Shown here piece after piece: positions 1-64,000 of a DNA stretch of 64,000 nucleotides. The notes beneath the pieces are model-generated. The model saw nothing but the letters and a program-made list of their open reading frames with translations, was not told where the DNA came from and searched no databases. The number at the start of each line of letters is the position of its first letter. Position 1 is the first letter of the stretch. The DNA lies in the NCBI GenBank assembly GCA_000002435.2, contig CM018793.1, one strand, 5' to 3'. Source of the stretch: Giardia intestinalis (taxonomy: Eukaryota). Made by a program: the position numbers and the translations under genes.

Positions 1-1110
1 ACGGGCATATCCTTGAGTAGAGACGAGCAGCTGCAGTACTATACTCCCTGCACTGTTCAGGAAGCAAGGAAGGGACTGCAGTCAGAGTTTGTGTCCGGGA
101 ATCTCTTGCAATTTGTCAAGCGGCTTCTGGACGCATCAGTATCTTCTACTGCTGCGCTACTGAGTGTTGCAGACAACGAGCACTTGCTGGCAAATATTGA
201 TTTTGCCAAGGATGTCATTGCAGCACGAAGTGTACATAACAAAGATCAAACCGCTTCACTGCGTTCATCGGTTACCAAAAATAAACATACACCATCGCCA
301 GACGATCCAGTCATCACTATTCCAGGAGGAATTGCGTACATCAATGAGCTAATACAGGCAGCAATAGAACCCATTCTAATAGAGCAAACATATCTTAAAG
401 ATGAGATTCAGAAGCAGAAGGACTTGATTGCGGAGCTGAGAGAGTGTCTGACGCAACGTACTCTAGAGATGACGGCGTCTAAGAAGGATATTTCTATGCT
501 CCAGAGAGCTGTGCTCAAGCTCACATCGGGAGAACATAGGGAAAAGAGTGGAAGTTTACGAGCAACCAGTAATAGTACACGTTTCGGAACAGCTCCTAGA
601 TCTCAGACTATCTCGTCTCGGTCGGGGACTGCAAGGATTTCGAGCGCACGGTCTCCGGTAAAGACATCAAAGTCTCCGCGGGCAACTCGGTCATCGGACG
701 CAAACTCTTCTATGTCTGTACTAACCTTATCAGGTGCTAACGACACAAATGAGAAGCGGGCGTCGTTAGAGCTGAAGAAGTTGAAAACTCAAGTTGCGAC
801 ACTAACGCGTCAACTATCTGATCGTGACGACGACATCCTTGAGCTCCGGCGTCGTCTGGAAAATTCCTATCAGCCACCTACAAAAGAATCAAAGGATTCT
901 CCAGAGGAGACCGAAAGCCTTCGGGCATCTGCGCTCTCTGCCACGGTGCCTTGTGATGGCAGTGATGACGATGCACATTATGTTAAGTTCGTTTGCTTGC
1001 CCTGCAATCACCTTATTATACATAGGGTAAGGGAAAATAAGATCCATCTACACAGTTGCCCAAAGTGCTCGGGCGGTATAAGCAACCTGGTAGTAATCAC
1101 AGATGATTGA
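1..1110 (+). CDS. 5'-partial coiled-coil / Ser-rich hypothetical protein. The track ORF begins at a TTG at position 13, and the frame stays open to the window edge. The C-terminus carries a Cys/His cluster, CLPCNH...H...HSCPKC, that looks like a zinc ribbon.
   Basis: The frame-1 ORF has no in-frame stop between positions 1 and 12. The first ATG is about 150 codons in, although the upstream translation looks protein-like. The protein has heptad-like segments (IQKQKDLIAELRECL) and a Ser/Arg-rich low-complexity stretch. Confidence 0.45.
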   Translation, partial: TGISLSRDEQLQYYTPCTVQEARKGLQSEFVSGNLLQFVKRLLDASVSSTAALLSVADNEHLLANIDFAKDVIAARSVHNKDQTASLRSSVTKNKHTPSPDDPVITIPGGIAYINELIQAAIEPILIEQTYLKDEIQKQKDLIAELRECLTQRTLEMTASKKDISMLQRAVLKLTSGEHREKSGSLRATSNSTRFGTAPRSQTISSRSGTARISSARSPVKTSKSPRATRSSDANSSMSVLTLSGANDTNEKRASLELKKLKTQVATLTRQLSDRDDDILELRRRLENSYQPPTKESKDSPEETESLRASALSATVPCDGSDDDAHYVKFVCLPCNHLIIHRVRENKIHLHSCPKCSGGISNLVVITDD

Positions 1111-1153
1111 TTTGTAGGATAGATAACCAATAACTAACCTCATAGTATATAAA

Positions 1154-1942
1154 TTACGCTCCATTTTGTGTGTGATTGTGGTTCAGTGCCTTGTGAATAT
1201 CTTTCAGTGCGTGCTGTACCTCTTGTTTGTAAAAAGCAAAGTCTTTGCACAGGGACGCTATGGCTGCCTCTAACTTATCTACCCGATGATCCAGCTTTTG
1301 TATGGCATGCTCTAGTGGTTCACGACCAGCTAGAGCCGCGTCTGTCTGCGCTAGGCGCCTTTGCAGCTCCTCCTGTGTACCGTGGATGTGCACAGACCAC
1401 AAGCAAAGATCGTTAATTTTAGTGATTAAAGAGGTGAGAGATTTGTCGTGAGCAAGGAGAATGTCGTCCCGCAAGGCCTCGTTCCTAGAGAGGCCATCTG
1501 CTTTTCTGTAGGATTCTGCCACGCGCTCTTCTATTTTCTCAAGGTACTCCTTCCTTGTGGCAAAAGATTGTACATTATCTTTTAGCCGTGTTTCAATATC
1601 TATCAGTTGAAGCTTCAGCTCCTGAGTACGATCATGAAGCGTTGTTTCAACACCTGCAATCCTTTTTGTTATTGCAGCGGAGACAGGAGGAGATTCTTTG
1701 AAAGTATTGAGCGTGTGCTCAAACTCTGCTAGCCTCTGCACTAAAGTATCTAGGACGCTAGTACTAGGCGATGCTATGCTGAGAGTTCTTTGCGACCGGT
1801 CAGAGCCTCCCAGATATCGCATGGAAGAGATAGCCGAGGCAGATACGCTCTGATCCCTTAACTGTGTGCTTCTGATGCTTTTAAGTAGCTTATCATTACG
1901 GGAAGATAGAATAATGTCTTCAACATTTCGCTTTCTGGACAT
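1154..1942 (-). CDS. Coiled-coil hypothetical protein, 262 aa.
   Basis: ATG start confirmed: cat at 1940-1942 on the plus strand. Long heptad-rich segments (LKLQLIDIETRLKDNVQ, LEKIEERVAESYRK). It is convergent with the upstream partial gene across a 43-bp gap. Confidence 0.55.
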   Translation of the reverse strand: MSRKRNVEDIILSSRNDKLLKSIRSTQLRDQSVSASAISSMRYLGGSDRSQRTLSIASPSTSVLDTLVQRLAEFEHTLNTFKESPPVSAAITKRIAGVETTLHDRTQELKLQLIDIETRLKDNVQSFATRKEYLEKIEERVAESYRKADGLSRNEALRDDILLAHDKSLTSLITKINDLCLWSVHIHGTQEELQRRLAQTDAALAGREPLEHAIQKLDHRVDKLEAAIASLCKDFAFYKQEVQHALKDIHKALNHNHTQNGA

Positions 1943-1996
1943 CCTTCGCGCAGTACTTCTGCTCCAACGAGGATTTTTTTTCTAAGACTCCCTGTT

Positions 1997-4900
1997 CTAA
2001 TTAAGCCCCATGAGTTTCTTGATTGATTCAACGCATTCAGTGGTGATCGAGTCCATGATATCATTGAAGACAGCAAATGTTATGTGGTTTGCTATTGAGC
2101 TCTCTGTGTATGTGATCTGGCGTAGGTAGGGACCAAGAGTGCGACTGCGCACTAATGCATCTTCTGATATCTCTTTCCTCCGCTTTGCTTCTCTTTTTAT
2201 CTTTGCTATGAGATTGGTACTCATAACTGGTAAACAGATTTCTCTTTTCGGCTTTAGAGGAACAGGAGCGGAAAGGCTCTGTGGCTTTGGTGTAGCATTT
2301 TTCAAAGGTGCTATGTTCTGCACGGGCTCGTGCCACATAGGATGGTTTGGGGCATCTTCTAAACTTTCTCTAGAGGCAGGCTTATAGTCATTAAGCTTGT
2401 TCATACCAGACTCTGAGATGGGCCTAGTAAACTGGAATGGCTCGTCAATATTGCTTGGTGCTGAGACACTCGAGGTACGGCTGGCAGGGTTAGTGGAGCC
2501 AGTTGGGCTGTTGAGTATGTGTGCGTACTTATCTATTACGTCCTTGCTTGCAGATAGCTCTCTGTATAACCTTTGCAGTTCTTCTAGGCGGTCCAGTGGT
2601 GCAGATGGTGCAGACTGATAGTCCAGCTCCGCTTTTGCACCCGCTGTAAGTGGACTCCTAGGTTCTTCCGAAGCAGGTACAACAGATGGTAGGGATGGGG
2701 TGTCATCCTTCGTGGCGGAGGTTATATCAGGGGTTGCTTGGCCACTGACTAAAAGGTCACTCTTAATATCTGAAGTTAATTGGTCAACAAGCTTATCGTT
2801 TAGCGTTTGAAACGCTATCTTTAAGTCTAAGACCGTCTCCGATGACAACTTGATTGAGGTGGTTAGGAATTCCAGCTGCTTAACGTACTCCTGCCACAAT
2901 AGAGGATCAATAGCATGCTTCTGGGAGTCGTTACAGGCCTGGGCAAAGAGCATATTGTTCCTGGATATGTCAACAAGGCTCTGTAACGCCTGTAAGATAG
3001 CGGAAAGATGTTCTGGACATGTATCAGGCGTTTGTTGTAAACCATGTGTACGCTTAGGAGGACAGTCACCATTGGGTACACTTGCTGCCAAGTCAGGACA
3101 AACTGCACTGTTACTATGACTGGTGATTGGTCTCATCCTAGAAGAGTGGCTATACTTAGGATCACGTTGCAGACTGTTTAACTCACTAGAAGGTGATGCA
3201 TCAATAATAGGTTCTTCTTGGATAACGTGCGTGGAGCCAGAAGAGGGTTCTTCAGAGGTATTAGGTGGAAGACGCCGTATGCTGTATGCGACCTCTTTGG
3301 CCAATGTATTTTTCTCAGCTGTGGTTTTCTTTAATAGGTAGGGTCCACGTGTCTCTATAGCACGGTCGATAACGGCAGCCTTATATGATTGGGGAAAAGG
3401 AGGGGGCAAAGCTGCGTCACTGTTTGGCACAGCAACTGGTTCTATTGATGTAGTCTTGGCCGTTTTTGTGTTTATTTGACGTTCTGATTGTATAATAGAA
3501 ATCGATTGCTTCACATCTTTAGGCTCTGATATAGATTGATTTCTTTCTGCATCAACTGAGGGCTGGGGCAGGCCGTGTTCTAGAATGGTGGGAAGCTCTA
3601 TGCCTGATTCTGAAGAAGCCACTATAAAGACAGGAGGCTTATCCTGTGATGAAACCGTCCGCGCCATTGTGTCTTTAGAAACGGCTATAGCGGTATTGAT
3701 CTGGCCAAGAAGCTCAGAAACCGAAGACGATACCGATGCTGATAGAGGTACTGAACCAGTACCCACACTGGTTGAGGGTTGGGATAAGACTGGTCTGGAA
3801 TTTTGTCCGATACTTGTAAAGGCTTTGGCTATATGTTGCTTGCCGTGCCGTGTAGCAACAGATAGCGGAACGACCTCTTCATCTTCGACAATCTCTTGAT
3901 GTATAGGCTTTATCTTTACATAGCTACGCACAAAGTCTGTCTTTTTGCATTCTTGTGCAATAACCGATTCATTTAAAGGGTCTGTGGTCTGCTTAATATA
4001 AAAGTTGGATTGTGGATATAGTTGTTGGGGTTCTGATTCTATTGGACTTGAGAGAAGATTGGTTCTAATAACTGACCCAGCATCTCCAGGCTCCTGTTCG
4101 GTCAAAGGTTCTCTTAATAGAAGAGTTTGTTGCGGATATAGTAGAAGATTAGTACTAGCTCTTTCAGCCATTGCCTCTGGGGTCTGAAAGGTCATCTCAT
4201 TAGCTAATAGTGTAGATGGTATAGTTGATGGAGTGTCGAAATTAGTATACTTCAGAATTGTAGAAGCCTTACCTGTGTGCGTGTTTTCCAATGTTTCATC
4301 TAAAGTGGCTATCGATACAGTGTAGTCTGGTTTGCTGAAATCAAAGCGTAGTGGGAGAGAAGGTCCTTCTACTGACAAAAAGCTTGTATAGGAGTTGTTG
4401 GCCGAAGCCTCAGTGAGAGATGCCCCGCTCTTCTGGGTGTTGGTTGGTAGCTTAAAAGCAGGGCCTATCCACGTGTGAAGCTTCGCTAACGGAGCATCTG
4501 ACGACGCTTCATGTAAGTCTTCAAATGGCTGTTTCGTATGTGGCTTGATGGAGTCACTAGAGATTACATTATCTTGCTGGATAGCGTGTACATATGATTG
4601 CACGCCATCGTCATCTACTGGATCAGAATAAGGTGTCCCAGATGGCTCTCGATTCGTTAGTGGTATTAGCTCTGAACGTGTCCTAAGATTTAACATAATA
4701 CTTTCTTTTTCTATAGTGCAATCCTCGATCCCAATACAATCTTTGTACATTGATGTAGTGTAGTCATGATTGTTAGAGCGCTGATCATTGATAGAAGTAG
4801 CACGAGTGACTGACTGCTCTATTGAAGTATTTTGGCATTCTAAGGTATACAAAGGCATGGCACGCCCTTCCTGAGGAGATGATCCCTTAGATTCTTTAGG

Positions 4901-7900
4901 AAGATTCATAGTAGGTTGACTCATGATTCTAGTATAGTTGCTCAGCATATGCTGCTCGATAGGTGGAGTAGCATCTTTATGGTACGCTCTTTTCGGGACA
5001 GTAATTTCAAGACAAGTCTCATCCACATCGTTCAATGCCTTTAACATGTAGGATTTCTGGGTATTCAAGGTGCTTACCGGTGCAATAGAATCACAGAGTT
5101 TCGGGTCTCTGTTGCCCAATCTTGTGATTCTTATGTTAGGATAGTCTGAATTATGAGTATAGCTGCGGCTCACTGATGAACTTCGTATGCTTATCCCATC
5201 TAGACTCCTTGGACAATCAATACGTGGGTTGATTACTTCCTTTGTACATACGTGTCGTGATAGTTCTACATACGCTGATTTAGATCTTGTTAGATTACAG
5301 GTGTTGAAGTTGTCATGCACAACCTCCAGCTTTGACAATGCATGAATAGGACCATAGCTATTATCGCTTGGCTCATGAATATTAGTCTTTGATGGCTGTG
5401 CTTTAACAATTACATCATGCATAGCAATCACATCTGAGTGTAAATTATCTACTACACCATGAGAGAAGTTTGATCTTGCTTTCCTAATAAATGGAAGATC
5501 TATCTCGAAGCACTGTTGGTCATCATCATGCCTGATAAGTTCTGCGTCAATCGCTCTTGTTAAGTAGGTTATGCTTTTCTCACCAGCAGTAACTAAATCC
5601 CTCTGCCCAGACGTTACTCTTATGATATGTGCTCTTGTTTTGTTAATGCTGTAAATGGGTATTGCAGTGATAGCTTCATCTGTGCATGTTCTATGGATTT
5701 CTTTAGAGACATATTCCTTTGCTGCAGTACATGTAGCTATGGGTTGTCGAAAGAGCAAATAAGGATCAGCGGGTACTGATACCATATTCAAGCAAGCAGA
5801 GTCCAAACTTTGCTGTACATACTTAAGTGTCAACTCTGCCTCAACGCTGGCCTCAAAGATATCATCAGATTGATTGATGTTGTTCTGAATTGCAAACTCA
5901 CGATTGGCATACTGTTTAGGGGCCTGAAAGACGACAGAATCATCAGGAAATTGCCAGTGTGGATGACCATAAAGGTGCCTAGTAGCTTCAGTTTTTGCTG
6001 GATTCATAGTGTATAGTGGTATCGTAGAGATGGCAAACGGCATAGTGAGGGTGGGCTCACTCGCAGACTCCTTACGATGTGATTGGTCTACAACTTGTGG
6101 TATTTGCATCTCTGTAGTAGTCACACATATCTCTTCCCTTGGTGAGTTGGCGCAACTACTACTTAGAGTATCTTGTTGCAGTGTCAGTTCCCTAGGTAGC
6201 CTAAAAGGATGTGCGAGCTGTGTCTCAATCTCTATCGGTGGCCGTAATGTCTCAACTAGTGAAATGTCCACTTCATTTGAGTCAGCTACAATTGGACGAA
6301 CAGTCGATTTAGCTAAATTGTGCATCACTGAAGTAGTAGTGAGCATATCCACATCAATACTCTCACCATTAGAGGCGCTGAGCTCACATTGTATACAGGA
6401 GGATGTGAGGTTGTCCAGCTGCACATCTGGGACTGGTGAACTATTAGGTAGGTGGCGGATATCTCCTAAGAAAGAATCTTTTGATACAGAAGTCTGAGGT
6501 GCCAAGTGATCAATCCCCCCTTCAATAGAGGGCTGTTCACAATTACGAAGATTGACTGTATCTTCCTCCTCCTGTGTTAAGTCCGGTGCTACCAAAGATG
6601 TTGCAGAATTAGCAAGATCTACTTTCTGTTGCCAGCTTTGCAAAATGCTTACTCCTCTTGACTCATCCGGAACAAACCCGTAAAGAAGAAGTTGTGCGTT
6701 TTTGTAGTATTGAAGCGAGCTTCTTCTATTATGAGTTAGGCTACCAAGATTGTTTCGTTCTGGTTGTGTTGTAACAGGGATAGCCTGCATGTGTTTAATT
6801 CTAAGATCTGTAAGAAAGAAAGTTGGAGCCGGCCATGCCTCAATAATGCTGTCACTGTTATCTATCAATGTGTCAGAAAAGGCGTCGTTTGAAAAGTTCC
6901 ATATGGCGTTAACCTGTGTTTCTAAAAGTAACGGTCGTGTACAAGGCTGACATTCTCTTAACGCACAGGAGAGACGGTCCAGTTCCAACGTGCGGGTATC
7001 AGCAATCAGAGTATGAGACGGTGTCCTAGTTAACATCTGGGATCTAAGCATGTATTCCGGCGCAGCAAACTCTACATCGGTGTCGCTACTGCTGGTAAGA
7101 GATGTTTCCTCGTTCTCTAAAACGGACGGTTGTAACTGGATGCTTATACTAGGAAGAGTAAGGTCAAGCTTCATAACCGAGCCACTTCTGTTTGGTATTG
7201 GTTCAGCTGGAAAAGAAGAACAGCCAAGGACAATGTCGTGCTGAGCAGTATGCACCGGGGGAGCATCGTGTGCAATCATATCAATTGTTGCACTATAATC
7301 TTTAGCTACATCAGGAATGTTGATAGCGTTACATAACTGGTAATTCGTTGTACAATACAAGTAGGGGCAGTCTGATGATGGAGGTTTCAATGGGGCTCTT
7401 GATAGGCTGCTGACTTCTACAGATTGCTGGCAACACGTCTGGAATGGTGCATTTAGTTTGTAGTCATATGAAACATTCAGTTCTCTAACAGTGTTGAGTA
7501 CACCCTTTAGGTTCCTCAATTGCTGACTACTGGGCAACTCTAGATCAGACAAAATGGCTAACATATTATTTGGACAATCAGATCCATCAATGGATACCCG
7601 ACTCTGTGCTAGTATATATTCGGCTAGGGCAACGGCCTCCACCACGTTATCTGGGTCCTGGGTCGGTGCCTGTAAATACATACGTTTACTAGGCCTTGGA
7701 CCGGACATAGATCCTGGGCGGCCGGAAGATTGAGGCTGTCCAGGCCGAGAGCCGCGGCTATTTTGGGAAGCAGCTCCCGGCGTTCTGGGTGTCACCTGAG
7801 CCTTATTGGATCGCGGAATGCCTGATGCACTCTGCACTCCCACTTTAGGATCAATCGTACCATACTTCTGCAGTTGTTGCATAAGGGTTCCACTCGCTCC

Positions 7901-10900
7901 ACTACTAGTACTACTAGCGCTTGTAGTTCTATCTGGCATAACCATGTCGGACATAGTATTCATGCGCTGAACAGTAGCCTGCGAGATTTGCCCTCCTTCG
8001 GAAAGAGAGCCAGGAAGTGGTGGCTCAGGAATTGGGGGATGAGATCTAGATGTAGGCCGAACACGCGGGTGTGCCGCAGGAGAGATAACTTGGGGCATAT
8101 ACGTTGTAGGAGAAGCGGCTTGCGCCCAGTTGGTAGACAAGGAGCCAGTGGTCAATACACTGGGAGAAAGCCCATTTTGCCTCTCCGCCGCTCTGATGGC
8201 TTCCTTAGCTCGCGTAATTCTATCATCCAATTGGTTTTCTGTCAGAGAAGTTGATTGTGTGTTACTAGATCTCATAAGGAGAGACTGCCGCATTGACTGT
8301 ATTGAATGATTGAACGACTCAAAGTCCGGTTGTGGAAGACCGTAGTACGGTTCTGCTGCGGGGAGAATGGTCATATCTTCATATTGCGGCTCACTATCGG
8401 ATGAGTCATCCTTCTGGGCGTATCCGTCTCGCCCCGTTGCTGTAGCTCGTGACAGATCTGCTGGAGTGGCTTCTTCTTTACGTGCTACGACAAATTTCCG
8501 TCCAGAGCGTGCTATATCGCCCAAGGTCATATCTGAGCGAATATGAAGTGCATTGCTTAATGGGGCGCCTTTAACGTAGCTCTTTGCAACATCACCTTGC
8601 AGAAGGCTTGGGTCAGTCATTCCAACTGCACGTGCCATCTCCACGTACTTGCTGTTGACAAATTGGGTCACTTCTTGCGCAGGCGTATCGTCGCTGACAC
8701 TATTCTTCATATCCTTAGCCTTCATAAGGCCTTGTGAAATACTTTTTGTCAACTGCCGTTTATATTGATAATAAGGTGTTACATTAGAATACAAATAAGA
8801 GCTATCGACATTAGTAGTTGAAGCAGTGGCAGGTGCAGCATCCTTTTGCTTCAGAGGATCCACATCCTCTAACTCTAATTCGTTGCCCTTAGGCCTACCA
8901 TAGACATGCACATCTGGGATGTGAGCCTTTGGCTGTTTTGAGCGCACCTCCGCCAGACGGCGCAGCTTCTCCTGTTCTGCAGGAGTAAGTTTAGGATACA
9001 CTAACTTCGAAATAGTCACCTCGGGATCCGACGAACTGTGATCCTCGTCAGACTCATACTGCATCATCTGTTCACGCGACTTCGTTTCGTATTGAGCCAG
9101 TTGCGTGACAATAGTATGATTTGGTCCTTGGTGCTGTCGCTTATGCTTCTTTTCTCCAATGGACTTGTCAGAAACCAAGCGTGAGCGACCCGCATCGGCA
9201 GCTGAAATAAACAATTTTGTTTCTTGAATATCATCTTCGACACTTATGTCTTCGCCATAATAACCGCTACTGCCTGGCATACTGGTGTTAGCATGTTTCG
9301 AAGCATTGCTCACATCTTTCCCGATATCCTTCTGTGGCTTTGACCTCAGTAACGGCTCACGTTGTATAGACAAAACATTTGTATGTCCATATGCATCATC
9401 ATAGTGTTCATATGACGCCCCATCATCTACCCCTCCGGGCATTGAGCCACGAGGTTTGCGCCCGGCAAACGGCCGATCCCCTGCATCTGCCGAATGTTTC
9501 CCGAACGCAGAGGCATGCTGCCTTGGATTATAGAGCACAGTACTTTCAGGGATTGTCATAATATCTGCTAACATCGGTTCAGAATCCTCAGGCAAAGTAA
9601 GCGCTTGCTTCGATTGTTTCGGTAGTCTAACAAAATTGCTTGCAGCTGCATGCACACTGTTAACAATGTCATCATCAAAGGAGCCGGGGCTAGAATTACT
9701 CTGCTGCCTCGTGCTGCGTGTTCTACTAGCTTGTCGCTCATTACGTGGTGATCTCAACACACCTCTTCCAGCATTGGAACGCAAACCAGTTCCGTGATTT
9801 GCCTCCGACGTCACTCCATTATCATAGGATTCATTGGTATAGTCCTGACCGAGTGGTGCCGCCATATTTTTATTATAGATTGCTGCTGGTGTACCCTTAG
9901 GAGCTGCCCGTGGCTGCTTTGTGTATAGTAAAGTAGCGTTAGAGGAAAGAATATTTAAGTCAGAATGATCGGAGTCATCAAGCCTATTCTGCGCCTGAAA
10001 AGAAGACTTTGCATACGCAGAATTATAAGAGTTATCTTTATTGCTACCAGTTAATCCACCTCCAGCGCTTTGAGGCCTCCTATGAACAGTCAAAGTAGCA
10101 TCATATTCATCAGGATCAACTTCGCTGTCGCAAGGTGCGTTAGACTCGGGAGGAGGCAAAACAATATCGTCTATTTCTGGCTTGACGCGTTGAATTACTG
10201 TGCGCGGTTCACTAGGGGTCTTTGCACGCTTGCTTGAAGTGGATCTCTGGTTCATGGCCGGTGCGAGTTGTGGAAGCCGCGGTGGCAAGACTACATTTGC
10301 TTCTATGACATCTGTGATGTCTGACGTTGAAAAGTCAGACTCGACGCTAGTTTCTATATCATGGGGTATGCTTGCGGTGTTATCTACCTCCAAGTTTGCT
10401 CGTTGTATTGAGACTACTCGTGGCTGTTCAGTTGCAGAGCGTCTAGAATCATCTCCAGCTGCAAAGCTCGAGCTGGCAGGCGTCCTGGTTGAAGCTGAAG
10501 ACATATAACCCTTTCCTAGCTGGCTTTGATTGGGCGTCCCTGCCTGTAAACGGGTTACACGAGGGGGCGCACCTTTTGATGCTTGGAGTGGCAGAGCATC
10601 TGCTTGGGCTGTCTTTGCAGCAGCAGTTGTAGTCGGAGTCGGCATAGCTTGTCTTGCAATCGGCGCCGGCGGCTGAAATCTCTTGCCAGGAACGGCTCCA
10701 TCTACAGCATCCCCCACGGACATAGAGGAAGATATGCCTTCAGAAAAGAGCTCATTTTGCAAATCGGGTAGTCGTTGTAAGAACAATGCTCGTTCTCCTG
10801 GTGCCATTTGCGCAAGCTGTTCATCTGTAATTCGTAGATCTGAGGACTCGGCACTGGCTTCGTGGAACTCAGAGCCCTTTGATGAAGAGAGAAGATCCCT

Positions 10901-11146
10901 AAGGTCACTAAGCTGACTACGGACCTCATTGAGAAGATTGTTGTGTTTTTCTTCATGATAACCTCGAGCCTTTGCGTCTCCGCCCTGGGTCAGAGCAGGG
11001 TTCCGATAACTAATCCCCGGGGCCTCAGAGTCTTTAGAAGAAGCGTTCGACTGCGATAATTCACTGACGCTATCCTGCATCTGCCTTTTCTGTTTTTTCC
11101 CCAGCAGGAATAGTCCGTATGACGGGGGAACCTGCTGTTTATCCAT
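1997..11146 (-). CDS. Giant (3049 aa) low-complexity Ser/Thr/Asn/Pro/Gln-rich hypothetical protein.
   Basis: One uninterrupted 9.15-kb ORF with an ATG at 11144-11146. An AT-rich tract lies immediately 5' of the ATG on the coding strand. No long ORF competes with it on the opposite strand. Confidence 0.7.
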   Translation of the reverse strand: MDKQQVPPSYGLFLLGKKQKRQMQDSVSELSQSNASSKDSEAPGISYRNPALTQGGDAKARGYHEEKHNNLLNEVRSQLSDLRDLLSSSKGSEFHEASAESSDLRITDEQLAQMAPGERALFLQRLPDLQNELFSEGISSSMSVGDAVDGAVPGKRFQPPAPIARQAMPTPTTTAAAKTAQADALPLQASKGAPPRVTRLQAGTPNQSQLGKGYMSSASTRTPASSSFAAGDDSRRSATEQPRVVSIQRANLEVDNTASIPHDIETSVESDFSTSDITDVIEANVVLPPRLPQLAPAMNQRSTSSKRAKTPSEPRTVIQRVKPEIDDIVLPPPESNAPCDSEVDPDEYDATLTVHRRPQSAGGGLTGSNKDNSYNSAYAKSSFQAQNRLDDSDHSDLNILSSNATLLYTKQPRAAPKGTPAAIYNKNMAAPLGQDYTNESYDNGVTSEANHGTGLRSNAGRGVLRSPRNERQASRTRSTRQQSNSSPGSFDDDIVNSVHAAASNFVRLPKQSKQALTLPEDSEPMLADIMTIPESTVLYNPRQHASAFGKHSADAGDRPFAGRKPRGSMPGGVDDGASYEHYDDAYGHTNVLSIQREPLLRSKPQKDIGKDVSNASKHANTSMPGSSGYYGEDISVEDDIQETKLFISAADAGRSRLVSDKSIGEKKHKRQHQGPNHTIVTQLAQYETKSREQMMQYESDEDHSSSDPEVTISKLVYPKLTPAEQEKLRRLAEVRSKQPKAHIPDVHVYGRPKGNELELEDVDPLKQKDAAPATASTTNVDSSYLYSNVTPYYQYKRQLTKSISQGLMKAKDMKNSVSDDTPAQEVTQFVNSKYVEMARAVGMTDPSLLQGDVAKSYVKGAPLSNALHIRSDMTLGDIARSGRKFVVARKEEATPADLSRATATGRDGYAQKDDSSDSEPQYEDMTILPAAEPYYGLPQPDFESFNHSIQSMRQSLLMRSSNTQSTSLTENQLDDRITRAKEAIRAAERQNGLSPSVLTTGSLSTNWAQAASPTTYMPQVISPAAHPRVRPTSRSHPPIPEPPLPGSLSEGGQISQATVQRMNTMSDMVMPDRTTSASSTSSGASGTLMQQLQKYGTIDPKVGVQSASGIPRSNKAQVTPRTPGAASQNSRGSRPGQPQSSGRPGSMSGPRPSKRMYLQAPTQDPDNVVEAVALAEYILAQSRVSIDGSDCPNNMLAILSDLELPSSQQLRNLKGVLNTVRELNVSYDYKLNAPFQTCCQQSVEVSSLSRAPLKPPSSDCPYLYCTTNYQLCNAINIPDVAKDYSATIDMIAHDAPPVHTAQHDIVLGCSSFPAEPIPNRSGSVMKLDLTLPSISIQLQPSVLENEETSLTSSSDTDVEFAAPEYMLRSQMLTRTPSHTLIADTRTLELDRLSCALRECQPCTRPLLLETQVNAIWNFSNDAFSDTLIDNSDSIIEAWPAPTFFLTDLRIKHMQAIPVTTQPERNNLGSLTHNRRSSLQYYKNAQLLLYGFVPDESRGVSILQSWQQKVDLANSATSLVAPDLTQEEEDTVNLRNCEQPSIEGGIDHLAPQTSVSKDSFLGDIRHLPNSSPVPDVQLDNLTSSCIQCELSASNGESIDVDMLTTTSVMHNLAKSTVRPIVADSNEVDISLVETLRPPIEIETQLAHPFRLPRELTLQQDTLSSSCANSPREEICVTTTEMQIPQVVDQSHRKESASEPTLTMPFAISTIPLYTMNPAKTEATRHLYGHPHWQFPDDSVVFQAPKQYANREFAIQNNINQSDDIFEASVEAELTLKYVQQSLDSACLNMVSVPADPYLLFRQPIATCTAAKEYVSKEIHRTCTDEAITAIPIYSINKTRAHIIRVTSGQRDLVTAGEKSITYLTRAIDAELIRHDDDQQCFEIDLPFIRKARSNFSHGVVDNLHSDVIAMHDVIVKAQPSKTNIHEPSDNSYGPIHALSKLEVVHDNFNTCNLTRSKSAYVELSRHVCTKEVINPRIDCPRSLDGISIRSSSVSRSYTHNSDYPNIRITRLGNRDPKLCDSIAPVSTLNTQKSYMLKALNDVDETCLEITVPKRAYHKDATPPIEQHMLSNYTRIMSQPTMNLPKESKGSSPQEGRAMPLYTLECQNTSIEQSVTRATSINDQRSNNHDYTTSMYKDCIGIEDCTIEKESIMLNLRTRSELIPLTNREPSGTPYSDPVDDDGVQSYVHAIQQDNVISSDSIKPHTKQPFEDLHEASSDAPLAKLHTWIGPAFKLPTNTQKSGASLTEASANNSYTSFLSVEGPSLPLRFDFSKPDYTVSIATLDETLENTHTGKASTILKYTNFDTPSTIPSTLLANEMTFQTPEAMAERASTNLLLYPQQTLLLREPLTEQEPGDAGSVIRTNLLSSPIESEPQQLYPQSNFYIKQTTDPLNESVIAQECKKTDFVRSYVKIKPIHQEIVEDEEVVPLSVATRHGKQHIAKAFTSIGQNSRPVLSQPSTSVGTGSVPLSASVSSSVSELLGQINTAIAVSKDTMARTVSSQDKPPVFIVASSESGIELPTILEHGLPQPSVDAERNQSISEPKDVKQSISIIQSERQINTKTAKTTSIEPVAVPNSDAALPPPFPQSYKAAVIDRAIETRGPYLLKKTTAEKNTLAKEVAYSIRRLPPNTSEEPSSGSTHVIQEEPIIDASPSSELNSLQRDPKYSHSSRMRPITSHSNSAVCPDLAASVPNGDCPPKRTHGLQQTPDTCPEHLSAILQALQSLVDISRNNMLFAQACNDSQKHAIDPLLWQEYVKQLEFLTTSIKLSSETVLDLKIAFQTLNDKLVDQLTSDIKSDLLVSGQATPDITSATKDDTPSLPSVVPASEEPRSPLTAGAKAELDYQSAPSAPLDRLEELQRLYRELSASKDVIDKYAHILNSPTGSTNPASRTSSVSAPSNIDEPFQFTRPISESGMNKLNDYKPASRESLEDAPNHPMWHEPVQNIAPLKNATPKPQSLSAPVPLKPKREICLPVMSTNLIAKIKREAKRRKEISEDALVRSRTLGPYLRQITYTESSIANHITFAVFNDIMDSITTECVESIKKLMGLN

Positions 11147-11193
11147 TCTAATTTTAAACGATCAAAATTTGAAAGTTTATATGGGCTAATATT

Positions 11194-14100
11194 TCAAGCA
11201 TTTTGTGCTTTTTGAAGTTCTGCAATAATGCAATCCTTTTCTGCAAGCTCTCTTTTGAGCATGGAGAGCTCCGCTTTGAGACTGACAGCTTCTGGACTTG
11301 TCAAGTATGAATCTTTTCCATCAAGGCTAAGCTCTGCCTCTCTCGCCTTTGCATAGAGATCATTTTTCAATCCAGACAAATGTTGCAAAGATGTATTGAT
11401 GCGAGCATCTGAAATAGATGCATCTAACGCGAAGTTAATATTATTTTCATGAAGGATATTCCTCAATCTAACAAGCTCACTATTTTTCTCTATGTTAGCC
11501 TCTCTAAGCTTAGTCAGTGCATGCTCAAGTTGACCGACTGCAGTTATCACGCGGGCCAATTCATCTTCTGTATAGTGAAGATCATCGGTAAGCTTTTGTA
11601 CCTCGTCGCGTAGGGCGAGGGTTTCCTCACCGGGATCACTGTTGTAGGTCCAGTCAAAGCGCTCGTTCAGCGCGTCCTTATATTCCAGTATCTTATTATC
11701 CTTTGCTTGAATGCGCTCTTCTAATATTGCAATCTCTTCTTTGAGGCGAGAAATTTCAGAGATCTTCCGTTCGACTTCAGCATTGCGAGAATTAAGCAGA
11801 AGGACAAGATTATCAACAGACTGCGATACTGTTTCATCATGAAGCTTGAGATCTTTATGGGCAAGGCTTTGAAGCCTGTCTATCTCATGTTTCAAAATGG
11901 CTAACTCTTCAGTTAATGCCGCAGAGTCAATCTTTGAGTCTAAAGACGAAAGTATTGCACTTGACTTAATAAGCCCATTCAAAAACTCCTTCCCTGTTTC
12001 AAAAGTATGGACAACAGTATTTGTTTGTGACGCGACAAGCGTCTGCTGGAGTTGGATGATCTCCTCTTGGTGCTGGCGAATCGCTTGTCGAAGATCTGGG
12101 ATGGTATCCTGCATCTCGCGGATCTGGGCCTTGGCGTCGTTCATGGCTCCGAGGTTTTCGGTCAGGGCAGAGACCCTGTCCTCAGCGGCGGCGAGCTGGG
12201 CGCGGGCGGTCTGCAGGGCGTCCTGGGCCTCCGCCAGCTGAGCCGCGAGGGCATCTCGCTCGGCCTCCAGATTCTTGTGCTCGGCCTCCAGAGCTGCGGC
12301 CTCGTCGAGGGCCTTATCGAGGGCCGCACGGGCCTCATCGCGCTCGGCCTCTGCAGCACGCACGTCGGCCTCAAGGCGGCGGATGGCCTCGTCGCCGCCC
12401 TGCGCCTGCTGTGCCTTGGCGCGGAACTTCTCGGCGGCATCGGCGAGGGCCTCTGTGCCTGCTGCTGCGTGTGCCTCGAGCTCGGCGATTTTGGCGCGGG
12501 CGTCGGCAAGCCTTTCTTCGGCGGCCTTGGCCTGAGCCTCCAGCTCTGCAGCGCGCTCTGCAAGCGCCTCTGCGTCGCGAGCACGCACGGCATCTTCGGC
12601 CGCCTGCTCGCGGAGGCGCGCCAGCTCCTCGGAGAGATCCTCGAGCTGGGCCGCCTTGAGCTGGGCGTCTTCCTGGTGGGCGGCGGCCTGCTCGCGCGCT
12701 TCACGGAGCGCCGCTGCGTTCTCGGCTGCGTCGCGGCGGAGGGCTGCAAGCTCCTGCTGAAGCTGCTGCGCGGCGTCGCCGTGGTCGGCAATCCCGTCGA
12801 TCGCCTCTGCAAGCGCCTTCTCGCGGGCCTCGAGCTTGTCTGTAAGGGCGGCGCTTTCGTCTTCGAGGCGACGGATCCTGTTCTGGGCGTCCTCGAGCGC
12901 GCCGTCTGTAGCGCTTCTTTTGAGGTCCATGGCAGTAAGCTGGCGCTCGCGGTCCCGGACCTCCTCTGCTCGCGCTTCGGCCTTGCGGCCCAGCGATTGA
13001 AGGGCACTCTCCAGCTCGTCGACGCGGTTGCGCAGCCGTGCCGTCTTGGCGGCGCTTTCTTCTGCTTGCTCTGCCCTTGCGGCTGCCTCGTCCTCCAGGG
13101 CTTGAATCCGCGTTCTGGCGGCCTCGACACTGGCCGTTGTTCGGGAAAGTTCGTCACTCAGCTGGCCGATCTCCTTGTCCTTTGCATCAAGGGTGGCATG
13201 GAGGTCATCTCGCTCGGCCTCGAGTTGAACGATGCGCTCTGCAGCGCCTTCATTGTCTTGCGCACGTAGTTGTTGAAGCTCGCGCTCGCGGTTGTCTGCC
13301 TCCTCGCGAAGTCTTTCTGCCTCATTCCGGAGCATGTCAAGCGCCACTGTCTTCTCATCGAGCTCGCCCTGCTTTTGCTCCAGCTCCTTCCTAAGAGTTC
13401 CAAGCTCCATTTCCTGCATCCCTGCATCTATCTGCTTGCTCTTGAGCTCTGACAAATAATCTTCGAGCATTTGGGTGCGCTCCTTCGAATCGGAAGCCTG
13501 CTGCTCGAGATGAGAAAGTGCATCAATCTTGTCGTGTGCTTCCTGGAGCTCGCGACGAAGCTCAGCGATTTCGTCTGCCTGACGCTGTGCTAAAGTGTCT
13601 TTATCTCTGGCTGCTTCTTCTAAATAGTGGACCTGGGCCTTGGCGTCGTTCATGGCTCCGAGGTTTTCGGTCAGGGCAGAGACCCTGTCCTCAGCGGCGG
13701 CGAGCTGGGCGCGGGCGGTCTGCAGGGCGTCCTGGGCCTCCGCCAGCTGAGCCGCGAGGGCATCTCGCTCGGCCTCCAGATTCTTGTGCTCGGCCTCCAG
13801 AGCTGCGGCCTCGTCGAGGGCCTTATCGAGGGCCGCACGGGCCTCATCGCGCTCGGCCTCTGCAGCACGCACGTCGGCCTCAAGGCGGCGGATGGCCTCG
13901 TCGCCGCCCTGCGCCTGCTGTGCCTTGGCGCGGAACTTCTCGGCGGCATCGGCGAGGGCCTCTGTGCCTGCTGCTGCGTGTGCCTCGAGCTCGACGATTT
14001 TGGCGCGGGCGTCGGCAAGCCTTTCTTCGGCGGCCTTGGCCTGAGCCTCCAGCTCTGCAGCGCGCTCTGCAAGCGCCTCTGCGTCGCGAGCACGCACGGC

Positions 14101-17100
14101 ATCTTCGGCCGCCTGCTCGCGGAGGCGCGCCAGCTCCTCGGAGAGATCCTCGAGCTGGGCCGCCTTGAGCTGGGCGTCTTCCTGGTGGGCGGCGGCCTGC
14201 TCGCGCGCTTCACGGAGCGCCGCTGCGTTCTCGGCTGCGTCGCGGCGGAGGGCTGCAAGCTCCTGCTGAAGCTGCTGCGCGGCGTCGCCGTGGTCGGCAA
14301 TCCCGTCGATCGCCTCTGCAAGCGCCTTCTCGCGGGCCTCGAGCTTGTCTGTAAGGGCGGCGCTTTCGTCTTCGAGGCGACGGATCCTGTTCTGGGCGTC
14401 CTCGAGCGCGCCGTCTGTAGCGCTTCTTTTGAGGTCCATGGCAGTAAGCTGGCGCTCGCGGTCCCGGACCTCCTCTGCTCGCGCTTCGGCCTTGCGGCCC
14501 AGCGATTGAAGGGCACTCTCCAGCTCGTCGACGCGGTTGCGCAGCCGTGCCGTCTTGGCGGCGCTTTCTTCTGCTTGCTCTGCCCTTGCGGCTGCCTCGT
14601 CCTCCAGGGCTTGAATCCGCGTTCTGGCGGCCTCGACACTGGCCGTTGTTCGGGAAAGTTCGTCACTCAGCTGGCCGATCTCCTTGTCCTTTGCATCAAG
14701 GGTGGCATGGAGGTCATCTCGCTCGGCCTCGAGTTGAACGATGCGCTCTGCAGCGCCTTCATTGTCTTGCGCACGTAGTTGTTGAAGCTCGCGCTCGCGG
14801 TTGTCTGCCTCCTCGCGAAGTCTTTCTGCCTCATTCCGGAGCATGTCAAGCGCCACTGTCTTCTCATCGAGCTCGCCCTGCTTTTGCTCCAGCTCCTTCC
14901 TAAGAGTTCCAAGCTCCATTTCCTGCATCCCTGCATCTATCTGCTTGCTCTTGAGCTCTGACAAATAATCTTCGAGCATTTGGGTGCGCTCCTTCGAATC
15001 GGAAGCCTGCTGCTCGAGATGAGAAAGTGCATCAATCTTGTCGTGTGCTTCCTGGAGCTCGCGACGAAGCTCAGCGATTTCGTCTGCCTGACGCTGTGCT
15101 AAAGTGTCTTTATCTCTGGCTGCTTCTTCTAAATAGTGGACCTGGGCCTTGGCGTCGTTCATGGCTCCGAGGTTTTCGGTCAGGGCAGAGACCCTGTCCT
15201 CAGCGGCGGCGAGCTGGGCGCGGGCGGTCTGCAGGGCGTCCTGGGCCTCCGCCAGCTGAGCCGCGAGGGCATCTCGCTCGGCCTCCAGATTCTTGTGCTC
15301 GGCCTCCAGAGCTGCGGCCTCGTCGAGGGCCTTATCGAGGGCCGCACGGGCCTCATCGCGCTCGGCCTCTGCAGCACGCACGTCGGCCTCAAGGCGGCGG
15401 ATGGCCTCGTCGCCGCCCTGCGCCTGCTGTGCCTTGGCGCGGAACTTCTCGGCGGCATCGGCGAGGGCCTCTGTGCCTGCTGCTGCGTGTGCCTCGAGCT
15501 CGGCGATTTTGGCGCGGGCGTCGGCAAGCCTTTCTTCGGCGGCCTTGGCCTGAGCCTCCAGCTCTGCAGCGCGCTCTGCAAGCGCCTCTGCGTCGCGAGC
15601 ACGCACGGCATCTTCGGCCGCCTGCTCGCGGAGGCGCGCCAGCTCCTCGGAGAGATCCTCGAGCTGGGCCGCCTTGAGCTGGGCGTCTTCCTGGTGGGCG
15701 GCGGCCTGCTCGCGCGCTTCACGGAGCGCCGCTGCGTTCTCGGCTGCGTCGCGGCGGAGGGCTGCAAGCTCCTGCTGAAGCTGCTGCGCGGCGTCGCCGT
15801 GGTCGGCAATCCCGTCGATCGCCTCTGCAAGCGCCTTCTCGCGGGCCTCGAGCTTGTCTGTAAGGGCGGCGCTTTCGTCTTCGAGGCGACGGATCCTGTT
15901 CTGGGCGTCCTCGAGCGCGCCGTCTGTAGCGCTTCTTTTGAGGTCCATGGCAGTAAGCTGGCGCTCGCGGTCCCGGACCTCCTCTGCTCGCGCTTCGGCC
16001 TTGCGGCCCAGCGATTGAAGGGCACTCTCCAGCTCGTCGACGCGGTTGCGCAGCCGTGCCGTCTTGGCGGCGCTTTCTTCTGCTTGCTCTGCCCTTGCGG
16101 CTGCCTCGTCCTCCAGGGCTTGAATCCGCGTTCTGGCGGCCTCGACACTGGCCGTTGTTCGGGAAAGTTCGTCACTCAGCTGGCCGATCTCCTTGTCCTT
16201 TGCATCAAGGGTGGCATGGAGGTCATCTCGCTCGGCCTCGAGTTGAACGATGCGCTCTGCAGCGCCTTCATTGTCTTGCGCACGTAGTTGTTGAAGCTCG
16301 CGCTCGCGGTTGTCTGCCTCCTCGCGAAGTCTTTCTGCCTCATTCCGGAGCATGTCAAGCGCCACTGTCTTCTCATCGAGCTCGCCCTGCTTTTGCTCCA
16401 GCTCCTTCCTAAGAGTTCCAAGCTCCATTTCCTGCATCCCTGCATCTATCTGCTTGCTCTTGAGCTCTGACAAATAATCTTCGAGCATTTGGGTGCGCTC
16501 CTTCGAATCGGAAGCCTGCTGCTCGAGATGAGAAAGTGCATCAATCTTGTCGTGTGCTTCCTGGAGCTCGCGACGAAGCTCAGCGATTTCGTCTGCCTGA
16601 CGCTGTGCTAAAGTGTCTTTATCTCTGGCTGCTTCTTCTAAATAGTGGACCTGGGCCTTGGCGTCGTTCATGGCTCCGAGGTTTTCGGTCAGGGCAGAGA
16701 CCCTGTCCTCAGCGGCGGCGAGCTGGGCGCGGGCGGTCTGCAGGGCGTCCTGGGCCTCCGCCAGCTGAGCCGCGAGGGCATCTCGCTCGGCCTCCAGATT
16801 CTTGTGCTCGGCCTCCAGAGCTGCGGCCTCGTCGAGGGCCTTATCGAGGGCCGCACGGGCCTCATCGCGCTCGGCCTCTGCAGCACGCACGTCGGCCTCA
16901 AGGCGGCGGATGGCCTCGTCGCCGCCCTGCGCCTGCTGTGCCTTGGCGCGGAACTTCTCGGCGGCATCGGCGAGGGCCTCTGTGCCTGCTGCTGCGTGTG
17001 CCTCGAGCTCGGCGATTTTGGCGCGGGCGTCGGCAAGCCTTTCTTCGGCGGCCTTGGCCTGAGCCTCCAGCTCTGCAGCGCGCTCTGCAAGCGCCTCTGC

Positions 17101-20100
17101 GTCGCGAGCACGCACGGCATCTTCGGCCGCCTGCTCGCGGAGGCGCGCCAGCTCCTCGGAGAGATCCTCGAGCTGGGCCGCCTTGAGCTGGGCGTCTTCC
17201 TGGTGGGCGGCGGCCTGCTCGCGCGCTTCACGGAGCGCCGCTGCGTTCTCGGCTGCGTCGCGGCGGAGGGCTGCAAGCTCCTGCTGAAGCTGCTGCGCGG
17301 CGTCGCCGTGGTCGGCAATCCCGTCGATCGCCTCTGCAAGCGCCTTCTCGCGGGCCTCGAGCTTGTCTGTAAGGGCGGCGCTTTCGTCTTCGAGGCGACG
17401 GATCCTGTTCTGGGCGTCCTCGAGCGCGCCGTCTGTAGCGCTTCTTTTGAGGTCCATGGCAGTAAGCTGGCGCTCGCGGTCCCGGACCTCCTCTGCTCGC
17501 GCTTCGGCCTTGCGGCCCAGCGATTGAAGGGCACTCTCCAGCTCGTCGACGCGGTTGCGCAGCCGTGCCGTCTTGGCGGCGCTTTCTTCTGCTTGCTCTG
17601 CCCTTGCGGCTGCCTCGTCCTCCAGGGCTTGAATCCGCGTTCTGGCGGCCTCGACACTGGCCGTTGTTCGGGAAAGTTCGTCACTCAGCTGGCCGATCTC
17701 CTTGTCCTTTGCATCAAGGGTGGCATGGAGGTCATCTCGCTCGGCCTCGAGTTGAACGATGCGCTCTGCAGCGCCTTCATTGTCTTGCGCACGTAGTTGT
17801 TGAAGCTCGCGCTCGCGGTTGTCTGCCTCCTCGCGAAGTCTTTCTGCCTCATTCCGGAGCATGTCAAGCGCCACTGTCTTCTCATCGAGCTCGCCCTGCT
17901 TTTGCTCCAGCTCCTTCCTAAGAGTTCCAAGCTCCATTTCCTGCATCCCTGCATCTATCTGCTTGCTCTTGAGCTCTGACAAATAATCTTCGAGCATTTG
18001 GGTGCGCTCCTTCGAATCGGAAGCCTGCTGCTCGAGATGAGAAAGTGCATCAATCTTGTCGTGTGCTTCCTGGAGCTCGCGACGAAGCTCAGCGATTTCG
18101 TCTGCCTGACGCTGTGCTAAAGTGTCTTTATCTCTGGCTGCTTCTTCTAAATAGTGGACCTGGGCCTTGGCGTCGTTCATGGCTCCGAGGTTTTCGGTCA
18201 GGGCAGAGACCCTGTCCTCAGCGGCGGCGAGCTGGGCGCGGGCGGTCTGCAGGGCGTCCTGGGCCTCCGCCAGCTGAGCCGCGAGGGCATCTCGCTCGGC
18301 CTCCAGATTCTTGTGCTCGGCCTCCAGAGCTGCGGCCTCGTCGAGGGCCTTATCGAGGGCCGCACGGGCCTCATCGCGCTCGGCCTCTGCAGCACGCACG
18401 TCGGCCTCAAGGCGGCGGATGGCCTCGTCGCCGCCCTGCGCCTGCTGTGCCTTGGCGCGGAACTTCTCGGCGGCATCGGCGAGGGCCTCTGTGCCTGCTG
18501 CTGCGTGTGCCTCGAGCTCGGCGATTTTGGCGCGGGCGTCGGCAAGCCTTTCTTCGGCGGCCTTGGCCTGAGCCTCCAGCTCTGCAGCGCGCTCTGCAAG
18601 CGCCTCTGCGTCGCGAGCACGCACGGCATCTTCGGCCGCCTGCTCGCGGAGGCGCGCCAGCTCCTCGGAGAGATCCTCGAGCTGGGCCGCCTTGAGCTGG
18701 GCGTCTTCCTGGTGGGCGGCGGCCTGCTCGCGCGCTTCACGGAGCGCCGCTGCGTTCTCGGCTGCGTCGCGGCGGAGGGCTGCAAGCTCCTGCTGAAGCT
18801 GCTGCGCGGCGTCGCCGTGGTCGGCAATCCCGTCGATCGCCTCTGCAAGCGCCTTCTCGCGGGCCTCGAGCTTGTCTGTAAGGGCGGCGCTTTCGTCTTC
18901 GAGGCGACGGATCCTGTTCTGGGCGTCCTCGAGCGCGCCGTCTGTAGCGCTTCTTTTGAGGTCCATGGCAGTAAGCTGGCGCTCGCGGTCCCGGACCTCC
19001 TCTGCTCGCGCTTCGGCCTTGCGGCCCAGCGATTGAAGGGCACTCTCCAGCTCGTCGACGCGGTTGCGCAGCCGTGCCGTCTTGGCGGCGCTTTCTTCTG
19101 CTTGCTCTGCCCTTGCGGCTGCCTCGTCCTCCAGGGCTTGAATCCGCGTTCTGGCGGCCTCGACACTGGCCGTTGTTCGGGAAAGTTCGTCACTCAGCTG
19201 GCCGATCTCCTTGTCCTTTGCATCAAGGGTGGCATGGAGGTCATCTCGCTCGGCCTCGAGTTGAACGATGCGCTCTGCAGCGCCTTCATTGTCTTGCGCA
19301 CGTAGTTGTTGAAGCTCGCGCTCGCGGTTGTCTGCCTCCTCGCGAAGTCTTTCTGCCTCATTCCGGAGCATGTCAAGCGCCACTGTCTTCTCATCGAGCT
19401 CGCCCTGCTTTTGCTCCAGCTCCTTCCTAAGAGCGCTTGCTTCAATAGTATAAATTTGAGTATCTGACATCTGTGATTTAAGCTCACTAACAAAATCTTC
19501 CAACCGTTGAGTACGTTCTTTGGAATCGTTCGCTCTTTCCTCTGATGCCTTATTTAATTTTTTCAGGTCTGCTACCTCTGTCAAAAGTTCCTTTTTGTCG
19601 CGCTCGAGTTGAGCCACGCGATCAACAAGATCTTGAGATTCCTCTGCCTCTAGTTTCATAGTGGCAATTTCATCCATTTGTGCATTTAAGTTATCCAATA
19701 GCTCCGCCATCTGAATTTCATTGGCTTGTGCCTCATGGGTTCGTCTGGCAAATTCCATCTGGGACGCGACAAGCGTCTGCTGGAGTTGGATGATCTCCTC
19801 TTGGTGCTGGCGAATCGCTTGTCGAAGATCTGGGATGGTATCCTGCATCTCGCGGATCTGGGCCTTGGCGTCGTTCATGGCTCCGAGGTTTTCGGTCAGG
19901 GCAGAGACCCTGTCCTCAGCGGCGGCGAGCTGGGCGCGGGCGGTCTGCAGGGCGTCCTGGGCCTCCGCCAGCTGAGCCGCGAGGGCATCTCGCTCGGCCT
20001 CCAGATTCTTGTGCTCGGCCTCCAGAGCTGCGGCCTCGTCGAGGGCCTTATCGAGGGCCGCACGGGCCTCATCGCGCTCGGCCTCTGCAGCACGCACGTC

Positions 20101-23100
20101 GGCCTCAAGGCGGCGGATGGCCTCGTCGCCGCCCTGCGCCTGCTGTGCCTTGGCGCGGAACTTCTCGGCGGCATCGGCGAGGGCCTCTGTGCCTGCTGCT
20201 GCGTGTGCCTCGAGCTCGGCGATTTTGGCGCGGGCGTCGGCAAGCCTTTCTTCGGCGGCCTTGGCCTGAGCCTCCAGCTCTGCAGCGCGCTCTGCAAGCG
20301 CCTCTGCGTCGCGAGCACGCACGGCATCTTCGGCCGCCTGCTCGCGGAGGCGCGCCAGCTCCTCGGAGAGATCCTCGAGCTGGGCCGCCTTGAGCTGGGC
20401 GTCTTCCTGGTGGGCGGCGGCCTGCTCGCGCGCTTCACGGAGCGCCGCTGCGTTCTCGGCTGCGTCGCGGCGGAGGGCTGCAAGCTCCTGCTGAAGCTGC
20501 TGCGCGGCGTCGCCGTGGTCGGCAATCCCGTCGATCGCCTCTGCAAGCGCCTTCTCGCGGGCCTCGAGCTTGTCTGTAAGGGCGGCGCTTTCGTCTTCGA
20601 GGCGACGGATCCTGTTCTGGGCGTCCTCGAGCGCGCCGTCTGTAGCGCTTCTTTTGAGGTCCATGGCAGTAAGCTGGCGCTCGCGGTCCCGGACCTCCTC
20701 TGCTCGCGCTTCGGCCTTGCGGCCCAGCGATTGAAGGGCACTCTCCAGCTCGTCGACGCGGTTGCGCAGCCGTGCCGTCTTGGCGGCGCTTTCTTCTGCT
20801 TGCTCTGCCCTTGCGGCTGCCTCGTCCTCCAGGGCTTGAATCCGCGTTCTGGCGGCCTCGACACTGGCCGTTGTTCGGGAAAGTTCGTCACTCAGCTGGC
20901 CGATCTCCTTGTCCTTTGCATCAAGGGTGGCATGGAGGTCATCTCGCTCGGCCTCGAGTTGAACGATGCGCTCTGCAGCGCCTTCATTGTCTTGCGCACG
21001 TAGTTGTTGAAGCTCGCGCTCGCGGTTGTCTGCCTCCTCGCGAAGTCTTTCTGCCTCATTCCGGAGCATGTCAAGCGCCACTGTCTTCTCATCGAGCTCG
21101 CCCTGCTTTTGCTCCAGCTCCTTCCTAAGAGCGCTTGCTTCAATAGTATAAATTTGAGTATCTGACATCTGTGATTTAAGCTCACTAACAAAATCTTCCA
21201 ACCGTTGAGTACGTTCTTTGGAATCGTTCGCTCTTTCCTCTGATGCCTTATTTAATTTTTTCAGGTCTGCTACCTCTGTCAAAAGTTCCTTTTTGTCGCG
21301 CTCGAGTTGAGCCACGCGATCAACAAGATCTTGAGATTCCTCTGCCTCTAGTTTCATAGTGGCAATTTCATCCATTTGTGCATTTAAGTTATCCAATAGC
21401 TCCGCCATCTGAATTTCATTGGCTTGTGCCTCATGGGTTCGTCTGGCAAATTCCATCTGGGACGCGACAAGCGTCTGCTGGAGTTGGATGATCTCCTCTT
21501 GGTGCTGGCGAATCGCTTGTCGAAGATCTGGGATGGTATCCTGCATCTCGCGGATCTGGGCCTTGGCGTCGTTCATGGCTCCGAGGTTTTCGGTCAGGGC
21601 AGAGACCCTGTCCTCAGCGGCGGCGAGCTGGGCGCGGGCGGTCTGCAGGGCGTCCTGGGCCTCCGCCAGCTGAGCCGCGAGGGCATCTCGCTCGGCCTCC
21701 AGATTCTTGTGCTCGGCCTCCAGAGCTGCGGCCTCGTCGAGGGCCTTATCGAGGGCCGCACGGGCCTCATCGCGCTCGGCCTCTGCAGCACGCACGTCGG
21801 CCTCAAGGCGGCGGATGGCCTCGTCGCCGCCCTGCGCCTGCTGTGCCTTGGCGCGGAACTTCTCGGCGGCATCGGCGAGGGCCTCTGTGCCTGCTGCTGC
21901 GTGTGCCTCGAGCTCGGCGATTTTGGCGCGGGCGTCGGCAAGCCTTTCTTCGGCGGCCTTGGCCTGAGCCTCCAGCTCTGCAGCGCGCTCTGCAAGCGCC
22001 TCTGCGTCGCGAGCACGCACGGCATCTTCGGCCGCCTGCTCGCGGAGGCGCGCCAGCTCCTCGGAGAGATCCTCGAGCTGGGCCGCCTTGAGCTGGGCGT
22101 CTTCCTGGTGGGCGGCGGCCTGCTCGCGCGCTTCACGGAGCGCCGCTGCGTTCTCGGCTGCGTCGCGGCGGAGGGCTGCAAGCTCCTGCTGAAGCTGCTG
22201 CGCGGCGTCGCCGTGGTCGGCAATCCCGTCGATCGCCTCTGCAAGCGCCTTCTCGCGGGCCTCGAGCTTGTCTGTAAGGGCGGCGCTTTCGTCTTCGAGG
22301 CGACGGATCCTGTTCTGGGCGTCCTCGAGCGCGCCGTCTGTAGCGCTTCTTTTGAGGTCCATGGCAGTAAGCTGGCGCTCGCGGTCCCGGACCTCCTCTG
22401 CTCGCGCTTCGGCCTTGCGGCCCAGCGATTGAAGGGCACTCTCCAGCTCGTCGACGCGGTTGCGCAGCCGTGCCGTCTTGGCGGCGCTTTCTTCTGCTTG
22501 CTCTGCCCTTGCGGCTGCCTCGTCCTCCAGGGCTTGAATCCGCGTTCTGGCGGCCTCGACACTGGCCGTTGTTCGGGAAAGTTCGTCACTCAGCTGGCCG
22601 ATCTCCTTGTCCTTTGCATCAAGGGTGGCATGGAGGTCATCTCGCTCGGCCTCGAGTTGAACGATGCGCTCTGCAGCGCCTTCATTGTCTTGCGCACGTA
22701 GTTGTTGAAGCTCGCGCTCGCGGTTGTCTGCCTCCTCGCGAAGTCTTTCTGCCTCATTCCGGAGCATGTCAAGCGCCACTGTCTTCTCATCGAGCTCGCC
22801 CTGCTTTTGCTCCAGCTCCTTCCTAAGAGCGCTTGCTTCAATAGTATAAATTTGAGTATCTGACATCTGTGATTTAAGCTCACTAACAAAATCTTCCAAC
22901 CGTTGAGTACGTTCTTTGGAATCGTTCGCTCTTTCCTCTGATGCCTTATTTAATTTTTTCAGGTCTGCTACCTCTGTCAAAAGTTCCTTTTTGTCGCGCT
23001 CGAGTTGAGCCACGCGATCAACAAGATCTTGAGATTCCTCTGCCTCTAGTTTCATAGTGGCAATTTCATCCATTTGTGCATTTAAGTTATCCAATAGCTC

Positions 23101-26100
23101 CGCCATCTGAATTTCATTGGCTTGTGCCTCATGGGTTCGTCTGGCAAATTCCATCTGGGACGCGACAAGCGTCTGCTGGAGTTGGATGATCTCCTCTTGG
23201 TGCTGGCGAATCGCTTGTCGAAGATCTGGGATGGTATCCTGCATCTCGCGGATCTGGGCCTTGGCGTCGTTCATGGCTCCGAGGTTTTCGGTCAGGGCAG
23301 AGACCCTGTCCTCAGCGGCGGCGAGCTGGGCGCGGGCGGTCTGCAGGGCGTCCTGGGCCTCCGCCAGCTGAGCCGCGAGGGCATCTCGCTCGGCCTCCAG
23401 ATTCTTGTGCTCGGCCTCCAGAGCTGCGGCCTCGTCGAGGGCCTTATCGAGGGCCGCACGGGCCTCATCGCGCTCGGCCTCTGCAGCACGCACGTCGGCC
23501 TCAAGGCGGCGGATGGCCTCGTCGCCGCCCTGCGCCTGCTGTGCCTTGGCGCGGAACTTCTCGGCGGCATCGGCGAGGGCCTCTGTGCCTGCTGCTGCGT
23601 GTGCCTCGAGCTCGGCGATTTTGGCGCGGGCGTCGGCAAGCCTTTCTTCGGCGGCCTTGGCCTGAGCCTCCAGCTCTGCAGCGCGCTCTGCAAGCGCCTC
23701 TGCGTCGCGAGCACGCACGGCATCTTCGGCCGCCTGCTCGCGGAGGCGCGCCAGCTCCTCGGAGAGATCCTCGAGCTGGGCCGCCTTGAGCTGGGCGTCT
23801 TCCTGGTGGGCGGCGGCCTGCTCGCGCGCTTCACGGAGCGCCGCTGCGTTCTCGGCTGCGTCGCGGCGGAGGGCTGCAAGCTCCTGCTGAAGCTGCTGCG
23901 CGGCGTCGCCGTGGTCGGCAATCCCGTCGATCGCCTCTGCAAGCGCCTTCTCGCGGGCCTCGAGCTTGTCTGTAAGGGCGGCGCTTTCGTCTTCGAGGCG
24001 ACGGATCCTGTTCTGGGCGTCCTCGAGCGCGCCGTCTGTAGCGCTTCTTTTGAGGTCCATGGCAGTAAGCTGGCGCTCGCGGTCCCGGACCTCCTCTGCT
24101 CGCGCTTCGGCCTTGCGGCCCAGCGATTGAAGGGCACTCTCCAGCTCGTCGACGCGGTTGCGCAGCCGTGCCGTCTTGGCGGCGCTTTCTTCTGCTTGCT
24201 CTGCCCTTGCGGCTGCCTCGTCCTCCAGGGCTTGAATCCGCGTTCTGGCGGCCTCGACACTGGCCGTTGTTCGGGAAAGTTCGTCACTCAGCTGGCCGAT
24301 CTCCTTGTCCTTTGCATCAAGGGTGGCATGGAGGTCATCTCGCTCGGCCTCGAGTTGAACGATGCGCTCTGCAGCGCCTTCATTGTCTTGCGCACGTAGT
24401 TGTTGAAGCTCGCGCTCGCGGTTGTCTGCCTCCTCGCGAAGTCTTTCTGCCTCATTCCGGAGCATGTCAAGCGCCACTGTCTTCTCATCGAGCTCGCCCT
24501 GCTTTTGCTCCAGCTCCTTCCTAAGAGCGCTTGCTTCAATAGTATAAATTTGAGTATCTGACATCTGTGATTTAAGCTCACTAACAAAATCTTCCAACCG
24601 TTGAGTACGTTCTTTGGAATCGTTCGCTCTTTCCTCTGATGCCTTATTTAATTTTTTCAGGTCTGCTACCTCTGTCAAAAGTTCCTTTTTGTCGCGCTCG
24701 AGTTGAGCCACGCGATCAACAAGATCTTGAGATTCCTCTGCCTCTAGTTTCATAGTGGCAATTTCATCCATTTGTGCATTTAAGTTATCCAATAGCTCCG
24801 CCATCTGAATTTCATTGGCTTGTGCCTCATGGGTTCGTCTGGCAAATTCCATCTGGGACGCGACAAGCGTCTGCTGGAGTTGGATGATCTCCTCTTGGTG
24901 CTGGCGAATCGCTTGTCGAAGATCTGGGATGGTATCCTGCATCTCGCGGATCTGGGCCTTGGCGTCGTTCATGGCTCCGAGGTTTTCGGTCAGGGCAGAG
25001 ACCCTGTCCTCAGCGGCGGCGAGCTGGGCGCGGGCGGTCTGCAGGGCGTCCTGGGCCTCCGCCAGCTGAGCCGCGAGGGCATCTCGCTCGGCCTCCAGAT
25101 TCTTGTGCTCGGCCTCCAGAGCTGCGGCCTCGTCGAGGGCCTTATCGAGGGCCGCACGGGCCTCATCGCGCTCGGCCTCTGCAGCACGCACGTCGGCCTC
25201 AAGGCGGCGGATGGCCTCGTCGCCGCCCTGCGCCTGCTGTGCCTTGGCGCGGAACTTCTCGGCGGCATCGGCGAGGGCCTCTGTGCCTGCTGCTGCGTGT
25301 GCCTCGAGCTCGGCGATTTTGGCGCGGGCGTCGGCAAGCCTTTCTTCGGCGGCCTTGGCCTGAGCCTCCAGCTCTGCAGCGCGCTCTGCAAGCGCCTCTG
25401 CGTCGCGAGCACGCACGGCATCTTCGGCCGCCTGCTCGCGGAGGCGCGCCAGCTCCTCGGAGAGATCCTCGAGCTGGGCCGCCTTGAGCTGGGCGTCTTC
25501 CTGGTGGGCGGCGGCCTGCTCGCGCGCTTCACGGAGCGCCGCTGCGTTCTCGGCTGCGTCGCGGCGGAGGGCTGCAAGCTCCTGCTGAAGCTGCTGCGCG
25601 GCGTCGCCGTGGTCGGCAATCCCGTCGATCGCCTCTGCAAGCGCCTTCTCGCGGGCCTCGAGCTTGTCTGTAAGGGCGGCGCTTTCGTCTTCGAGGCGAC
25701 GGATCCTGTTCTGGGCGTCCTCGAGCGCGCCGTCTGTAGCGCTTCTTTTGAGGTCCATGGCAGTAAGCTGGCGCTCGCGGTCCCGGACCTCCTCTGCTCG
25801 CGCTTCGGCCTTGCGGCCCAGCGATTGAAGGGCACTCTCCAGCTCGTCGACGCGGTTGCGCAGCCGTGCCGTCTTGGCGGCGCTTTCTTCTGCTTGCTCT
25901 GCCCTTGCGGCTGCCTCGTCCTCCAGGGCTTGAATCCGCGTTCTGGCGGCCTCGACACTGGCCGTTGTTCGGGAAAGTTCGTCACTCAGCTGGCCGATCT
26001 CCTTGTCCTTTGCATCAAGGGTGGCATGGAGGTCATCTCGCTCGGCCTCGAGTTGAACGATGCGCTCTGCAGCGCCTTCATTGTCTTGCGCACGTAGTTG

Positions 26101-29100
26101 TTGAAGCTCGCGCTCGCGGTTGTCTGCCTCCTCGCGAAGTCTTTCTGCCTCATTCCGGAGCATGTCAAGCGCCACTGTCTTCTCATCGAGCTCGCCCTGC
26201 TTTTGCTCCAGCTCCTTCCTAAGAGTTCCAAGCTCCATTTCCTGCATCCCTGCATCTATCTGCTTGCTCTTGAGCTCTGACAAATAATCTTCGAGCATTT
26301 GGGTGCGCTCCTTCGAATCGGAAGCCTGCTGCTCGAGATGAGAAAGTGCATCAATCTTGTCGTGTGCTTCCTGGAGCTCGCGACGAAGCTCAGCGATTTC
26401 GTCTGCCTGACGCTGTGCTAAAGTGTCTTTATCTCTGGCTGCTTCTTCTAAATAGTGGACCTGGGCCTTGGCGTCGTTCATGGCTCCGAGGTTTTCGGTC
26501 AGGGCAGAGACCCTGTCCTCAGCGGCGGCGAGCTGGGCGCGGGCGGTCTGCAGGGCGTCCTGGGCCTCCGCCAGCTGAGCCGCGAGGGCATCTCGCTCGG
26601 CCTCCAGATTCTTGTGCTCGGCCTCCAGAGCTGCGGCCTCGTCGAGGGCCTTATCGAGGGCCGCACGGGCCTCATCGCGCTCGGCCTCTGCAGCACGCAC
26701 GTCGGCCTCAAGGCGGCGGATGGCCTCGTCGCCGCCCTGCGCCTGCTGTGCCTTGGCGCGGAACTTCTCGGCGGCATCGGCGAGGGCCTCTGTGCCTGCT
26801 GCTGCGTGTGCCTCGAGCTCGGCGATTTTGGCGCGGGCGTCGGCAAGCCTTTCTTCGGCGGCCTTGGCCTGAGCCTCCAGCTCTGCAGCGCGCTCTGCAA
26901 GCGCCTCTGCGTCGCGAGCACGCACGGCATCTTCGGCCGCCTGCTCGCGGAGGCGCGCCAGCTCCTCGGAGAGATCCTCGAGCTGGGCCGCCTTGAGCTG
27001 GGCGTCTTCCTGGTGGGCGGCGGCCTGCTCGCGCGCTTCACGGAGCGCCGCTGCGTTCTCGGCTGCGTCGCGGCGGAGGGCTGCAAGCTCCTGCTGAAGC
27101 TGCTGCGCGGCGTCGCCGTGGTCGGCAATCCCGTCGATCGCCTCTGCAAGCGCCTTCTCGCGGGCCTCGAGCTTGTCTGTAAGGGCGGCGCTTTCGTCTT
27201 CGAGGCGACGGATCCTGTTCTGGGCGTCCTCGAGCGCGCCGTCTGTAGCGCTTCTTTTGAGGTCCATGGCAGTAAGCTGGCGCTCGCGGTCCCGGACCTC
27301 CTCTGCTCGCGCTTCGGCCTTGCGGCCCAGCGATTGAAGGGCACTCTCCAGCTCGTCGACGCGGTTGCGCAGCCGTGCCGTCTTGGCGGCGCTTTCTTCT
27401 GCTTGCTCTGCCCTTGCGGCTGCCTCGTCCTCCAGGGCTTGAATCCGCGTTCTGGCGGCCTCGACACTGGCCGTTGTTCGGGAAAGTTCGTCACTCAGCT
27501 GGCCGATCTCCTTGTCCTTTGCATCAAGGGTGGCATGGAGGTCATCTCGCTCGGCCTCGAGTTGAACGATGCGCTCTGCAGCGCCTTCATTGTCTTGCGC
27601 ACGTAGTTGTTGAAGCTCGCGCTCGCGGTTGTCTGCCTCCTCGCGAAGTCTTTCTGCCTCATTCCGGAGCATGTCAAGCGCCACTGTCTTCTCATCGAGC
27701 TCGCCCTGCTTTTGCTCCAGCTCCTTCCTAAGAGCGCTTGCTTCAATAGTATAAATTTGAGTATCTGACATCTGTGATTTAAGCTCACTAACAAAATCTT
27801 CCAACCGTTGAGTACGTTCTTTGGAATCGTTCGCTCTTTCCTCTGATGCCTTATTTAATTTTTTCAGGTCTGCTACCTCTGTCAAAAGTTCCTTTTTGTC
27901 GCGCTCGAGTTGAGCCACGCGATCAACAAGATCTTGAGATTCCTCTGCCTCTAGTTTCATAGTGGCAATTTCATCCATTTGTGCATTTAAGTTATCCAAT
28001 AGCTCCGCCATCTGAATTTCATTGGCTTGTGCCTCATGGGTTCGTCTGGCAAATTCCATCTGGGACGCGACAAGCGTCTGCTGGAGTTGGATGATCTCCT
28101 CTTGGTGCTGGCGAATCGCTTGTCGAAGATCTGGGATGGTATCCTGCATCTCGCGGATCTGGGCCTTGGCGTCGTTCATGGCTCCGAGGTTTTCGGTCAG
28201 GGCAGAGACCCTGTCCTCAGCGGCGGCGAGCTGGGCGCGGGCGGTCTGCAGGGCGTCCTGGGCCTCCGCCAGCTGAGCCGCGAGGGCATCTCGCTCGGCC
28301 TCCAGATTCTTGTGCTCGGCCTCCAGAGCTGCGGCCTCGTCGAGGGCCTTATCGAGGGCCGCACGGGCCTCATCGCGCTCGGCCTCTGCAGCACGCACGT
28401 CGGCCTCAAGGCGGCGGATGGCCTCGTCGCCGCCCTGCGCCTGCTGTGCCTTGGCGCGGAACTTCTCGGCGGCATCGGCGAGGGCCTCTGTGCCTGCTGC
28501 TGCGTGTGCCTCGAGCTCGGCGATTTTGGCGCGGGCGTCGGCAAGCCTTTCTTCGGCGGCCTTGGCCTGAGCCTCCAGCTCTGCAGCGCGCTCTGCAAGC
28601 GCCTCTGCGTCGCGAGCACGCACGGCATCTTCGGCCGCCTGCTCGCGGAGGCGCGCCAGCTCCTCGGAGAGATCCTCGAGCTGGGCCGCCTTGAGCTGGG
28701 CGTCTTCCTGGTGGGCGGCGGCCTGCTCGCGCGCTTCACGGAGCGCCGCTGCGTTCTCGGCTGCGTCGCGGCGGAGGGCTGCAAGCTCCTGCTGAAGCTG
28801 CTGCGCGGCGTCGCCGTGGTCGGCAATCCCGTCGATCGCCTCTGCAAGCGCCTTCTCGCGGGCCTCGAGCTTGTCTGTAAGGGCGGCGCTTTCGTCTTCG
28901 AGGCGACGGATCCTGTTCTGGGCGTCCTCGAGCGCGCCGTCTGTAGCGCTTCTTTTGAGGTCCATGGCAGTAAGCTGGCGCTCGCGGTCCCGGACCTCCT
29001 CTGCTCGCGCTTCGGCCTTGCGGCCCAGCGATTGAAGGGCACTCTCCAGCTCGTCGACGCGGTTGCGCAGCCGTGCCGTCTTGGCGGCGCTTTCTTCTGC

Positions 29101-32100
29101 TTGCTCTGCCCTTGCGGCTGCCTCGTCCTCCAGGGCTTGAATCCGCGTTCTGGCGGCCTCGACACTGGCCGTTGTTCGGGAAAGTTCGTCACTCAGCTGG
29201 CCGATCTCCTTGTCCTTTGCATCAAGGGTGGCATGGAGGTCATCTCGCTCGGCCTCGAGTTGAACGATGCGCTCTGCAGCGCCTTCATTGTCTTGCGCAC
29301 GTAGTTGTTGAAGCTCGCGCTCGCGGTTGTCTGCCTCCTCGCGAAGTCTTTCTGCCTCATTCCGGAGCATGTCAAGCGCCACTGTCTTCTCATCGAGCTC
29401 GCCCTGCTTTTGCTCCAGCTCCTTCCTAAGAGCGCTTGCTTCAATAGTATAAATTTGAGTATCTGACATCTGTGATTTAAGCTCACTAACAAAATCTTCC
29501 AACCGTTGAGTACGTTCTTTGGAATCGTTCGCTCTTTCCTCTGATGCCTTATTTAATTTTTTCAGGTCTGCTACCTCTGTCAAAAGTTCCTTTTTGTCGC
29601 GCTCGAGTTGAGCCACGCGATCAACAAGATCTTGAGATTCCTCTGCCTCTAGTTTCATAGTGGCAATTTCATCCATTTGTGCATTTAAGTTATCCAATAG
29701 CTCCGCCATCTGAATTTCATTGGCTTGTGCCTCATGGGTTCGTCTGGCAAATTCCATCTGGGACGCGACAAGCGTCTGCTGGAGTTGGATGATCTCCTCT
29801 TGGTGCTGGCGAATCGCTTGTCGAAGATCTGGGATGGTATCCTGCATCTCGCGGATCTGGGCCTTGGCGTCGTTCATGGCTCCGAGGTTTTCGGTCAGGG
29901 CAGAGACCCTGTCCTCAGCGGCGGCGAGCTGGGCGCGGGCGGTCTGCAGGGCGTCCTGGGCCTCCGCCAGCTGAGCCGCGAGGGCATCTCGCTCGGCCTC
30001 CAGATTCTTGTGCTCGGCCTCCAGAGCTGCGGCCTCGTCGAGGGCCTTATCGAGGGCCGCACGGGCCTCATCGCGCTCGGCCTCTGCAGCACGCACGTCG
30101 GCCTCAAGGCGGCGGATGGCCTCGTCGCCGCCCTGCGCCTGCTGTGCCTTGGCGCGGAACTTCTCGGCGGCATCGGCGAGGGCCTCTGTGCCTGCTGCTG
30201 CGTGTGCCTCGAGCTCGGCGATTTTGGCGCGGGCGTCGGCAAGCCTTTCTTCGGCGGCCTTGGCCTGAGCCTCCAGCTCTGCAGCGCGCTCTGCAAGCGC
30301 CTCTGCGTCGCGAGCACGCACGGCATCTTCGGCCGCCTGCTCGCGGAGGCGCGCCAGCTCCTCGGAGAGATCCTCGAGCTGGGCCGCCTTGAGCTGGGCG
30401 TCTTCCTGGTGGGCGGCGGCCTGCTCGCGCGCTTCACGGAGCGCCGCTGCGTTCTCGGCTGCGTCGCGGCGGAGGGCTGCAAGCTCCTGCTGAAGCTGCT
30501 GCGCGGCGTCGCCGTGGTCGGCAATCCCGTCGATCGCCTCTGCAAGCGCCTTCTCGCGGGCCTCGAGCTTGTCTGTAAGGGCGGCGCTTTCGTCTTCGAG
30601 GCGACGGATCCTGTTCTGGGCGTCCTCGAGCGCGCCGTCTGTAGCGCTTCTTTTGAGGTCCATGGCAGTAAGCTGGCGCTCGCGGTCCCGGACCTCCTCT
30701 GCTCGCGCTTCGGCCTTGCGGCCCAGCGATTGAAGGGCACTCTCCAGCTCGTCGACGCGGTTGCGCAGCCGTGCCGTCTTGGCGGCGCTTTCTTCTGCTT
30801 GCTCTGCCCTTGCGGCTGCCTCGTCCTCCAGGGCTTGAATCCGCGTTCTGGCGGCCTCGACACTGGCCGTTGTTCGGGAAAGTTCGTCACTCAGCTGGCC
30901 GATCTCCTTGTCCTTTGCATCAAGGGTGGCATGGAGGTCATCTCGCTCGGCCTCGAGTTGAACGATGCGCTCTGCAGCGCCTTCATTGTCTTGCGCACGT
31001 AGTTGTTGAAGCTCGCGCTCGCGGTTGTCTGCCTCCTCGCGAAGTCTTTCTGCCTCATTCCGGAGCATGTCAAGCGCCACTGTCTTCTCATCGAGCTCGC
31101 CCTGCTTTTGCTCCAGCTCCTTCCTAAGAGTTCCAAGCTCCATTTCCTGCATCCCTGCATCTATCTGCTTGCTCTTGAGCTCTGACAAATAATCTTCGAG
31201 CATTTGGGTGCGCTCCTTCGAATCGGAAGCCTGCTGCTCGAGATGAGAAAGTGCATCAATCTTGTCGTGTGCTTCCTGGAGCTCGCGACGAAGCTCAGCG
31301 ATTTCGTCTGCCTGACGCTGTGCTAAAGTGTCTTTATCTCTGGCTGCTTCTTCTAAATAGTGGACCTGGGCCTTGGCGTCGTTCATGGCTCCGAGGTTTT
31401 CGGTCAGGGCAGAGACCCTGTCCTCAGCGGCGGCGAGCTGGGCGCGGGCGGTCTGCAGGGCGTCCTGGGCCTCCGCCAGCTGAGCCGCGAGGGCATCTCG
31501 CTCGGCCTCCAGATTCTTGTGCTCGGCCTCCAGAGCTGCGGCCTCGTCGAGGGCCTTATCGAGGGCCGCACGGGCCTCATCGCGCTCGGCCTCTGCAGCA
31601 CGCACGTCGGCCTCAAGGCGGCGGATGGCCTCGTCGCCGCCCTGCGCCTGCTGTGCCTTGGCGCGGAACTTCTCGGCGGCATCGGCGAGGGCCTCTGTGC
31701 CTGCTGCTGCGTGTGCCTCGAGCTCGGCGATTTTGGCGCGGGCGTCGGCAAGCCTTTCTTCGGCGGCCTTGGCCTGAGCCTCCAGCTCTGCAGCGCGCTC
31801 TGCAAGCGCCTCTGCGTCGCGAGCACGCACGGCATCTTCGGCCGCCTGCTCGCGGAGGCGCGCCAGCTCCTCGGAGAGATCCTCGAGCTGGGCCGCCTTG
31901 AGCTGGGCGTCTTCCTGGTGGGCGGCGGCCTGCTCGCGCGCTTCACGGAGCGCCGCTGCGTTCTCGGCTGCGTCGCGGCGGAGGGCTGCAAGCTCCTGCT
32001 GAAGCTGCTGCGCGGCGTCGCCGTGGTCGGCAATCCCGTCGATCGCCTCTGCAAGCGCCTTCTCGCGGGCCTCGAGCTTGTCTGTAAGGGCGGCGCTTTC

Positions 32101-35100
32101 GTCCTCGAGATGGCGAATCAAATTGTTGGCATGCTCAAGCTCACGTTCCAACGTATTTGACTTGCCCACAAGAGCCACAATATCCTTGTTGAGCTTATCT
32201 CGCTCTGATAATAGAGATGATAACTGTGACTGGAGCCCTGAAATTACTTCAGGATCGTCTCGCTTATTGTCAGTCAACTGAACCCGAAGATCGTCAAGTT
32301 CGCGCCGCAACTGAAGCCTCTCATCGTCTGCGCTGTTCAGAAGGGCAGATAACTTGTCCCTAACATCTTCCAATTCACAGATCTTTTCTTGTAAACTTTC
32401 TCGATCCAGTTTGAGCATGGAGATCTGCTTGTTCAGTTCGATAGTAGCTTTATCTGCAAGATGAAGATTATCTATGATAGCATCTTTCTGAGATAATTCA
32501 TCTTTCAATTGTTTTAGTTCTGCTTCCTTTGTATTGAGAGAATCAAGTGCAAGATGAAGTTCATCCGTTAGTGCCCTAATGCGATCATAGAGCTCCGTTA
32601 TCTTGTCAGCATTGTCTGGCGACTCAAGAGATGCGTATTGCGAATCCACGACACTTGGTGCATGAAGAAGCGAATCCTGTGATCCACGTATTTTTTCTTC
32701 TTGCACTGCTTGTAAGTTGCTCAATTTGGACTTGAGTTGACTAATTTCATCCAAAAGCATTGCGACGGTTTGGGATTGATCGACTGGTGCTCGTAGAATC
32801 GCGGACATCTGCTCTACACGATCACTCAACTGCTCGAGATCTTTTTGGTGCCTGCGCATTAGGTTCTGATTCTCTTTGCGAGCCATCTCTGGGTCTGCAA
32901 GCGCGTCTCTGCAAGCATCAAGAGACGCTACTGTGTTAGCTAAGTACTGCTTCACTACTTGATATGTTGGTTCCTTCGTGGAGAGTTCTGTCAAGACCTC
33001 TATCTCTTTCTGTGCGTGTTCAAGCCGGGCTCGCAAGTCCAGCAGCTCATTGTTGGTCTTCCTTTTGGAGGCAGTATAAGTGGCATCGGCATCTGCCTTT
33101 TCCTTTCGAAGAACTCCTAATTTATCGGATAGATCTTTAACCTTTTGTTCGTTGGAAGAGTTCTCAACTGAAAGCTTATCGTAAGCGCGTCTAATATCAA
33201 CTAGCTCGGCCTCCTTATCTAGAAGCTTATTTTGGGAAGCTGCGCATGTACTCATTGCTGTCTCAAGTTGTCGCTCCAGAGGATGAATTCGTTCATCCTT
33301 CTGCTTAAGCAAGGCCTCTAGCGAATTCTGTTCCTTGATAAGCGCGTTATTCTGCTCTTTAACGTCTTGGAGAGACTTAAGCAAAGCTTCATTCTTTGCT
33401 ACTAAATCAGCAAATTGTGGCGGTATGGGTTGTGGCGCAGATGTCTTTTCGAGATCAAGGATGTGGCGGTCTTTTTCACGTAGCTCAGCAGTAAGATTGT
33501 CAATGACCAGCTTGAGATGTTGGAGCTCAAGAGCTGCAGATTTATTTGCTTCGTTAGGTGCCGCCTCCTTATAAGTCACCAATAAGTTGTTCATGTCATC
33601 TATTTGTTTGTTCTTCTCAGTAAGCTGTGCTTTTAGATGCTGAATTTCTCCAAGAAGTCCCGTTATTTCCGACTGCAACTGGTCGATGGTGGCAAGGTTG
33701 CTCTCCTGTATCTTAGAACCAGATTTATTTAAGCGTAAAATTTCATCTGCCAGTTCCTTGATCTTCTGGTTGCGTAGCTGAATGTCATCCTCCTTAGAAA
33801 ACAGTGCAGATTGCAGACGGTCGACCTCATTCTTCAACTCATTGAGCTGTGCCTCCATAACTTTTATTGTCTCGCCATCTGAATCACTATCAGATTTATC
33901 GTGGCTTCTACTCAATAATTGCTGCCGAAGATCGAAGATTTCATTGTCCTTGTTTTCTATGTTAGCTGACATCTTCTTCAACGTGTGTCGGAGTGCGACA
34001 TTTTCGTCCTTGAGTTTTGCAACTTCCTTTCCTGCCAAATCACGCTGAGTAGCGCTTGCTGAAAGAGCCGCCTTAGATTGCTCTGAAGACATGCTAGTAT
34101 CTACTAGCTCGGCTCTCAAACGGCGAATGGTTTGATTGGCGTTGTCTAGCTTCTGCTCTAGGCCTAATATGTCACTGCGCAAGGTGTCGATTTCACGGTC
34201 CTTGGCAGATCCGGTGTCCCTGAGTTTCGCCAAGAGAATGTTCTTCTCTACTGCATCATCCTTGAGCTGATGGATTAACTGAGCCATCCCATCAGCGTCT
34301 TTGTGGAGCCGGTTGATCTCTTGCTTAAATGCATTAACTGCCGCTCCATGCGGATGGCTTGTTGCGTCATTGATGCCTGCCCTGAGCTCACTGATCATTG
34401 CAGCCTTCTTGGTATTGTCCTGACGAGACTCATCTAACTGAGCCTGCAATCTAATAATCTCCTGATTCATCTGATTGACTTGATTTTGAAGTGCCTGATT
34501 CTGGACGATTATTATTGAAGACTCATCGTTCAAAGAGGCAATCTTGCGTTCCATCTCAGTTATCTTTCTCTCAAGATCGCCTTCTATTTGGGATCGGCTA
34601 AGCATAGACAGGTCCACATTGCGACCCGGGAAATCTTTCACTATATCTACAATAGAACTGGATAAACCAAAAGAGCTGACAGTTGGGTCATCCTTACTCA
34701 GCTTTGCGGGGTCGGGAATGAGATCTGATACTACTTCTGGTAGTAGGTGAGACTCTAGAGGGTAGAGGATGCGTGCAACATCCCAGTGCTTATTCTGAGC
34801 TGCTAAAATAAGGGCTGTCTTGGCATCCTTAGAGATGTGCTCCTTCTCTCTCAACACAAGATGCTGTGCTGCCTCAAATTGTCCTGCTTCTGCTGCATAC
34901 ATTAGCGCCGTCCTGCCCATTAGATCAGTGCGACATTTCTGATAAGGTAGAAGGTTTATCGTCGAGTCGACTGCGCCAGCAGCTGCAGCAAGCATCAACG
35001 GCGTGCGCCCGTCTGGTAGAACAAGATTCATTTCATAGGGAACAAGGCGTTTGCAGGCCTCCCCCTCATTGCAGACAGCAGCAAGCATAAGGGCAGTATA

Positions 35101-35301
35101 GCCATCGTTGTTAACTAGAGAGTGCTCAAAGCAGCCTAAAAGACGAACCATTTCAATGTCACGGTTCCGGACGGCGTGCATGAGTGCAGTTTCCCCTTGA
35201 CGGTCAACGGACTTCTGGTAGGTGGGAAGGTTATACCTAACTGCCTCTACGTCGCCATTGTTAACACACGCGAACCATGCCTCCTTCGAATCCAGAAACA
35301 T
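11194..35301 (-). CDS. Giant (8035 aa) ankyrin-repeat plus coiled-coil protein. About 6.7 kaa of it is tandem repeats of 503- and 566-aa units.
   Basis: ATG confirmed at 35299-35301 (cat on plus). The N-terminal ~180 aa carry ankyrin-repeat motifs (GETALMHAV, GYTALMLAA, GRTPLMLAAAAG, GRTALMYAAEAG, KTALILAAQN). The rest is continuous heptad-rich coiled coil. It is a single open frame through all the repeats. Confidence 0.75.
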   Translation of the reverse strand: MFLDSKEAWFACVNNGDVEAVRYNLPTYQKSVDRQGETALMHAVRNRDIEMVRLLGCFEHSLVNNDGYTALMLAAVCNEGEACKRLVPYEMNLVLPDGRTPLMLAAAAGAVDSTINLLPYQKCRTDLMGRTALMYAAEAGQFEAAQHLVLREKEHISKDAKTALILAAQNKHWDVARILYPLESHLLPEVVSDLIPDPAKLSKDDPTVSSFGLSSSIVDIVKDFPGRNVDLSMLSRSQIEGDLERKITEMERKIASLNDESSIIIVQNQALQNQVNQMNQEIIRLQAQLDESRQDNTKKAAMISELRAGINDATSHPHGAAVNAFKQEINRLHKDADGMAQLIHQLKDDAVEKNILLAKLRDTGSAKDREIDTLRSDILGLEQKLDNANQTIRRLRAELVDTSMSSEQSKAALSASATQRDLAGKEVAKLKDENVALRHTLKKMSANIENKDNEIFDLRQQLLSRSHDKSDSDSDGETIKVMEAQLNELKNEVDRLQSALFSKEDDIQLRNQKIKELADEILRLNKSGSKIQESNLATIDQLQSEITGLLGEIQHLKAQLTEKNKQIDDMNNLLVTYKEAAPNEANKSAALELQHLKLVIDNLTAELREKDRHILDLEKTSAPQPIPPQFADLVAKNEALLKSLQDVKEQNNALIKEQNSLEALLKQKDERIHPLERQLETAMSTCAASQNKLLDKEAELVDIRRAYDKLSVENSSNEQKVKDLSDKLGVLRKEKADADATYTASKRKTNNELLDLRARLEHAQKEIEVLTELSTKEPTYQVVKQYLANTVASLDACRDALADPEMARKENQNLMRRHQKDLEQLSDRVEQMSAILRAPVDQSQTVAMLLDEISQLKSKLSNLQAVQEEKIRGSQDSLLHAPSVVDSQYASLESPDNADKITELYDRIRALTDELHLALDSLNTKEAELKQLKDELSQKDAIIDNLHLADKATIELNKQISMLKLDRESLQEKICELEDVRDKLSALLNSADDERLQLRRELDDLRVQLTDNKRDDPEVISGLQSQLSSLLSERDKLNKDIVALVGKSNTLERELEHANNLIRHLEDESAALTDKLEAREKALAEAIDGIADHGDAAQQLQQELAALRRDAAENAAALREAREQAAAHQEDAQLKAAQLEDLSEELARLREQAAEDAVRARDAEALAERAAELEAQAKAAEERLADARAKIAELEAHAAAGTEALADAAEKFRAKAQQAQGGDEAIRRLEADVRAAEAERDEARAALDKALDEAAALEAEHKNLEAERDALAAQLAEAQDALQTARAQLAAAEDRVSALTENLGAMNDAKAQVHYLEEAARDKDTLAQRQADEIAELRRELQEAHDKIDALSHLEQQASDSKERTQMLEDYLSELKSKQIDAGMQEMELGTLRKELEQKQGELDEKTVALDMLRNEAERLREEADNRERELQQLRAQDNEGAAERIVQLEAERDDLHATLDAKDKEIGQLSDELSRTTASVEAARTRIQALEDEAAARAEQAEESAAKTARLRNRVDELESALQSLGRKAEARAEEVRDRERQLTAMDLKRSATDGALEDAQNRIRRLEDESAALTDKLEAREKALAEAIDGIADHGDAAQQLQQELAALRRDAAENAAALREAREQAAAHQEDAQLKAAQLEDLSEELARLREQAAEDAVRARDAEALAERAAELEAQAKAAEERLADARAKIAELEAHAAAGTEALADAAEKFRAKAQQAQGGDEAIRRLEADVRAAEAERDEARAALDKALDEAAALEAEHKNLEAERDALAAQLAEAQDALQTARAQLAAAEDRVSALTENLGAMNDAKAQIREMQDTIPDLRQAIRQHQEEIIQLQQTLVASQMEFARRTHEAQANEIQMAELLDNLNAQMDEIATMKLEAEESQDLVDRVAQLERDKKELLTEVADLKKLNKASEERANDSKERTQRLEDFVSELKSQMSDTQIYTIEASALRKELEQKQGELDEKTVALDMLRNEAERLREEADNRERELQQLRAQDNEGAAERIVQLEAERDDLHATLDAKDKEIGQLSDELSRTTASVEAARTRIQALEDEAAARAEQAEESAAKTARLRNRVDELESALQSLGRKAEARAEEVRDRERQLTAMDLKRSATDGALEDAQNRIRRLEDESAALTDKLEAREKALAEAIDGIADHGDAAQQLQQELAALRRDAAENAAALREAREQAAAHQEDAQLKAAQLEDLSEELARLREQAAEDAVRARDAEALAERAAELEAQAKAAEERLADARAKIAELEAHAAAGTEALADAAEKFRAKAQQAQGGDEAIRRLEADVRAAEAERDEARAALDKALDEAAALEAEHKNLEAERDALAAQLAEAQDALQTARAQLAAAEDRVSALTENLGAMNDAKAQIREMQDTIPDLRQAIRQHQEEIIQLQQTLVASQMEFARRTHEAQANEIQMAELLDNLNAQMDEIATMKLEAEESQDLVDRVAQLERDKKELLTEVADLKKLNKASEERANDSKERTQRLEDFVSELKSQMSDTQIYTIEASALRKELEQKQGELDEKTVALDMLRNEAERLREEADNRERELQQLRAQDNEGAAERIVQLEAERDDLHATLDAKDKEIGQLSDELSRTTASVEAARTRIQALEDEAAARAEQAEESAAKTARLRNRVDELESALQSLGRKAEARAEEVRDRERQLTAMDLKRSATDGALEDAQNRIRRLEDESAALTDKLEAREKALAEAIDGIADHGDAAQQLQQELAALRRDAAENAAALREAREQAAAHQEDAQLKAAQLEDLSEELARLREQAAEDAVRARDAEALAERAAELEAQAKAAEERLADARAKIAELEAHAAAGTEALADAAEKFRAKAQQAQGGDEAIRRLEADVRAAEAERDEARAALDKALDEAAALEAEHKNLEAERDALAAQLAEAQDALQTARAQLAAAEDRVSALTENLGAMNDAKAQVHYLEEAARDKDTLAQRQADEIAELRRELQEAHDKIDALSHLEQQASDSKERTQMLEDYLSELKSKQIDAGMQEMELGTLRKELEQKQGELDEKTVALDMLRNEAERLREEADNRERELQQLRAQDNEGAAERIVQLEAERDDLHATLDAKDKEIGQLSDELSRTTASVEAARTRIQALEDEAAARAEQAEESAAKTARLRNRVDELESALQSLGRKAEARAEEVRDRERQLTAMDLKRSATDGALEDAQNRIRRLEDESAALTDKLEAREKALAEAIDGIADHGDAAQQLQQELAALRRDAAENAAALREAREQAAAHQEDAQLKAAQLEDLSEELARLREQAAEDAVRARDAEALAERAAELEAQAKAAEERLADARAKIAELEAHAAAGTEALADAAEKFRAKAQQAQGGDEAIRRLEADVRAAEAERDEARAALDKALDEAAALEAEHKNLEAERDALAAQLAEAQDALQTARAQLAAAEDRVSALTENLGAMNDAKAQIREMQDTIPDLRQAIRQHQEEIIQLQQTLVASQMEFARRTHEAQANEIQMAELLDNLNAQMDEIATMKLEAEESQDLVDRVAQLERDKKELLTEVADLKKLNKASEERANDSKERTQRLEDFVSELKSQMSDTQIYTIEASALRKELEQKQGELDEKTVALDMLRNEAERLREEADNRERELQQLRAQDNEGAAERIVQLEAERDDLHATLDAKDKEIGQLSDELSRTTASVEAARTRIQALEDEAAARAEQAEESAAKTARLRNRVDELESALQSLGRKAEARAEEVRDRERQLTAMDLKRSATDGALEDAQNRIRRLEDESAALTDKLEAREKALAEAIDGIADHGDAAQQLQQELAALRRDAAENAAALREAREQAAAHQEDAQLKAAQLEDLSEELARLREQAAEDAVRARDAEALAERAAELEAQAKAAEERLADARAKIAELEAHAAAGTEALADAAEKFRAKAQQAQGGDEAIRRLEADVRAAEAERDEARAALDKALDEAAALEAEHKNLEAERDALAAQLAEAQDALQTARAQLAAAEDRVSALTENLGAMNDAKAQIREMQDTIPDLRQAIRQHQEEIIQLQQTLVASQMEFARRTHEAQANEIQMAELLDNLNAQMDEIATMKLEAEESQDLVDRVAQLERDKKELLTEVADLKKLNKASEERANDSKERTQRLEDFVSELKSQMSDTQIYTIEASALRKELEQKQGELDEKTVALDMLRNEAERLREEADNRERELQQLRAQDNEGAAERIVQLEAERDDLHATLDAKDKEIGQLSDELSRTTASVEAARTRIQALEDEAAARAEQAEESAAKTARLRNRVDELESALQSLGRKAEARAEEVRDRERQLTAMDLKRSATDGALEDAQNRIRRLEDESAALTDKLEAREKALAEAIDGIADHGDAAQQLQQELAALRRDAAENAAALREAREQAAAHQEDAQLKAAQLEDLSEELARLREQAAEDAVRARDAEALAERAAELEAQAKAAEERLADARAKIAELEAHAAAGTEALADAAEKFRAKAQQAQGGDEAIRRLEADVRAAEAERDEARAALDKALDEAAALEAEHKNLEAERDALAAQLAEAQDALQTARAQLAAAEDRVSALTENLGAMNDAKAQIREMQDTIPDLRQAIRQHQEEIIQLQQTLVASQMEFARRTHEAQANEIQMAELLDNLNAQMDEIATMKLEAEESQDLVDRVAQLERDKKELLTEVADLKKLNKASEERANDSKERTQRLEDFVSELKSQMSDTQIYTIEASALRKELEQKQGELDEKTVALDMLRNEAERLREEADNRERELQQLRAQDNEGAAERIVQLEAERDDLHATLDAKDKEIGQLSDELSRTTASVEAARTRIQALEDEAAARAEQAEESAAKTARLRNRVDELESALQSLGRKAEARAEEVRDRERQLTAMDLKRSATDGALEDAQNRIRRLEDESAALTDKLEAREKALAEAIDGIADHGDAAQQLQQELAALRRDAAENAAALREAREQAAAHQEDAQLKAAQLEDLSEELARLREQAAEDAVRARDAEALAERAAELEAQAKAAEERLADARAKIAELEAHAAAGTEALADAAEKFRAKAQQAQGGDEAIRRLEADVRAAEAERDEARAALDKALDEAAALEAEHKNLEAERDALAAQLAEAQDALQTARAQLAAAEDRVSALTENLGAMNDAKAQIREMQDTIPDLRQAIRQHQEEIIQLQQTLVASQMEFARRTHEAQANEIQMAELLDNLNAQMDEIATMKLEAEESQDLVDRVAQLERDKKELLTEVADLKKLNKASEERANDSKERTQRLEDFVSELKSQMSDTQIYTIEASALRKELEQKQGELDEKTVALDMLRNEAERLREEADNRERELQQLRAQDNEGAAERIVQLEAERDDLHATLDAKDKEIGQLSDELSRTTASVEAARTRIQALEDEAAARAEQAEESAAKTARLRNRVDELESALQSLGRKAEARAEEVRDRERQLTAMDLKRSATDGALEDAQNRIRRLEDESAALTDKLEAREKALAEAIDGIADHGDAAQQLQQELAALRRDAAENAAALREAREQAAAHQEDAQLKAAQLEDLSEELARLREQAAEDAVRARDAEALAERAAELEAQAKAAEERLADARAKIAELEAHAAAGTEALADAAEKFRAKAQQAQGGDEAIRRLEADVRAAEAERDEARAALDKALDEAAALEAEHKNLEAERDALAAQLAEAQDALQTARAQLAAAEDRVSALTENLGAMNDAKAQVHYLEEAARDKDTLAQRQADEIAELRRELQEAHDKIDALSHLEQQASDSKERTQMLEDYLSELKSKQIDAGMQEMELGTLRKELEQKQGELDEKTVALDMLRNEAERLREEADNRERELQQLRAQDNEGAAERIVQLEAERDDLHATLDAKDKEIGQLSDELSRTTASVEAARTRIQALEDEAAARAEQAEESAAKTARLRNRVDELESALQSLGRKAEARAEEVRDRERQLTAMDLKRSATDGALEDAQNRIRRLEDESAALTDKLEAREKALAEAIDGIADHGDAAQQLQQELAALRRDAAENAAALREAREQAAAHQEDAQLKAAQLEDLSEELARLREQAAEDAVRARDAEALAERAAELEAQAKAAEERLADARAKIAELEAHAAAGTEALADAAEKFRAKAQQAQGGDEAIRRLEADVRAAEAERDEARAALDKALDEAAALEAEHKNLEAERDALAAQLAEAQDALQTARAQLAAAEDRVSALTENLGAMNDAKAQVHYLEEAARDKDTLAQRQADEIAELRRELQEAHDKIDALSHLEQQASDSKERTQMLEDYLSELKSKQIDAGMQEMELGTLRKELEQKQGELDEKTVALDMLRNEAERLREEADNRERELQQLRAQDNEGAAERIVQLEAERDDLHATLDAKDKEIGQLSDELSRTTASVEAARTRIQALEDEAAARAEQAEESAAKTARLRNRVDELESALQSLGRKAEARAEEVRDRERQLTAMDLKRSATDGALEDAQNRIRRLEDESAALTDKLEAREKALAEAIDGIADHGDAAQQLQQELAALRRDAAENAAALREAREQAAAHQEDAQLKAAQLEDLSEELARLREQAAEDAVRARDAEALAERAAELEAQAKAAEERLADARAKIAELEAHAAAGTEALADAAEKFRAKAQQAQGGDEAIRRLEADVRAAEAERDEARAALDKALDEAAALEAEHKNLEAERDALAAQLAEAQDALQTARAQLAAAEDRVSALTENLGAMNDAKAQVHYLEEAARDKDTLAQRQADEIAELRRELQEAHDKIDALSHLEQQASDSKERTQMLEDYLSELKSKQIDAGMQEMELGTLRKELEQKQGELDEKTVALDMLRNEAERLREEADNRERELQQLRAQDNEGAAERIVQLEAERDDLHATLDAKDKEIGQLSDELSRTTASVEAARTRIQALEDEAAARAEQAEESAAKTARLRNRVDELESALQSLGRKAEARAEEVRDRERQLTAMDLKRSATDGALEDAQNRIRRLEDESAALTDKLEAREKALAEAIDGIADHGDAAQQLQQELAALRRDAAENAAALREAREQAAAHQEDAQLKAAQLEDLSEELARLREQAAEDAVRARDAEALAERAAELEAQAKAAEERLADARAKIVELEAHAAAGTEALADAAEKFRAKAQQAQGGDEAIRRLEADVRAAEAERDEARAALDKALDEAAALEAEHKNLEAERDALAAQLAEAQDALQTARAQLAAAEDRVSALTENLGAMNDAKAQVHYLEEAARDKDTLAQRQADEIAELRRELQEAHDKIDALSHLEQQASDSKERTQMLEDYLSELKSKQIDAGMQEMELGTLRKELEQKQGELDEKTVALDMLRNEAERLREEADNRERELQQLRAQDNEGAAERIVQLEAERDDLHATLDAKDKEIGQLSDELSRTTASVEAARTRIQALEDEAAARAEQAEESAAKTARLRNRVDELESALQSLGRKAEARAEEVRDRERQLTAMDLKRSATDGALEDAQNRIRRLEDESAALTDKLEAREKALAEAIDGIADHGDAAQQLQQELAALRRDAAENAAALREAREQAAAHQEDAQLKAAQLEDLSEELARLREQAAEDAVRARDAEALAERAAELEAQAKAAEERLADARAKIAELEAHAAAGTEALADAAEKFRAKAQQAQGGDEAIRRLEADVRAAEAERDEARAALDKALDEAAALEAEHKNLEAERDALAAQLAEAQDALQTARAQLAAAEDRVSALTENLGAMNDAKAQIREMQDTIPDLRQAIRQHQEEIIQLQQTLVASQTNTVVHTFETGKEFLNGLIKSSAILSSLDSKIDSAALTEELAILKHEIDRLQSLAHKDLKLHDETVSQSVDNLVLLLNSRNAEVERKISEISRLKEEIAILEERIQAKDNKILEYKDALNERFDWTYNSDPGEETLALRDEVQKLTDDLHYTEDELARVITAVGQLEHALTKLREANIEKNSELVRLRNILHENNINFALDASISDARINTSLQHLSGLKNDLYAKAREAELSLDGKDSYLTSPEAVSLKAELSMLKRELAEKDCIIAELQKAQNA
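13270..14778. repeat. Representative A-type period: a 357-bp AT-richer linker plus a 1152-bp GC-rich core.
   Basis: On the coding strand the A linker encodes VHYLEEAARDKDTLAQRQADEIAELRRELQEAHDKIDALSHLEQQASDSKERTQMLEDYLSELKSKQIDAGMQEMELGTLRKELEQ. Confidence 0.8.
19306..21003. repeat. Representative B-type period: a 546-bp linker plus a 1152-bp core.
   Basis: The B linker encodes IREMQDTIPDLRQAIRQHQEEIIQLQQTLVASQMEFARRTHEAQANEIQMAELLDNLNAQMDEIATMKLEAEESQDLVDRVAQLERDKKELLTEVADLKKLNKASEERANDSKERTQRLEDFVSELKSQMSDTQIYTIEASALRKELEQ. This is 63 aa longer than the A linker. Confidence 0.8.
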
Positions 35302-35340
35302 TTTAAATTCACTAAACTGAGCGCGGAGCTCTTTTTTTGA
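35302..35340 (-). promoter_or_regulatory. A 39-bp spacer that serves two genes. It holds a putative poly(A) signal, AGTGAAT, for the upstream kinase gene, and an AT-rich initiator for the giant gene.
   Basis: The coding-strand sequence runs from the kinase stop codon: tca aaaaaagagctccgcgctcagtttAGTGAATttaaa ATG. AGTGAAT fits the AGTRAAY consensus reported for Giardia poly(A) signals. Confidence 0.4.
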
Positions 35341-36741
35341 TCACGAGTAATCGTCGGCGGAGACGAGTAGCCGACAGAGCCCGAGGCATGCGTCACCCTT
35401 TTCGCCTGCTATCCGCTCAAATATCCACGATAGAAGCTCTGTCTCCCGGTCCCACGTCGTGCAGGAGTTGTCTGTCCACGCTGTTTTAGACTTATATATG
35501 TCGTTAAAGTGTGGTGGTATGTCCAACAACGTAATGTCTCTGAGCATATCTACATCTTGAAATGAGTATGTTAGGCGTACGATAGAAACCAACTGACTTG
35601 CAACGGTACTATCATGGTCCACCAGGAGCACGAGCTGTGAGAAAATGTGTGACAGAATTGGATCTGAGTTGTACTTGAATGCAGACGACGCACTCTCTGG
35701 TATATCGCCTGTCATCCGCCTGCCTGTGGAATATGTGGGGGAGGCCCCGCCTTGGCGAATACTCTGTATAGCGTTGTTTTCTGCCTCTACTCCTTGCTTA
35801 ATGTAAATATTTATCTTGCTCGTATTGCTAAATATATCTGCCTCGGAAATGGCTTGATCTGAAATACTCTTAGAAAGCCTAGATGCAAATGCATTCCCTA
35901 CTGCTGCTGTGGGAGGATCAAATGACTCTGGATGAGGTAGGTTAAGCTCGAAAATAAATGGTGCAATCAGATCATGCCCACAAAGCTGGGCAGCAGTCAT
36001 CCGCTGATCTGGGACCTGATTCAATAGGTTTAGACAGATATCTCGCAGCTTGGACGAGTATATTCCGGGCAGCTCGGGAACCTTACCGGAAACGATCTTC
36101 ATTATGAGGGTGTTAATGTTCTTGGCTTGAAACGCTGTTTTAAGGCAGAGTATCTCGAAGATCATGCACCCAAGTGACCACATATCAGACTGTGAATTGT
36201 AGGAAGTCCCCTGAATCAGCTCTGGAGACATATAGAGGGGAGAGCCTATGAATGTGGAGGCCATTGAGCCGGGGTTTATCGTGCGTGCTATTCCAAAGTC
36301 ACCTATATGCACATTGAGATCCTGATCAAGGAAGATGTTTTGAGACTTCAGGTCTCTGTGAATAAGCCCTTTGCTATGAATGTACCAGAGAGCAGATGCA
36401 AGCTGAGCAATCCACCGTAAGACCTGCGACTCCTCAAAGTGCATTTGGCTCTTGTGATGCCTCTTGATCAGTGAAGTGAGCTCCCCATGTTCGCAGTATG
36501 TCATCGCAATATACAGAAAGCCGTCCTCCTTAAAGGACTCTATGCCACGAACAATATTAGGATGGTCCATGGTCAGTAGGATAGCAGATTCTCGCTCTGT
36601 GTTCCGGACCTCTGTGTCCTGCATATCTTCCATACTAATCTCCTTTATCACAACGTGTAAGCCTGTGCGCTTATCACAGCAGAGGAAGCATTCCCCAAAG
36701 GAACCCTCCCCTATCTTTCTAATAACGGTGTAATGCTCCAT
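35341..36741 (-). CDS. Ser/Thr protein kinase, NEK-like (467 aa from the first ATG), with a ~190-aa non-catalytic C-terminal region.
   Basis: The track start at 36795 is GTG. The first ATG, at 36739-36741, gives MEHYTVIRKIGEGSFG, which is the Gly-rich loop. Other kinase motifs are present: VVIKEI (VAIK), HRDLKSQN (catalytic loop), DFG, SPE and DMWSLGC. Confidence 0.8.
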   Translation of the reverse strand: MEHYTVIRKIGEGSFGECFLCCDKRTGLHVVIKEISMEDMQDTEVRNTERESAILLTMDHPNIVRGIESFKEDGFLYIAMTYCEHGELTSLIKRHHKSQMHFEESQVLRWIAQLASALWYIHSKGLIHRDLKSQNIFLDQDLNVHIGDFGIARTINPGSMASTFIGSPLYMSPELIQGTSYNSQSDMWSLGCMIFEILCLKTAFQAKNINTLIMKIVSGKVPELPGIYSSKLRDICLNLLNQVPDQRMTAAQLCGHDLIAPFIFELNLPHPESFDPPTAAVGNAFASRLSKSISDQAISEADIFSNTSKINIYIKQGVEAENNAIQSIRQGGASPTYSTGRRMTGDIPESASSAFKYNSDPILSHIFSQLVLLVDHDSTVASQLVSIVRLTYSFQDVDMLRDITLLDIPPHFNDIYKSKTAWTDNSCTTWDRETELLSWIFERIAGEKGDACLGLCRLLVSADDYS

Positions 36742-36769
36742 GAGAGAATTTACCTTTGAATTGCCCTTC

Positions 36770-38983
36770 CTATTTTTTGCCCGCTTTGCTCCCACTGCGT
36801 GCCCTCACATTGGCGTAGAATTGGCTCCCAGTCTTTCCATGATCGTACCCGCCCCTGTTGCGTTTGGGAGTCTTCTGCTTTTTATAGGCTCCGGAGACCA
36901 TGATGAGGTCGTCATCACCGACAACCCCAGACAAGTATGCCCTTGTGAGCTCGCGATTCTTAGTCCTCAATAGCTTAACAGCCCTCTTTATTCCCTCGCT
37001 TGTCCCGTGGTGCTTCTTGGGCTTTGTCTTGGTATTGACAACTTCCTTTGCTTGAGCAGCTGCTACCCGCTCACCTACTGTCATTGACTTTTCAGCAGTA
37101 GTACTAGATAGCTTCTTCTTCTTAGATGCGGCTTGAGCCGGCGTGTCTCCTTGTCCAAAGACACTGTCCCAATCATCTGCCAGTCCTGTCTCTCCATCAG
37201 GGGCGGCGTCGCTCAGGTTAACCTCGTTGCTCTCAGAGTTGTTATCTATCTCAGCAACATCTCGGACGGGGCGTGATGTACCGTGGACCTCCTCCTCTTC
37301 AGACTCGGAAACCTCCTCCAATCGGTTATTGATCGCAAATGCATCGTGGACAATTTCCTCCTCATTGAAGTTGAGAGTCTTAGGAAGGAGCATTAGGTCC
37401 TGCGTATTTACGTAGTTTATGAGCTCCACATCTGTCTTGTTTCCCCACGCCTTACGCTCCTTTCCAATCGTGGCATTGTACTCATCAACCTCTTCTCGCG
37501 TGTAGGGTATAACAAAGTGTGGTATCCGTCCTCTGATAAAGTCCTCAAGGATTCTCCTTGCCACAGTTCGTGTATCTGGCTCTCCTCCCTTTAGAAGTCG
37601 GCCCTGTTTGAAAGCAAGGATTTCCAGTAGCTTGTCTACGTCTCCGTCCCACCGCTCATCCACGTTAGAAGCAGGGCGAATATTATATGTCTTGTTGATG
37701 TACTCCGGCTTCACACGCTGAAGTATGCAAGGAATAAACTTCTCCGGGAATTCCAAATACTCTGCGCGTAGAACCCCCGAAAGGACGAGGTGTATGTCTG
37801 TAGTATTTATATAGTTAAAATCGTCGATAGCTGAGCGCGCAGCGGTCGCTCGCCCTTGCGAAAGGTCAGTTCCTGTGTCATAAAGATTGCGCAGCTCATT
37901 CGGAAGCTCCAGTTGATTAGTAGCCCAAACGACACCCGGGGCATCAATGAGATTTATTCGCTTGGTCAAAGATACATATTGCCAGACCTTCGTCTCGCCT
38001 GGAATTGGCGCAGTCTTACAACTATGCTTCCCTAGCAAAGTATTTATAACAGATGACTTCCCAGTGTTCGGGTATCCGCAGAAGCCAACGGATATCTGTG
38101 CTTTGTCCCTATGTAGCTGAGCAAACTGGCGTAGAATAGAAAATACCTCATTGCGGCCGAACGGATGCTCAATGGATGCGTGGAAGGCAATTGTAGGTCT
38201 AAGCTTTGATAGTTTCGATATCCACGATGCAGTAACCCACGTTGGGACCAAATCGCACTTATTAAGCAAGTATATCATGTGCCTGTGCTCGTTCTCTGGT
38301 GTCATCATGTACCTCTCTAAAAATCTGGAGCGCGTGCCTTCTGGGTCCCGCGCATCCAGGACGTAGATGATGACATCTGAACTATCAATTACTTTGTATA
38401 TTTCAGAATAAATCCTATTTGTCTGACCTCTAATTAGTCGCGGATCGTACTCTGTCCTAAAGGCCGTCTTACGGAGCTCCCGTTGGCTCACCGTATTACC
38501 GTCTTTATCAATATCGTAGTTAGTTACTTCACTGTGTGCCGTGGACAGTATTTCTTCCGGGTTGAACGTGGTCAGTTTGCTCCTTTTCCGCTGAGCCTTT
38601 GGCCCAAAAGTGAGATGATAGGGCTCTATCTCCTGGATTCTAACAGTCTCCTGCTTTACATCATGTATAAGGGCGGTCGGTAGACGCTTGTTACGCACCA
38701 GAAATGTGTTTGGATTGTGTTCTTCGTTGGCAATCACCTCTCTCATCTTTGCAAGATCCTGCTGCCCAACGACACGTGTGTTTCCAAACCAATTCCTGGA
38801 TGGTTCAATCCGCCCGTCGAGCTGGGCAGTAGGGTTGTGATACTGTTCGTGGAGAATCTTACCTTTCTCGTCGCGCACAGGTCGAGTGTTATACATCTTC
38901 AGCCGCTTGATTGTCCGATTTGTGCGGATATTGCCCTTCTTGGCGGTCTTGCGGCCTACTATGGATGAAGCCGAGGAAACCAT
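36770..38983 (-). CDS. NOG2: Nucleolar GTP-binding protein 2 (NOG2/GNL2 family), a circularly permuted GTPase of ribosome biogenesis.
   Basis: ATG confirmed at 38981-38983. Conserved blocks include NWFGNTRVVGQ, FGPKAQRKR, YKVIDSSDVIIYVLDARDP and LNKCDLVPTW (G4, lying before G1). Further blocks are GFCGYPNTGKSS (G1), APIPGETKVWQY, DAPG and KQGRLLKGGEPD. Confidence 0.9.
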   Translation of the reverse strand: MVSSASSIVGRKTAKKGNIRTNRTIKRLKMYNTRPVRDEKGKILHEQYHNPTAQLDGRIEPSRNWFGNTRVVGQQDLAKMREVIANEEHNPNTFLVRNKRLPTALIHDVKQETVRIQEIEPYHLTFGPKAQRKRSKLTTFNPEEILSTAHSEVTNYDIDKDGNTVSQRELRKTAFRTEYDPRLIRGQTNRIYSEIYKVIDSSDVIIYVLDARDPEGTRSRFLERYMMTPENEHRHMIYLLNKCDLVPTWVTASWISKLSKLRPTIAFHASIEHPFGRNEVFSILRQFAQLHRDKAQISVGFCGYPNTGKSSVINTLLGKHSCKTAPIPGETKVWQYVSLTKRINLIDAPGVVWATNQLELPNELRNLYDTGTDLSQGRATAARSAIDDFNYINTTDIHLVLSGVLRAEYLEFPEKFIPCILQRVKPEYINKTYNIRPASNVDERWDGDVDKLLEILAFKQGRLLKGGEPDTRTVARRILEDFIRGRIPHFVIPYTREEVDEYNATIGKERKAWGNKTDVELINYVNTQDLMLLPKTLNFNEEEIVHDAFAINNRLEEVSESEEEEVHGTSRPVRDVAEIDNNSESNEVNLSDAAPDGETGLADDWDSVFGQGDTPAQAASKKKKLSSTTAEKSMTVGERVAAAQAKEVVNTKTKPKKHHGTSEGIKRAVKLLRTKNRELTRAYLSGVVGDDDLIMVSGAYKKQKTPKRNRGGYDHGKTGSQFYANVRARSGSKAGKK

Positions 38984-39155
38984 GGAGCCTAAAGAATCTT
39001 TTTACATCGAATCTTATTGCATTCAATCTTCTGTCCGAAGTTATTGCCAATTTAAGTGTAATTTCCATAGTATGTATTTTCAGATATGTAGATTAGCCTT
39101 ACTGTAAAAATAAATATGAACAGTTAATTGTGTTAAAGATCCAGTAAAAAACTCA
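38984..39155. promoter_or_regulatory. A 172-bp AT-rich divergent intergenic region between NOG2 (minus) and the Cys-rich membrane protein gene (plus).
   Basis: It lies between two confirmed ATG starts on opposite strands. AT-rich tracts (tgttaaagatccagtaaaaaactca) lie directly before the ATG at 39156. Confidence 0.35.
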
Positions 39156-40778
39156 ATGATACTTGCTGTGGCTTCTCTTCTTACAGCGAGTTTAACTAAC
39201 AACATCACGATTGGTGTCCGCGAAGGAAAATATGACGAGTCAACCCCAATACAGTTTGAAGAATTTGTCAATCTCAACTTCTCAACCAATGCACTTTACG
39301 TTCCTTTTCAGTTTAAGCACACAGACTATGCGTACATGCAGGAAGCGCTCCCGATCATACTTAGCCGAGGACGCATCCCCCTATTAATATGGGACATGAG
39401 CAACTCCAAGGAACTAAACAGTGTTTACGAAAGCATCACGGATGGAAGCCAAGATGCTTATTTGAACTCCTTTGCTGATGCAGTTCTGGGTTCATTAGTC
39501 AAGGACACCGTTGTGTATGTGGCCCTGGGAAACGATATCAATACTGAAGACAGCTACTGGCGTAAGAATCCAGAGCTGTATATGCAAACAGTAGACTATG
39601 TCGCAAACAAGCTTCGCATCCGTACAAGGCTTGCGCAAGCTGCTCATGCAACAGAGCACTACCCTACGTATGAGTTCGTATTGCCTCTGGCCGTGAACTA
39701 TAAGCTTTTGCCCTCTAGCTTCGTTCCTAATGCCACGGCATATAACTATTCGCTTGTCACTGTTAGCAACTTTGGAGAGCCGGAGTGGAGCGACGCGTTG
39801 GATCTTATGATCAAGGTAGACAGTATGCTGCAGCAGAGTGAAGACGTCTTGGCCACAAAAGTCTTCATTATAGCGCGCACTGTAAGTGACAACGATACAG
39901 CAAAGAAGGCCGATTGGATAAGCGACCTAGTGGACGCGACCGTTGAGCGATGCCTGCGTATCCCTGTCCTCATCCTAGATAACGTAGAAACAGGAAAGGA
40001 TACAGGTTACTTCATGTCGGTGAATGGCGACAAGGTTGTAGGCCAGAATTCTAATGGAAAGGACCTGTTCTCTTATTGTCGCCTTCCGGACATTTTAGCT
40101 CGTGACGGAATCCACTCCTGGGTACCAGAAGAAGTAGATTCTCCTGTAGATCCACCGGTGGAGCCTAGTGATTGCAAAGCCGGTGAGCAACTAACTGATG
40201 ACGGAGTTTGCGAACCCTGCCCTGCCGGAACTGCATCCAAAGCGGGGTCAGTATGTACTCCATGTACACCAGGAACATATCAACCCAACTCAGGGTCTGG
40301 TACTTGCATCAATTGCTCTGCTGGTCAGTATCAGGATAGCTCAGGGAAGACATCATGCTTAGCTTGTTCCGTGGGCAGTTACCAAGGACTCCAAGGCGCT
40401 GAGACCTGCATCCTATGTCCACACGGACAATATCAACCAAGTCAGGGCCAAGTTGCCTGCATTCGATGTCCCGGTGAGACGACCACAGACAAGGTAGGAG
40501 CCACCTCAAGGGAGTCTTGTGTTTGTGCAGGAACCGTGGGATTTAATGAGACTTCTGGTAAGTGTGAGGTTTGCCCCAGTGGTCAGTACAAACCGCTGCT
40601 TAGTAACATATGTACAGATTGTCCAGTTCCTGATTGCAAGTGTGACAACGGAGGAACCTTCAATACTCTTACAGGACAGTGCGAAAACAACACATCCAGC
40701 AGCTTCACTAGGACTTCAGCAGCAATCTTTGTAGCAACCATTGGTGCCATTTGTGCCATTGCAGCCATTTATAGCTAG
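39156..40778 (+). CDS. Cys-rich type I membrane protein, 540 aa. It has a signal peptide, a ~330-aa Cys-poor N-terminal domain, seven CxxCxxG.YQ repeats, a C-terminal TM helix, and almost no cytoplasmic tail.
   Basis: ATG at 39156. The N-terminus, MILAVASLLTASL, is hydrophobic. The repeats are CEPCPAGT, CTPCTPGTYQ, CINCSAGQYQ, CLACSVGSYQ, CILCPHGQYQ, CIRCPGET and CEVCPSGQYK. These resemble TNFR / ephrin-receptor-like repeats. The C-terminus is AAIFVATIGAICAIAAIYS. Confidence 0.7.
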   Translation: MILAVASLLTASLTNNITIGVREGKYDESTPIQFEEFVNLNFSTNALYVPFQFKHTDYAYMQEALPIILSRGRIPLLIWDMSNSKELNSVYESITDGSQDAYLNSFADAVLGSLVKDTVVYVALGNDINTEDSYWRKNPELYMQTVDYVANKLRIRTRLAQAAHATEHYPTYEFVLPLAVNYKLLPSSFVPNATAYNYSLVTVSNFGEPEWSDALDLMIKVDSMLQQSEDVLATKVFIIARTVSDNDTAKKADWISDLVDATVERCLRIPVLILDNVETGKDTGYFMSVNGDKVVGQNSNGKDLFSYCRLPDILARDGIHSWVPEEVDSPVDPPVEPSDCKAGEQLTDDGVCEPCPAGTASKAGSVCTPCTPGTYQPNSGSGTCINCSAGQYQDSSGKTSCLACSVGSYQGLQGAETCILCPHGQYQPSQGQVACIRCPGETTTDKVGATSRESCVCAGTVGFNETSGKCEVCPSGQYKPLLSNICTDCPVPDCKCDNGGTFNTLTGQCENNTSSSFTRTSAAIFVATIGAICAIAAIYS

Positions 40779-40791
40779 GTATTTACAAATC

Positions 40792-43452
40792 TTACAAGTT
40801 GTTTGAGTGGACATGTCCTTGTATAACCTCAATAATTCGTTCGGAAAGATTGACATCTTTGTAGACAGAGCCATCAGTTGCATAGTAAATGGCCGAGCGA
40901 CCACGCTGATCTAAAATATGCGCTTCCAAGGGTGAAAGTTCCTGAACAATACGCAAATACCCTAGCTGCGCTGCCATCATCAAAGCTGTGTGCCCTTTGG
41001 ACGTCTGTGCCCCTGCTTCATAAGGTAGCAATACTCGAACAATATCTAGTTGGTCTAGTTCGGCAGCCACCATGAGTGCGGTGCGTCCATTCTGGTCGCG
41101 AATGTTGGAGAGCCGGGGAGCGAGTAAATATACAGCGGCTAGATTGTTCATGGGTACAAATCCATGAAGTGTGGCTCCACGGTTGCATTGGTCATGGAGT
41201 ACATTGGATACTCGCACCAACTTTGATCGCAAATACTCAGACAAGTGATAATTTCTGGCCTGAATGGTCACTTCGAGAACCTCGAGCCAGATTCCATCGG
41301 CGTCTTCATGTAGAATGTCATGCCGCAGACACGCTTTAGAAAATAACTCGCGAAGCAAGGTCTCTTCACATGGAATAATAGAATTCAGTTTTCGCTGTGT
41401 CACAAAGCTAACAATATACGGGTTGTCAGCCGACTCCTTGCTTTCCTCGATATCCCTAAGAACTTTATCGCGTTCACAAAGAGCTCGCTGATATAAAATG
41501 CATGCCACTCTCTCCATATTGCCAACCCCCTCTTTCCGATGGTCACTGATAACATCGCAATCGGCTAGAGGAATTTGTGCAAGGCATTGATTTAGCTCAG
41601 CAATGGCCTTATCCTTTTCTAGTAGTTCTTCTGTTAGCCGAGCTATTAGTGTCTGGGCCTCAGCAAGTGAACCTTCAAGTTCTGCTCCTGGTTGTGATTG
41701 TGATTGTGGTTGTGGTTGTGGTTGCAATGCTTGGATCTCTTCAGTGCGAGCATTTGATGGCTCAGCTTGACGCTCGAGTTGATGAAAGTTGGCCACACTG
41801 AACTCAGAAGGGTATAGAACGGAAGCGCCTGGTTGTTGAAGGGCTTCTTGCAAGAGAATGCTCAGGCGTGTGGGGTCCACCACTCGTAAATGCACACCAG
41901 GACCAACACACTCCACCTGCACGCCGTGGTCAGCTAACTGTTCTATCAGTTTGGTCAGGCTACAGGCATCATCGTCTGCTGCAGCCTTTTTGCCTTCCTC
42001 TTCTTCTAAATAGCTGTATATGGTCATTGTATCGATCATTCTTGTTTCTACATCATTGTGAGCTGCTAAAGGGATTAAGTCTGAGGTGCAACATTCAATG
42101 GAAGGTTCTTGAACATCCTGAGGATGTGTAGGGTCAGTCTGCTTAGTATCGCTCTCTGCAGCTGTTTGTCGTAGTAAAGTAATACTTTGTTTGAGCTGCT
42201 GCAACTCCGTGTTCAGGGCGTCCCGCTCATTCTGAACGACTGAAAGCCTATCGCGTATCGCTTCTGCTTCCGCTATGGCATCAAGACATGATCTTCTTAA
42301 TGTTTGTATTTCTGTACTAGCAATCTCCGTCAGTACGGAGACCTTAGCAAAGTTTTGCGAGATTATGGAAGACTCTAGGCCCAATGTCAGCAAATTAGAC
42401 TTTAGTATTGAATACTCTGAAAGCATCTGCTTGCAAATTGATTCAGCGTCGGCAGAAGCAGCAAGATTATCCTTAATCTGCGCCTCCTCAGACATATTTG
42501 GAGTCTCCACAGCGTTTGAAGTTAGTGTTAAGGATATAGGATGTACCATCTGGCCGGATGCTTGAGTAGCTGCGGTCAATTCTGTTGTGAGCCGTGCTAT
42601 TTCTTCTTCCTTTTCACACAGTTGTTTTTCCTGGGTCTTCAGCTGTTCAGTAAGGCTGCGGAGCTTTGTGTCCATAGTTTCATAGCTCTGTTTCTCGTTA
42701 CTCAGTATACTAGAAATAATGTCCTGATATTTTCTAGATTGAGATTGCTCTTTCAAGAGCTCTGCTTGAAGTGCTTTAACGGCCTCCTGTAGCATCGATT
42801 TGGTAGCCCGCGCCATCCACTCCTCCGTTAGCGTATGCGTACCCATACCAGAAGTTGCCGTAGCAATGGATTCACCGGTCTTTTTGTCCAAAGCAGAAGC
42901 AGATCCTGTTTGTACTTGTTCGGATTGATCTGCTAAGGACTCCGGCTGAATGGCTCTTGCAGACTGCTTCCGGTGTGCAAGCATCTCTACTATACGATTG
43001 TACTGAGCTGAGGTGGGTGAATGCACCGACTGAAGTACCTTCTCAACGTGTTCAGAACCAAGCTCCTCATCCCGCAGAAGAAGTTCCACTATGGAATATG
43101 CACTGGCTTCAATGGCTCTTTCCATCATGTCGACTTTCGATACTATCTGGGCAGATAGCAAATGTGGACACAGCAGGGCAAAGATATCAGCCTCATCGTT
43201 CCGCAGACATGCTTTCATGCCTTGAGTAAGTGAAGTCAGTATGGCAGTTCGCTTCTTCTCGTCACAGGCGGTCCGAAGAGTGTTGGCATAAAGATTGCAG
43301 ATTGCCGCTATGGCTTCTTTATTCGCATATAGCACTGCAATAGTTAAACTAGAATTGGTACCCTCATCCACTGCCAGAAAGTACTCCTCAAGGTGAGCCA
43401 TCACGTAGGTATTGTCTGCCCGCTTCAGCGCCGAGAACCATTGGTCACTCAT
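40792..43452 (-). CDS. Coiled-coil protein with C-terminal ankyrin repeats, 886 aa.
   Basis: ATG at 43450-43452. The C-terminal motifs are GRTALMVAAELDQLDIVRVLL and GHTALMMAAQLGYLRIVQEL. The central region is heptad-rich, with a Q/P-rich stretch, PQPQPQSQSQP. Confidence 0.75.
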   Translation of the reverse strand: MSDQWFSALKRADNTYVMAHLEEYFLAVDEGTNSSLTIAVLYANKEAIAAICNLYANTLRTACDEKKRTAILTSLTQGMKACLRNDEADIFALLCPHLLSAQIVSKVDMMERAIEASAYSIVELLLRDEELGSEHVEKVLQSVHSPTSAQYNRIVEMLAHRKQSARAIQPESLADQSEQVQTGSASALDKKTGESIATATSGMGTHTLTEEWMARATKSMLQEAVKALQAELLKEQSQSRKYQDIISSILSNEKQSYETMDTKLRSLTEQLKTQEKQLCEKEEEIARLTTELTAATQASGQMVHPISLTLTSNAVETPNMSEEAQIKDNLAASADAESICKQMLSEYSILKSNLLTLGLESSIISQNFAKVSVLTEIASTEIQTLRRSCLDAIAEAEAIRDRLSVVQNERDALNTELQQLKQSITLLRQTAAESDTKQTDPTHPQDVQEPSIECCTSDLIPLAAHNDVETRMIDTMTIYSYLEEEEGKKAAADDDACSLTKLIEQLADHGVQVECVGPGVHLRVVDPTRLSILLQEALQQPGASVLYPSEFSVANFHQLERQAEPSNARTEEIQALQPQPQPQSQSQPGAELEGSLAEAQTLIARLTEELLEKDKAIAELNQCLAQIPLADCDVISDHRKEGVGNMERVACILYQRALCERDKVLRDIEESKESADNPYIVSFVTQRKLNSIIPCEETLLRELFSKACLRHDILHEDADGIWLEVLEVTIQARNYHLSEYLRSKLVRVSNVLHDQCNRGATLHGFVPMNNLAAVYLLAPRLSNIRDQNGRTALMVAAELDQLDIVRVLLPYEAGAQTSKGHTALMMAAQLGYLRIVQELSPLEAHILDQRGRSAIYYATDGSVYKDVNLSERIIEVIQGHVHSNNL

Positions 43453-43534
43453 GTCTTATGTGGACAACAAATTTGGCATATTCCATTGAAGTTGCAAAGA
43501 AGTTTTAACTTTAAGCTTTAGCAATAATTCGACT
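43453..43534. promoter_or_regulatory. An 82-bp bidirectional promoter region between divergent genes.
   Basis: It lies between the ATG at 43452 (minus) and the ATG at 43535 (plus). It is AT-rich: tttaactttaagctttagcaataattcgact. Confidence 0.4.
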
Positions 43535-46500
43535 ATGGAAGAACTGCTGGCGACCATCATACTTCATGGCTCTGCTGGGGAGTTTGGACGGATATCTGCT
43601 TTGTTGGAAGAGACTGCTCAAGATGGTAGCTTCAGTGCAGATGTTCGCAGCCTCCTGCGTGCAGCCCTGGACCTCCGCTTTGACGAGATTAAGCTGGGCA
43701 TGAGCGCTCTCCGCCAACACACCTCTGAAAAGCTGGCTACCATTGCCCTGTTTATTGAGTTTGTTTATTTGAGCTCTTGTCCTCTAAAGGATAACGACAG
43801 AATAGAAGTCTTACAAAAATCCTTAGAGCTGGACTTCATCTCCATCACACTCCCTCTTCTGCTTACTATGCTTGCTGCGTCTATTATGTTCAACCCCTCT
43901 GCATTATTGCCATTTTCTAATATGATAGAAAACAAAACTGACGGGATCCTTGCCTGCTGTGCACTAGCAATCCTTTTATCGGAGGATGTACCTGACAAGT
44001 TTCACGATAAACTGAATGATTATATGAGTCCTTGCCTTAAATCGTTGTCTTCTCCTGTCATCGCTCTAGCAAACACTATGTTTTATCTTAAGTCGGATAT
44101 TTCTGCTCTTAGAGAATACCTGCCGATGGTCACAGCTCGCTATACACGCATCGGGATAGTGCTCAAGGACCTTCAGTCCCTTGTCCTCTTCGACCCATCT
44201 GCTTATGACTCTGCTGTTGAAGTCTATCGATCCACTTTACCTCCAGGCATGCAGCTCATAGATCATATCAAGCAGTCGCACTTCCCATATTCTAAAGCCA
44301 ATCAGCTTGGAGCACTGCTATCTATCGCCTGCTTTAACACAGAGTCGGATCTGAATTCAGTGCTATTTACAGCAGGAAGGCATGTTTTGCTAAAAGACAT
44401 AGGGAACGTGCATTCTCCACAGCAGCTCAGTGCTGTATGCAGCTTCCTTGTTGGGATGTTGCGTTCATGTCCACTTGTCTCTGTCTGTGACACGCTGAGA
44501 GATCTTCTTGCAGAAGTACTGAGTGATCCGAAGTTGCAGCGCACCTATAAGACCCCGCTTCAGATTCTGAAGGCATACTTATCATCAGCGAAGGCTCTGC
44601 TGCATCACGTTAATGGAAGTGATGCCGATGCAAAGACTGTCTCAGAAGAGGCATTGGCAGAGATAAAGCAGGTTACAGAGCGATTGGACTGTTCCCTTGC
44701 AGAGATCTCTATATTGGGCGTGGACAAGAACAGTCTTTTGCTAACCATAGAAGACCTAAATATCCTCGTGTTATCTCTTTCGGGGAACCATGACAAAGCC
44801 GTCAGCAAAGCGCACATGTTGGCCGATCTCGACATCGACACTAGCCTTGCAGAGCTAGATGCTCCTGCATCTCCCAGCAAGCTTCTGGCAAACGAGAGCT
44901 CTTCAAGAAGTCAATCTTCACAAGAGATTGGGCGAAATTATGTTAGTAGCCATGCTGCGATGAATGTGATTCTATCTTCTATGTCCTCCGCACACCCAGC
45001 TCGCAAGTCTCTCTTTTCAATTATGCACGGCATCCTTCCATCTCTTATTGCCAAGGCGAAGAACCCCCTCGCGAATATGATTGGTGTCGGACCACTGCAT
45101 GCCAATGTGTGCTACTCTACTCTCTTTCCTGATACACTTGCCCTTACAGTACTAAGCAAATACATTATTCATACATTGAAAACAGGCCAGGACGGGCCAC
45201 TACTAGATAATGAAGCCAAGATCCTAACAACAAGCTACAACATCATCCTTTCTCTCTTGATAAGCTCTCCAACTCTGCGGCTGGCCAATCTCCACTTGCT
45301 GAGCTTCTTGCAGGAGCATCACTCTGTCATAAAGCATCTGTATGCCCTCTCTTCTTTGGCATCAGAGCACGGTTTTGTGGGCCTGACAACGGACGAGCTG
45401 TTCCTTGCAGCGACATCGAGTAATGTTATAGGTAACACGAAAGAGGTCCAGCTCTTTCTTTCACAGGCTGTCTTACTAGATCCATCTATCGAGCAGACTC
45501 CCAAGTTTGCCAGCGTTGTTTCGAAAATCTATTCTGCTCGTGGAGACTGGAGCCAAGCCATCAAGTCCCTCTCTACAATATTAACCAGCAAGATCATCAC
45601 CTTAAAGGATGACTCTCTTGCCAATACAGAACTATTACCATTACGAGTTCACATTGCGCTTTTAAAACTCCGTCTTTTTGATGAGAGTGGGTATCATGAC
45701 TTGAAGGCGTACCTGTCTGCAGTCGATTCCGAGCTTACATCCCAGGGCAGGCGTCTCAACCCACTATCTATTGAGCCGTACAACTCTAACTTGTTCTATG
45801 TCCACATGCAGTTGTCATATCTACTTTCTAAAATGACTGTCTTCTGTCTTATTAACGCTGGCGTGGCGCAAGTCTTTAACCTTACAGATGCATCTGAAAA
45901 CCTGTTCACCGCACTGCAGACTGAATATGCTCTTTCTTTTCTTGACTCTGCGTCGGTGGTTGGAGATCTTCTTGATGCACTTACGGGAACTGATAAGAAC
46001 GCCCTACAACAAGCATCTACTTCCACCAATAGTTTCCCTTACCTTGGAGCAGCATATGGACCAGATCCTTTCCCTTTTACCGACATATTTGTTAATCCAA
46101 GTGCCACAAACATGGCATATTCGATGTCCAAATCCCTAGTGACGTCGGAAACCATGTCCTTGCACACAGCCTTAGCATTTGTTAAGCCGTACCTAAAGAC
46201 CAACAGAGAAATAGAAGACTTTGTGTGTCTCATCTCTCTTCATTTAAAAAACGATAAGGCGGCATACATACAGCACTTTCTTTTAGATAAGGATAAATCA
46301 CCGGGATCAGAGTCAGAGTTATCATATGACAATGCCTCTCCGTCGAAGCTCTTCTCACTGGCGTCTGCATACCAATTTGTTGGGAAGACCAAGGAGTCAT
46401 CCAGGTGCTTAGAGATTCTATTTACCAATCACAAGAAATATGCTAAGTCACTTTCTTTACGACCAGACTCTGCATTACTTTTCCAAGCTGTTATATCAAC

Positions 46501-49003
46501 TCTCTATGTCCGATCGCTTTGCAAAACACATTACTTTCTCAAGGCCGAGGCCATGCTAGTAGAACTCGTCACTACACTCCTGGAAACGTGGAATAGAGAT
46601 CTAACGGGGTACTCTCTATCGTACACTTTAGTTTTCTCAGAGCTGATCAGGCTTCTTTATCGCATGGGCAAAGAGGCAGATATCGCGCACCTGACAGATG
46701 CCACTGTTTTGAAGCTCACCTCTCAGTACCAGCTACCACAGACCGCAGACGTCTCTACAAATCACCTCCCTACTGATGTTGTTTTCCTGGCTGTCTATTC
46801 ACTTCGTTGCCGTATCGCTTTAAAGGATCCTGCAACTACTGTCGACGACAAAATCACGAAGCTTCAACTAGCAATTAACTGGTTCACCTCCTGTGTCGTG
46901 GTGAAGACAGGTAAGACACTTACAACCTTAGTGAGGCCGAAGGTTCTGATCCGTGACGGAGTGTTCTCGTCTAAAGAGTCAGCGATACACAATCCAGCTA
47001 TGTATCAGAACACGCAAGTGTCGAGCCCGCTGCTCGCATGCAAAGCACGAGTCCTCGCAGCCGAGATGTACCTAGAGCTCGCTTATGTATACTTGGAGTC
47101 CACCGGGATTCTTACCAACCAGGTTATTCAGCCAGACATTTCCCTTGATCCCGTGAAGAAGGGAATGGCTAAGAGTGCACTAGACTTTATAAAGCGTTCT
47201 ATCGATCTTTGCGAAAGCTCAAAGGCCTACCTGCTAGGTGCCGTATTATTCTCTGTAGTGGCAAATGACTATGTAACAGCAAACGAATATGTGAACCACG
47301 CTCTAGAGCTTCCCGTAGTCGATACTCTTGCAGAGGACTTTCATTCTCAACTCAAGCTAAAACTGAAAACAGAGGGCAATAATGAAACTGACATGGATGA
47401 TTTTAATGCAGATTTTCAAGGCTATACTGAGTCTGGTGCTGATGTTCAGGACGCTTTCAAAAGTCCGTTCGAGCAACTAGTACACAAGCTGAAAAGAGAT
47501 ATGACCTGCGATCGTGCATCCACCTTGGATACGTTCCTGATGCAGTCGTGCACCAGACAAGATCCGTGGAACCTTCATAATCTTCTTTTTGGGAAGGACA
47601 ATGACGTAGAAATGGCAGGGATGGTTCAATCAGATACGGAGACATCAGACGAACGCGGAGATGGCAGTGGATGTTACAAGGATGAGGACAACAATGATAG
47701 CAACGATTACGAATACGAAGAGGGCATGCCACTAGACTCCAAGGGAGTAAGAGTCTCTTATAATGCCGCATCTGCAGCAGAGGCAACCCTACTCGGCAGC
47801 ATGGCAAACAGTCAGTCATCACAGAATGCCCAGAGCGGCTCCAGTTTACTTGATGGATATTGGTTCCTAGGACTTGGCTTTATATGCATTAAAACGGGTC
47901 GCGTCAAGGACGGCGTCCCCTACTTAATAGCTTCTACAAAGCTGCACACCTTACAGGAATCATACAAGGCAAGAGCATACTTTGTATTGGGCACGACATA
48001 CCTCAACTCCACCCGCACACCATTGTTCGGATATCAGAGCGCCCTCACCACCAAGTCCACCTCTGCTGTGGCCATGCAGAAGATGGCCATGAAGCTATCC
48101 AAGTCCGGAGGAAACCCTGATGAAGAGAATGTAGACGAGACTGGGGACGGAGTTGTTCCGACGCTGGCGGCCATCGAGGCCCAGGAAGAGGATGTCAATA
48201 ATGCAGTCAAAAGCCTAAAGGAGCTGGAGAAACTGTCCTTCCGCAATGTGGCAGAAGCAGCGTCTCTCCACCTCGCGCTGCTATGTTATATAAAAGTAAC
48301 GGAATATAAACTCATAAAGGACAAGATCAATAGAGTTATGTTGGATGAAGGAAAGGGCGCTAAGGTCAAAGTGGTGCCTTTGGAATCTAAGAAGGACAAA
48401 ATCAAGGATGATCTAGAAGCGGCAAAAGATGACTTATTGTCAGCAATAGAAGAAATGTCCGATATGACCCCCAATATCATCGTCTTACTGACCTGCCTTG
48501 GAATCGTTTTTACCCACTTGAAGAATCATCCCAGAGCCCGCAACCAGTTCAAGCGGGCTGCAGGCATCATCCCCAGCGTCAACGAGATTATAGCCACTAA
48601 TCAGGTGACAAGATGGTTGGACTTAGACGCTGCTGTCTCGGCTAATTTAGCTCTAGCAGACCTATACATCACAACAGGGAAGTTATCAAATGCTATTAAG
48701 AGTCTCGAGGCCATCTCTCAGCAGGACCACTTGAATGCTATCTCCTACGAGCTTTACGGCCTCGTGATGGAGAAGGAAGCCAGCTACAATGATGCATGTA
48801 AGTACTACGAATCAGCTTGGCTTCTAAGCAGAGGCGCATCGACAGTGGCGTTCCGTTTGGCGTACAACTATATCAAGAGCAACAGATATGAAGATGCTGT
48901 TGTCATGTGCCAGCTAGCACTGCGAGAATGGTCTGACTATGCTAGGCTAAGGAAGGAGGTCCTATACCTGGCAGAGCGTCGCCTCCGCACAAGCTCTATA
49001 TAA
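43535..49003 (+). CDS. Large (1822 aa) alpha-helical hypothetical protein with C-terminal TPR-like repeats and an internal acidic D/E/N-rich insert.
   Basis: ATG at 43535. TPR-like pairs lie near the C-terminus: YELYGLVMEKEASYNDACKYYESAW, AFRLAYNYIKSNRYEDAVVMCQLAL and GAVLFSVVANDYVTANEYVNHALEL. The acidic run is DETSDERGDGSGCYKDEDNNDSNDYEYEEG. Confidence 0.7.
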   Translation: MEELLATIILHGSAGEFGRISALLEETAQDGSFSADVRSLLRAALDLRFDEIKLGMSALRQHTSEKLATIALFIEFVYLSSCPLKDNDRIEVLQKSLELDFISITLPLLLTMLAASIMFNPSALLPFSNMIENKTDGILACCALAILLSEDVPDKFHDKLNDYMSPCLKSLSSPVIALANTMFYLKSDISALREYLPMVTARYTRIGIVLKDLQSLVLFDPSAYDSAVEVYRSTLPPGMQLIDHIKQSHFPYSKANQLGALLSIACFNTESDLNSVLFTAGRHVLLKDIGNVHSPQQLSAVCSFLVGMLRSCPLVSVCDTLRDLLAEVLSDPKLQRTYKTPLQILKAYLSSAKALLHHVNGSDADAKTVSEEALAEIKQVTERLDCSLAEISILGVDKNSLLLTIEDLNILVLSLSGNHDKAVSKAHMLADLDIDTSLAELDAPASPSKLLANESSSRSQSSQEIGRNYVSSHAAMNVILSSMSSAHPARKSLFSIMHGILPSLIAKAKNPLANMIGVGPLHANVCYSTLFPDTLALTVLSKYIIHTLKTGQDGPLLDNEAKILTTSYNIILSLLISSPTLRLANLHLLSFLQEHHSVIKHLYALSSLASEHGFVGLTTDELFLAATSSNVIGNTKEVQLFLSQAVLLDPSIEQTPKFASVVSKIYSARGDWSQAIKSLSTILTSKIITLKDDSLANTELLPLRVHIALLKLRLFDESGYHDLKAYLSAVDSELTSQGRRLNPLSIEPYNSNLFYVHMQLSYLLSKMTVFCLINAGVAQVFNLTDASENLFTALQTEYALSFLDSASVVGDLLDALTGTDKNALQQASTSTNSFPYLGAAYGPDPFPFTDIFVNPSATNMAYSMSKSLVTSETMSLHTALAFVKPYLKTNREIEDFVCLISLHLKNDKAAYIQHFLLDKDKSPGSESELSYDNASPSKLFSLASAYQFVGKTKESSRCLEILFTNHKKYAKSLSLRPDSALLFQAVISTLYVRSLCKTHYFLKAEAMLVELVTTLLETWNRDLTGYSLSYTLVFSELIRLLYRMGKEADIAHLTDATVLKLTSQYQLPQTADVSTNHLPTDVVFLAVYSLRCRIALKDPATTVDDKITKLQLAINWFTSCVVVKTGKTLTTLVRPKVLIRDGVFSSKESAIHNPAMYQNTQVSSPLLACKARVLAAEMYLELAYVYLESTGILTNQVIQPDISLDPVKKGMAKSALDFIKRSIDLCESSKAYLLGAVLFSVVANDYVTANEYVNHALELPVVDTLAEDFHSQLKLKLKTEGNNETDMDDFNADFQGYTESGADVQDAFKSPFEQLVHKLKRDMTCDRASTLDTFLMQSCTRQDPWNLHNLLFGKDNDVEMAGMVQSDTETSDERGDGSGCYKDEDNNDSNDYEYEEGMPLDSKGVRVSYNAASAAEATLLGSMANSQSSQNAQSGSSLLDGYWFLGLGFICIKTGRVKDGVPYLIASTKLHTLQESYKARAYFVLGTTYLNSTRTPLFGYQSALTTKSTSAVAMQKMAMKLSKSGGNPDEENVDETGDGVVPTLAAIEAQEEDVNNAVKSLKELEKLSFRNVAEAASLHLALLCYIKVTEYKLIKDKINRVMLDEGKGAKVKVVPLESKKDKIKDDLEAAKDDLLSAIEEMSDMTPNIIVLLTCLGIVFTHLKNHPRARNQFKRAAGIIPSVNEIIATNQVTRWLDLDAAVSANLALADLYITTGKLSNAIKSLEAISQQDHLNAISYELYGLVMEKEASYNDACKYYESAWLLSRGASTVAFRLAYNYIKSNRYEDAVVMCQLALREWSDYARLRKEVLYLAERRLRTSSI

Positions 49004-49121
49004 CCGAGCATCTGATAAAGACCTTGATTGATAATCAACTAGACATTATTAAAACTTTATGAGATCCTAATGAACGGCTAATGCACTGCCTCGGCCTCTG
49101 CAAAGAAGCTTCCTATATTAT

Positions 49122-50279
49122 TTACGAGCCAATCTCACCAAGTACCGACTTGAATACGGGATAGGTGGAAGGAAAACTATCGCGAGGAAGAAATCCTAAG
49201 AGCTCTTCTGCTAGTGGTCGATCCTGGGGGTCGGGAGACATGCACTTCCCGATTATAATAGTAAGGAGGAGAGAATAACAAGGATGAGCGGATGCTTGGC
49301 TATTGAACCTAGAGTCTAAGCATGCGTGATCGTCAGAGTAAGTAAACTGCTGACCTGGTATCCCCGGTACCGTGAAAATGTCCGTGTCTGTGGGCAGAGA
49401 TGGTGGTTCGGGGCTGCTCGGAAGGAGGAGCAAGCACATATCAGAAAGCAGTTTCCCCAGCGACCAGATATCAGACTGTGGCGTCACTTGCATAGTGGAT
49501 GAGCCTAGCAGCTCGGGGGCTAAGTACGACTGTTGCCCATAACACATAACGCTAGAAAGAGACTCCGTGGCCGGAAAAATATGGACCTTTCCGGCAACAG
49601 ACAGAAAGATATTGTAGGGGGTCACAAAATGGCATCTCCTCTCGATTTCAGACCTCGTGGTAAAGTCGTGGAGCTCGGCAAGCATCTCCGCAACAGCCAC
49701 GAGCAGAAACCAGATAAACTCCTCAGGAATGCTGACAGCTGCCTGGCGGTGCATGTGCATCAGGCTAGCCAGAGTGATTCCGTAGCACATTCTCGTCTCG
49801 ATAAGGAGAAGAGAATGTTCCGGCATAAGCTTAGCGGAAAGGATCTGAAGCATATGCGGGCATTGGAGCTCTGAGTACATTTCGTACTCATAAAGGATCA
49901 AATTACGAATATGCACTGGGACTTTTTCAAGCAAAAGAACGTGAATCTGAACGTTCTCGCCCTCCTTGCTGGTTATTGCTCGGCACTCTGTTGCTAAATA
50001 TCCGCAAATGTTTATAAGTGTACTAGGTCCAACTGCTACCGCATCGTGCACCTCCGCATCCATAGCACTGCTTTTTAAAGGTATTATAAAATCTGTGAAA
50101 GAATACAAAGTGTTATAACAAAGAACCTGTAAAGGAGCCACAATTGGGCTAGTAAGGGCTATAGGCCTGGAGAACCAACATGGTGCATTCGCAACAACGC
50201 AGGAAGAGAGGTGTCTAATTTTCGATGCCCTGTGATTGCTAACGATAAACCTCTGGACCTTGTTTATCTGCAAGTGCAT
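49122..50279 (-). CDS. Kinase-like pseudokinase. It has a protein-kinase fold but lacks the HRD and DFG motifs. The alternative start, the ATG at 50063, is preceded by an AT-rich tract.
   Basis: The track start at 50297 is GTG. In-frame ATGs lie at 50279 and 50063. The kinase subdomains are recognisable: YLAPELL (the APE region) and SDIWSLGKLL (subdomain IX). The catalytic loop reads HFVTPYNIFL instead of HRDLKPxN, and FPA replaces DFG. Confidence 0.55.
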   Translation of the reverse strand: MHLQINKVQRFIVSNHRASKIRHLSSCVVANAPCWFSRPIALTSPIVAPLQVLCYNTLYSFTDFIIPLKSSAMDAEVHDAVAVGPSTLINICGYLATECRAITSKEGENVQIHVLLLEKVPVHIRNLILYEYEMYSELQCPHMLQILSAKLMPEHSLLLIETRMCYGITLASLMHMHRQAAVSIPEEFIWFLLVAVAEMLAELHDFTTRSEIERRCHFVTPYNIFLSVAGKVHIFPATESLSSVMCYGQQSYLAPELLGSSTMQVTPQSDIWSLGKLLSDMCLLLLPSSPEPPSLPTDTDIFTVPGIPGQQFTYSDDHACLDSRFNSQASAHPCYSLLLTIIIGKCMSPDPQDRPLAEELLGFLPRDSFPSTYPVFKSVLGEIGS

Positions 50280-50576
50280 CGATCTGTCTAATACCACATA
50301 AGCACGGTATACATTTTATTTGGGGGTGCATACAAACAGTCATAAATTGTTATACATGTTGAGTTACCCCTTTATATCTCCACATGGATGACGCGTTGCG
50401 CTCTACCCTACCCTACTCCAAATTCCTCGGCACTTCTCTCTAGCGTGCTTCGTTGACGAACCCGTACCCGCACATCCTATTCTAAGTATAAAACCCAGCC
50501 TTAAATGCATGGACATCCACTCGTTTTCTTCCATCTGTAGTTCTTATAGCTCCGGCTGTTTACAGTCTTTACCTCT

Positions 50577-52595
50577 TCAATTTCTGTTCAGGCCAGTAAC
50601 GAACTTAAGCACTGTAGAACAATTAGCAATGCGATGTGCTTCCGTGCCGAAAAGCTGCGTATCCCGCAACCGTTGTGCAGTAGGAGAAGTTGTAGAGCCC
50701 ACAGGGTCGTGTGTAATAATGTCTGATTCGGAGCCATTTGAAAGAGTTATATTGTGGTGGAGAAGAGGCTCAACAGACAACAATATTTCGTCTAAATTGG
50801 ATGCGGAAGCATCTGCCTGGGCCCCCTGCCTGAGCACTACAAAGATATTGTAGTAGAGCCCTGCTTGTAGCTGTACAATGGGTTCGCTGTCCCTAACCAT
50901 TAGTTTAGCAAATACATCCGTCAAAACGGCCACCGTATCGTGTACCGAGTCAGTGGACGTGAATTCTTCATGCTCGTTTAGGCTATCTTTTAATAGACTG
51001 AAGTACCGTTGAAGTAGCAGGTGAAGAAGCATAAGCCGAAGTGCCGGGCTATACTTGCTAAATTTGCTTGATTTTGCCAAACTCATAGTAAATAGCTCTA
51101 GTGTGTGCTGCCTGTTAGCTTGATAGTACTGAAATATGCTCAATGATGCTTCTATCCCCCTCTCTGTCCTGACTAAGTAGAGAAGTGGCTCAAAAAAGGG
51201 TAACACATCAGCTACACTAGTGGGGTATGTCACCAAGAGCGTGCTTAATTGGACAACCATCTCCTCTATGACTGCCTGGACAGACGAGGAAATCGAGAGT
51301 TCATCTAAATCTGCACTCCCGTCTCTTGTGATGCGCTGTGCTGTCAAGTCGTTGCGGAAAGAGCTGAATAGTTCGCTATCAACTGAATTGAACAGCATGC
51401 TAGGCCGCTTGTCCATAGACTCGCCCAGCAGGGCTGAGAGGATGGATTTGAAAACATTCAGTATGCGCTCTGCAAACAGGCACAGTTTGACGGCAATCCT
51501 ACCGAAGGTTTCGATGCACCTCCTGATAATGTCGGGAGACATCTCATTCAAGACCCAGTTCCCCAATCCCACAATGATTTCCTTCGCATTTGTATTATTA
51601 GAAAGATAGTACAGGATGTCCAATTTGCACAGCTTTATCGCCTTTCCGTCCGTGTAGCACGGGATAAAGTACAGAACATGGCCATTAAACAAGCTAGGGT
51701 ACTGCTGGATCAGGGCGGGCAGGCTACTCAGGGTTACATAACGTAGTTCGAAAGAATTTGAAAGAGTAAGGGTGATTAAAACTAAAAGTAACTTGCTGAC
51801 CATCCCTTCTCTCAATTTTTTATCTGGAAGCACCTCGATTGTTCTTAGTATTATTCGCAGTGAGGATATTGCTACAGAGCCATCTGTGTGCTGCACCAAC
51901 AGGAATAAACACTCAATGACAGCTTTGGCGTCCTCCACCTCAGTGATGCACCAGCCATCAAGGACCTCTAGAAGTGCAAGCACGTTCCACAGTGACGCAT
52001 CGGAGGCCTTGCGAAGGAGATCTATGCACTGATCGAGGCTCAGCCTCTCCTTGTCTACAGCAAAGAGACACCGGGACGCCACAATTGCAACGTCTACTGA
52101 TTGGTCCTTGATCAAGGCATCCAAAATGTCTAGCAGTCCTGCCTCACAAGCCTTCTGAGCATCAAGCTTGAAGATGTTGGACACGCAAACCGCCACAGCA
52201 GACCTAACATACGCATTCTCATCAGATGCAGCCTTCTTAATACATACAGATACGTTCGCTATAATCTCTGGGGTGCAAATTTCGCCCAAGGTCCTTATGG
52301 CTTGCTCACGGATCATGGGGGTGTTGCCCTGAGTTGCCTTAGTTTCAAGGGCATTGACAGCCAAAAGCAAGGCTTGTGGATCTTTGCGTCCCACATATGT
52401 AAGAAATAAATGTGCTAGAGATACTACTTCTGGATTGGTGGCCTTCGCAACTTTCGCAACCGAGGGAACCAGTTGCCGTAGATCCACTCCCCGGGCTACA
52501 GCCCCCAATGCCTCCGTCAAGGCGTTGATTTTGCAGTCATCGGCCTTGTTTCCCAGGGCTTCTGTCCACTGTTGAATGTTTGTTGTTGAGCCCAT
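50577..52595 (-). CDS. Adaptin N-terminal domain protein: an AP-complex large subunit that is beta-adaptin-like, at 672 aa.
   Basis: The track start is TTG; the first ATG is at 52593-52595. It is all HEAT/ARM-like helices. The blocks MIREQAIRTLGEI and ENAYVRSAVAVCVSNIFKLDAQ match the beta-adaptin motifs LIRALAVRTMGCI and EDPYVRKTAAVCVAKL. Confidence 0.65.
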   Translation of the reverse strand: MGSTTNIQQWTEALGNKADDCKINALTEALGAVARGVDLRQLVPSVAKVAKATNPEVVSLAHLFLTYVGRKDPQALLLAVNALETKATQGNTPMIREQAIRTLGEICTPEIIANVSVCIKKAASDENAYVRSAVAVCVSNIFKLDAQKACEAGLLDILDALIKDQSVDVAIVASRCLFAVDKERLSLDQCIDLLRKASDASLWNVLALLEVLDGWCITEVEDAKAVIECLFLLVQHTDGSVAISSLRIILRTIEVLPDKKLREGMVSKLLLVLITLTLSNSFELRYVTLSSLPALIQQYPSLFNGHVLYFIPCYTDGKAIKLCKLDILYYLSNNTNAKEIIVGLGNWVLNEMSPDIIRRCIETFGRIAVKLCLFAERILNVFKSILSALLGESMDKRPSMLFNSVDSELFSSFRNDLTAQRITRDGSADLDELSISSSVQAVIEEMVVQLSTLLVTYPTSVADVLPFFEPLLYLVRTERGIEASLSIFQYYQANRQHTLELFTMSLAKSSKFSKYSPALRLMLLHLLLQRYFSLLKDSLNEHEEFTSTDSVHDTVAVLTDVFAKLMVRDSEPIVQLQAGLYYNIFVVLRQGAQADASASNLDEILLSVEPLLHHNITLSNGSESDIITHDPVGSTTSPTAQRLRDTQLFGTEAHRIANCSTVLKFVTGLNRN

Positions 52596-52663
52596 TTCCT
52601 GCAAAATATATTAAAATATAAAATAGGTGCGTTTTTAAACTCTGGCGCAAAGAATTCGCAGAC
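52596..52663. promoter_or_regulatory. A 68-bp AT-rich bidirectional promoter region.
   Basis: It lies between the adaptin ATG (minus) and the ATG of the 588-aa gene (plus). The sequence is ttgcaaaatatattaaaatataaaataggtgcgtttttaaac. Confidence 0.4.
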
Positions 52664-54430
52664 ATGCCGCCCCACATCATTATCAACGAAACCATGGTGC
52701 TGTCCCAGCGGCAAGACCAGCCAGAAAAGAGGTACAAGATTCTCCCACCCTCGGAGTCAATAGAGGTGCTGCGCTCAAGAGTAGACCCTCTTGAGGAGCC
52801 GCAAGCTAATGGCAGCAAGAAATACAAAATTAGCAGGTCTATGCCCACTGAAAAACTTCTTGAAGAGCTAGCGCCAATGGACGCTCACGATCAGATTTCT
52901 GATCAGCGCGTTCTCCGTCAGAGAACTAGTTCAGCGCCAGGGAAGCCCCAGATTGCAGCCCAAGTGGGCATTGCCACTGCCATATCTCCCATAAAGGAGC
53001 GTCCTGCGTCATCAAATCCGGCTGTGCGCGCTGGTGGAGAGCTAGAGCCTACTGAATACGTAAATGATCTCAAGTCGATACAAGACCCCATAGTCGAGGA
53101 GCCTGAGTCGAGTATTCTGACCGATCAGCAAGAGCAGGGTAAAGTACCAGCGAAAAGATATCACATCTTAACGATGAAAGAGAAGATAGCCATTGCGCTT
53201 AGAAATGCAGAGCTACAGAACGAGTCGATGCAGGCACGCAATCCCCCAGCAGAAGACCGCTTCGGGGTGAGAGATCAGCTCAGACAGGAAGACACCCCGA
53301 TCTTCAAATCTGTCTTAGCCAGCGAGCCCTCTAAGAGGCAGGGCGCAGTAGGAAATAAGAGGTACCGGATTGTGCGCAAGTCTGACTATCTCAGAATCTT
53401 TAAGGAACAGTCTATGAAGAGTCATGCAGTTGAAGACTCCGTCCTCGATGAGCTGGCACAACATAACGACCTAGACACGATAGGAGCAGCCAGCAATCCA
53501 CAGTATCAGCAGTACTTAGAATTTCAAAACCAATTAGCAGAACGTCGTGCACGCATAGCTGCCGCTCAGCCGACTCAAAACAATCATGCTATGGATCCTC
53601 TCGAGCTAAACGCTCTTGCCCCAGGCTCAGAAGGGCCTAAAAAGAGCAAGCACATTTTGGAAGCGCTGAAGGCACAGACACGAATCCTAAATCAATTAAA
53701 GAAGATCAAGACGGATTCCATGGTTTCAGCACTTGCTGATGCAAGCATAGACACAGGCTATCCAGCACCACCAACCTCTCAGATGAATCACAACGATCTG
53801 ATGACCAACGAAGCTATACACAACGAGATTCTCAAACGCTTGCAGGCAGACTTAGTACAGACCAAGAGTAATCCACGATCAAAAGGGGCGCCACAAGCAA
53901 CCAGCGTGACAGAGAACTCCCTGCGTGAGTCAGACATAATCGCAGGCCAGACAGAGACAGCGGGAAAGCGCTCTACTTCGCAATCAAATGTGCATCGGCT
54001 CAAAGATAAGCCTCTTGTCGACTATACCCCACCTGGGTCTGTTAACGCCAGCCTAATACAGCATTCCCCTCGTCAAACGATGAGTATATCTACAGAGATA
54101 AATTTGCCCGTCCTCAGCAGGTCCTTTGTTAACCGCTTGCTCACTGAAGCAACCAAACGTCGCGAATTTGCCGAAGAATCAATCCATGCCATCCCAGAGT
54201 TAGGCATGCTGTTCCGCAAAGCTGACACAACTGCATCTAAATTCATAACCTCATTGTCCCAGGATATCTTATCCGAATTTGTAACTGTCGTCGCAAACGA
54301 AATTATCAATGCCTTTGAGGAGGTCGTGGTGGAAGAAGCAGGTGGTCTCGAAAACTTGTCTCGAGTGTTCTCGAGCCATTACTTCTCGAGAAAAGATATC
54401 GTTAATGAAATATGTAATTCCGGATTGTAA
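52664..54430 (+). CDS. Hypothetical 588-aa protein with a four-fold recurring K[KR]Y[KHR]I motif in the N-terminal half.
   Basis: The ATG gives MPPHIIINETMVL. The motifs are KRYKILPPSE, KKYKISRSMP, KRYHILTMKE and KRYRIVRKSDY. The protein is otherwise polar and low in hydrophobic residues. Confidence 0.6.
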   Translation: MPPHIIINETMVLSQRQDQPEKRYKILPPSESIEVLRSRVDPLEEPQANGSKKYKISRSMPTEKLLEELAPMDAHDQISDQRVLRQRTSSAPGKPQIAAQVGIATAISPIKERPASSNPAVRAGGELEPTEYVNDLKSIQDPIVEEPESSILTDQQEQGKVPAKRYHILTMKEKIAIALRNAELQNESMQARNPPAEDRFGVRDQLRQEDTPIFKSVLASEPSKRQGAVGNKRYRIVRKSDYLRIFKEQSMKSHAVEDSVLDELAQHNDLDTIGAASNPQYQQYLEFQNQLAERRARIAAAQPTQNNHAMDPLELNALAPGSEGPKKSKHILEALKAQTRILNQLKKIKTDSMVSALADASIDTGYPAPPTSQMNHNDLMTNEAIHNEILKRLQADLVQTKSNPRSKGAPQATSVTENSLRESDIIAGQTETAGKRSTSQSNVHRLKDKPLVDYTPPGSVNASLIQHSPRQTMSISTEINLPVLSRSFVNRLLTEATKRREFAEESIHAIPELGMLFRKADTTASKFITSLSQDILSEFVTVVANEIINAFEEVVVEEAGGLENLSRVFSSHYFSRKDIVNEICNSGL

Positions 54431-54453
54431 ATCCAAGCATGTAAATCGAATTA

Positions 54454-57237
54454 CTATAATTTATTACGATTGAGGGTGGCCTGGACGGCTTCTCGCTGTG
54501 CATCAGTAGCGGTGGGTGATATGAGCATTATGTAGTCACGTGCGGTGCGGTTTTCTTTATCTATTAGCTTATATTCCATGGGATAAAGGATCTCTATAGC
54601 TGGTATGTTCATGAATTTCACAGCGAGCATCAAGGCTGTGGTGCCATTCTCGTCTTGAAGTGATGCCTGCATCGAGGCGAGGCACCACACTGAAATGATA
54701 TCGTTATCTATGACGGCCTGCATAAGCTCTGTGCGGCGGTTGCCAATTCTACTGCGATGGGGAACTTGAACGCCTTCGGAGTCCCGTAAGAGCTCTGCAA
54801 TCCTGTACCGTCCCATCATTATTGCGTGGTATAAAGCTGTGTGACCATTAACATCCTTCAGCCCTGCCTCAAAGGGTATCAAATCTTGCACAAATGTGTG
54901 TCTATTGTATTCAACAGCATACATGAGTGCAGTCTTCCCAGCGGATGTTCGTTGTTTTGCATATGATATCGACTCGTTAAACTTGCTAAAATTACACTCC
55001 ACGACAGCTATCATGAGTGGTGTGAGCTCGTCAATGTTTGGTGGGATCACAGGAGCGTTTGCATATTGAAGTGAGCGGGGCGGCGAGGTAGGAAGTGTTC
55101 TGCGCTCCAGGTCCTGACTTAAAATAGCACCAGACCACTTATCTGTGCTCATGCGGGGAGTTGATACTGAAGTGCCGTTAGCGTTCCTGGTAGCTATCTG
55201 TGATATTGTTGCATTTCCTACTCTCTGGTCAGCAACCAACTGCTGCAGGGCATCAATAGAGCTAGTTGATCTAGTGGCTACCGGCTGCAGTATATGAACA
55301 GATCTCCTGCTATCATATGGCGTAATGGATCTACTAGTACGAGAAGACATATCCCGAACTGGAGTATTGTTCTTACTGAGGGAGCCCAATCCAGTAATGC
55401 TGGTTCGCAGATGGTCAATCCCAGACGACTGTCCCGCCAGGCTTTTAATGGACGCCCCTGCTATGGCCTGTATCGATTGCGTGTTGGGGAGATTGTATAA
55501 AGTCTGCGATAAGCGTGCAGTGCTCCTGCCTCCAGTTTCAATCATAGAGCCAGTCAGAATGGTGCTATTAGCCATACCAGATAGTCGCGATTCTAGGACA
55601 GGATCGTCCATGGAGTTGTCCAATGGATGCATGCCGGAATACGCTAGCGTGGGCGAAAGACACCGCGGGACCTGTGGAGATGTAATGCTACGGTCCGTCA
55701 GCCGAATACTATCCTGGTTGAAACCGTCTTCCTCTGCTTTATAACTTAAATTGCTAAGATCAATACTCTGACGATTGCTCACAGTAGTGATGTGCAAGAT
55801 GGTGTCCTTTAACTGAGTGATCTTACGTTGCAGAGCCTCGTTTTCGGTCTTTAAAACCCTGGCCGCATTCTGTCTGGCGGCACTAAGTTTATAGAGCGAG
55901 TCATAATTTGCTCGATAGCGCTTAATGGCCTCTTCAGCCGTGTTTAGCCGCGCCTTTAGTGCAGAAATTTCTAGCTCATAGTTCTGCACCCACTGAACAT
56001 CCACCTGGACCGATCTGGAGACGGTAGGGACATTTGTTGCCATACCAGTCACGACCGCAGGTTGAGAGGGTATGGATTCGCGCAGCTGCTGCTTGGTAGC
56101 GCTGCCAGACCCAACAGAGCTACGGTGAACATCCAGTGAACAAATGTCTGCAGTGGGTGTATGCCTTCCAGAACCCTGGAGCAATGCATACTCTGGAGAC
56201 ACGTGACCGCTCTGTGTTGCTGCTGCAGCTTCCTGTATCCTCGACGATCGAAAATCTTTGCTGTTAATGTCGAGCTTCTTCTTTAGCTCGTCGTTTTGGG
56301 TGTGCAGCGCACAGCATTCTCGTTTATATCTCTCTACTTCTTCACTAAAGTAGGAGTCCATGAGCTGGTGGGACGTCACCTCCTCTAGCTTTCGCTTGAG
56401 ACGATCTATCTCTGCATTTTTCTCCATGATAACTTCATCGAATTTCTGAGTTACACTAGGACGATAATACAAAGACTTCAAGATCTTTATTTCTGCGTCC
56501 TTTTTAGCTACTATCTCAGAAAGTTTAAAAGGTTCCACTGAGTTAGTAGAAGGATCGTAACCATTACTATTAGTAGACGTCGTTTGGGCCTGAACTCCTT
56601 GATCTGTAACAGTCATTTTACATGCAAACAAGTTAAGATACTGCTCACATCGCTTGCAGGGGAAGTCCTTGGTAGCGGGAATCTTGCTCTTGAGCACATT
56701 CTCAAGAGTCGTAAGCCCGCGTCTGTTGGCCAAGAGGATTGCATGGCTAATATCGCTCTGCCGGATAATCTGCGAAGATAGTATGAGGTTCACAGCAGCG
56801 CTGCTTTTAGAAATTACCGCATAGTCTAGCGCATTCATGTTATATATGTCTGTTCGCAAAACGAAGTGCTGCCTAAGAGCGTTGAGAGCATCCACGCTTC
56901 CATGCTGTGCAGCAATCATATATGCGTCCTGGCCTCTGTAATTTGAGATGGATTTTTCTGCGGAGACAAGTATCTTGCAAAATATGGGGCGATTATTCGC
57001 TGCGGCAACCATAAGAGCAGTTTCATCCTGTGCATTCTTCAAGCCTGATTCCGTTCGCTCTAGCTCTCGAACTTGGGCCTCATCGTTATTACGAACCGCA
57101 TTGATCAGAGCACTATCCTTCAATAAACTCGGGCTCATTCGACTACTTAAAATGCTGCTCCCTGCCACCAGGGGAGATTTCGGTGTTTGGCTGGCGGCTG
57201 CAGGGTCTTTTGGAGCCAAACTCTGGGCAGGTAGCAT
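54454..57237 (-). CDS. Ankyrin-repeat, coiled-coil, ankyrin-repeat protein of 927 aa from the first ATG.
   Basis: The track start at 57294 is TTG. An ATG at 57235-57237 is preceded by an AT-rich tract. The N-terminal ankyrin motifs are DETALMVAAANN and GQDAYMIAAQHGSVDAL. The C-terminal motifs are GKTALMYAVEYN, GHTALYHAIMMGRY and GTTALMLAVKF. Heptad-rich segments lie between them. Confidence 0.7.
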   Translation of the reverse strand: MLPAQSLAPKDPAAASQTPKSPLVAGSSILSSRMSPSLLKDSALINAVRNNDEAQVRELERTESGLKNAQDETALMVAAANNRPIFCKILVSAEKSISNYRGQDAYMIAAQHGSVDALNALRQHFVLRTDIYNMNALDYAVISKSSAAVNLILSSQIIRQSDISHAILLANRRGLTTLENVLKSKIPATKDFPCKRCEQYLNLFACKMTVTDQGVQAQTTSTNSNGYDPSTNSVEPFKLSEIVAKKDAEIKILKSLYYRPSVTQKFDEVIMEKNAEIDRLKRKLEEVTSHQLMDSYFSEEVERYKRECCALHTQNDELKKKLDINSKDFRSSRIQEAAAATQSGHVSPEYALLQGSGRHTPTADICSLDVHRSSVGSGSATKQQLRESIPSQPAVVTGMATNVPTVSRSVQVDVQWVQNYELEISALKARLNTAEEAIKRYRANYDSLYKLSAARQNAARVLKTENEALQRKITQLKDTILHITTVSNRQSIDLSNLSYKAEEDGFNQDSIRLTDRSITSPQVPRCLSPTLAYSGMHPLDNSMDDPVLESRLSGMANSTILTGSMIETGGRSTARLSQTLYNLPNTQSIQAIAGASIKSLAGQSSGIDHLRTSITGLGSLSKNNTPVRDMSSRTSRSITPYDSRRSVHILQPVATRSTSSIDALQQLVADQRVGNATISQIATRNANGTSVSTPRMSTDKWSGAILSQDLERRTLPTSPPRSLQYANAPVIPPNIDELTPLMIAVVECNFSKFNESISYAKQRTSAGKTALMYAVEYNRHTFVQDLIPFEAGLKDVNGHTALYHAIMMGRYRIAELLRDSEGVQVPHRSRIGNRRTELMQAVIDNDIISVWCLASMQASLQDENGTTALMLAVKFMNIPAIEILYPMEYKLIDKENRTARDYIMLISPTATDAQREAVQATLNRNKL

Positions 57238-57362
57238 TGACAGAACAAAATTTACCTGTTTTGCCTTTACCTTTTCTTTTATATTCAGTACCAATGGGTA
57301 AGAGCGTCAGCCACGTCAGCCATTGATAGCTAAAGTAAGAGAATTTATTACAACGTAAGCAC

Positions 57363-59822
57363 TTAGTCTGTGATGTCTGGCCCATGACTCCTGGCCAATG
57401 GTGTTGATGTGCTTCTAGATTTGCTTAGCACAGTTCCATAAAACTCATAGGGGTTCGATTTCTTCACCATATCTGCGTTGTACTTGTTCAAAGGCGAGGA
57501 GTTGCGTATCCAGCAGTTGGAAATATCTGCAACGATGCTCTTTAGTGGCGAGCGTCCATCGGCAATAACGGGGGGTTGGTAGGATGACTTTAGCAAATAG
57601 CTAGTACTCTTATTTAGCTCAGCATTCCGCTTCCCGAAGAATGCCCTTGAGTCTTCTGAAAGCGCTGTATTGGCGTACTTGGCCTTCGATTCTGTAGGCT
57701 GCGAGGGTGCCAGCTCTACGTGAGTTGAGCTGTGAACTGATAGTGGCAGTTGCTTGCCAGAAATCACCGGCCTTTCTGCGCTCAATTTGATCATTTGGCT
57801 GATGATCGCCTCTGTGTTGGATCGCCTACTCCCATAGGTTAGTACATGCCTGGTTCCCCCGGGAGCACTAGTGGTACTGTTGTCACTGCCGTGGCTGACA
57901 AAGCTGATAGAGCTCAACGTTGTGGATGAAACATCACTTGGTGCACGGTGTTCAGCATCATCAGGTCTCTGTGGCAACTCGGCCAGTTTGTCCGAGGTGA
58001 AGGATGATATGCTAGATGCCTCACGAATAGCATTCTTGATGAAACTAGCAGTGTACTTGCTAGGGGAGTCTACGCCGTCCAAGTCTTTAGCGGAAAGAGA
58101 TCTCCCGAGCGCTTCCGCGTCATCTAGCATGTCCATATCCTCGTCGCCAGCTTTAGAGACAAGGGCACATGGTTCTACATTTACGACTACTATAGGTTCC
58201 GCAGTGGAAGCCATTGTGGTACCCTGGCACTCTTTGGGAAGGCTAGGAAATGAAGCCGCGTCTGGATCGGGTCTATCAAAGCCTTTGCCTCCCTTAGACA
58301 GAATAGTCTTAGAGTCTAGGTGCGCGGTCAAGTGGAGCTCTTGTATGGCATTTTCCAAGTACACTTTCTCTAGAATTGCTGTCTTTGCTATATGCTTCTC
58401 TTTGAGCAGCTCAACGAGGAAAACAGTCAAGTTAGAGAATAAGGTTTCTGTGAGCGACTGCGCACAGTGTATATTCTCAATGGTTGAGACATTGCTAACC
58501 ATGCGAATGAGCTCATCCGCAGTTTTTAGTGTGCTTTCCTTAACCTTGGCAGCAATATCCAGGTTCTCACTACCTCCATTCTCCAAGGTTAGTACTGTAT
58601 TTCGTAACTCTGTAATTAAATTTTCTACATAATCACCAACCATAGCTTTCTCTGCTTCTGCTGTGCCAGCCTCCTTATCAAGCCTTGTCCGTGCGCTTTC
58701 AGCAACCATGTCATTAAACTTATCTAATGCTTCGTCCCTTTCTGCTGTAATCTTCTGCAATTTTGCTGCCTGTTCATCAATCTCAGCCGTTGTAAGACGT
58801 AGCTTTTCCTTTACGGTCTCTAGATCTTCAGCGCACCTATCCAGTGTTATTTTCTTCCGTAAACATTCTGCACATTGAAGGCTAGTGCGCTTGAGTCCTT
58901 CATCCGCTCTATTCACAGTCGGCTCTGCGGCTGCACTGTCAGTCTGAATAGAGGCCTCACACAAGTCTAGAGCAGCTAATACTGAAAGGTCTATTGCCTC
59001 TGCTTTGCTCCTCTCTCTTTCCTCTGCATCGTGAGTCAATCTCTGAATTTCGGTCATGAAGGCACTCAGCGTCGACACACCAGACTCGACATCCTCTGCC
59101 AGTCTTTTGTTTCTTTGCTTTTCACTGGAGAGTGACGTCTTCAGACCTTTAATACGCTTAGAATAGAATGAAGTGAGCGCCTTTCCAAGGGCTGGTGTTC
59201 CTGCTGCCTTCTCAAGTAGTTCGCATACTAGTTCATCTACATTAGTGCTATCATCTGACATAGCACCTTTGACTTGGGCTATAAGTGCTTTCATGGTTGA
59301 TGAACTGAATTTGGCAAGTGTTGTGTCCTCGCCGTGAGGTGAAGCAGATATGGAAGACAGTGACGAAGGGTCATAGGTTGCTAATAACTCTATGACTTCC
59401 TTTGAAGTGTATTCAGAGGCTAATATCCGCGCCGCCTCCAAGTCATCCTGCAATAGCATTCTGTGCTGTAAGAAGAACTTAAGTGGCTCAACATTTCCAT
59501 GTATTATCGCCGTCTCGATGGGAGACATGCCATCCTCGTCTCTCTTCAGCCACGTTCTAATGAGGAATAACTCCAAAAAGTTCGTATTCTTTGCTTCCAC
59601 TGCATAATGCAGGGCAGTCCTTCCTCTAGGGTCGCAGATATGCAGACTGTGTGGCAACAGAAGAGAAGCAAGCTTTGAGGAAGGCTGTTGAGCGACCAGC
59701 ATTAGGGCCGTCTGCCCTGTAGAGTTCTTCTCGTCAGCATGCTTGCCAACCAACTCCTCTATCTGTTTAGAGTCTTCTAGAGTGAGTGCCTGCGACCAAT
59801 CGCTCTGAAATCCAGAAAACAT
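57363..59822 (-). CDS. Ankyrin-repeat (N-terminal) plus coiled-coil protein, 819 aa.
   Basis: ATG at 59820-59822. The ankyrin motifs are GQTALMLVAQQ, GRTALHYAVEAKN and SPIETAIIHGNVEPL. Long coiled-coil segments follow, then a Ser-rich tail. Confidence 0.75.
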   Translation of the reverse strand: MFSGFQSDWSQALTLEDSKQIEELVGKHADEKNSTGQTALMLVAQQPSSKLASLLLPHSLHICDPRGRTALHYAVEAKNTNFLELFLIRTWLKRDEDGMSPIETAIIHGNVEPLKFFLQHRMLLQDDLEAARILASEYTSKEVIELLATYDPSSLSSISASPHGEDTTLAKFSSSTMKALIAQVKGAMSDDSTNVDELVCELLEKAAGTPALGKALTSFYSKRIKGLKTSLSSEKQRNKRLAEDVESGVSTLSAFMTEIQRLTHDAEERERSKAEAIDLSVLAALDLCEASIQTDSAAAEPTVNRADEGLKRTSLQCAECLRKKITLDRCAEDLETVKEKLRLTTAEIDEQAAKLQKITAERDEALDKFNDMVAESARTRLDKEAGTAEAEKAMVGDYVENLITELRNTVLTLENGGSENLDIAAKVKESTLKTADELIRMVSNVSTIENIHCAQSLTETLFSNLTVFLVELLKEKHIAKTAILEKVYLENAIQELHLTAHLDSKTILSKGGKGFDRPDPDAASFPSLPKECQGTTMASTAEPIVVVNVEPCALVSKAGDEDMDMLDDAEALGRSLSAKDLDGVDSPSKYTASFIKNAIREASSISSFTSDKLAELPQRPDDAEHRAPSDVSSTTLSSISFVSHGSDNSTTSAPGGTRHVLTYGSRRSNTEAIISQMIKLSAERPVISGKQLPLSVHSSTHVELAPSQPTESKAKYANTALSEDSRAFFGKRNAELNKSTSYLLKSSYQPPVIADGRSPLKSIVADISNCWIRNSSPLNKYNADMVKKSNPYEFYGTVLSKSRSTSTPLARSHGPDITD

Positions 59823-59902
59823 TCAATTTTTGCACAACCCAAGAGTTGCGCTGATGAAACGGTTTTACTAGAAGTCTCTAATTTGGAACCACACTAGGCA
59901 CG

Positions 59903-62206
59903 TCAGAAGATGGCCTGACAGGTCGCGCAAGCCGCAGAGTGGGCCTGTATCTCGTCGCAAAGCTTCTCGACAAGTGCTATCTGCTTATTGGACAATATAG
60001 ATACAATATCGGACATTGACCAGTAGAAGTTCTGTGTGCCATCGGATTGCACATGCTGCTTGTAGTAGTATGCTTGATCTTCAACTGCTGAGAATATGTG
60101 CGCTAGGCTCACACAGCTGTCTCTACTTCTGAAGCGTTGAGACAGCTTTGTGCGCTTCTGGAGACAGCTACTGAAAGCCGCGTCAAGATCCATTCGGATA
60201 GAAAGCAGATACGCCGTGTCCAAGTTGGGCTGCTTCCAATACTTTTCTAGTGTCTTGTATGAAGCTGCCCCTACTGTGTACTCTCCGGTATCTCTTTTAG
60301 AGCTCAATACTTTAGAGGGTATTATGTGCTTATTAATAATAAGAGAGCACTGCTTGCAATAAATCTTTCCTGTGTAATGACAAAAGAGGAGGCTGGCTTG
60401 TTCTTCTTGGGATGTAGTAGCCAGTGAGCAATCGCAGCCAGCGCACTTATCAGCTTGGAGGCCGCTAATTATCCTTGAGAGATTCGATGGTCTAGAATAG
60501 TCAGTAAGTAAGTATGTGTAGGTGTTGATGTTAATGTTGGGAGCGTTCTCGACACGCAGAAGTGGGGTCACGGAGCTGCTGGTTCCTGCTGCTATCTTAT
60601 CGAATGTGTAATGCTCAACGTTGAATGAGAATGTCTTGTTTGAAAACGCTGGCGCAGATGGAACGACCCCTAGATCTTTGTCCTGCCTCCCCTTATGCTT
60701 GCCTTTTTCCGCCTTTTTGAAGCCATCGCCTTCAGTGACTAAGGCAGCCAAGCGCACCCAGTAATTGACAACACCATCTGTGATAAGCGCCTTTCCGGTA
60801 AAGCTAACCATTTCGCAATCACCCTTTTCAGACAACACGGCCCTCTCTACAGGTACATCTGAGAGGACATCCATCACAAGGCCTTCGGCCTCAATTGTCT
60901 TTGTATCGATCACGGTTTCGATCACAGCGACCCTCTTTGCTATCTTCTTTATCTCGTCCTTTATCGTGGGGCACGTATCGCCGAGCAGACTCCTATTGGC
61001 ATCTGTCAACAGATTAGTCCTCGCAAAAATGGTCTTCACCTCTTCTGCTTCTGGTTTTCGATCATTGACAGAAACTGGTAGGCTTGAGGCTAAGGAGTTG
61101 TCCCCTATTGGGACGAAATCTGAAGCTGGGGATGTAGAGGACGGTTTGGACTCTATGGTTCGTGCCTCCGGCTGCATAGTCTGAGACACAGTTGGCACTG
61201 GTGCTGTTCTAAGAGATGGAGGCTGCGCTACTCTGGTGGCAGCGGCGTCCTTATTCTGCACAGAAGCGATGTTGACAGGGACCCCTGCAATTACCTGAAT
61301 AGAGGAAGATTTGGTCAAGGATTTCAGAAGAGCCGCATCATCAGCCATGGTATCCAATGAAAGAGCTTGTGCCGGTAGGTATCCTGAAGGCTTCGGCGCC
61401 GGGGCAGGAGCAGGAAGCAGCTCTGGCTTCACGGAGTCTGCTGCTGGTTGTGGCTCAGATTTCTGATCCTTCGGATTCTCATCTGGTTGTGATCTCAAAA
61501 CAGAAGGGTCTACTGAGACAGCAAGTGCTGAAGATTGTGCAATGCTTGGGGTGGGCGGAGCCTGCTGAGAAGGTTCTGCGGTGTGGATTGTAGAAGAAGA
61601 CATACTAGAGGGTGCAGTACTCTGCCGAGATGAATCAAGACCGATTTGCTCCTTGTACAATCGCTTGCCATTTATAGCAGCCAGCTGATACTCTGCTAGT
61701 GTCCCGGGGACAACATCTGCAGGGGGGAACATAGCAAGTTGAAACCTCACTCCGGAATCGTGCATACGCATTAAATATTTAATCACCTTGCCTCTCCGCT
61801 TCGCATGGCCCACGACACTCGATTCTGAATACATCTCTGGCATTGTACTTTCACAGAATCCAGTAAATAGACCTATGAATTGATCCTCTGTCAATAGTAG
61901 TCGAGTCAGTGCAAGAATCTTGGCCTGTTCGTTGGCCTGCTGCAGCTCGGGACTGGAAGTAAGTATCGGGAGGATTCTGAATGGATCCTGGAATTTTTGC
62001 TCAATGTACTCACGTATTGATGCCCAAACATACTCTTCCTTGGAGCCCTTGATGAGTATGCACGCAAGCACCTCTGCTAGCCTCTGAGTAACAGGGTCTT
62101 TATCGGTCCAGGTGCTGGCATGCCCTTCTTCACCATAGCGGACATATTCGATGAGAAAATCTAGGGCATCAACGAGGTCTGCCTCCGAGAGATCATGTAC
62201 GGACAT
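59903..62206 (-). CDS. A 767-aa protein with a Cys-rich C-terminal domain resembling the Rubicon-homology (RH) domain of Rubicon, PLEKHM1 and DEF8. The N-terminus may be RUN-like.
   Basis: ATG at 62204-62206. The C-terminus has KCAGCDC, then LLFCHYTGKIYCKQC, then IPSKVL, then YWKQPNL, then HSAACATCQ. This is the same motif order as the RH domain: CAGC, FCxYxGKxxCxxC, IPxxxL, W.QP and HxxxCxxCQ. The middle region is Pro/Ser/Ala-rich and low in complexity. Confidence 0.65.
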   Translation of the reverse strand: MSVHDLSEADLVDALDFLIEYVRYGEEGHASTWTDKDPVTQRLAEVLACILIKGSKEEYVWASIREYIEQKFQDPFRILPILTSSPELQQANEQAKILALTRLLLTEDQFIGLFTGFCESTMPEMYSESSVVGHAKRRGKVIKYLMRMHDSGVRFQLAMFPPADVVPGTLAEYQLAAINGKRLYKEQIGLDSSRQSTAPSSMSSSTIHTAEPSQQAPPTPSIAQSSALAVSVDPSVLRSQPDENPKDQKSEPQPAADSVKPELLPAPAPAPKPSGYLPAQALSLDTMADDAALLKSLTKSSSIQVIAGVPVNIASVQNKDAAATRVAQPPSLRTAPVPTVSQTMQPEARTIESKPSSTSPASDFVPIGDNSLASSLPVSVNDRKPEAEEVKTIFARTNLLTDANRSLLGDTCPTIKDEIKKIAKRVAVIETVIDTKTIEAEGLVMDVLSDVPVERAVLSEKGDCEMVSFTGKALITDGVVNYWVRLAALVTEGDGFKKAEKGKHKGRQDKDLGVVPSAPAFSNKTFSFNVEHYTFDKIAAGTSSSVTPLLRVENAPNININTYTYLLTDYSRPSNLSRIISGLQADKCAGCDCSLATTSQEEQASLLFCHYTGKIYCKQCSLIINKHIIPSKVLSSKRDTGEYTVGAASYKTLEKYWKQPNLDTAYLLSIRMDLDAAFSSCLQKRTKLSQRFRSRDSCVSLAHIFSAVEDQAYYYKQHVQSDGTQNFYWSMSDIVSILSNKQIALVEKLCDEIQAHSAACATCQAIF

Positions 62207-62223
62207 GTCAATTTTTTTTGCAA

Positions 62224-62265
62224 CAGTGTAATGAACTCAGTGTAATGGACTCAGTGTAATGGACC
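62224..62265. repeat. Three tandem copies of a 14-bp motif, cagtgtaatg(a/g)ac(t/c).
   Basis: Read directly from the sequence: cagtgtaatgaact, cagtgtaatggact, cagtgtaatggacc. It lies 18-59 bp upstream of the ATG of 59903..62206, on the minus strand. It also lies immediately 3' of the stop of the gene 62273..62731. Confidence 0.6.
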
Positions 62266-62272
62266 TGTCCGG

Positions 62273-62731
62273 CTACTCATCGGGCGGGTCGACCAGGTTG
62301 ATCTCCCCGTTCAGGAATATCACAAAGATCATGATGCAACACAACATAAGAGTAACCGACATGACTAAGTGCGACACTGTGTTTATAAGCGACCAAGTGA
62401 ATGTTTCAAACTTCTCCTCCAGTGGACATCGTAACCGTCGATACACACGCTGAAACCGGCGGTTGAGGATTACATATACGGTGCCACTGACGACGATGGC
62501 GACTATTGCTAGGATTGAAAGAGCAAAGCTTAGGTATGCAAAGCCCCCCAGACTAGGGGTATAAGGGCTTCGAAACAGGACTAGGAAGAATACAGAGACA
62601 ATGCGCAAAATATTGTAATAGGTACTAAAAGACTTTTGGTTTAGATGGCTGGATAGAGCAATTTTCTCCTCGCAATCTTCTAACACCAATTTGTCAAGCT
62701 CTTCGTGCGAAAGTTCGAGTGGAAAGTACAT
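62273..62731 (-). CDS. Small (152 aa) membrane protein with 2-3 predicted TM helices.
   Basis: ATG at 62729-62731. The N-terminus, EELDKLVLEDCEE, is acidic. The hydrophobic segments are IVSVFFLVLF, AYLSFALSILAIVAIVVSGTVYVIL and VMSVTLMLCCIMIFVIFL. Confidence 0.5.
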   Translation of the reverse strand: MYFPLELSHEELDKLVLEDCEEKIALSSHLNQKSFSTYYNILRIVSVFFLVLFRSPYTPSLGGFAYLSFALSILAIVAIVVSGTVYVILNRRFQRVYRRLRCPLEEKFETFTWSLINTVSHLVMSVTLMLCCIMIFVIFLNGEINLVDPPDE

Positions 62732-62950
62732 TGATATTTTTCATCGGGAACCCAAGGAACCTAGGATTGAGTTAGAATTATTTACATTTGCAGTTAGTTA
62801 GTATAGTTAATACTAAGGGTTGGTAGTTAGTAGACATGAAAAGAAAAAAGACCTAAGACATCTGGATGAGAGGCACTGCTTGAAGAGTTAGCCCTTAAAA
62901 CTTTGCTTTGACGATATCGGGGTTTGCTGTCCACAGCTGGACTGATGTCT

Positions 62951-64000
62951 TTATTTTATGAAGTTGCTAGGCTTAGGTAGATTTAAGTGTGAAGCGAGCG
63001 GAACATACATTGGAATGCTGTGAGCATAATCGCTACCGTCGAGGTGCTTGCTGCCATTATCCTCCTCGTCCTCGTCCTCGTCTTCCTCGTCCCCTTCGGG
63101 ATCAGGGTTTAGATCGTGTTCATCCCCATCTTCGTCAGCGTCTAAATACATCCCAAGGCCATCTATCCGATAATCATCAGCGTGGTAACCGCGGGGAGTG
63201 GGATATCTCTGAGACAAGTACATAGAGTACAGCATGGCTATGTCGAGGATGCTGTTCTCAACGGCGACATTCTTGAACCCGCGTGTTTCATAGACATCTG
63301 GGATTGGAAAGTAAGCAGGCGGGAAAACGTAGGATGCATGCGTCCTTGCCTGTATTTCATTGGCCCACTTTTCCAAGCTTCTAATGGAAAACAACTTGCT
63401 GAAGGGAGACTCCTGCTTTATTTTCTCTAGTATTTGATACTGGTCTTGAGGAGGGTACTCAATCCCACTGTCTCTCCCTCTGCGACCGTCGATGTGCATG
63501 AGGAATGCGTTGTGAGTATAGTCACCATCATCACAGAGTAAGTGAGCAGGAACCAGAACCGAATTTGAAACATTTCCGTCCATTGTACTAGCTATTAAGG
63601 AATCTACGTAAGAAAATAGTTCATGGGGCTCGCAGACTGCATAGGAATTGCCTTTAAAGGTGGATTGATGAGGGTTGTTGTAGGATCCGGATATTCCCAG
63701 TGACGACCCAGTGCTTTGAACCGGGAACTCGTCACCACCGAAGACTCCACTGTGGCCGTGGTGTGCCTGTAGGGATGCTGTGCTAGAAATGGATGAAAGC
63801 TCCGGAGACTTAAGCGTGTCTATATAGTCAGATGTATGGATGATTCCCTCCTTGTTCGACACCTTGATCAATGAATAGTTAGATGTGTCGTGCAGCACCT
63901 TCATGTGGCGCTCGTACTTCCTTTTGGAGCCCAAAAGTCGTTGGAGGTGCTTGTATTCTTCTTGTGGAATCTTAGCCTGTAGCTGTGCTGACTGGGCCTT
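62951..64000 (-). CDS. Hypothetical protein that may be 5'-partial at the window edge. It has an acidic D/E-rich region near the C-terminus.
   Basis: The track ORF start at 63934 is TTG. The minus-strand frame stays open, with no stop, to position 64000. The upstream translation looks protein-like (QAKIPQEEYKHLQRLLGSKRKY). An internal ATG at 63904 is the alternative start. The acidic run is DEDGDEHDLNPDPEGDEEDEDEDEED. Confidence 0.45.
   Translation of the reverse strand, partial: KAQSAQLQAKIPQEEYKHLQRLLGSKRKYERHMKVLHDTSNYSLIKVSNKEGIIHTSDYIDTLKSPELSSISSTASLQAHHGHSGVFGGDEFPVQSTGSSLGISGSYNNPHQSTFKGNSYAVCEPHELFSYVDSLIASTMDGNVSNSVLVPAHLLCDDGDYTHNAFLMHIDGRRGRDSGIEYPPQDQYQILEKIKQESPFSKLFSIRSLEKWANEIQARTHASYVFPPAYFPIPDVYETRGFKNVAVENSILDIAMLYSMYLSQRYPTPRGYHADDYRIDGLGMYLDADEDGDEHDLNPDPEGDEEDEDEDEEDNGSKHLDGSDYAHSIPMYVPLASHLNLPKPSNFIK

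What the first reader, a model, noticed from the sequence alone, without database searches (positions are those of the whole stretch)
11194..35301. A single 24.1-kb ORF encoding an 8035-aa ankyrin-repeat plus coiled-coil giant protein.
One uninterrupted minus-strand reading frame runs from a verified ATG at 35301 to a stop at 11194. The N-terminal ~180 aa are ankyrin repeats. About 84% of the length (aa ~1062-7757) is 13 tandem copies of a 503/566-aa Ala/Glu/Arg-rich coiled-coil module. A repetitive coiled coil of this size is unusual: if fully extended it would be micrometre-scale, which is a rough estimate. Combining ankyrin repeats with a coiled coil is typical of diplomonad cytoskeletal proteins. 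No equivalent giant is obvious from the sequence alone, so it is a candidate for a previously uncharacterised cytoskeletal or structural giant.
Basis: partly seen in the sequence, partly recalled or inferred. Interest (0 to 1): 0.85.

Follow-up and report, generated by a model that had tools for sequence, protein, structure and literature searches.

The report
Full-length Giardia head-stalk protein GHSP-138
The 24-kb reading frame is real, but it is the full-length form of an already named Giardia cytoskeletal gene (GHSP-138, GL50803_13475) whose repeated rod was collapsed to 2124 residues in older assemblies, so it is a corrected size for a known protein and not a new kind of protein.

Summary
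One minus-strand ORF (35301 to 11194, 8035 aa, about 890 kDa) has an ankyrin head (aa 1-190), an 874-aa unique stalk segment, a 6661-aa tandem array and a 310-aa tail. The array holds 12 full modules plus one partial, in the order A B B A B B B B A A A A. A is 503 aa and B is 566 aa. The window is Giardia intestinalis WB. The gene is GL50803_13475, annotated as "axoneme-associated protein GASP-180" and "head-stalk protein GHSP-138". It belongs to the Giardia ankyrin-head/coiled-coil-stalk family published in 2005. Its old 2124-aa model is this ORF with the array collapsed to 1.5 copies, and every short-read assembly I examined breaks at the array. Modules are almost identical at the DNA level, yet the gene is under strong purifying selection between assemblages (dN/dS 0.01-0.09). 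The syntenic G. muris ortholog (4580 aa) has 5.2 identical 537-aa modules that align end to end with module B, which indicates concerted evolution. The modules are predicted about 98% helical with a strong heptad signal. Published proteomics detect the protein in cytoskeletal preparations, but its localisation is undetermined. It is most likely a micrometre-long coiled-coil tether or strut. Copy number rests on one PacBio assembly.

The parts
11194..35301 (-). Complete ORF, 8035 codons plus TGA stop. Full-length GL50803_13475 (GHSP-138, annotated as a GASP-180 paralog).
   Evidence: for the ORF; for identity with the named gene.
35302..35340 (-). 39-nt intergenic spacer after the upstream NEK kinase stop codon. 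It contains AGTGAA (a Giardia-type poly(A) signal, presumably for the kinase) and the AT-rich AATTTAAAATG initiator context of the giant gene.
   Evidence: Sequence read. Assigning these motifs to Giardia signals rests on general knowledge of Giardia promoters and poly(A) signals and is inferred.
34732..35301 (-). Head, aa 1-190: an N-terminal cap plus five ~31-residue ankyrin repeats with a (G)xTALM motif.
   Evidence: Pfam Ank_2 E=9.7e-31. Aligns end to end with family members. dN/dS 0.009 against assemblage B.
32110..34731 (-). Linker and unique N-terminal stalk, aa 191-1064. Heptad coiled coil from about aa 240. Its first segment is conserved across the head-stalk family.
   Evidence: dN/dS 0.036.
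12127..32109 (-). Tandem array, aa 1065-7725 (19,983 nt): 12 full modules in the order A B B A B B B B A A A A plus a 247-aa partial. A is 1509 nt and B is 1698 nt. All six B units are 100% identical. The A units differ at only 2 nt.
28903..30600 (-). Example B module (unit 2, aa 1568-2133): 248 aa shared, 141-aa B cassette (window 29434-29856), 177 aa shared. This is the ancestral type and aligns end to end with the G. muris module.
   Evidence: AF2 predicts about 98% helix with breaks at residues 155-158 and 436-440.
25696..27204 (-). Example A module (unit 4, aa 2700-3202): the same shared parts with a 78-aa A cassette (window 26227-26460).
11197..12126 (-). C-terminal tail, aa 7726-8035. 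Its first 33 aa are identical to the start of the B cassette. The rest is unique coiled coil and is restricted to Giardia.
   Evidence: Only 4 hits in 1.84 billion representative proteins: three short fragments at 87-97% identity and the G. muris ortholog. dN/dS 0.063.

Best explanation
[quoted passage not shown] It belongs to the Giardia-specific GASP-180 family, which pairs an N-terminal five-repeat ankyrin head with a long coiled-coil stalk. Here the stalk has been lengthened by tandem amplification of a module of about 500-570 residues to 12.5 copies, giving an 890-kDa acidic protein. Proposed mechanism, inferred: two chains pair in a parallel heptad coiled coil to form a rod of about 1 um. 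The conserved ankyrin head docks the rod onto a cytoskeletal partner, by analogy with GASP-180 on the cytoplasmic axonemes. The identical modules, each 75-84 nm long if fully coiled, provide a periodic series of equivalent binding or self-association surfaces. The protein would therefore act as a long tether, strut or spacer in the detergent-resistant cytoskeleton. The array is kept homogeneous within a species by unequal recombination and gene conversion (concerted evolution), and its copy number differs between species. Shown here: the ORF, the anatomy, the gene identity, purifying selection, helicity and heptad periodicity, the orthologous array in G. muris, and published detection of the protein. 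Inferred: dimerisation, rod length, docking site and role.
For: Identity: neighbouring proteins match G. intestinalis WB records KAE8305061, KAE8305064, KAE8305065, KAE8305066 and KAE8305067 exactly, on a 4.02-Mb contig. The 2124-aa protein P0311 (ACJ49153.1 'head-stalk protein GHSP-138', XP_001709357.1 'GASP-180') equals this ORF's N-terminal 1064 aa, one A module, the partial module and the tail. Supplementary tables give GL50803_13475 = 2124 aa = GHSP-138. Family: Ank_2 E=1e-30. Head, linker and first stalk segment align end to end with GASP-180-type proteins of G. intestinalis and G. muris. Coiled coil: the 3.5-residue hydrophobic period has z=17-18 in the modules. The heptad score is about twice that of shuffles. 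AF2 predicts about 98% helix. There is at most 1 Pro per module. Functional constraint: dN/dS between assemblages A and B is 0.009 for the head, 0.036 for the N-stalk, 0.09 for the module and 0.06 for the tail. Conservation of the architecture: the syntenic G. muris gene (with the same NGP1 and NEK neighbours) is 4580 aa with 5.2 identical 537-aa modules that are 41% identical to module B along their whole length. Expression: 22-40 peptides per encystation time point (PMC3877021 supplement), 11 hits in the detergent-extracted ventral-disc preparation (PMC3243723 supplement), and abundant counts in actin co-IP tables. [quoted passage not shown] The array is real: every short-read assembly examined breaks or gaps exactly at it, and one GASP-180 gene shows excess read depth in isolate AS175 (PMC4570179).
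Against: Copy number and unit order come from a single PacBio RS II assembly (read N50 12.7 kb, 10% of reads longer than 20 kb), and the array is 20 kb. I could not inspect any reads. The near-perfect identity of the units could be partly due to consensus polishing with multi-mapping reads. The exact 8035-aa sequence is absent from the protein collection, so I could not confirm how the current reference annotates it. Localisation is 'nd'. No experiment links this paralog to axonemes, so the docking site is by analogy only. The monomer AF2 model cannot show dimerisation. pTM is 0.31, and the helix breaks could allow folding back, which would shorten the rod. Fold and sequence searches of the module against the PDB gave nothing significant.
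Confidence: 0.8

Rival explanations
1. The array is real, but its length or order in this window is an assembly product. The true locus would have a different number of modules, or would differ among the four genome copies of the binucleate tetraploid cell. The perfect unit identity would be a polishing artefact.
For: The array is 20 kb. [quoted passage not shown] Consensus was called with Quiver and then corrected with Illumina reads. Units show 0-2 nt differences.
Against: The A/B pattern breaks the array into homogeneous runs of at most 6.8 kb (BBBB) and 6.0 kb (AAAA). Reads of 9 kb or more could therefore tile it unambiguously at 200x coverage (inference). Two unit-specific SNPs survived polishing. 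The separately assembled G. muris genome shows the same kind of array with identical units. Optical maps agreed with the chromosomes.
Confidence: 0.2
2. The rod is not a solitary tether. It is a subunit that self-assembles laterally into a fibre or paracrystal, in the manner of a striated fibre or a myosin tail, and contributes bulk structure such as a dense rod, the median body, or disc- or crest-associated fibres.
For: Identical modules would allow staggered self-association. The protein is found in detergent-resistant disc and cytoskeleton preparations. The rod is acidic (pI 4.67) with a regular heptad pattern.
Against: No significant 28-residue or 9.33-residue charge periodicity of the kind that drives myosin-rod or intermediate-filament packing was found (charge spectra z<3 at those periods). 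Peptide counts are moderate compared with GASP-180 (22-40 against 162-215 peptides).
Confidence: 0.25
3. The repeats mainly serve as an immunodominant repetitive antigen, a decoy of the kind seen in many parasite repeat proteins, and length has no structural role.
For: A review lists head-stalk proteins among candidate antigens, and a study of the immunogenicity of GHSP-115 is cited there (PMC13315228). Perfect tandem repeats are typical of parasite repeat antigens (general knowledge).
Against: The protein has no obvious N-terminal hydrophobic leader (my reading of the first residues; no predictor was run). It is recovered from cytoskeletal fractions. Module sequence is under purifying selection between assemblages (dN/dS 0.09). 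The module is conserved along its whole length as far as the murine parasite G. muris. Decoy repeats are usually short and evolve fast.
Confidence: 0.05
4. The long frame is not expressed as one protein. The locus would be a decaying or internally initiated gene giving shorter products.
For: No full-length transcript or protein of this size has been demonstrated in the papers I could read. Published peptide counts were mapped to the 2124-aa model.
Against: There are no internal stops in 8035 codons, against 138-372 in each other frame. Purifying selection acts on every part. No AGTRAAY poly(A)-signal motif occurs on the sense strand across the 24.1 kb. The G. muris ortholog is intact at 4580 aa.
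Confidence: 0.05

Closest known systems
GHSP-138 / GL50803_13475 as previously modelled (2124 aa, 236 kDa; XP_001709357.1, ACJ49153.1)
   Same: The same gene. The head, N-terminal stalk, one A module, the partial module and the tail are identical in sequence.
   Different: The old model contains 1.5 modules in place of 12.5 and has no complete B module. The real product is 3.8 times longer (8035 aa, about 890 kDa). The assemblage A2 (DH) model is 1621 aa (0.5 module). The assemblage B (BAH15c1) model is 2119 aa with a 975-N gap.
GASP-180 / GHSP-180 (GL50803_137716) and GHSP-115 (GL50803_16745), Giardia head-stalk family (Elmendorf et al. 2005)
   Same: A five-repeat ankyrin head, a conserved linker and first stalk segment, and a long coiled-coil stalk. 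All are Giardia-restricted and abundant in cytoskeletal proteomes.
   Different: These paralogs are 1039-1650 aa, and the copies I retrieved show no obvious module array (I read them but did not scan them for repeats). They are 30-43% identical to the giant over the alignable regions. GASP-180 has a reported site, the proximal cytoplasmic part of the anterior axonemes. The giant has no reported site.
Giardia muris syntenic ortholog (P0332, 4580 aa, 512 kDa)
   Same: The same neighbours (NGP1, NEK). Head 73% identical. A tandem array of a module that aligns with module B along its whole length (41% identity). Units are identical within the species.
   Different: 5.2 modules of 537 aa, of one type only, and an 813-aa tail. 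There is no GC3 contrast between array and flanks (0.65 against 0.65).
Animal ankyrin-repeat plus coiled-coil scaffolds (UACA, RAI14/ankycorbin, ANKRD24, ANKRD26). From my own knowledge, not tested here.
   Same: A few N-terminal ankyrin repeats followed by a long coiled coil, with association to the cytoskeleton or rootlets.
   Different: No detectable sequence relationship beyond the ankyrin repeats. They are about 1000-1700 aa and lack near-identical 500-residue tandem modules.
Giant repetitive cytoskeletal proteins and modular rulers (trypanosome FAZ10 and MARPs, nebulin, the CCDC39/CCDC40 96-nm axonemal ruler). From my own knowledge.
   Same: Very large, built from tandem modules, bound along cytoskeletal polymers. 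In nebulin, module number scales with the length of the structure.
   Different: No homology was shown. The module pitch here would be about 75-84 nm, not 96 nm. Foldseek matches to filamentous axonemal proteins were not significant (E>=0.03, TM<=0.24).

Membership tests
Giardia head-stalk proteins (GHSP / GASP-180 family, Elmendorf et al. 2005) | N-terminal head of about five ankyrin repeats | tested here: met
   Pfam Ank_2 E=9.7e-31 with 3 stretches within aa 11-~180. Five (G)xTALM repeats plus a cap are visible in the alignment.
Giardia head-stalk proteins (GHSP / GASP-180 family, Elmendorf et al. 2005) | Long C-terminal alpha-helical coiled-coil stalk | tested here: met
   3.5-residue hydrophobic period with z=6 (N-stalk) and z=17-18 (modules); 3.6-residue period with z=13 in the tail. 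Heptad score 0.455 against 0.234 for shuffles. AF2 predicts about 98% helix for a module.
Giardia head-stalk proteins (GHSP / GASP-180 family, Elmendorf et al. 2005) | Sequence homology to named members through head, linker and first stalk segment | tested here: met
   E=1e-49 to 1e-64 to proteins of 1037-1650 aa, two of which carry source names: 'Axoneme-associated protein' (G. muris, P0036) and 'Chromosome segregation protein SMC/ coiled-coil protein' (assemblage B, P0015). The alignment is end to end. The sequence is identical to the deposited 'head-stalk protein GHSP-138' apart from module number.
Giardia head-stalk proteins (GHSP / GASP-180 family, Elmendorf et al. 2005) | Localisation to flagellar or axonemal cytoskeletal elements | not testable with these tools
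   The Hagen 2011 supplement lists the localisation of GL50803_13475 as 'nd'. Only presence in cytoskeletal and 'nucleus' (pellet) fractions is documented.
Canonical ankyrins (membrane-skeleton adaptors) | About 24 ankyrin repeats plus ZU5-UPA and death domains | tested here: not met
   Only 5-6 repeats. No ZU5, UPA or Death hits at E<=0.01 in the N-terminal 1064 aa, a module or the tail.
SMC proteins (some relatives are auto-annotated 'chromosome segregation protein SMC') | Walker A/B ABC ATPase head halves at both ends, and a hinge | tested here: not met
   No [AG]xxxxGK[ST] motif anywhere in the 8035 aa. No SMC_N or hinge Pfam hit.
Spectrin-repeat rods | Tandem three-helix bundles of about 106 residues (Pfam Spectrin) | tested here: not met
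   No Spectrin Pfam hit at E<=0.01. The predicted helices are 125-277 residues long.
CCDC39/CCDC40 axonemal 96-nm ruler | Homology to the CCDC39/40 families and a 96-nm span | tested here: inconclusive
   Only 'weak' precomputed CCDC39 hits on relatives. None appeared at E<=0.01 in my scan of this protein's pieces. Nominal module lengths of 75 and 84 nm do not equal 96 nm (calculated from 503 and 566 aa at 0.1485 nm per residue, the rise used). The fold matches were not significant.

The most novel reading that the evidence does not exclude
The module array is a tunable molecular ruler or tether. Each identical 75-84-nm module would be one step, and copy number (12.5 in G. intestinalis WB, 5.2 in G. 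muris) would set a micrometre-scale spacing in the Giardia cytoskeleton, for example between basal bodies or cytoplasmic axonemes and another structure. Two cassette types (A and B) would be retained because they bind different partners. Length would then evolve rapidly by unequal recombination while the sequence stays constrained.
Probability: 0.1. Interest if true: 0.6.

Novelty: already known. Interest (0 to 1): 0.3.

Why it matters
For Giardia cell biology, a protein treated for 15 years as a 236-kDa "GASP-180-like" entry in proteomic tables is really an ~890-kDa rod about 1 um long. I did not check whether it is the largest protein in the proteome. Spectral-count normalisation, tagging strategies and knock-down designs based on the 2124-aa model are therefore wrong for this gene. 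The locus is also a clean example of concerted evolution in a very large coding repeat: units are identical within a species, 41% identical between species, and under purifying selection. Synonymous-site GC is raised only in the homogenised stretches, a pattern that could be used to study gene conversion in an organism whose sexual cycle is debated. None of this defines a new class of system.

Tried and rejected
1. I first thought the organism was an unknown Giardia species, because the best named hits were only 30-43% identical. This was rejected: the neighbours match G. intestinalis WB exactly, and the orthologs were missed because the public models are fragments or contain gaps.

2. I guessed the gene ID was GL50803_16745. 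This was rejected: that gene is 1039 aa and is GHSP-115.

3. I tested P0015 (assemblage B) and P0036 (G. muris) as orthologs. Their neighbourhoods are not syntenic, so they are paralogs.

4. I looked for a degenerate module copy just upstream of the array. The alignment score of 99 was exceeded by one shuffle (maximum 106), so I make no such claim.

5. A PDB sequence search with a module gave 0 hits. Foldseek against the PDB gave only non-significant long-helix matches.

6. Myosin-rod-like charge periodicities at 28 and 9.33 residues were not significant.

7. TRF found nothing in the array, because its maximum period is 500.

8. Rfam and tRNA scans of the window were empty.

9. Literature searches for GHSP-138 and E2RU46 returned no papers. 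The Elmendorf 2005 and Bae 2009 papers are not held. The WB, G. muris, Be-2 and clinical-isolate genome papers do not mention this gene.
Full report
**Observation**

The window contains one uninterrupted minus-strand ORF, 35301 to 11194, of 8035 codons with an ATG start.
- Translation gives a single terminal stop. An in-frame stop lies 17 codons upstream of the ATG, and the window contains no N.
- Over the same 24.1 kb the other five frames carry 138-372 stops each, so the frame is not a chance product.
- GC content rises from 45-48% in the flanks to 60-66% across 12-32 kb.

**Anatomy**

Pfam places ankyrin repeats at the N-terminus (Ank_2, E=9.7e-31). By eye, and in the family alignment, there are a cap and five ~31-residue repeats within aa 1-190.

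A direct-repeat scan finds 13 copies with spacings of 1509 or 1698 nt. At the protein level these are modules of 503 aa (A) and 566 aa (B), in the order A B B A B B B B A A A A, followed by a 247-aa partial module.
- The array spans aa 1065-7725 (window 12127-32109, 19,983 nt), which is 82.9% of the protein.
- Each module has 248 shared residues, then a cassette, then 177 shared residues.
- The cassette is 78 aa in A and 141 aa in B, and the two are only 36% identical over the 80 columns that align.
- The first 33 residues of the B cassette recur at the start of the unique 310-aa tail.
- All six B units are identical over 1698 nt. The six A units differ at two positions only.

The protein has a calculated mass of 890 kDa and pI 4.67. 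It has 33 prolines in total and at most one per module.

**Coiled coil**

- Hydrophobic residues show a 3.5-residue periodicity with z=17-18 in the modules and z=6 in the N-terminal stalk. The tail shows a 3.6-residue periodicity with z=13.
- A heptad a/d score is twice that of shuffled sequence.
- AlphaFold2 on a single B module predicts about 98% helix (mean pLDDT 77.5), in three helices broken at Gly-containing sites (residues 155-158 and 436-440).
- At 0.1485 nm per residue, the array alone would be about 0.99 um and aa 240-8035 about 1.16 um. This is an upper bound, because the helix breaks could allow folding back.

**Identity**

Neighbouring ORFs match Giardia intestinalis WB proteins exactly: KAE8305061 (GL50803_0016731), KAE8305064 (Nog2/NGP1), KAE8305065, KAE8305066 and KAE8305067, on a 4.02-Mb contig. 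A 466-aa NEK kinase model (KAE8305063) falls in the same 90% cluster as the window's kinase ORF.

The 90% cluster holding the N-terminal fragment includes a 2124-aa protein named "head-stalk protein GHSP-138" (ACJ49153.1), also "Axoneme-associated protein GASP-180" (XP_001709357.1). Its sequence equals this ORF's N-terminal 1064 aa, one A module, the partial module and the tail.

Supplementary tables of two papers tie that 2124-aa, 236-kDa model to GL50803_13475 (PMC3877021; PMC3243723). My first guess, GL50803_16745, is a different paralog, GHSP-115 of 1039 aa.

The finding is therefore the uncollapsed form of a named gene from the PacBio WB reference (PMC7000408). Because the neighbours' accession numbers are consecutive, a KAE8305062 entry presumably covers it. 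That is an inference: the exact 8035-aa sequence is not in the protein collection.

**Is the array real?**

Every short-read assembly I could examine stops or gaps exactly at the array.
- A Logan contig ends about 90 nt into unit 1.
- Seven of the nine Logan contigs listed (five others end still closer to GL50803_16731), from different runs, end about 865-912 nt upstream of GL50803_16731, which is the array/tail junction.
- The assemblage B BAH15c1 model has a 975-N gap there.
- A gut-metagenome scaffold has a 100-N gap there.
- An earlier comparative study noted excess read depth on one GASP-180 gene in isolate AS175 (PMC4570179).

Copy number and order, however, rest on one PacBio RS II assembly: read N50 12.7 kb, 10% of reads longer than 20 kb, 200x coverage, HGAP3 and Quiver, checked against optical maps. 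The authors note that about 20 kb may be the resolution limit for duplications. The longest homogeneous runs are BBBB (6.8 kb) and AAAA (6.0 kb), so reads of 9 kb or more could tile the array unambiguously. That is my inference and was not checked against reads.

**Selection and evolution**

Against the assemblage B ortholog, dN/dS is 0.009 for the head (98% amino-acid identity with saturated synonymous sites), 0.036 for the N-terminal stalk, 0.09 for the shared module sequence and 0.06 for the tail.

The syntenic G. muris gene lies next to the NGP1 and NEK orthologs and is 4580 aa (512 kDa).
- It has five full modules plus a partial module of 537 aa. These are identical at the protein level, and the three units I could read as DNA have no differences.
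- Its module aligns with module B along its whole length at 41% identity, with few gaps.

B is therefore the ancestral module type, and the array evolves in concert: identical within a species, diverged between species. The tail has no relatives outside the genus in 1.84 billion representative proteins.

Third-position GC is a mosaic.
- Shared module parts: 0.78 and 0.66.
- Cassettes: 0.43 (B) and 0.51 (A).
- N-terminal region 0.46, tail 0.40, neighbouring genes 0.39-0.53.
- Assemblage B shows the same contrast, 0.80 against 0.31-0.41.

All these parts lie in one transcript, so expression-linked codon bias cannot explain the mosaic. GC-biased gene conversion in the homogenised tracts is the simplest reading (inferred).

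**Expression and location, from the literature**

- GL50803_13475 yielded 22-40 peptides at each encystation time point and was assigned to the "Nucleus" (pellet) fraction (PMC3877021 supplement).
- It gave 11 hits in the detergent-extracted ventral-disc preparation, with localisation "nd" (PMC3243723 supplement).
- It has substantial counts in actin co-IP tables (PMC8552679 supplement).
- The family's founding member, GASP-180, is reported on the intracellular part of the anterior flagella (PMC13315228).

No paper I could search discusses the 8035-aa size.

**Mechanism**

The best-supported reading is a parallel dimeric coiled-coil rod of micrometre length. Its highly constrained ankyrin head docks it to a cytoskeletal partner, and its identical modules offer a periodic series of equivalent surfaces. 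This would make it a tether, strut or spacer in the detergent-resistant cytoskeleton.

Dimerisation, extension, docking site and role are all inferred.

Rival readings:
- The rod is a subunit of a self-assembling fibre. I found no myosin-like charge periodicity.
- The repeats act as an antigenic decoy. This is unlikely given purifying selection and recovery from cytoskeletal fractions.
- The copy number in the assembly is wrong.
- The frame is not expressed as one product. This is unlikely, given no stops, no AGTRAAY motif on the sense strand and an intact G. muris ortholog.

**Comparison and novelty**

[quoted passage not shown] Canonical ankyrin, SMC and spectrin-repeat memberships were tested and failed. 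A link to the CCDC39/40 ruler is unsupported.

The gene, its family and its presence in proteomes are already known. What is not in the searchable literature is:
- the 3.8-fold larger true size;
- the A/B cassette organisation;
- the orthologous array in G. muris;
- the GC3 mosaic.

I rate this as already known, with modest interest (0.3). It is useful as a correction for people working on the Giardia cytoskeleton, and it is a clean case of concerted evolution in a giant coding repeat.

Noticed in passing
window 12127-32109 compared with 11197-12126, 32110-35301 and neighbouring genes: Third-position GC is a mosaic within one ORF. The homogenised shared module parts are 0.78 and 0.66. The A and B cassettes are 0.51 and 0.43. 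The unique N-terminal region is 0.46, the tail 0.40 and neighbouring genes 0.39-0.53. The same contrast exists in assemblage B (0.80 against 0.31-0.41) but not in G. muris (0.65 against 0.65). This fits GC-biased gene conversion confined to the tracts being homogenised.
   Followed up: partly
window 12052-31002, both strands: Twenty-four ORFs of 331-425 aa in other frames repeat with the module spacing. They are a by-product of low stop-codon density in the GC-rich array (10-36 stops per 1000 codons against 35-97 in the flanks) and are not evidence of overlapping genes.
   Followed up: yes
window 11194-35301, sense (minus) strand: No AGTRAAY motif (the Giardia poly(A) signal consensus) occurs anywhere in the 24.1-kb coding strand. 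No formal expectation was computed. This is compatible with a single long transcript.
   Followed up: partly
L001 (Logan SRR13990249 contig), gene at 10001-12790: The short-read contig carries a frameshift near codon 870 relative to the window (the protein P0001 diverges after ...AVQEEK). It also has an upstream extension of the reading frame. The cause is probably an assembly or sequencing error or strain variation.
   Followed up: no
window 1997-11146 (-): The adjacent 3049-aa ORF (GL50803_16731, hypothetical protein) has no Pfam match at E<=0.01. It is conserved in assemblage B (a 3091-aa gene call at the syntenic position in L005).
   Followed up: no
window 43535-49003 (+): An 1822-aa TPR protein with a TTC21 C-terminal ARM domain (PF25063, E=2.6e-30). 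It is probably the IFT139/TTC21 intraflagellar-transport homolog, although it is annotated only as a 'tetratricopeptide repeat-containing protein'.
   Followed up: no
window 59903-62206 (-) and 50577-52604 (-): A 767-aa protein with a Rubicon homology domain (PF13901, E=2e-13), and a 675-aa protein with an adaptin N-terminal domain (E=1.5e-38).
   Followed up: no
window 35302-35340: Only 39 nt separate the NEK kinase stop codon from the giant gene's ATG. This spacer contains AGTGAA followed by AATTTAAAATG, so the upstream gene's probable poly(A) signal and the downstream gene's AT-rich initiator sit side by side.
   Followed up: no
PMC10711314 Table 1 (genes outside the window): Two other GASP-180 genes (GL50803_0061565 and GL50803_00137716) appear to be duplicates on chromosomes 1 and 5 (the NC_051856.1 and NC_051860.1 records). 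Both have the same 42-nt rarely spliced non-canonical intron candidate and 66.6% exon GC, so high GC is shared by other stalks in the family.
   Followed up: no

What the first reader, a model, noticed from the sequence alone, without database searches (positions are those of the whole stretch)
12029..32115. Mosaic two-state tandem array with linker order B', A, A, A, A, B, B, B, B, A, B, B, A.
The array has 12 full identical 1152-bp cores and one partial core. They are joined by two alternative linker types, A at 357 bp and B at 546 bp. The linkers are homologous only over their 3' part, around DSKERTQ.LED..SELKS. The same-type runs AAAA and BBBB, followed by the interleaved A, B, B, A, are the pattern expected from repeated unequal crossing-over and gene conversion between two ancestral unit variants. 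The first unit enters mid-way through a B linker: the C-terminal tail of the protein begins IREMQDTIPDL... and then diverges at LVASQ|TNTVV. The last core decays at GGAFV|LEMANQ. Together these define the array edges exactly. The order of A and B linkers would serve as a barcode for comparing isolates or haplotypes.
Basis: seen in the sequence. Interest (0 to 1): 0.75.

Follow-up and report, generated by a model that had tools for sequence, protein, structure and literature searches.

The report
Giant repeat array in Giardia stalk-protein gene
The 20-kb mosaic repeat is real and lies in frame inside one 24-kb gene of the parasite Giardia intestinalis WB, where it stretches the rod of an ankyrin-headed cytoskeletal "head-stalk" protein from about 1,600 to 8,035 amino acids; it is a striking but conventional coding macrosatellite that older assemblies had collapsed.

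Summary
Positions 12029-32103 carry 12 full copies plus one 738-bp partial copy of a shared block. By exact identity the block is 1274 bp (not 1152), and the linkers are 235 bp (A) and 424 bp (B). One copy has a single SNP at 13994.

The array sits in frame in a minus-strand ORF (11194-35301, 8035 aa, about 890 kDa). The neighbouring proteins match Giardia intestinalis WB C6 exactly (the PacBio reference). The gene is the one annotated as "GASP-180" (XP_001709357.1) and "GHSP-138". It was 2124 aa in the 2007 assembly and is 1621 aa in isolate DH, both collapsed. Short-read contigs stop at both array edges.

The units are coiled coil. Units A and B differ by exactly 9 heptads. The WB cores differ at 1 of 15,288 nt, whereas the assemblage B orthologue differs by 15%. 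Synonymous-site GC is 0.71 in the core against about 0.4 in the rest of the gene, in both assemblages. This fits long-term gene conversion and unequal exchange.

The linker order itself is not significantly clustered (P = 0.18). Copy number and order rest on one assembly. This is a new member of a known kind and of moderate interest.

The parts
11194..35301 (-). Single open reading frame of 8035 codons plus stop (about 890 kDa, pI 4.7). It is the Giardia head-stalk protein gene annotated as XP_001709357.1 'GASP-180' / 'GHSP-138'.
   Evidence: ORF list, translation, cluster membership of its N-terminus, mass. An AT-rich initiator AATTTAAAATG sits at the start.
34702..35301 (-). N-terminal ankyrin-repeat head (about aa 1-200).
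   Evidence: Pfam Ank_2 E = 9.6e-31 with 3 stretches, plus Ank, Ank_3, Ank_4 and Ank_5. 43% identity over 292 aa to an assemblage B protein of 1620 aa that carries the same ankyrin head and a coiled-coil stalk.
32116..34611 (-). Unique (non-repeated) N-proximal coiled-coil stalk, aa 231-1062.
   Evidence: Translation. 3.5-residue hydrophobic periodicity. Only sub-threshold coiled-coil Pfam hits.
12029..32103 (-). The whole in-frame array: 20,075 bp, aa 1063-7759, 83% of the protein. It is 12 periods (6 x 1509 and 6 x 1698) plus 833 bp.
31366..32103 (-). Partial core (the promoter-proximal copy). It is exact over 738 bp and corresponds to the C-terminal 246 codons of a core. Homology decays over 32104 to about 32165.
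31131..31365 (-). Linker A (235 bp), copy 6.
   Evidence: Identical to the other A linkers.
29857..31130 (-). Core 12 (1274 bp).
29433..29856 (-). Linker B (424 bp).
28159..29432 (-). Core 11.
27735..28158 (-). Linker B.
26461..27734 (-). Core 10.
26226..26460 (-). Linker A.
24952..26225 (-). Core 9.
24528..24951 (-). Linker B.
23254..24527 (-). Core 8.
22830..23253 (-). Linker B.
21556..22829 (-). Core 7.
21132..21555 (-). Linker B.
19858..21131 (-). Core 6.
19434..19857 (-). Linker B.
18160..19433 (-). Core 5.
17925..18159 (-). Linker A.
16651..17924 (-). Core 4.
16416..16650 (-). Linker A.
15142..16415 (-). Core 3.
14907..15141 (-). Linker A.
13633..14906 (-). Core 2. It carries the only difference among the cores: G>A at 13994 (Ala>Val, KIVELEAH).
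13398..13632 (-). Linker A.
12124..13397 (-). Core 1 (the last core in the protein).
12029..12123 (-). B': the first 95 nt (in coding sense) of a B linker, IREMQDTIPDL...LVASQ. It joins the last core to the unique tail. The same junction is present in assemblages B and E.
   Evidence: P0236, P15; P0241, GS_B.
11194..12028 (-). Unique C-terminal tail (aa 7760-8035) plus stop codon.
   Evidence: 84% aa identity to the GS_B orthologue.

Best explanation
The region is an in-frame coding macrosatellite inside one gene of Giardia intestinalis (assemblage A, isolate WB C6, the 4.02-Mb scaffold of the 2020 PacBio reference). [quoted passage not shown] It is the paralogue deposited as 'GHSP-138' and annotated 'axoneme-associated protein GASP-180' (XP_001709357.1).

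Each repeat unit (503 or 566 aa) is almost entirely alpha-helical heptad-repeat sequence with a few glycine-containing breaks. The array therefore adds about 75-84 nm of rod per unit and brings the stalk to roughly 1.1 um (inferred). The two unit types differ by exactly 63 aa, which is 9 heptads, so swapping A for B preserves the heptad register.

The array is kept uniform by repeated unequal exchange and gene conversion whose tracts lie within the 1274-bp core. This explains three things. The cores are identical while the two linker types, which are old and poorly alignable, persist and are shuffled. Identity stops abruptly at both edges. The core is a GC-rich island at synonymous sites, a signature like GC-biased gene conversion that is also present in the assemblage B orthologue.

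Shown: the anatomy, the reading frame, the organism and gene identity, the helical and heptad character, the identity contrast and the composition contrast. Inferred: the recombination mechanism, the dimeric rod geometry, the cytoskeletal role, and that the copy number and order in the reference are those of the living cell.
For: - Array anatomy and periods. Both periods are multiples of 3, and one intact ORF of 8035 codons spans the array.
- Organism: 10 of 10 neighbouring proteins are exact matches to G. intestinalis WB C6 entries KAE83050xx / GL50803_00xxxxx on a 4,018,654-bp contig.
- Gene identity: the N-terminus clusters with XP_001709357.1 / E2RU46 / ACJ49153.1 (2124 aa) and with DH ESU39728.1 (1621 aa). 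Their sequences are the same protein with 1 period and 0 periods. 8035 - 2124 = 5911 = 5 x 503 + 6 x 566.
- Family: Pfam ankyrin hits. Head 43% identical to an ankyrin-headed coiled-coil protein from assemblage B. Named paralogues include G. muris 'axoneme-associated protein'.
- Coiled coil: a strong 3.5-residue hydrophobic periodicity in the core (power 4.1 against <=0.3 at other periods) and no proline. An AlphaFold single-sequence model of A+core+B gives five helices of 66-154 residues separated by 4-9-residue breaks, mean pLDDT 75. The unit has only sub-threshold coiled-coil Pfam hits.
- Heptad register: 503 and 566 are both 6 mod 7, and their difference is 63 = 9 x 7.
- Concerted evolution: 1 difference in 12 x 1274 nt. 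By contrast WB and GS_B are 85% nt identical in the core end, with 41 of 123 identical residues using different codons.
- Composition: four-fold-site GC is 0.705 in the core against 0.37-0.42 in the rest of the same gene (Fisher P = 1e-17). In GS_B it is 0.73 against 0.23.
- Independent support for repeat edges: Logan short-read contigs from at least 5 sequencing runs stop at 12057/12058, about 30 nt into B'. One contig stops at 32101. The P15 and GS_B gene models are cut at the array.
- Read lengths: the reference was built from 200x PacBio reads with N50 12.7 kb and 10% above 20 kb. Resolving the longest uniform runs (AAAA 7.4 kb, BBBB 8.1 kb) needs only about 8.5-kb reads.
Against: - Copy number and linker order come from one assembly. 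No raw long reads could be examined.
- The authors of that assembly say about 20 kb may be the largest duplication it could resolve, and this array is about that size.
- Quiver and Illumina polishing of multi-mapped reads can erase small differences between copies, so 'perfect identity' may be slightly overstated.
- The full 8035-aa protein is not in the 15-billion-protein collection, so I could not confirm how the reference annotates it.
- I found no independent sequence containing the B-specific part of linker B.
- There is no localisation or expression evidence for this particular paralogue. The published GASP-180 identifiers that I could test are other genes.
- A GC-rich core could in principle reflect something other than biased conversion.
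Confidence: 0.8

Rival explanations
1. The repeat is real, but the reference copy number and/or A/B order is an assembly product, or is only one of several alleles in this tetraploid organism. The true locus would then have fewer, more or differently ordered units.
For: The array (20.1 kb) is at the size limit the assembly's authors give for resolvable duplications. Only 10% of reads exceed 20 kb. The DH, P15, GS_B and 2007 WB data I could reach at this locus, and the Logan short-read contigs, are collapsed or broken here. Polishing can homogenise copies.
Against: 200x coverage with N50 12.7 kb is ample to tile a mosaic whose longest uniform runs are 7.4 and 8.1 kb. The ORF is intact over 24 kb with no frameshift. 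A single SNP survived polishing in one copy, which shows that copies were not blindly merged. The authors report agreement with the MluI optical map, and this locus lies in one 29.6-kb MluI fragment that would be 11.9 kb if the array were collapsed as in the 2007 assembly.
Confidence: 0.25
2. The long array is a very recent, selectively neutral expansion peculiar to the WB C6 laboratory line. On this view the normal gene is the roughly 1,621-aa form seen in isolate DH, with a single core segment.
For: The DH protein has 0 periods and the 2007 WB protein has 1 period. Zero divergence among copies is compatible with expansion within the last few thousand generations.
Against: The DH and 2007 WB sequences come from technologies that collapse 1.3-kb perfect repeats. 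In assemblage E (P15) and assemblage B (GS_B) the gene is also broken exactly at the core, as expected if it is repeated there too. The GC island at synonymous sites of the core is equally strong in GS_B, which argues for a long history of recombination in this segment. The core and B' are more conserved between assemblages (91-97% aa) than the tail (84%).
Confidence: 0.12
3. Linker A is simply a recent internal deletion derivative of linker B (or B an insertion derivative of A), rather than the two being old unit variants.
For: B is longer than A by exactly 189 bp. The two share a C-terminal motif and identical flanks.
Against: Outside the flanking core the two linkers are barely alignable. 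Even in the conserved DSKERTQxLEDxxSELKS stretch the DNA is only about 50% identical, with many synonymous differences. That level of divergence exceeds the WB-GS_B divergence of the core (15%).
Confidence: 0.05

Closest known systems
Giardia head-stalk proteins (GASP-180, GHSP-115, GHSP-138, HPSR2; Elmendorf et al. 2005, Int J Parasitol 35:1001, cited in PMC3243723 and PMC5142787)
   Same: N-terminal ankyrin repeats followed by a long coiled-coil stalk. This gene is literally the entry named GHSP-138 / 'GASP-180' XP_001709357.1.
   Different: The deposited and old-annotation forms are 2124 aa (1621 aa in isolate DH). Here the stalk carries 12.6 identical 503/566-aa units, giving 8035 aa. It is not the GASP-180 studied experimentally (GL50803_137716, 174.5 kDa), and it is not GL50803_16745 (primers absent from the window).
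Human LPA kringle IV type 2 coding VNTR (own knowledge, not tested here)
   Same: A multi-kilobase, in-frame, head-to-tail coding repeat. Copies are nearly identical, come in two sequence subtypes (KIV-2A and KIV-2B) interspersed in the array, are collapsed by short reads, and vary in number between individuals so that protein size changes.
   Different: The LPA units are folded kringle domains spanning two exons, and they are 5.5 kb. Here the units are intron-less coiled-coil rod segments, and the two states differ by a 189-bp length change in a divergent linker. Copy-number polymorphism has not yet been shown here.
Giant repetitive cytoskeletal proteins of other flagellated parasites, such as Trypanosoma brucei MARPs and FAZ10 (own knowledge)
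   Same: Very large cytoskeleton-associated proteins made mostly of near-identical tandem repeats that short-read assemblies under-represent.
   Different: As far as I recall, the repeats of those proteins are far shorter than these 503/566-aa units. There is no sequence relationship. The role of this protein is inferred, not shown.
Tandem arrays under concerted evolution with diverged edge copies, such as rDNA and satellite arrays (general principle)
   Same: Interior copies are identical. Homology decays at one edge (32104 to about 32165). The identity boundary is sharp. Composition is shifted toward GC.
   Different: Here the array is protein-coding and held in frame, with a heptad-compatible length difference between the two unit types.

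Membership tests
Giardia head-stalk protein (GHSP / GASP-180) family | N-terminal ankyrin repeats | tested here: met
   Pfam Ank_2 E = 9.6e-31 with three stretches in aa 1-200.
Giardia head-stalk protein (GHSP / GASP-180) family | Long C-terminal coiled-coil stalk | tested here: met
   3.5-residue hydrophobic periodicity and no proline in the core. The AlphaFold model is nearly all long helices.
Giardia head-stalk protein (GHSP / GASP-180) family | Sequence relationship to named family members | tested here: met
   Same 90% cluster as XP_001709357.1 'GASP-180' and ACJ49153.1 'GHSP-138'. Head 43% identical to a 1620-aa assemblage B paralogue. Hit to G. muris 'axoneme-associated protein', E = 3e-49.
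Giardia head-stalk protein (GHSP / GASP-180) family | Association with axonemes or the cytoskeleton in the cell | not testable with these tools
   I found no localisation data for this paralogue. The published identifiers I tested belong to other genes.
Coding macrosatellite / VNTR under concerted evolution | Head-to-tail units of more than 1 kb whose length is a multiple of 3, inside an intact ORF | tested here: met
   Periods of 1509 and 1698 bp. One ORF of 8035 codons.
Coding macrosatellite / VNTR under concerted evolution | Paralogous copies far more alike than orthologous copies | tested here: met
   1 difference in 15,288 nt within WB, against 85% nt identity between WB and GS_B in the same segment.
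Coding macrosatellite / VNTR under concerted evolution | Copy number or order varies between individuals or isolates | not testable with these tools
   The DH, P15, GS_B and 2007 WB data I could reach at this locus, and the Logan short-read contigs, are collapsed or cut at the array.
Higher-order repeat (regular alternation of unit types) | A fixed multi-unit pattern repeated along the array | tested here: not met
   The order AAAABBBBABBA has no constant super-period. Only a possible single duplication of a B-B-A block (4905 bp) is seen.
Non-random (clustered) mosaic as evidence of local unequal exchange | Fewer runs of like linkers than expected by chance | tested here: inconclusive
   5 runs observed. 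Exact P(<=5 runs) = 0.175. P(an A run and a B run each of at least 4) = 0.09.

The most novel reading that the evidence does not exclude
The core of this array may be a long-lived recombination hot spot in an organism whose capacity for sex and recombination is still debated. It would leave a footprint like GC-biased gene conversion that is shared by assemblages A and B. Unit number and A/B order would then vary rapidly between isolates, or even among the four genome copies of one cell. The result would be a micrometre-scale cytoskeletal strut whose length changes in 75-84-nm, heptad-compatible steps, acting as a tunable ruler for a flagellar or disc-associated structure.
Probability: 0.25. 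Interest if true: 0.6.

Novelty: new member of a known kind. Interest (0 to 1): 0.4.

Why it matters
If the reference structure is right, this is an 890-kDa protein, 83% of which is twelve identical rod modules. Proteomic, RNA-seq and variant analyses that use the old 2124-aa model, or short reads, misrepresent it.

The locus would be a sensitive long-read marker for telling apart WB sub-lines and assemblage A isolates.

The sharp contrast in synonymous-site GC between the core and the rest of the same gene is a ready-made test case for gene conversion in Giardia.

Functionally, it offers a natural series for asking whether stalk length of a head-stalk protein sets a cytoskeletal dimension.

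None of this changes current concepts. It refines the annotation and opens modest experiments.

Tried and rejected
- Tandem Repeats Finder reported nothing because its longest period is 500. I used k-mer and exact-block scripts and the repeat finder instead.
- I guessed the gene might be GL50803_16745. That is rejected: its published tagging primers (PMC5142787 supplement) are absent from the window.
- GL50803_137716 is a 174.5-kDa protein, so it is also a different gene. The locus tag of this gene remains unknown to me.
- An exact look-up of the 8035-aa protein showed it is not in the collection.
- A search with a repeat unit returned only the GS_B fragment. A search with the tail returned only two assemblage B fragments. 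I therefore obtained no other isolate's array and no independent B-linker sequence.
- A metagenome scan with a degenerate DSKERTQxLEDxxSELK pattern gave 0 hits.
- Literature searches covered GHSP-138, the accession numbers, Giardia with tandem repeats and coiled-coil, and three long-read Giardia genome papers. None described this array.
- Pfam on the unit gave only sub-threshold coiled-coil matches.
- BLASTP of a unit against itself and the unique parts found no internal sub-repeats, and no homology of the linkers to other parts beyond B' and the decaying N-side edge.
- The apparent frameshift in the Logan protein P0001 is one of three homopolymer-length differences in that data set. I treat it as a sequencing error.
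- Two 946-aa ankyrin proteins near the locus are only distant paralogues.

Full report
**1. What is in the sequence**

A k-mer self-comparison of the window, exact block matching and the repeat finder agree. Between 12029 and 32103 there are 13 copies of one sequence. Their start-to-start spacing is 1509, 1509, 1509, 1509, 1698, 1698, 1698, 1698, 1509, 1698, 1698, 1509.

The stretch shared without any difference by units of both periods is 1274 bp. There are 12 full copies, starting at 12124, 13633, 15142, 16651, 18160, 19858, 21556, 23254, 24952, 26461, 28159 and 29857. Between them lie two kinds of linker:
- A is 235 bp, with six identical copies.
- B is 424 bp, with six identical copies.

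On the low-coordinate side the array starts with 95 nt of a B linker (B', 12029-12123). On the high-coordinate side it ends with a partial core. That core is exact for 738 bp (31366-32103) and then decays to background over about 60-80 nt.

- One core is not identical. Copy 2 has a G>A change at 13994 (Ala>Val).

The position itself is right.

**2. The array lies inside one gene**

The only long ORF through the region is on the minus strand, 11194-35301, and has 8035 codons. Both periods are multiples of three (503 and 566 codons), and there is no frameshift or stop across 24 kb.

The protein has these parts, in order:
- an ankyrin-repeat head (Pfam Ank_2 E = 1e-30);
- about 830 residues of unique coiled coil;
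- the array (aa 1063-7759, 83% of the protein);
- a 276-residue unique tail.

The calculated mass is 890 kDa.

**3. Organism and gene**

Ten neighbouring proteins are exact matches to Giardia intestinalis WB C6 (ATCC 50803) entries of the 2020 PacBio reference. These carry KAE83050xx accessions and GL50803_00... locus tags, on a contig of 4,018,654 bp.

The N-terminus of the giant protein belongs to a 90% cluster that contains the following entries:

| Entry | Source | Length |
|---|---|---|
| ESU39728.1 | isolate DH | 1621 aa |
| EFO60931.1 and EFO62296.1 (two fragments) | isolate P15, assemblage E | 397 and 316 aa |

Reading those sequences shows the same protein with the array collapsed. 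The 2007 WB model keeps one A period, and DH keeps none. The arithmetic fits: 8035 - 2124 = 5911 = 5 x 503 + 6 x 566.

In P15 the gene is split at the array. In assemblage B (GS_B, GSB_151937) a contig ends inside the core. That contig carries core end + B' + tail followed by the orthologue of GL50803_16731, so it is syntenic.

I tested whether this is one of the two 'GASP-180' identifiers used in the literature. It is neither:
- The published primers for GL50803_16745 are absent from the window.
- GL50803_137716 is a 174.5-kDa protein.

**4. Independent support and its limits**

Short-read (Logan) contigs from at least five sequencing runs end at 12057/12058, about one k-mer into B'. One contig coming from the other side ends at 32101. 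Independent data therefore confirm that repetition starts exactly at the two edges. They say nothing about copy number or order.

Copy number and order rest on the PacBio assembly: 200x coverage, read N50 12.7 kb, 10% of reads above 20 kb, HGAP/Quiver assembly plus Illumina correction (PMC7000408). Because the array is a mosaic, the longest uniform stretches are 7.4 kb (AAAA) and 8.1 kb (BBBB). Reads of about 8.5 kb are enough to resolve it, so the structure is credible.

The authors themselves note that about 20 kb may be the largest duplication they could resolve. Polishing can also erase small differences between copies.

There is a simple external check. MluI sites at 10185 and 39793 bracket the array. 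The optical-map fragment should therefore be 29.6 kb, or 11.9 kb if the array were collapsed as in the 2007 assembly.

**5. What the units are**

The core shows a strong 3.5-residue hydrophobic periodicity and contains no proline. Pfam finds only sub-threshold coiled-coil matches in the unit.

An AlphaFold single-sequence model of A+core+B (644 aa, mean pLDDT 75) has five helices of 66-154 residues. They are separated by breaks of 4-9 residues, the three within the core lying at or next to glycines.

Units A and B are both 6 mod 7 residues long and differ by exactly 63 residues, which is nine heptads. Exchanging one for the other therefore does not shift the heptad register. The chance of this is about 1 in 7, so it is suggestive only.

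With the standard 0.1485 nm rise per residue of a coiled coil, each unit adds 75-84 nm and the whole stalk is about 1.1-1.2 um. This is an inference.

**6. How the array is maintained**

Within WB the 12 cores differ at 1 of 15,288 positions. The same segment differs by 15% in DNA (9% in protein) between WB and the assemblage B orthologue, and a third of the conserved residues use different codons. The copies therefore do not evolve independently.

The two linkers, in contrast, are old. They align only over about 30 codons around (A/N)DSKERTQxLEDxxSELKS. Even there the DNA is about 50% identical, with many synonymous differences. A is not a recent deletion of B.

The B'-to-tail junction (LVASQ|T...) is the same in assemblages A, B and E, so that edge predates their split.

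Composition gives a further signal:

| Segment | GC at four-fold degenerate sites |
|---|---|
| WB core | 0.705 |
| WB linkers, N-terminal part and tail of the same gene | 0.37-0.42 |
| GS_B core end | 0.73 |
| GS_B tail | 0.23 |

The WB core-versus-rest contrast has Fisher P = 1e-17. Expression level cannot explain a contrast within a single gene. It fits GC-biased gene conversion confined to the segment that recombines, acting since before the A/B split. Together with the contig breaks in P15 and GS_B, this argues that the segment has been repeated for a long time, not only in the WB laboratory line.

The decaying homology just upstream of the partial core (ELEHANNLIRH against ALEDAQNRIRR) looks like an old edge copy outside the conversion tracts.

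**7.

Unequal crossing-over and gene conversion are the right class of explanation. The specific evidence offered, however, was the runs AAAA and BBBB, and that is weak. Among all orders of six A and six B, 17.5% have five or fewer runs, and 9% have both an A run and a B run of at least four.

The tail of the order (BBA BBA on the + strand) could reflect one duplication of a 4905-bp three-unit block. With identical copies this cannot be tested.

The 'barcode' idea is reasonable but untested, because no other resolved array could be retrieved.

**8. Comparison with what is known**

[quoted passage not shown] 2005, cited in PMC3243723 and PMC5142787). It has the ankyrin head, the coiled-coil stalk and sequence relationship to named family members, and all three were tested and met. 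Cellular location could not be tested.

As a genetic object it is a coding macrosatellite under concerted evolution. The nearest analogue I know is the human LPA kringle IV-2 VNTR, which also has two interspersed subtypes. This comparison rests on my own knowledge and was not tested here.

I found no paper that describes this array. That includes the reference-genome paper and three other long-read Giardia genome papers.

**9. Verdict**

- The feature is a new member of a known kind: real, large and neat, with some useful handles (isolate typing, a gene-conversion test case, a possible length-setting rod). It is not conceptually new.
- The exact unit count and order await long-read or optical-map confirmation.
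- Interest: 0.4.

Noticed in passing
window 12124-31130 (each core), compared with the rest of CDS 11194-35301; L002 1-1338: The repeated core is a sharp GC island at synonymous sites. Four-fold-site GC is 0.705 in the core against 0.37-0.42 in the linkers, N-terminal part and tail of the same gene. The assemblage B orthologue shows the same contrast (0.73 against 0.23).
   Followed up: partly
window 13994: The only difference among the 12 cores is a G>A change (Ala>Val) in copy 2. It is either a genuine young mutation or a residual consensus error. If real, it marks one unit uniquely.
   Followed up: partly
L001 (Logan SRR13990249_112), positions about 8683, 10058 and 12698; window 36708, 35332 and 32691: This short-read contig differs from the window by three single-base homopolymer contractions (G4>G3, A7>A6, A6>A5). 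One of them frameshifts the giant gene's N-terminal stalk and produced the 929-aa cluster representative P0001. This is most likely sequencing error in that run.
   Followed up: yes
window 1997-11146 (-): The downstream neighbour GL50803_0016731 is a 3049-aa protein with no Pfam match at E <= 0.01. It is conserved and syntenic in assemblage B (3091 aa in L002). Only 47 bp separate it from the giant gene's stop codon.
   Followed up: no
window 12052-32160, + strand and other minus frames: The ORF list shows repeated spurious ORFs of 216-425 aa on the antisense strand and in off-frames of every unit. These are a by-product of the GC-rich, stop-poor core. An automated gene caller could report them as a 'gene family'.
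   Followed up: partly
window 10185 and 39793: The array contains no MluI site. It sits in a single predicted 29.6-kb MluI fragment, which makes the published optical map a direct size check.
   Followed up: partly
P0235 (DH isolate) against window about 32104-32106: At the upper array edge, DH has Arg (as in the cores: NLIRRLEDES) where WB has His (NLIRHLEDES). Either the conversion boundary differs by a codon between sub-assemblages AI and AII, or the DH assembly used interior-copy reads there.
   Followed up: no

What the first reader, a model, noticed from the sequence alone, without database searches (positions are those of the whole stretch)
13985..14000. About 18 kb of repeats are essentially identical, with only one visible substitution near 13993.
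Both strands of the cores are open in all frames and give identical translations across copies, so coding differences would show up. The only copy-specific change is plus G to A near 13993. In that one copy it reads ctcgacgat where every other copy reads ctcggcgat. This gives Ala to Val (KIVELEAH) in the real protein, in the second-to-last C-terminal full copy. Such homogeneity means either very recent amplification and strong concerted evolution, or repeat homogenisation by assembly polishing. Either way it flags this locus as one where copy number in the reference should not be trusted without spanning reads.
Basis: partly seen in the sequence, partly recalled or inferred. Interest (0 to 1): 0.55.

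Follow-up and report, generated by a model that had tools for sequence, protein, structure and literature searches.

The report
Perfect 20-kb repeat in Giardia gene
A giant Giardia cytoskeletal gene (head-stalk protein GHSP-138) carries twelve 1.5-1.7 kb in-frame repeats that differ by one base; the mouse parasite Giardia muris has its own perfect array in the same gene, so the uniformity looks like real concerted evolution, but the copy number still needs spanning reads.

Summary
The window is Giardia intestinalis WB. ORF 11194..35301 (-) encodes 8035 aa: an ankyrin head plus a coiled-coil stalk. It equals GenBank "head-stalk protein GHSP-138" (2124 aa) expanded by 11 more units. The array spans 12029..32103 (20,075 nt). 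It holds a 738-nt partial core, 12 full units in the order S L L S L L L L S S S S (S 1509 nt, L 1698 nt) and 95 nt of L linker. Across all 12 units there is one difference, at 13994 (+ strand G>A, Ala7103Val, unit 11).

The "all frames open" claim is wrong: only 3 of 6 frames have ~1 kb stop-free stretches.

Copy number depends on the assembly: 0 full units (DH), 1 (WB 2007), contig breaks or gaps (P15, GS_B, a metagenome scaffold, a Logan contig), 12 here.

The syntenic G. muris orthologue has 5.18 copies of a 1611-nt unit with zero differences. That unit is only 41% identical in protein to the WB L unit. All WB copies also share 3 bases that differ from DH. Best reading: real concerted evolution by unequal exchange or gene conversion. 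A polishing artefact is unlikely but not excluded. The gene family and the process are known; the array itself appears undescribed. Interest is modest.

The parts
11194..35301 (-). Giant ORF of 8035 aa, about 890 kDa. It is the G. intestinalis WB head-stalk protein GHSP-138, annotated 'axoneme-associated protein GASP-180' and probably GL50803_16745.
   Evidence: ORF list and translation. The window protein collapsed to one unit is 100% identical to ACJ49153.1/XP_001709357.1, P0202. Neighbouring proteins are identical to WB proteins.
34702..35301 (-). N-terminal ankyrin-repeat head, about aa 1-200.
   Evidence: Pfam Ank_2 E=1e-30 in three stretches. It is 72% identical to the G. muris orthologue.
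32104..34701 (-). Unique N-terminal coiled-coil stalk, aa 201-1066, GC3 0.45.
   Evidence: Heptad periodicity z=15.6; composition.
12029..32103 (-). Whole near-perfect tandem array of 20,075 nt. In gene order: partial core, then S L L S L L L L S S S S, then partial L linker.
31366..32103 (-). First, partial core. It is the last 738 nt of the 1274-nt core and identical to the other 12 cores.
   Evidence: The Logan short-read contig L001 stops at 32101.
29857..31365 (-). Unit 1, S type: 235-nt linker plus 1274-nt core.
   Evidence: AF2 predicts four long helices, pLDDT 80.5.
18160..29856 (-). Units 2-8 in the order L L S L L L L. Boundaries: 28159, 26461, 24952, 23254, 21556, 19858, 18160.
12124..18159 (-). 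Units 9-12, all S type. Boundaries: 16651, 15142, 13633, 12124.
13994..13994 (-). The only variant in the array. The + strand has A where the other units have G; the gene-strand codon changes GCC>GTC, giving Ala7103Val. It lies in unit 11, 1,965 nt from the array's gene-3' edge.
12029..12123 (-). Terminal 95 nt, identical to the start of the L linker (IREMQ...VASQ).
11194..12028 (-). Unique C-terminal coiled coil plus stop codon, GC3 0.38.
   Evidence: It aligns with the assemblage B fragment P0229 at 84% aa identity.

Best explanation
The array is a real feature of a real gene. The gene is Giardia head-stalk protein GHSP-138, made of an N-terminal ankyrin head and a very long alpha-helical coiled-coil stalk. 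Much of the stalk is built from in-frame modules of 503 aa (S) or 566 aa (L).

I infer that the modules are kept identical by ongoing concerted evolution. The likely mechanism is unequal sister-chromatid or homologue exchange and gene conversion between the 1.3-kb identical cores. The same process would add and remove modules and shuffle S and L units. The array would then be both homogeneous and variable in copy number. The G>A at 13994 would be a young singleton that has been neither lost nor spread.

Shown directly:
- the anatomy of the array
- its identity with GHSP-138
- the assembly-dependent copy number
- a perfect, species-specific array in the syntenic G. muris gene
- lineage-specific bases shared by all WB copies.

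Inferred:
- the recombinational mechanism
- that the reported 12 units is the true number, or one allele of it
- the function, a long tether or spacer at basal bodies and axonemes whose length changes with module number. Each module would add up to about 75-84 nm if the coiled coil is extended, and less if the four helices of a unit fold back on each other.
For: 1. Twelve units totalling 19.2 kb differ at one base.
2. The G. muris orthologue TNJ27669.1 sits in conserved gene order: Ephrin_rec_like, NGP1, kinase, giant gene, a 2807-aa gene. It has 5.18 copies of a 1611-nt unit with 0 differences over 8,346 nt. That unit is only 40.6% identical in protein to the WB L unit. This matches the unique coiled-coil parts, which are 33.5% identical. 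Copies are identical within each species and diverged between species.
3. WB and DH (A2) differ at 3 synonymous sites in the 738-nt core. All 13 WB cores carry the WB base at those sites. The unique N-terminal part differs at 33 of 3198 nt. The array's per-site diversity is about 1/88 of the per-lineage A1/A2 divergence.
4. The assemblage B core is 85% identical in nucleotides to WB. The B, E and A2 assemblies and a metagenome scaffold all break or gap exactly at the array. This indicates multi-copy arrays in those lineages as well.
5. The S and L linkers share an old, diverged homologous block: 55% nt identity, with 11 of 18 conserved residues using different codons. They abut cores that are 100% identical. 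This mosaic is expected from homogenisation, not from a single recent copy-paste.
6. The S/L order makes all 4-unit words unique. Reads of 5.5-8.5 kb can therefore be placed, and the published read N50 is 12.7 kb with 10% of reads above 20 kb.
7. The stalk nature is supported by heptad periodicity of z about 14-15 and by an AF2 model with four long helices, pLDDT 80.5.
Against: - No raw reads could be examined.
- Both perfect arrays come from the same pipeline, PacBio RS II with HGAP and Quiver. Its read-correction step can average near-identical repeats.
- The WB array of 20.1 kb sits at the size the authors call the limit of what their reads resolve.
- Multi-copy status in A2, B and E is inferred from contig breaks, not seen directly.
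- The array boundaries differ between WB and G. muris (and direct reading). Independent amplification of the homologous segment in each lineage therefore remains possible.
- The link from this gene to locus tag GL50803_16745, and so to the basal-body and mitosome co-IP reports, is an inference from annotation names and neighbouring locus numbers.
Confidence: 0.7

Rival explanations
1. Assembly or polishing artefact. The true array contains many copy-specific variants. These were averaged away by HGAP read correction, Quiver consensus or multi-mapped reads, so the displayed identity is not biological.
For: The pipeline was HGAP3, then Quiver, then PBJelly, then an Illumina pile-up fix. The array length is close to the stated resolvable limit. 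The G. muris assembly used the same pipeline.
Against: - The S/L barcode allows unique placement of reads of 5.5 kb or more, and the read N50 is 12.7 kb.
- The 8.3-kb G. muris array is easily spanned by such reads and is still perfect.
- One singleton did survive the pipeline.
- The Sanger-era WB protein has two cores identical to those here.
- The collapsed DH 454 consensus gives a clean ORF only 3 synonymous sites away from WB.
- By best-hit mapping logic (my inference), the Illumina step cannot erase a variant already present in the draft.
Confidence: 0.1
2. A one-off, very recent amplification in the WB lineage, possibly during decades of axenic culture, from an ancestor with one or two units. 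There is no ongoing homogenisation, and the copies are identical only because they are young.
For: Diversity is extremely low, with 1 singleton in 20 kb. The unit order contains block-like patterns such as SLL SLL and SSSS. G. muris array boundaries differ from those in WB.
Against: - Independent assemblies of A2, B and E isolates and a wild metagenome strain all break at the array.
- G. muris carries an array at the same locus.
- The S and L linkers are anciently diverged while their cores are identical.
- The DH collapsed consensus carries internal-unit bases at its 5' edge, as expected if internal copies outnumber the edge copy.
Confidence: 0.12
3. The homogeneity is real but the reference copy number or unit order is wrong. 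Alternatively it represents only one of several length alleles among the four genome copies or within the culture.
For: Copy number has been different in every assembly so far. Only reads longer than about 21 kb span the whole array, and the authors add their own caveat. Giardia is tetraploid, and intra-isolate structural variation has been reported.
Against: Tiling with the S/L barcode is feasible given the published read lengths. The authors report no misassemblies in split-read checks and good agreement with optical maps.
Confidence: 0.3

Closest known systems
Giardia head-stalk protein family (GASP-180, GHSP-115, GHSP-138; Elmendorf et al. 2005, as cited)
   Same: It has an N-terminal ankyrin head followed by a long coiled-coil stalk. 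The window protein collapsed to one unit is 100% identical to the GenBank GHSP-138 record. It is 30-43% identical to 1620-aa GASP-180-type proteins.
   Different: The public GHSP-138/XP_001709357 record has 2124 aa with one full unit. This version has 8035 aa and 12 units, about 890 kDa rather than the roughly 138 kDa its name suggests (my reading of the name; no paper on it was found). No paper I could search describes the array.
Giardia muris 'axoneme-associated protein' TNJ27669.1 (4580 aa)
   Same: It is the syntenic orthologue. It has the same head-stalk plan and an L-type linker that is 50% identical. It also carries a perfectly homogeneous intragenic array.
   Different: It has a single unit type of 1611 nt in 5.18 copies, with no S/L dimorphism. 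Its array boundaries differ. Its array shows no GC3 excess over the flanks, 0.65 versus 0.63.
Concertedly evolving large-unit intragenic arrays, such as human LPA kringle IV-2 repeats, spider silk genes and trypanosome MARP repeats (named from my own knowledge, not tested here)
   Same: These have kilobase-scale or many near-identical in-frame units. Copy number is hard to assemble and is often polymorphic. Unequal exchange or gene conversion homogenises the units.
   Different: The protein class here is a cytoskeletal coiled-coil stalk. The array has two interleaved unit types sharing one identical core. The organism is an essentially asexual tetraploid protist.
GC-biased gene conversion in homogenised multicopy sequences (general concept, from my own knowledge)
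   Same: The repeat core is a compositional island in assemblages A and B. Its GC3 is 0.66-0.79 against 0.38-0.51 in the linkers and unique parts. It is enriched in Gly, Ala, Arg and Pro and depleted in Phe, Tyr, Met, Ile, Asn and Lys.
   Different: The equally homogenised linkers are not GC-rich, and the G. muris array shows no GC3 excess. The link is therefore unproven.

Membership tests
Giardia head-stalk (ankyrin + coiled-coil) protein family | N-terminal ankyrin repeats | tested here: met
   Pfam Ank_2 E=9.8e-31 in three stretches within aa 11-190.
Giardia head-stalk (ankyrin + coiled-coil) protein family | Long C-terminal alpha-helical coiled-coil stalk | tested here: met
   3.5-residue hydrophobic periodicity of z=14-16 in the units and the unique N-terminal stalk. 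AF2 models the S unit as four long helices, pLDDT 80.5. The core contains no proline.
Giardia head-stalk (ankyrin + coiled-coil) protein family | Sequence relationship to named family members | tested here: met
   The collapsed window protein equals P0202, 'head-stalk protein GHSP-138' / 'Axoneme-associated protein GASP-180'. It is 30-43% identical to other Giardia axoneme-associated or coiled-coil proteins.
Giardia head-stalk (ankyrin + coiled-coil) protein family | Association with axonemes or basal bodies | not testable with these tools
   Only second-hand reports exist. GL50803_16745 is listed among basal-body proteins and was detected in a mitosome co-IP. The mapping of that locus tag to this gene is inferred.
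Concertedly evolving tandem array | Paralogous copies within a genome are more alike than orthologous copies between lineages | tested here: met
   WB has 1 difference in 19.2 kb and G. muris has 0 in 8.3 kb. WB versus G. muris units are 40.6% identical in protein. WB versus assemblage B cores are 85% identical in nucleotides.
Concertedly evolving tandem array | Array present at the orthologous locus in more than one lineage | tested here: met
   Shown directly for G. muris through conserved gene order. Indirect for A2, B, E and a metagenome strain, where contigs end or gap at the array edges.
Concertedly evolving tandem array | Lineage-specific substitutions shared by all copies | tested here: met
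   Three synonymous core sites differ between WB and the DH consensus. All 13 WB cores share the WB base. The DH copy number itself is unknown.
Concertedly evolving tandem array | Copy-number polymorphism between individuals or alleles | not testable with these tools
   All other G. duodenalis assemblies available here are collapsed or broken at the array.
Assembly or polishing artefact (homogenised or mis-counted repeat) | Reads too short to be placed uniquely inside the array | tested here: not met
   All 4-unit S/L words are unique. Placement needs 4.8-5.5 kb and spanning the LLLL run needs 8.5 kb. The published read N50 is 12.7 kb, with 10% of reads above 20 kb.
Assembly or polishing artefact (homogenised or mis-counted repeat) | Raw reads contain copy-specific variants, or imply a length, absent from the consensus | not testable with these tools
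   No access to SRP191500 reads.
GC-biased gene conversion island | GC3 of the homogenised sequence exceeds that of flanking unique sequence in the same gene | tested here: inconclusive
   Met for the core in WB and assemblage B: 0.66-0.79 versus 0.38-0.51. Not met for the equally homogenised S and L linkers, nor for the G. muris array, 0.65 versus 0.63.

The most novel reading that the evidence does not exclude
The array is a genus-wide, continuously homogenised 'length module' of a basal-body or axoneme tether. Unequal exchange would change the stalk in steps of up to about 75-84 nm, with 5 modules in G. muris and at least 12 in WB. Isolates, and perhaps the four genome copies within one cell, would then differ in the size of a protein up to about a micrometre long. 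In G. duodenalis the same recombination would have driven the core to GC3 of 0.7-0.8 and an Ala/Arg-rich composition. That would be a rare visible footprint of biased gene conversion in a largely asexual tetraploid.
Probability: 0.25. Interest if true: 0.55.

Novelty: new member of a known kind. Interest (0 to 1): 0.36.

Why it matters
Practical consequences:
- This locus is a trap. Any short-read or older assembly of Giardia under-reports this gene by up to 6,400 aa.
- Expression, proteomic and variant calls on it are distorted by multi-mapping.
- Its public names do not reflect an 890-kDa product, and the "138" in GHSP-138 presumably refers to a much smaller predicted mass.

Biological interest:
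- It gives a clean example of concerted evolution across two species, inside a single gene of a parasite whose recombination biology is debated.
- It offers a simple marker (unit number, S/L order, fixed core differences) for studying mitotic recombination, allele homogenisation and strain typing.
- If module number sets the length of a cytoskeletal tether, it would link repeat dynamics to cell architecture.

Tried and rejected
- Tandem Repeats Finder reported nothing for the array because the unit exceeds its 500-nt period limit. Offset self-comparison was used instead.
- Two word-indexed homology searches returned only the assemblage B fragment P0229. One used a whole unit and one used the two linkers. 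Coiled-coil words saturated the candidate list, and repeat-bearing proteins are hidden inside clusters whose representative lacks the repeat. The exhaustive HMMER search found the G. muris orthologue.
- An exact-pattern scan of JGI metagenome contigs around the SNV found nothing. The SNV could therefore not be checked in independent data.
- Literature searches for GHSP-138 and 0016745 and text look-ups in the Giardia long-read and structural-variation papers and a basal-body review gave no description of this array.
- I looked for decayed repeat copies in the unique flanks. Collinear similarity is only z of about 5 against shuffles, which destroy the heptad pattern. I treat this as suggestive only.
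- The idea that the Illumina pile-up correction erased per-copy variants was considered and rejected on mapping logic. Reads go to their best match, so a variant already in the draft attracts only variant reads. A variant absent from the draft appears at about 1/13 and stays below the 50% update rule (my inference).
- The initial impression of a non-duodenalis Giardia species was wrong. It came from the 30-43% identity of the best named hits, which are paralogues. Exact neighbour matches place the window in WB.
Full report
**1. What is in the sequence**

The flagged site lies inside a single ORF on the minus strand, 11194..35301, of 8035 codons. Self-comparison at fixed offsets and explicit unit extraction define a tandem array from 12029 to 32103, 20,075 nt in all.

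In gene order the array consists of:
- a partial core, the last 738 nt of a 1274-nt core
- twelve full units
- the first 95 nt of an L linker.

There are two unit types. S units are 1509 nt (503 aa) and L units are 1698 nt (566 aa). Both share the identical 1274-nt core. They differ in the linker, which is 235 nt in S and 424 nt in L. The order is S L L S L L L L S S S S.

All six S units are identical and all six L units are identical, apart from one base. Window 13994 is A where the other units have G on the + strand. The codon changes GCC>GTC, giving Ala7103Val (ARAKIVELEAH). The change is in unit 11, 1,965 nt from the array's gene-3' edge.

The statement that the cores are open in all frames on both strands is not correct. 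Besides the coding frame, one sense frame is stop-free for about 1.0 kb and one antisense frame for about 1.1 kb. The other three frames have 7-16 stops per S unit. The long shadow ORFs are a by-product of the GC-rich Ala/Glu/Leu/Arg composition.

**2. What the gene is**

Neighbouring ORFs encode a NEK kinase, nucleolar GTPase NGP1, an Ephrin_rec_like cysteine-rich protein, ankyrin proteins and an adaptin. Six neighbours are residue-for-residue identical to proteins of Giardia intestinalis WB clone C6. These include KAE8305060/61/64-67/70 and GL50803_16731, 16732 and 11105.

The giant protein has an ankyrin head (Pfam Ank_2, E=1e-30). The rest shows strong heptad periodicity, z about 14-16. 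AF2 models an S unit as four long helices with pLDDT 80.5.

If eleven units are deleted in silico, the window protein is exactly the GenBank protein "head-stalk protein GHSP-138". This is ACJ49153.1 = XP_001709357.1, 2124 aa, annotated "Axoneme-associated protein GASP-180". It therefore belongs to the known Giardia head-stalk family (Elmendorf et al. 2005, cited).

It is probably locus GL50803_16745. I infer this because only two WB genes carry the GASP-180 name and the neighbouring locus numbers are 16731 and 16732. That locus has been listed among basal-body proteins and detected in a mitosome-associated co-IP.

The predicted mass is 890 kDa. A fully extended coiled coil would be about 1.16 um long, with 75-84 nm per unit. 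The AF2 helix breaks mean the true length could be much shorter if the helices fold back on each other.

**3. Copy number depends on the assembly**

| Source | State of the gene |
|---|---|
| WB, 2007 Sanger assembly | 1 full unit, 2124 aa |
| DH (A2), 454 assembly | 0 full units, 1621 aa |
| P15 (E) | gene split over two contig ends |
| GS_B (B) | contig ends inside the last core |
| A2-like human-gut metagenome scaffold (L004) | 100 N in place of the array; flanks stop 55 and 53 nt inside it |
| Logan short-read contig of WB (L001) | stops 3 nt inside the array |
| This window | 12 full units, 8035 aa |

This window corresponds to the 2020 PacBio reference. That assembly used RS II reads with N50 of 12.7 kb, 10% of them above 20 kb. 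It was built with HGAP3, Quiver and PBJelly plus an Illumina pile-up fix. Its authors say about 20 kb may be the largest duplication resolvable with their reads.

The array is not featureless, however. Every word of four consecutive S/L letters is unique. A read covering 4.8-5.5 kb can therefore be placed, and 8.5 kb spans the longest uniform run. The structure can be tiled with the published read lengths, although fewer reads would span it end to end.

**4. Is the uniformity real?**

The exhaustive profile search found one strong relative: Giardia muris TNJ27669.1, 4580 aa. It lies in conserved gene order: Ephrin_rec_like, NGP1, kinase, giant gene, large downstream gene.

Its DNA contains 5.18 copies of a 1611-nt (537 aa) unit with zero differences over 8,346 nt. 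The unit is of the L type, with a linker 50% identical to the WB L linker. Overall it is only 40.6% identical in protein to the WB L unit. The unique coiled-coil regions are similarly diverged at 33.5%, and the ankyrin head is 72% identical. Units are identical within each species and strongly diverged between species. This is the defining pattern of concerted evolution.

Further evidence within G. duodenalis:
- The assemblage B core is 85% identical in nucleotides to WB, and a third of conserved codons differ.
- WB and DH differ at three synonymous core sites, and all 13 WB cores carry the same base at those sites. The unique N-terminal region differs at 33 of 3198 nt.
- The array's per-site diversity is about 1/88 of the per-lineage A1/A2 divergence. 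If copies had diverged like the A1/A2 cores, about 41 differences would be expected (P of one or none is about 6e-17).
- The S and L linkers contain a clearly homologous but old block. It has 55% nt identity, and 11 of 18 conserved residues use different codons. This is more diverged than the A-versus-B core (Fisher P=0.035), though not significantly more than the A-versus-B C-terminal unique region (P=0.14). The block lies directly next to 1274 nt of 100% identity. A single recent copy-paste does not produce that mosaic.
- The DH collapsed consensus carries internal-unit bases at five positions just outside the WB 5' edge, whereas the A2-like metagenome strain keeps the WB-like edge. This fits internal copies outvoting the edge copy in a collapsed assembly, or a local conversion tract.

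**5. Mechanism (inferred)**

Unequal exchange and gene conversion between the 1.3-kb identical cores would homogenise the units. All units are multiples of three nucleotides, so the reading frame is preserved. The same events would duplicate or delete units and permute S and L. This fits the block-like order, such as SLL SLL and SSSS.

The 13994 variant would be a young singleton near an array edge. It could also be present on only some of the four genome copies, or be a consensus error that Illumina correction could not remove. Reads with the consensus base map better to the other copies, so they would not correct it (my inference).

**6. Rivals**

A polishing artefact cannot be excluded without reads, and both perfect arrays come from the same pipeline. 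It is nevertheless disfavoured for these reasons:
- the S/L barcode permits unique read placement
- the G. muris array is easily spanned by the reads and is still perfect
- one singleton survived the pipeline
- the Sanger and 454 consensus sequences agree with this one.

A one-off recent amplification in WB is disfavoured by the breaks in other isolates and by the G. muris array. A wrong or allele-specific copy number remains quite possible, at about 0.3.

**7. An unexplained extra**

The core is a compositional island in both A and B. Its GC3 is 0.66-0.79 and GC1 is 0.78-0.88. The amino acids Gly, Ala, Arg and Pro make up 0.33-0.44 of the core, and Phe, Tyr, Met, Ile, Asn and Lys only 0.08-0.11. 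The linkers and unique parts of the same gene have GC3 of 0.38-0.51.

GC-biased gene conversion is an attractive explanation. But the equally homogenised linkers are not GC-rich, and the G. muris array shows no excess over its flanks. I leave this open.

**8. Novelty and verdict**

The gene family, the reference sequence and the process of concerted evolution are all known. I found no paper that describes this array, its S/L architecture, its size in the new reference or the parallel array in G. muris.

I class it as a new member of a known kind. It has practical importance for anyone using this locus and modest biological interest.

Noticed in passing
window 12124-32103 (the 13 cores), compared with 11194-12028 and 32104-35301: The repeat core is a sharp compositional island. 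GC is 67% and GC3 is 0.66-0.78, with 26-33% Ala and Arg exceeding Lys. The genome averages about 46-48% GC, and the linkers and unique parts of the same gene have GC3 of 0.38-0.51. The assemblage B core shares the high GC3 (0.79), but the G. muris array does not exceed its flanks.
   Followed up: partly
L005 8956-17301 (G. muris CM016927.1, gene at 6001-19743): The syntenic G. muris orthologue (TNJ27669.1, 4580 aa) contains 5.18 copies of a 1611-nt unit with no differences at all. It has one unit type only, and its array boundaries differ from those in WB.
   Followed up: yes
window 36708, 35332, 32691: Logan contig SRR13990249_112 is identical to the window over 13.3 kb except for three homopolymers that are one base shorter (G4>G3, A7>A6, A6>A5). 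Two of these would frameshift the NEK kinase and the giant gene. They are either errors in that data set or real variants. Two other Logan fragments (P0203, P0205) share a different frameshift near aa 620.
   Followed up: partly
L003 6185-6197 (DH gene nt 3185-3197), equivalent to window 32104-32116: In the DH (A2) assembly, five bases just outside the WB array edge match the internal-unit sequence instead of the WB edge. An A2-like metagenome scaffold (L004) keeps the WB-like edge. This is either a collapsed-consensus artefact or a conversion tract that shifts the boundary.
   Followed up: partly
window 13627-14778 (+), 13671-14666 (-) and their equivalents in every unit: Shadow ORFs of 331-425 aa recur in each core, on the opposite strand and in an alternative sense frame. 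They are explained by the stop-poor GC-rich composition and are not evidence of overlapping genes.
   Followed up: yes
window 12124-31365: The unit order S L L S L L L L S S S S contains a repeated SLL block and a terminal SSSS run. This suggests multi-unit duplications. All 4-unit words are unique, which makes the order a usable barcode for read placement or strain typing.
   Followed up: partly
window 41689-41724 and 62224-62264: There is a (TGGTTG)x6 microsatellite inside the 886-aa ankyrin-repeat protein gene, and a 14-nt motif repeated 2.9 times in the intergenic space upstream of the 767-aa ORF.
   Followed up: no
window 36770-36795: The mechanically listed NEK ORF (GTG start, 484 aa) overlaps the end of the NGP1 gene by 26 nt. 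The annotated WB protein is 466 aa, so the overlap comes from the ORF-start rule rather than from the genes.
   Followed up: partly
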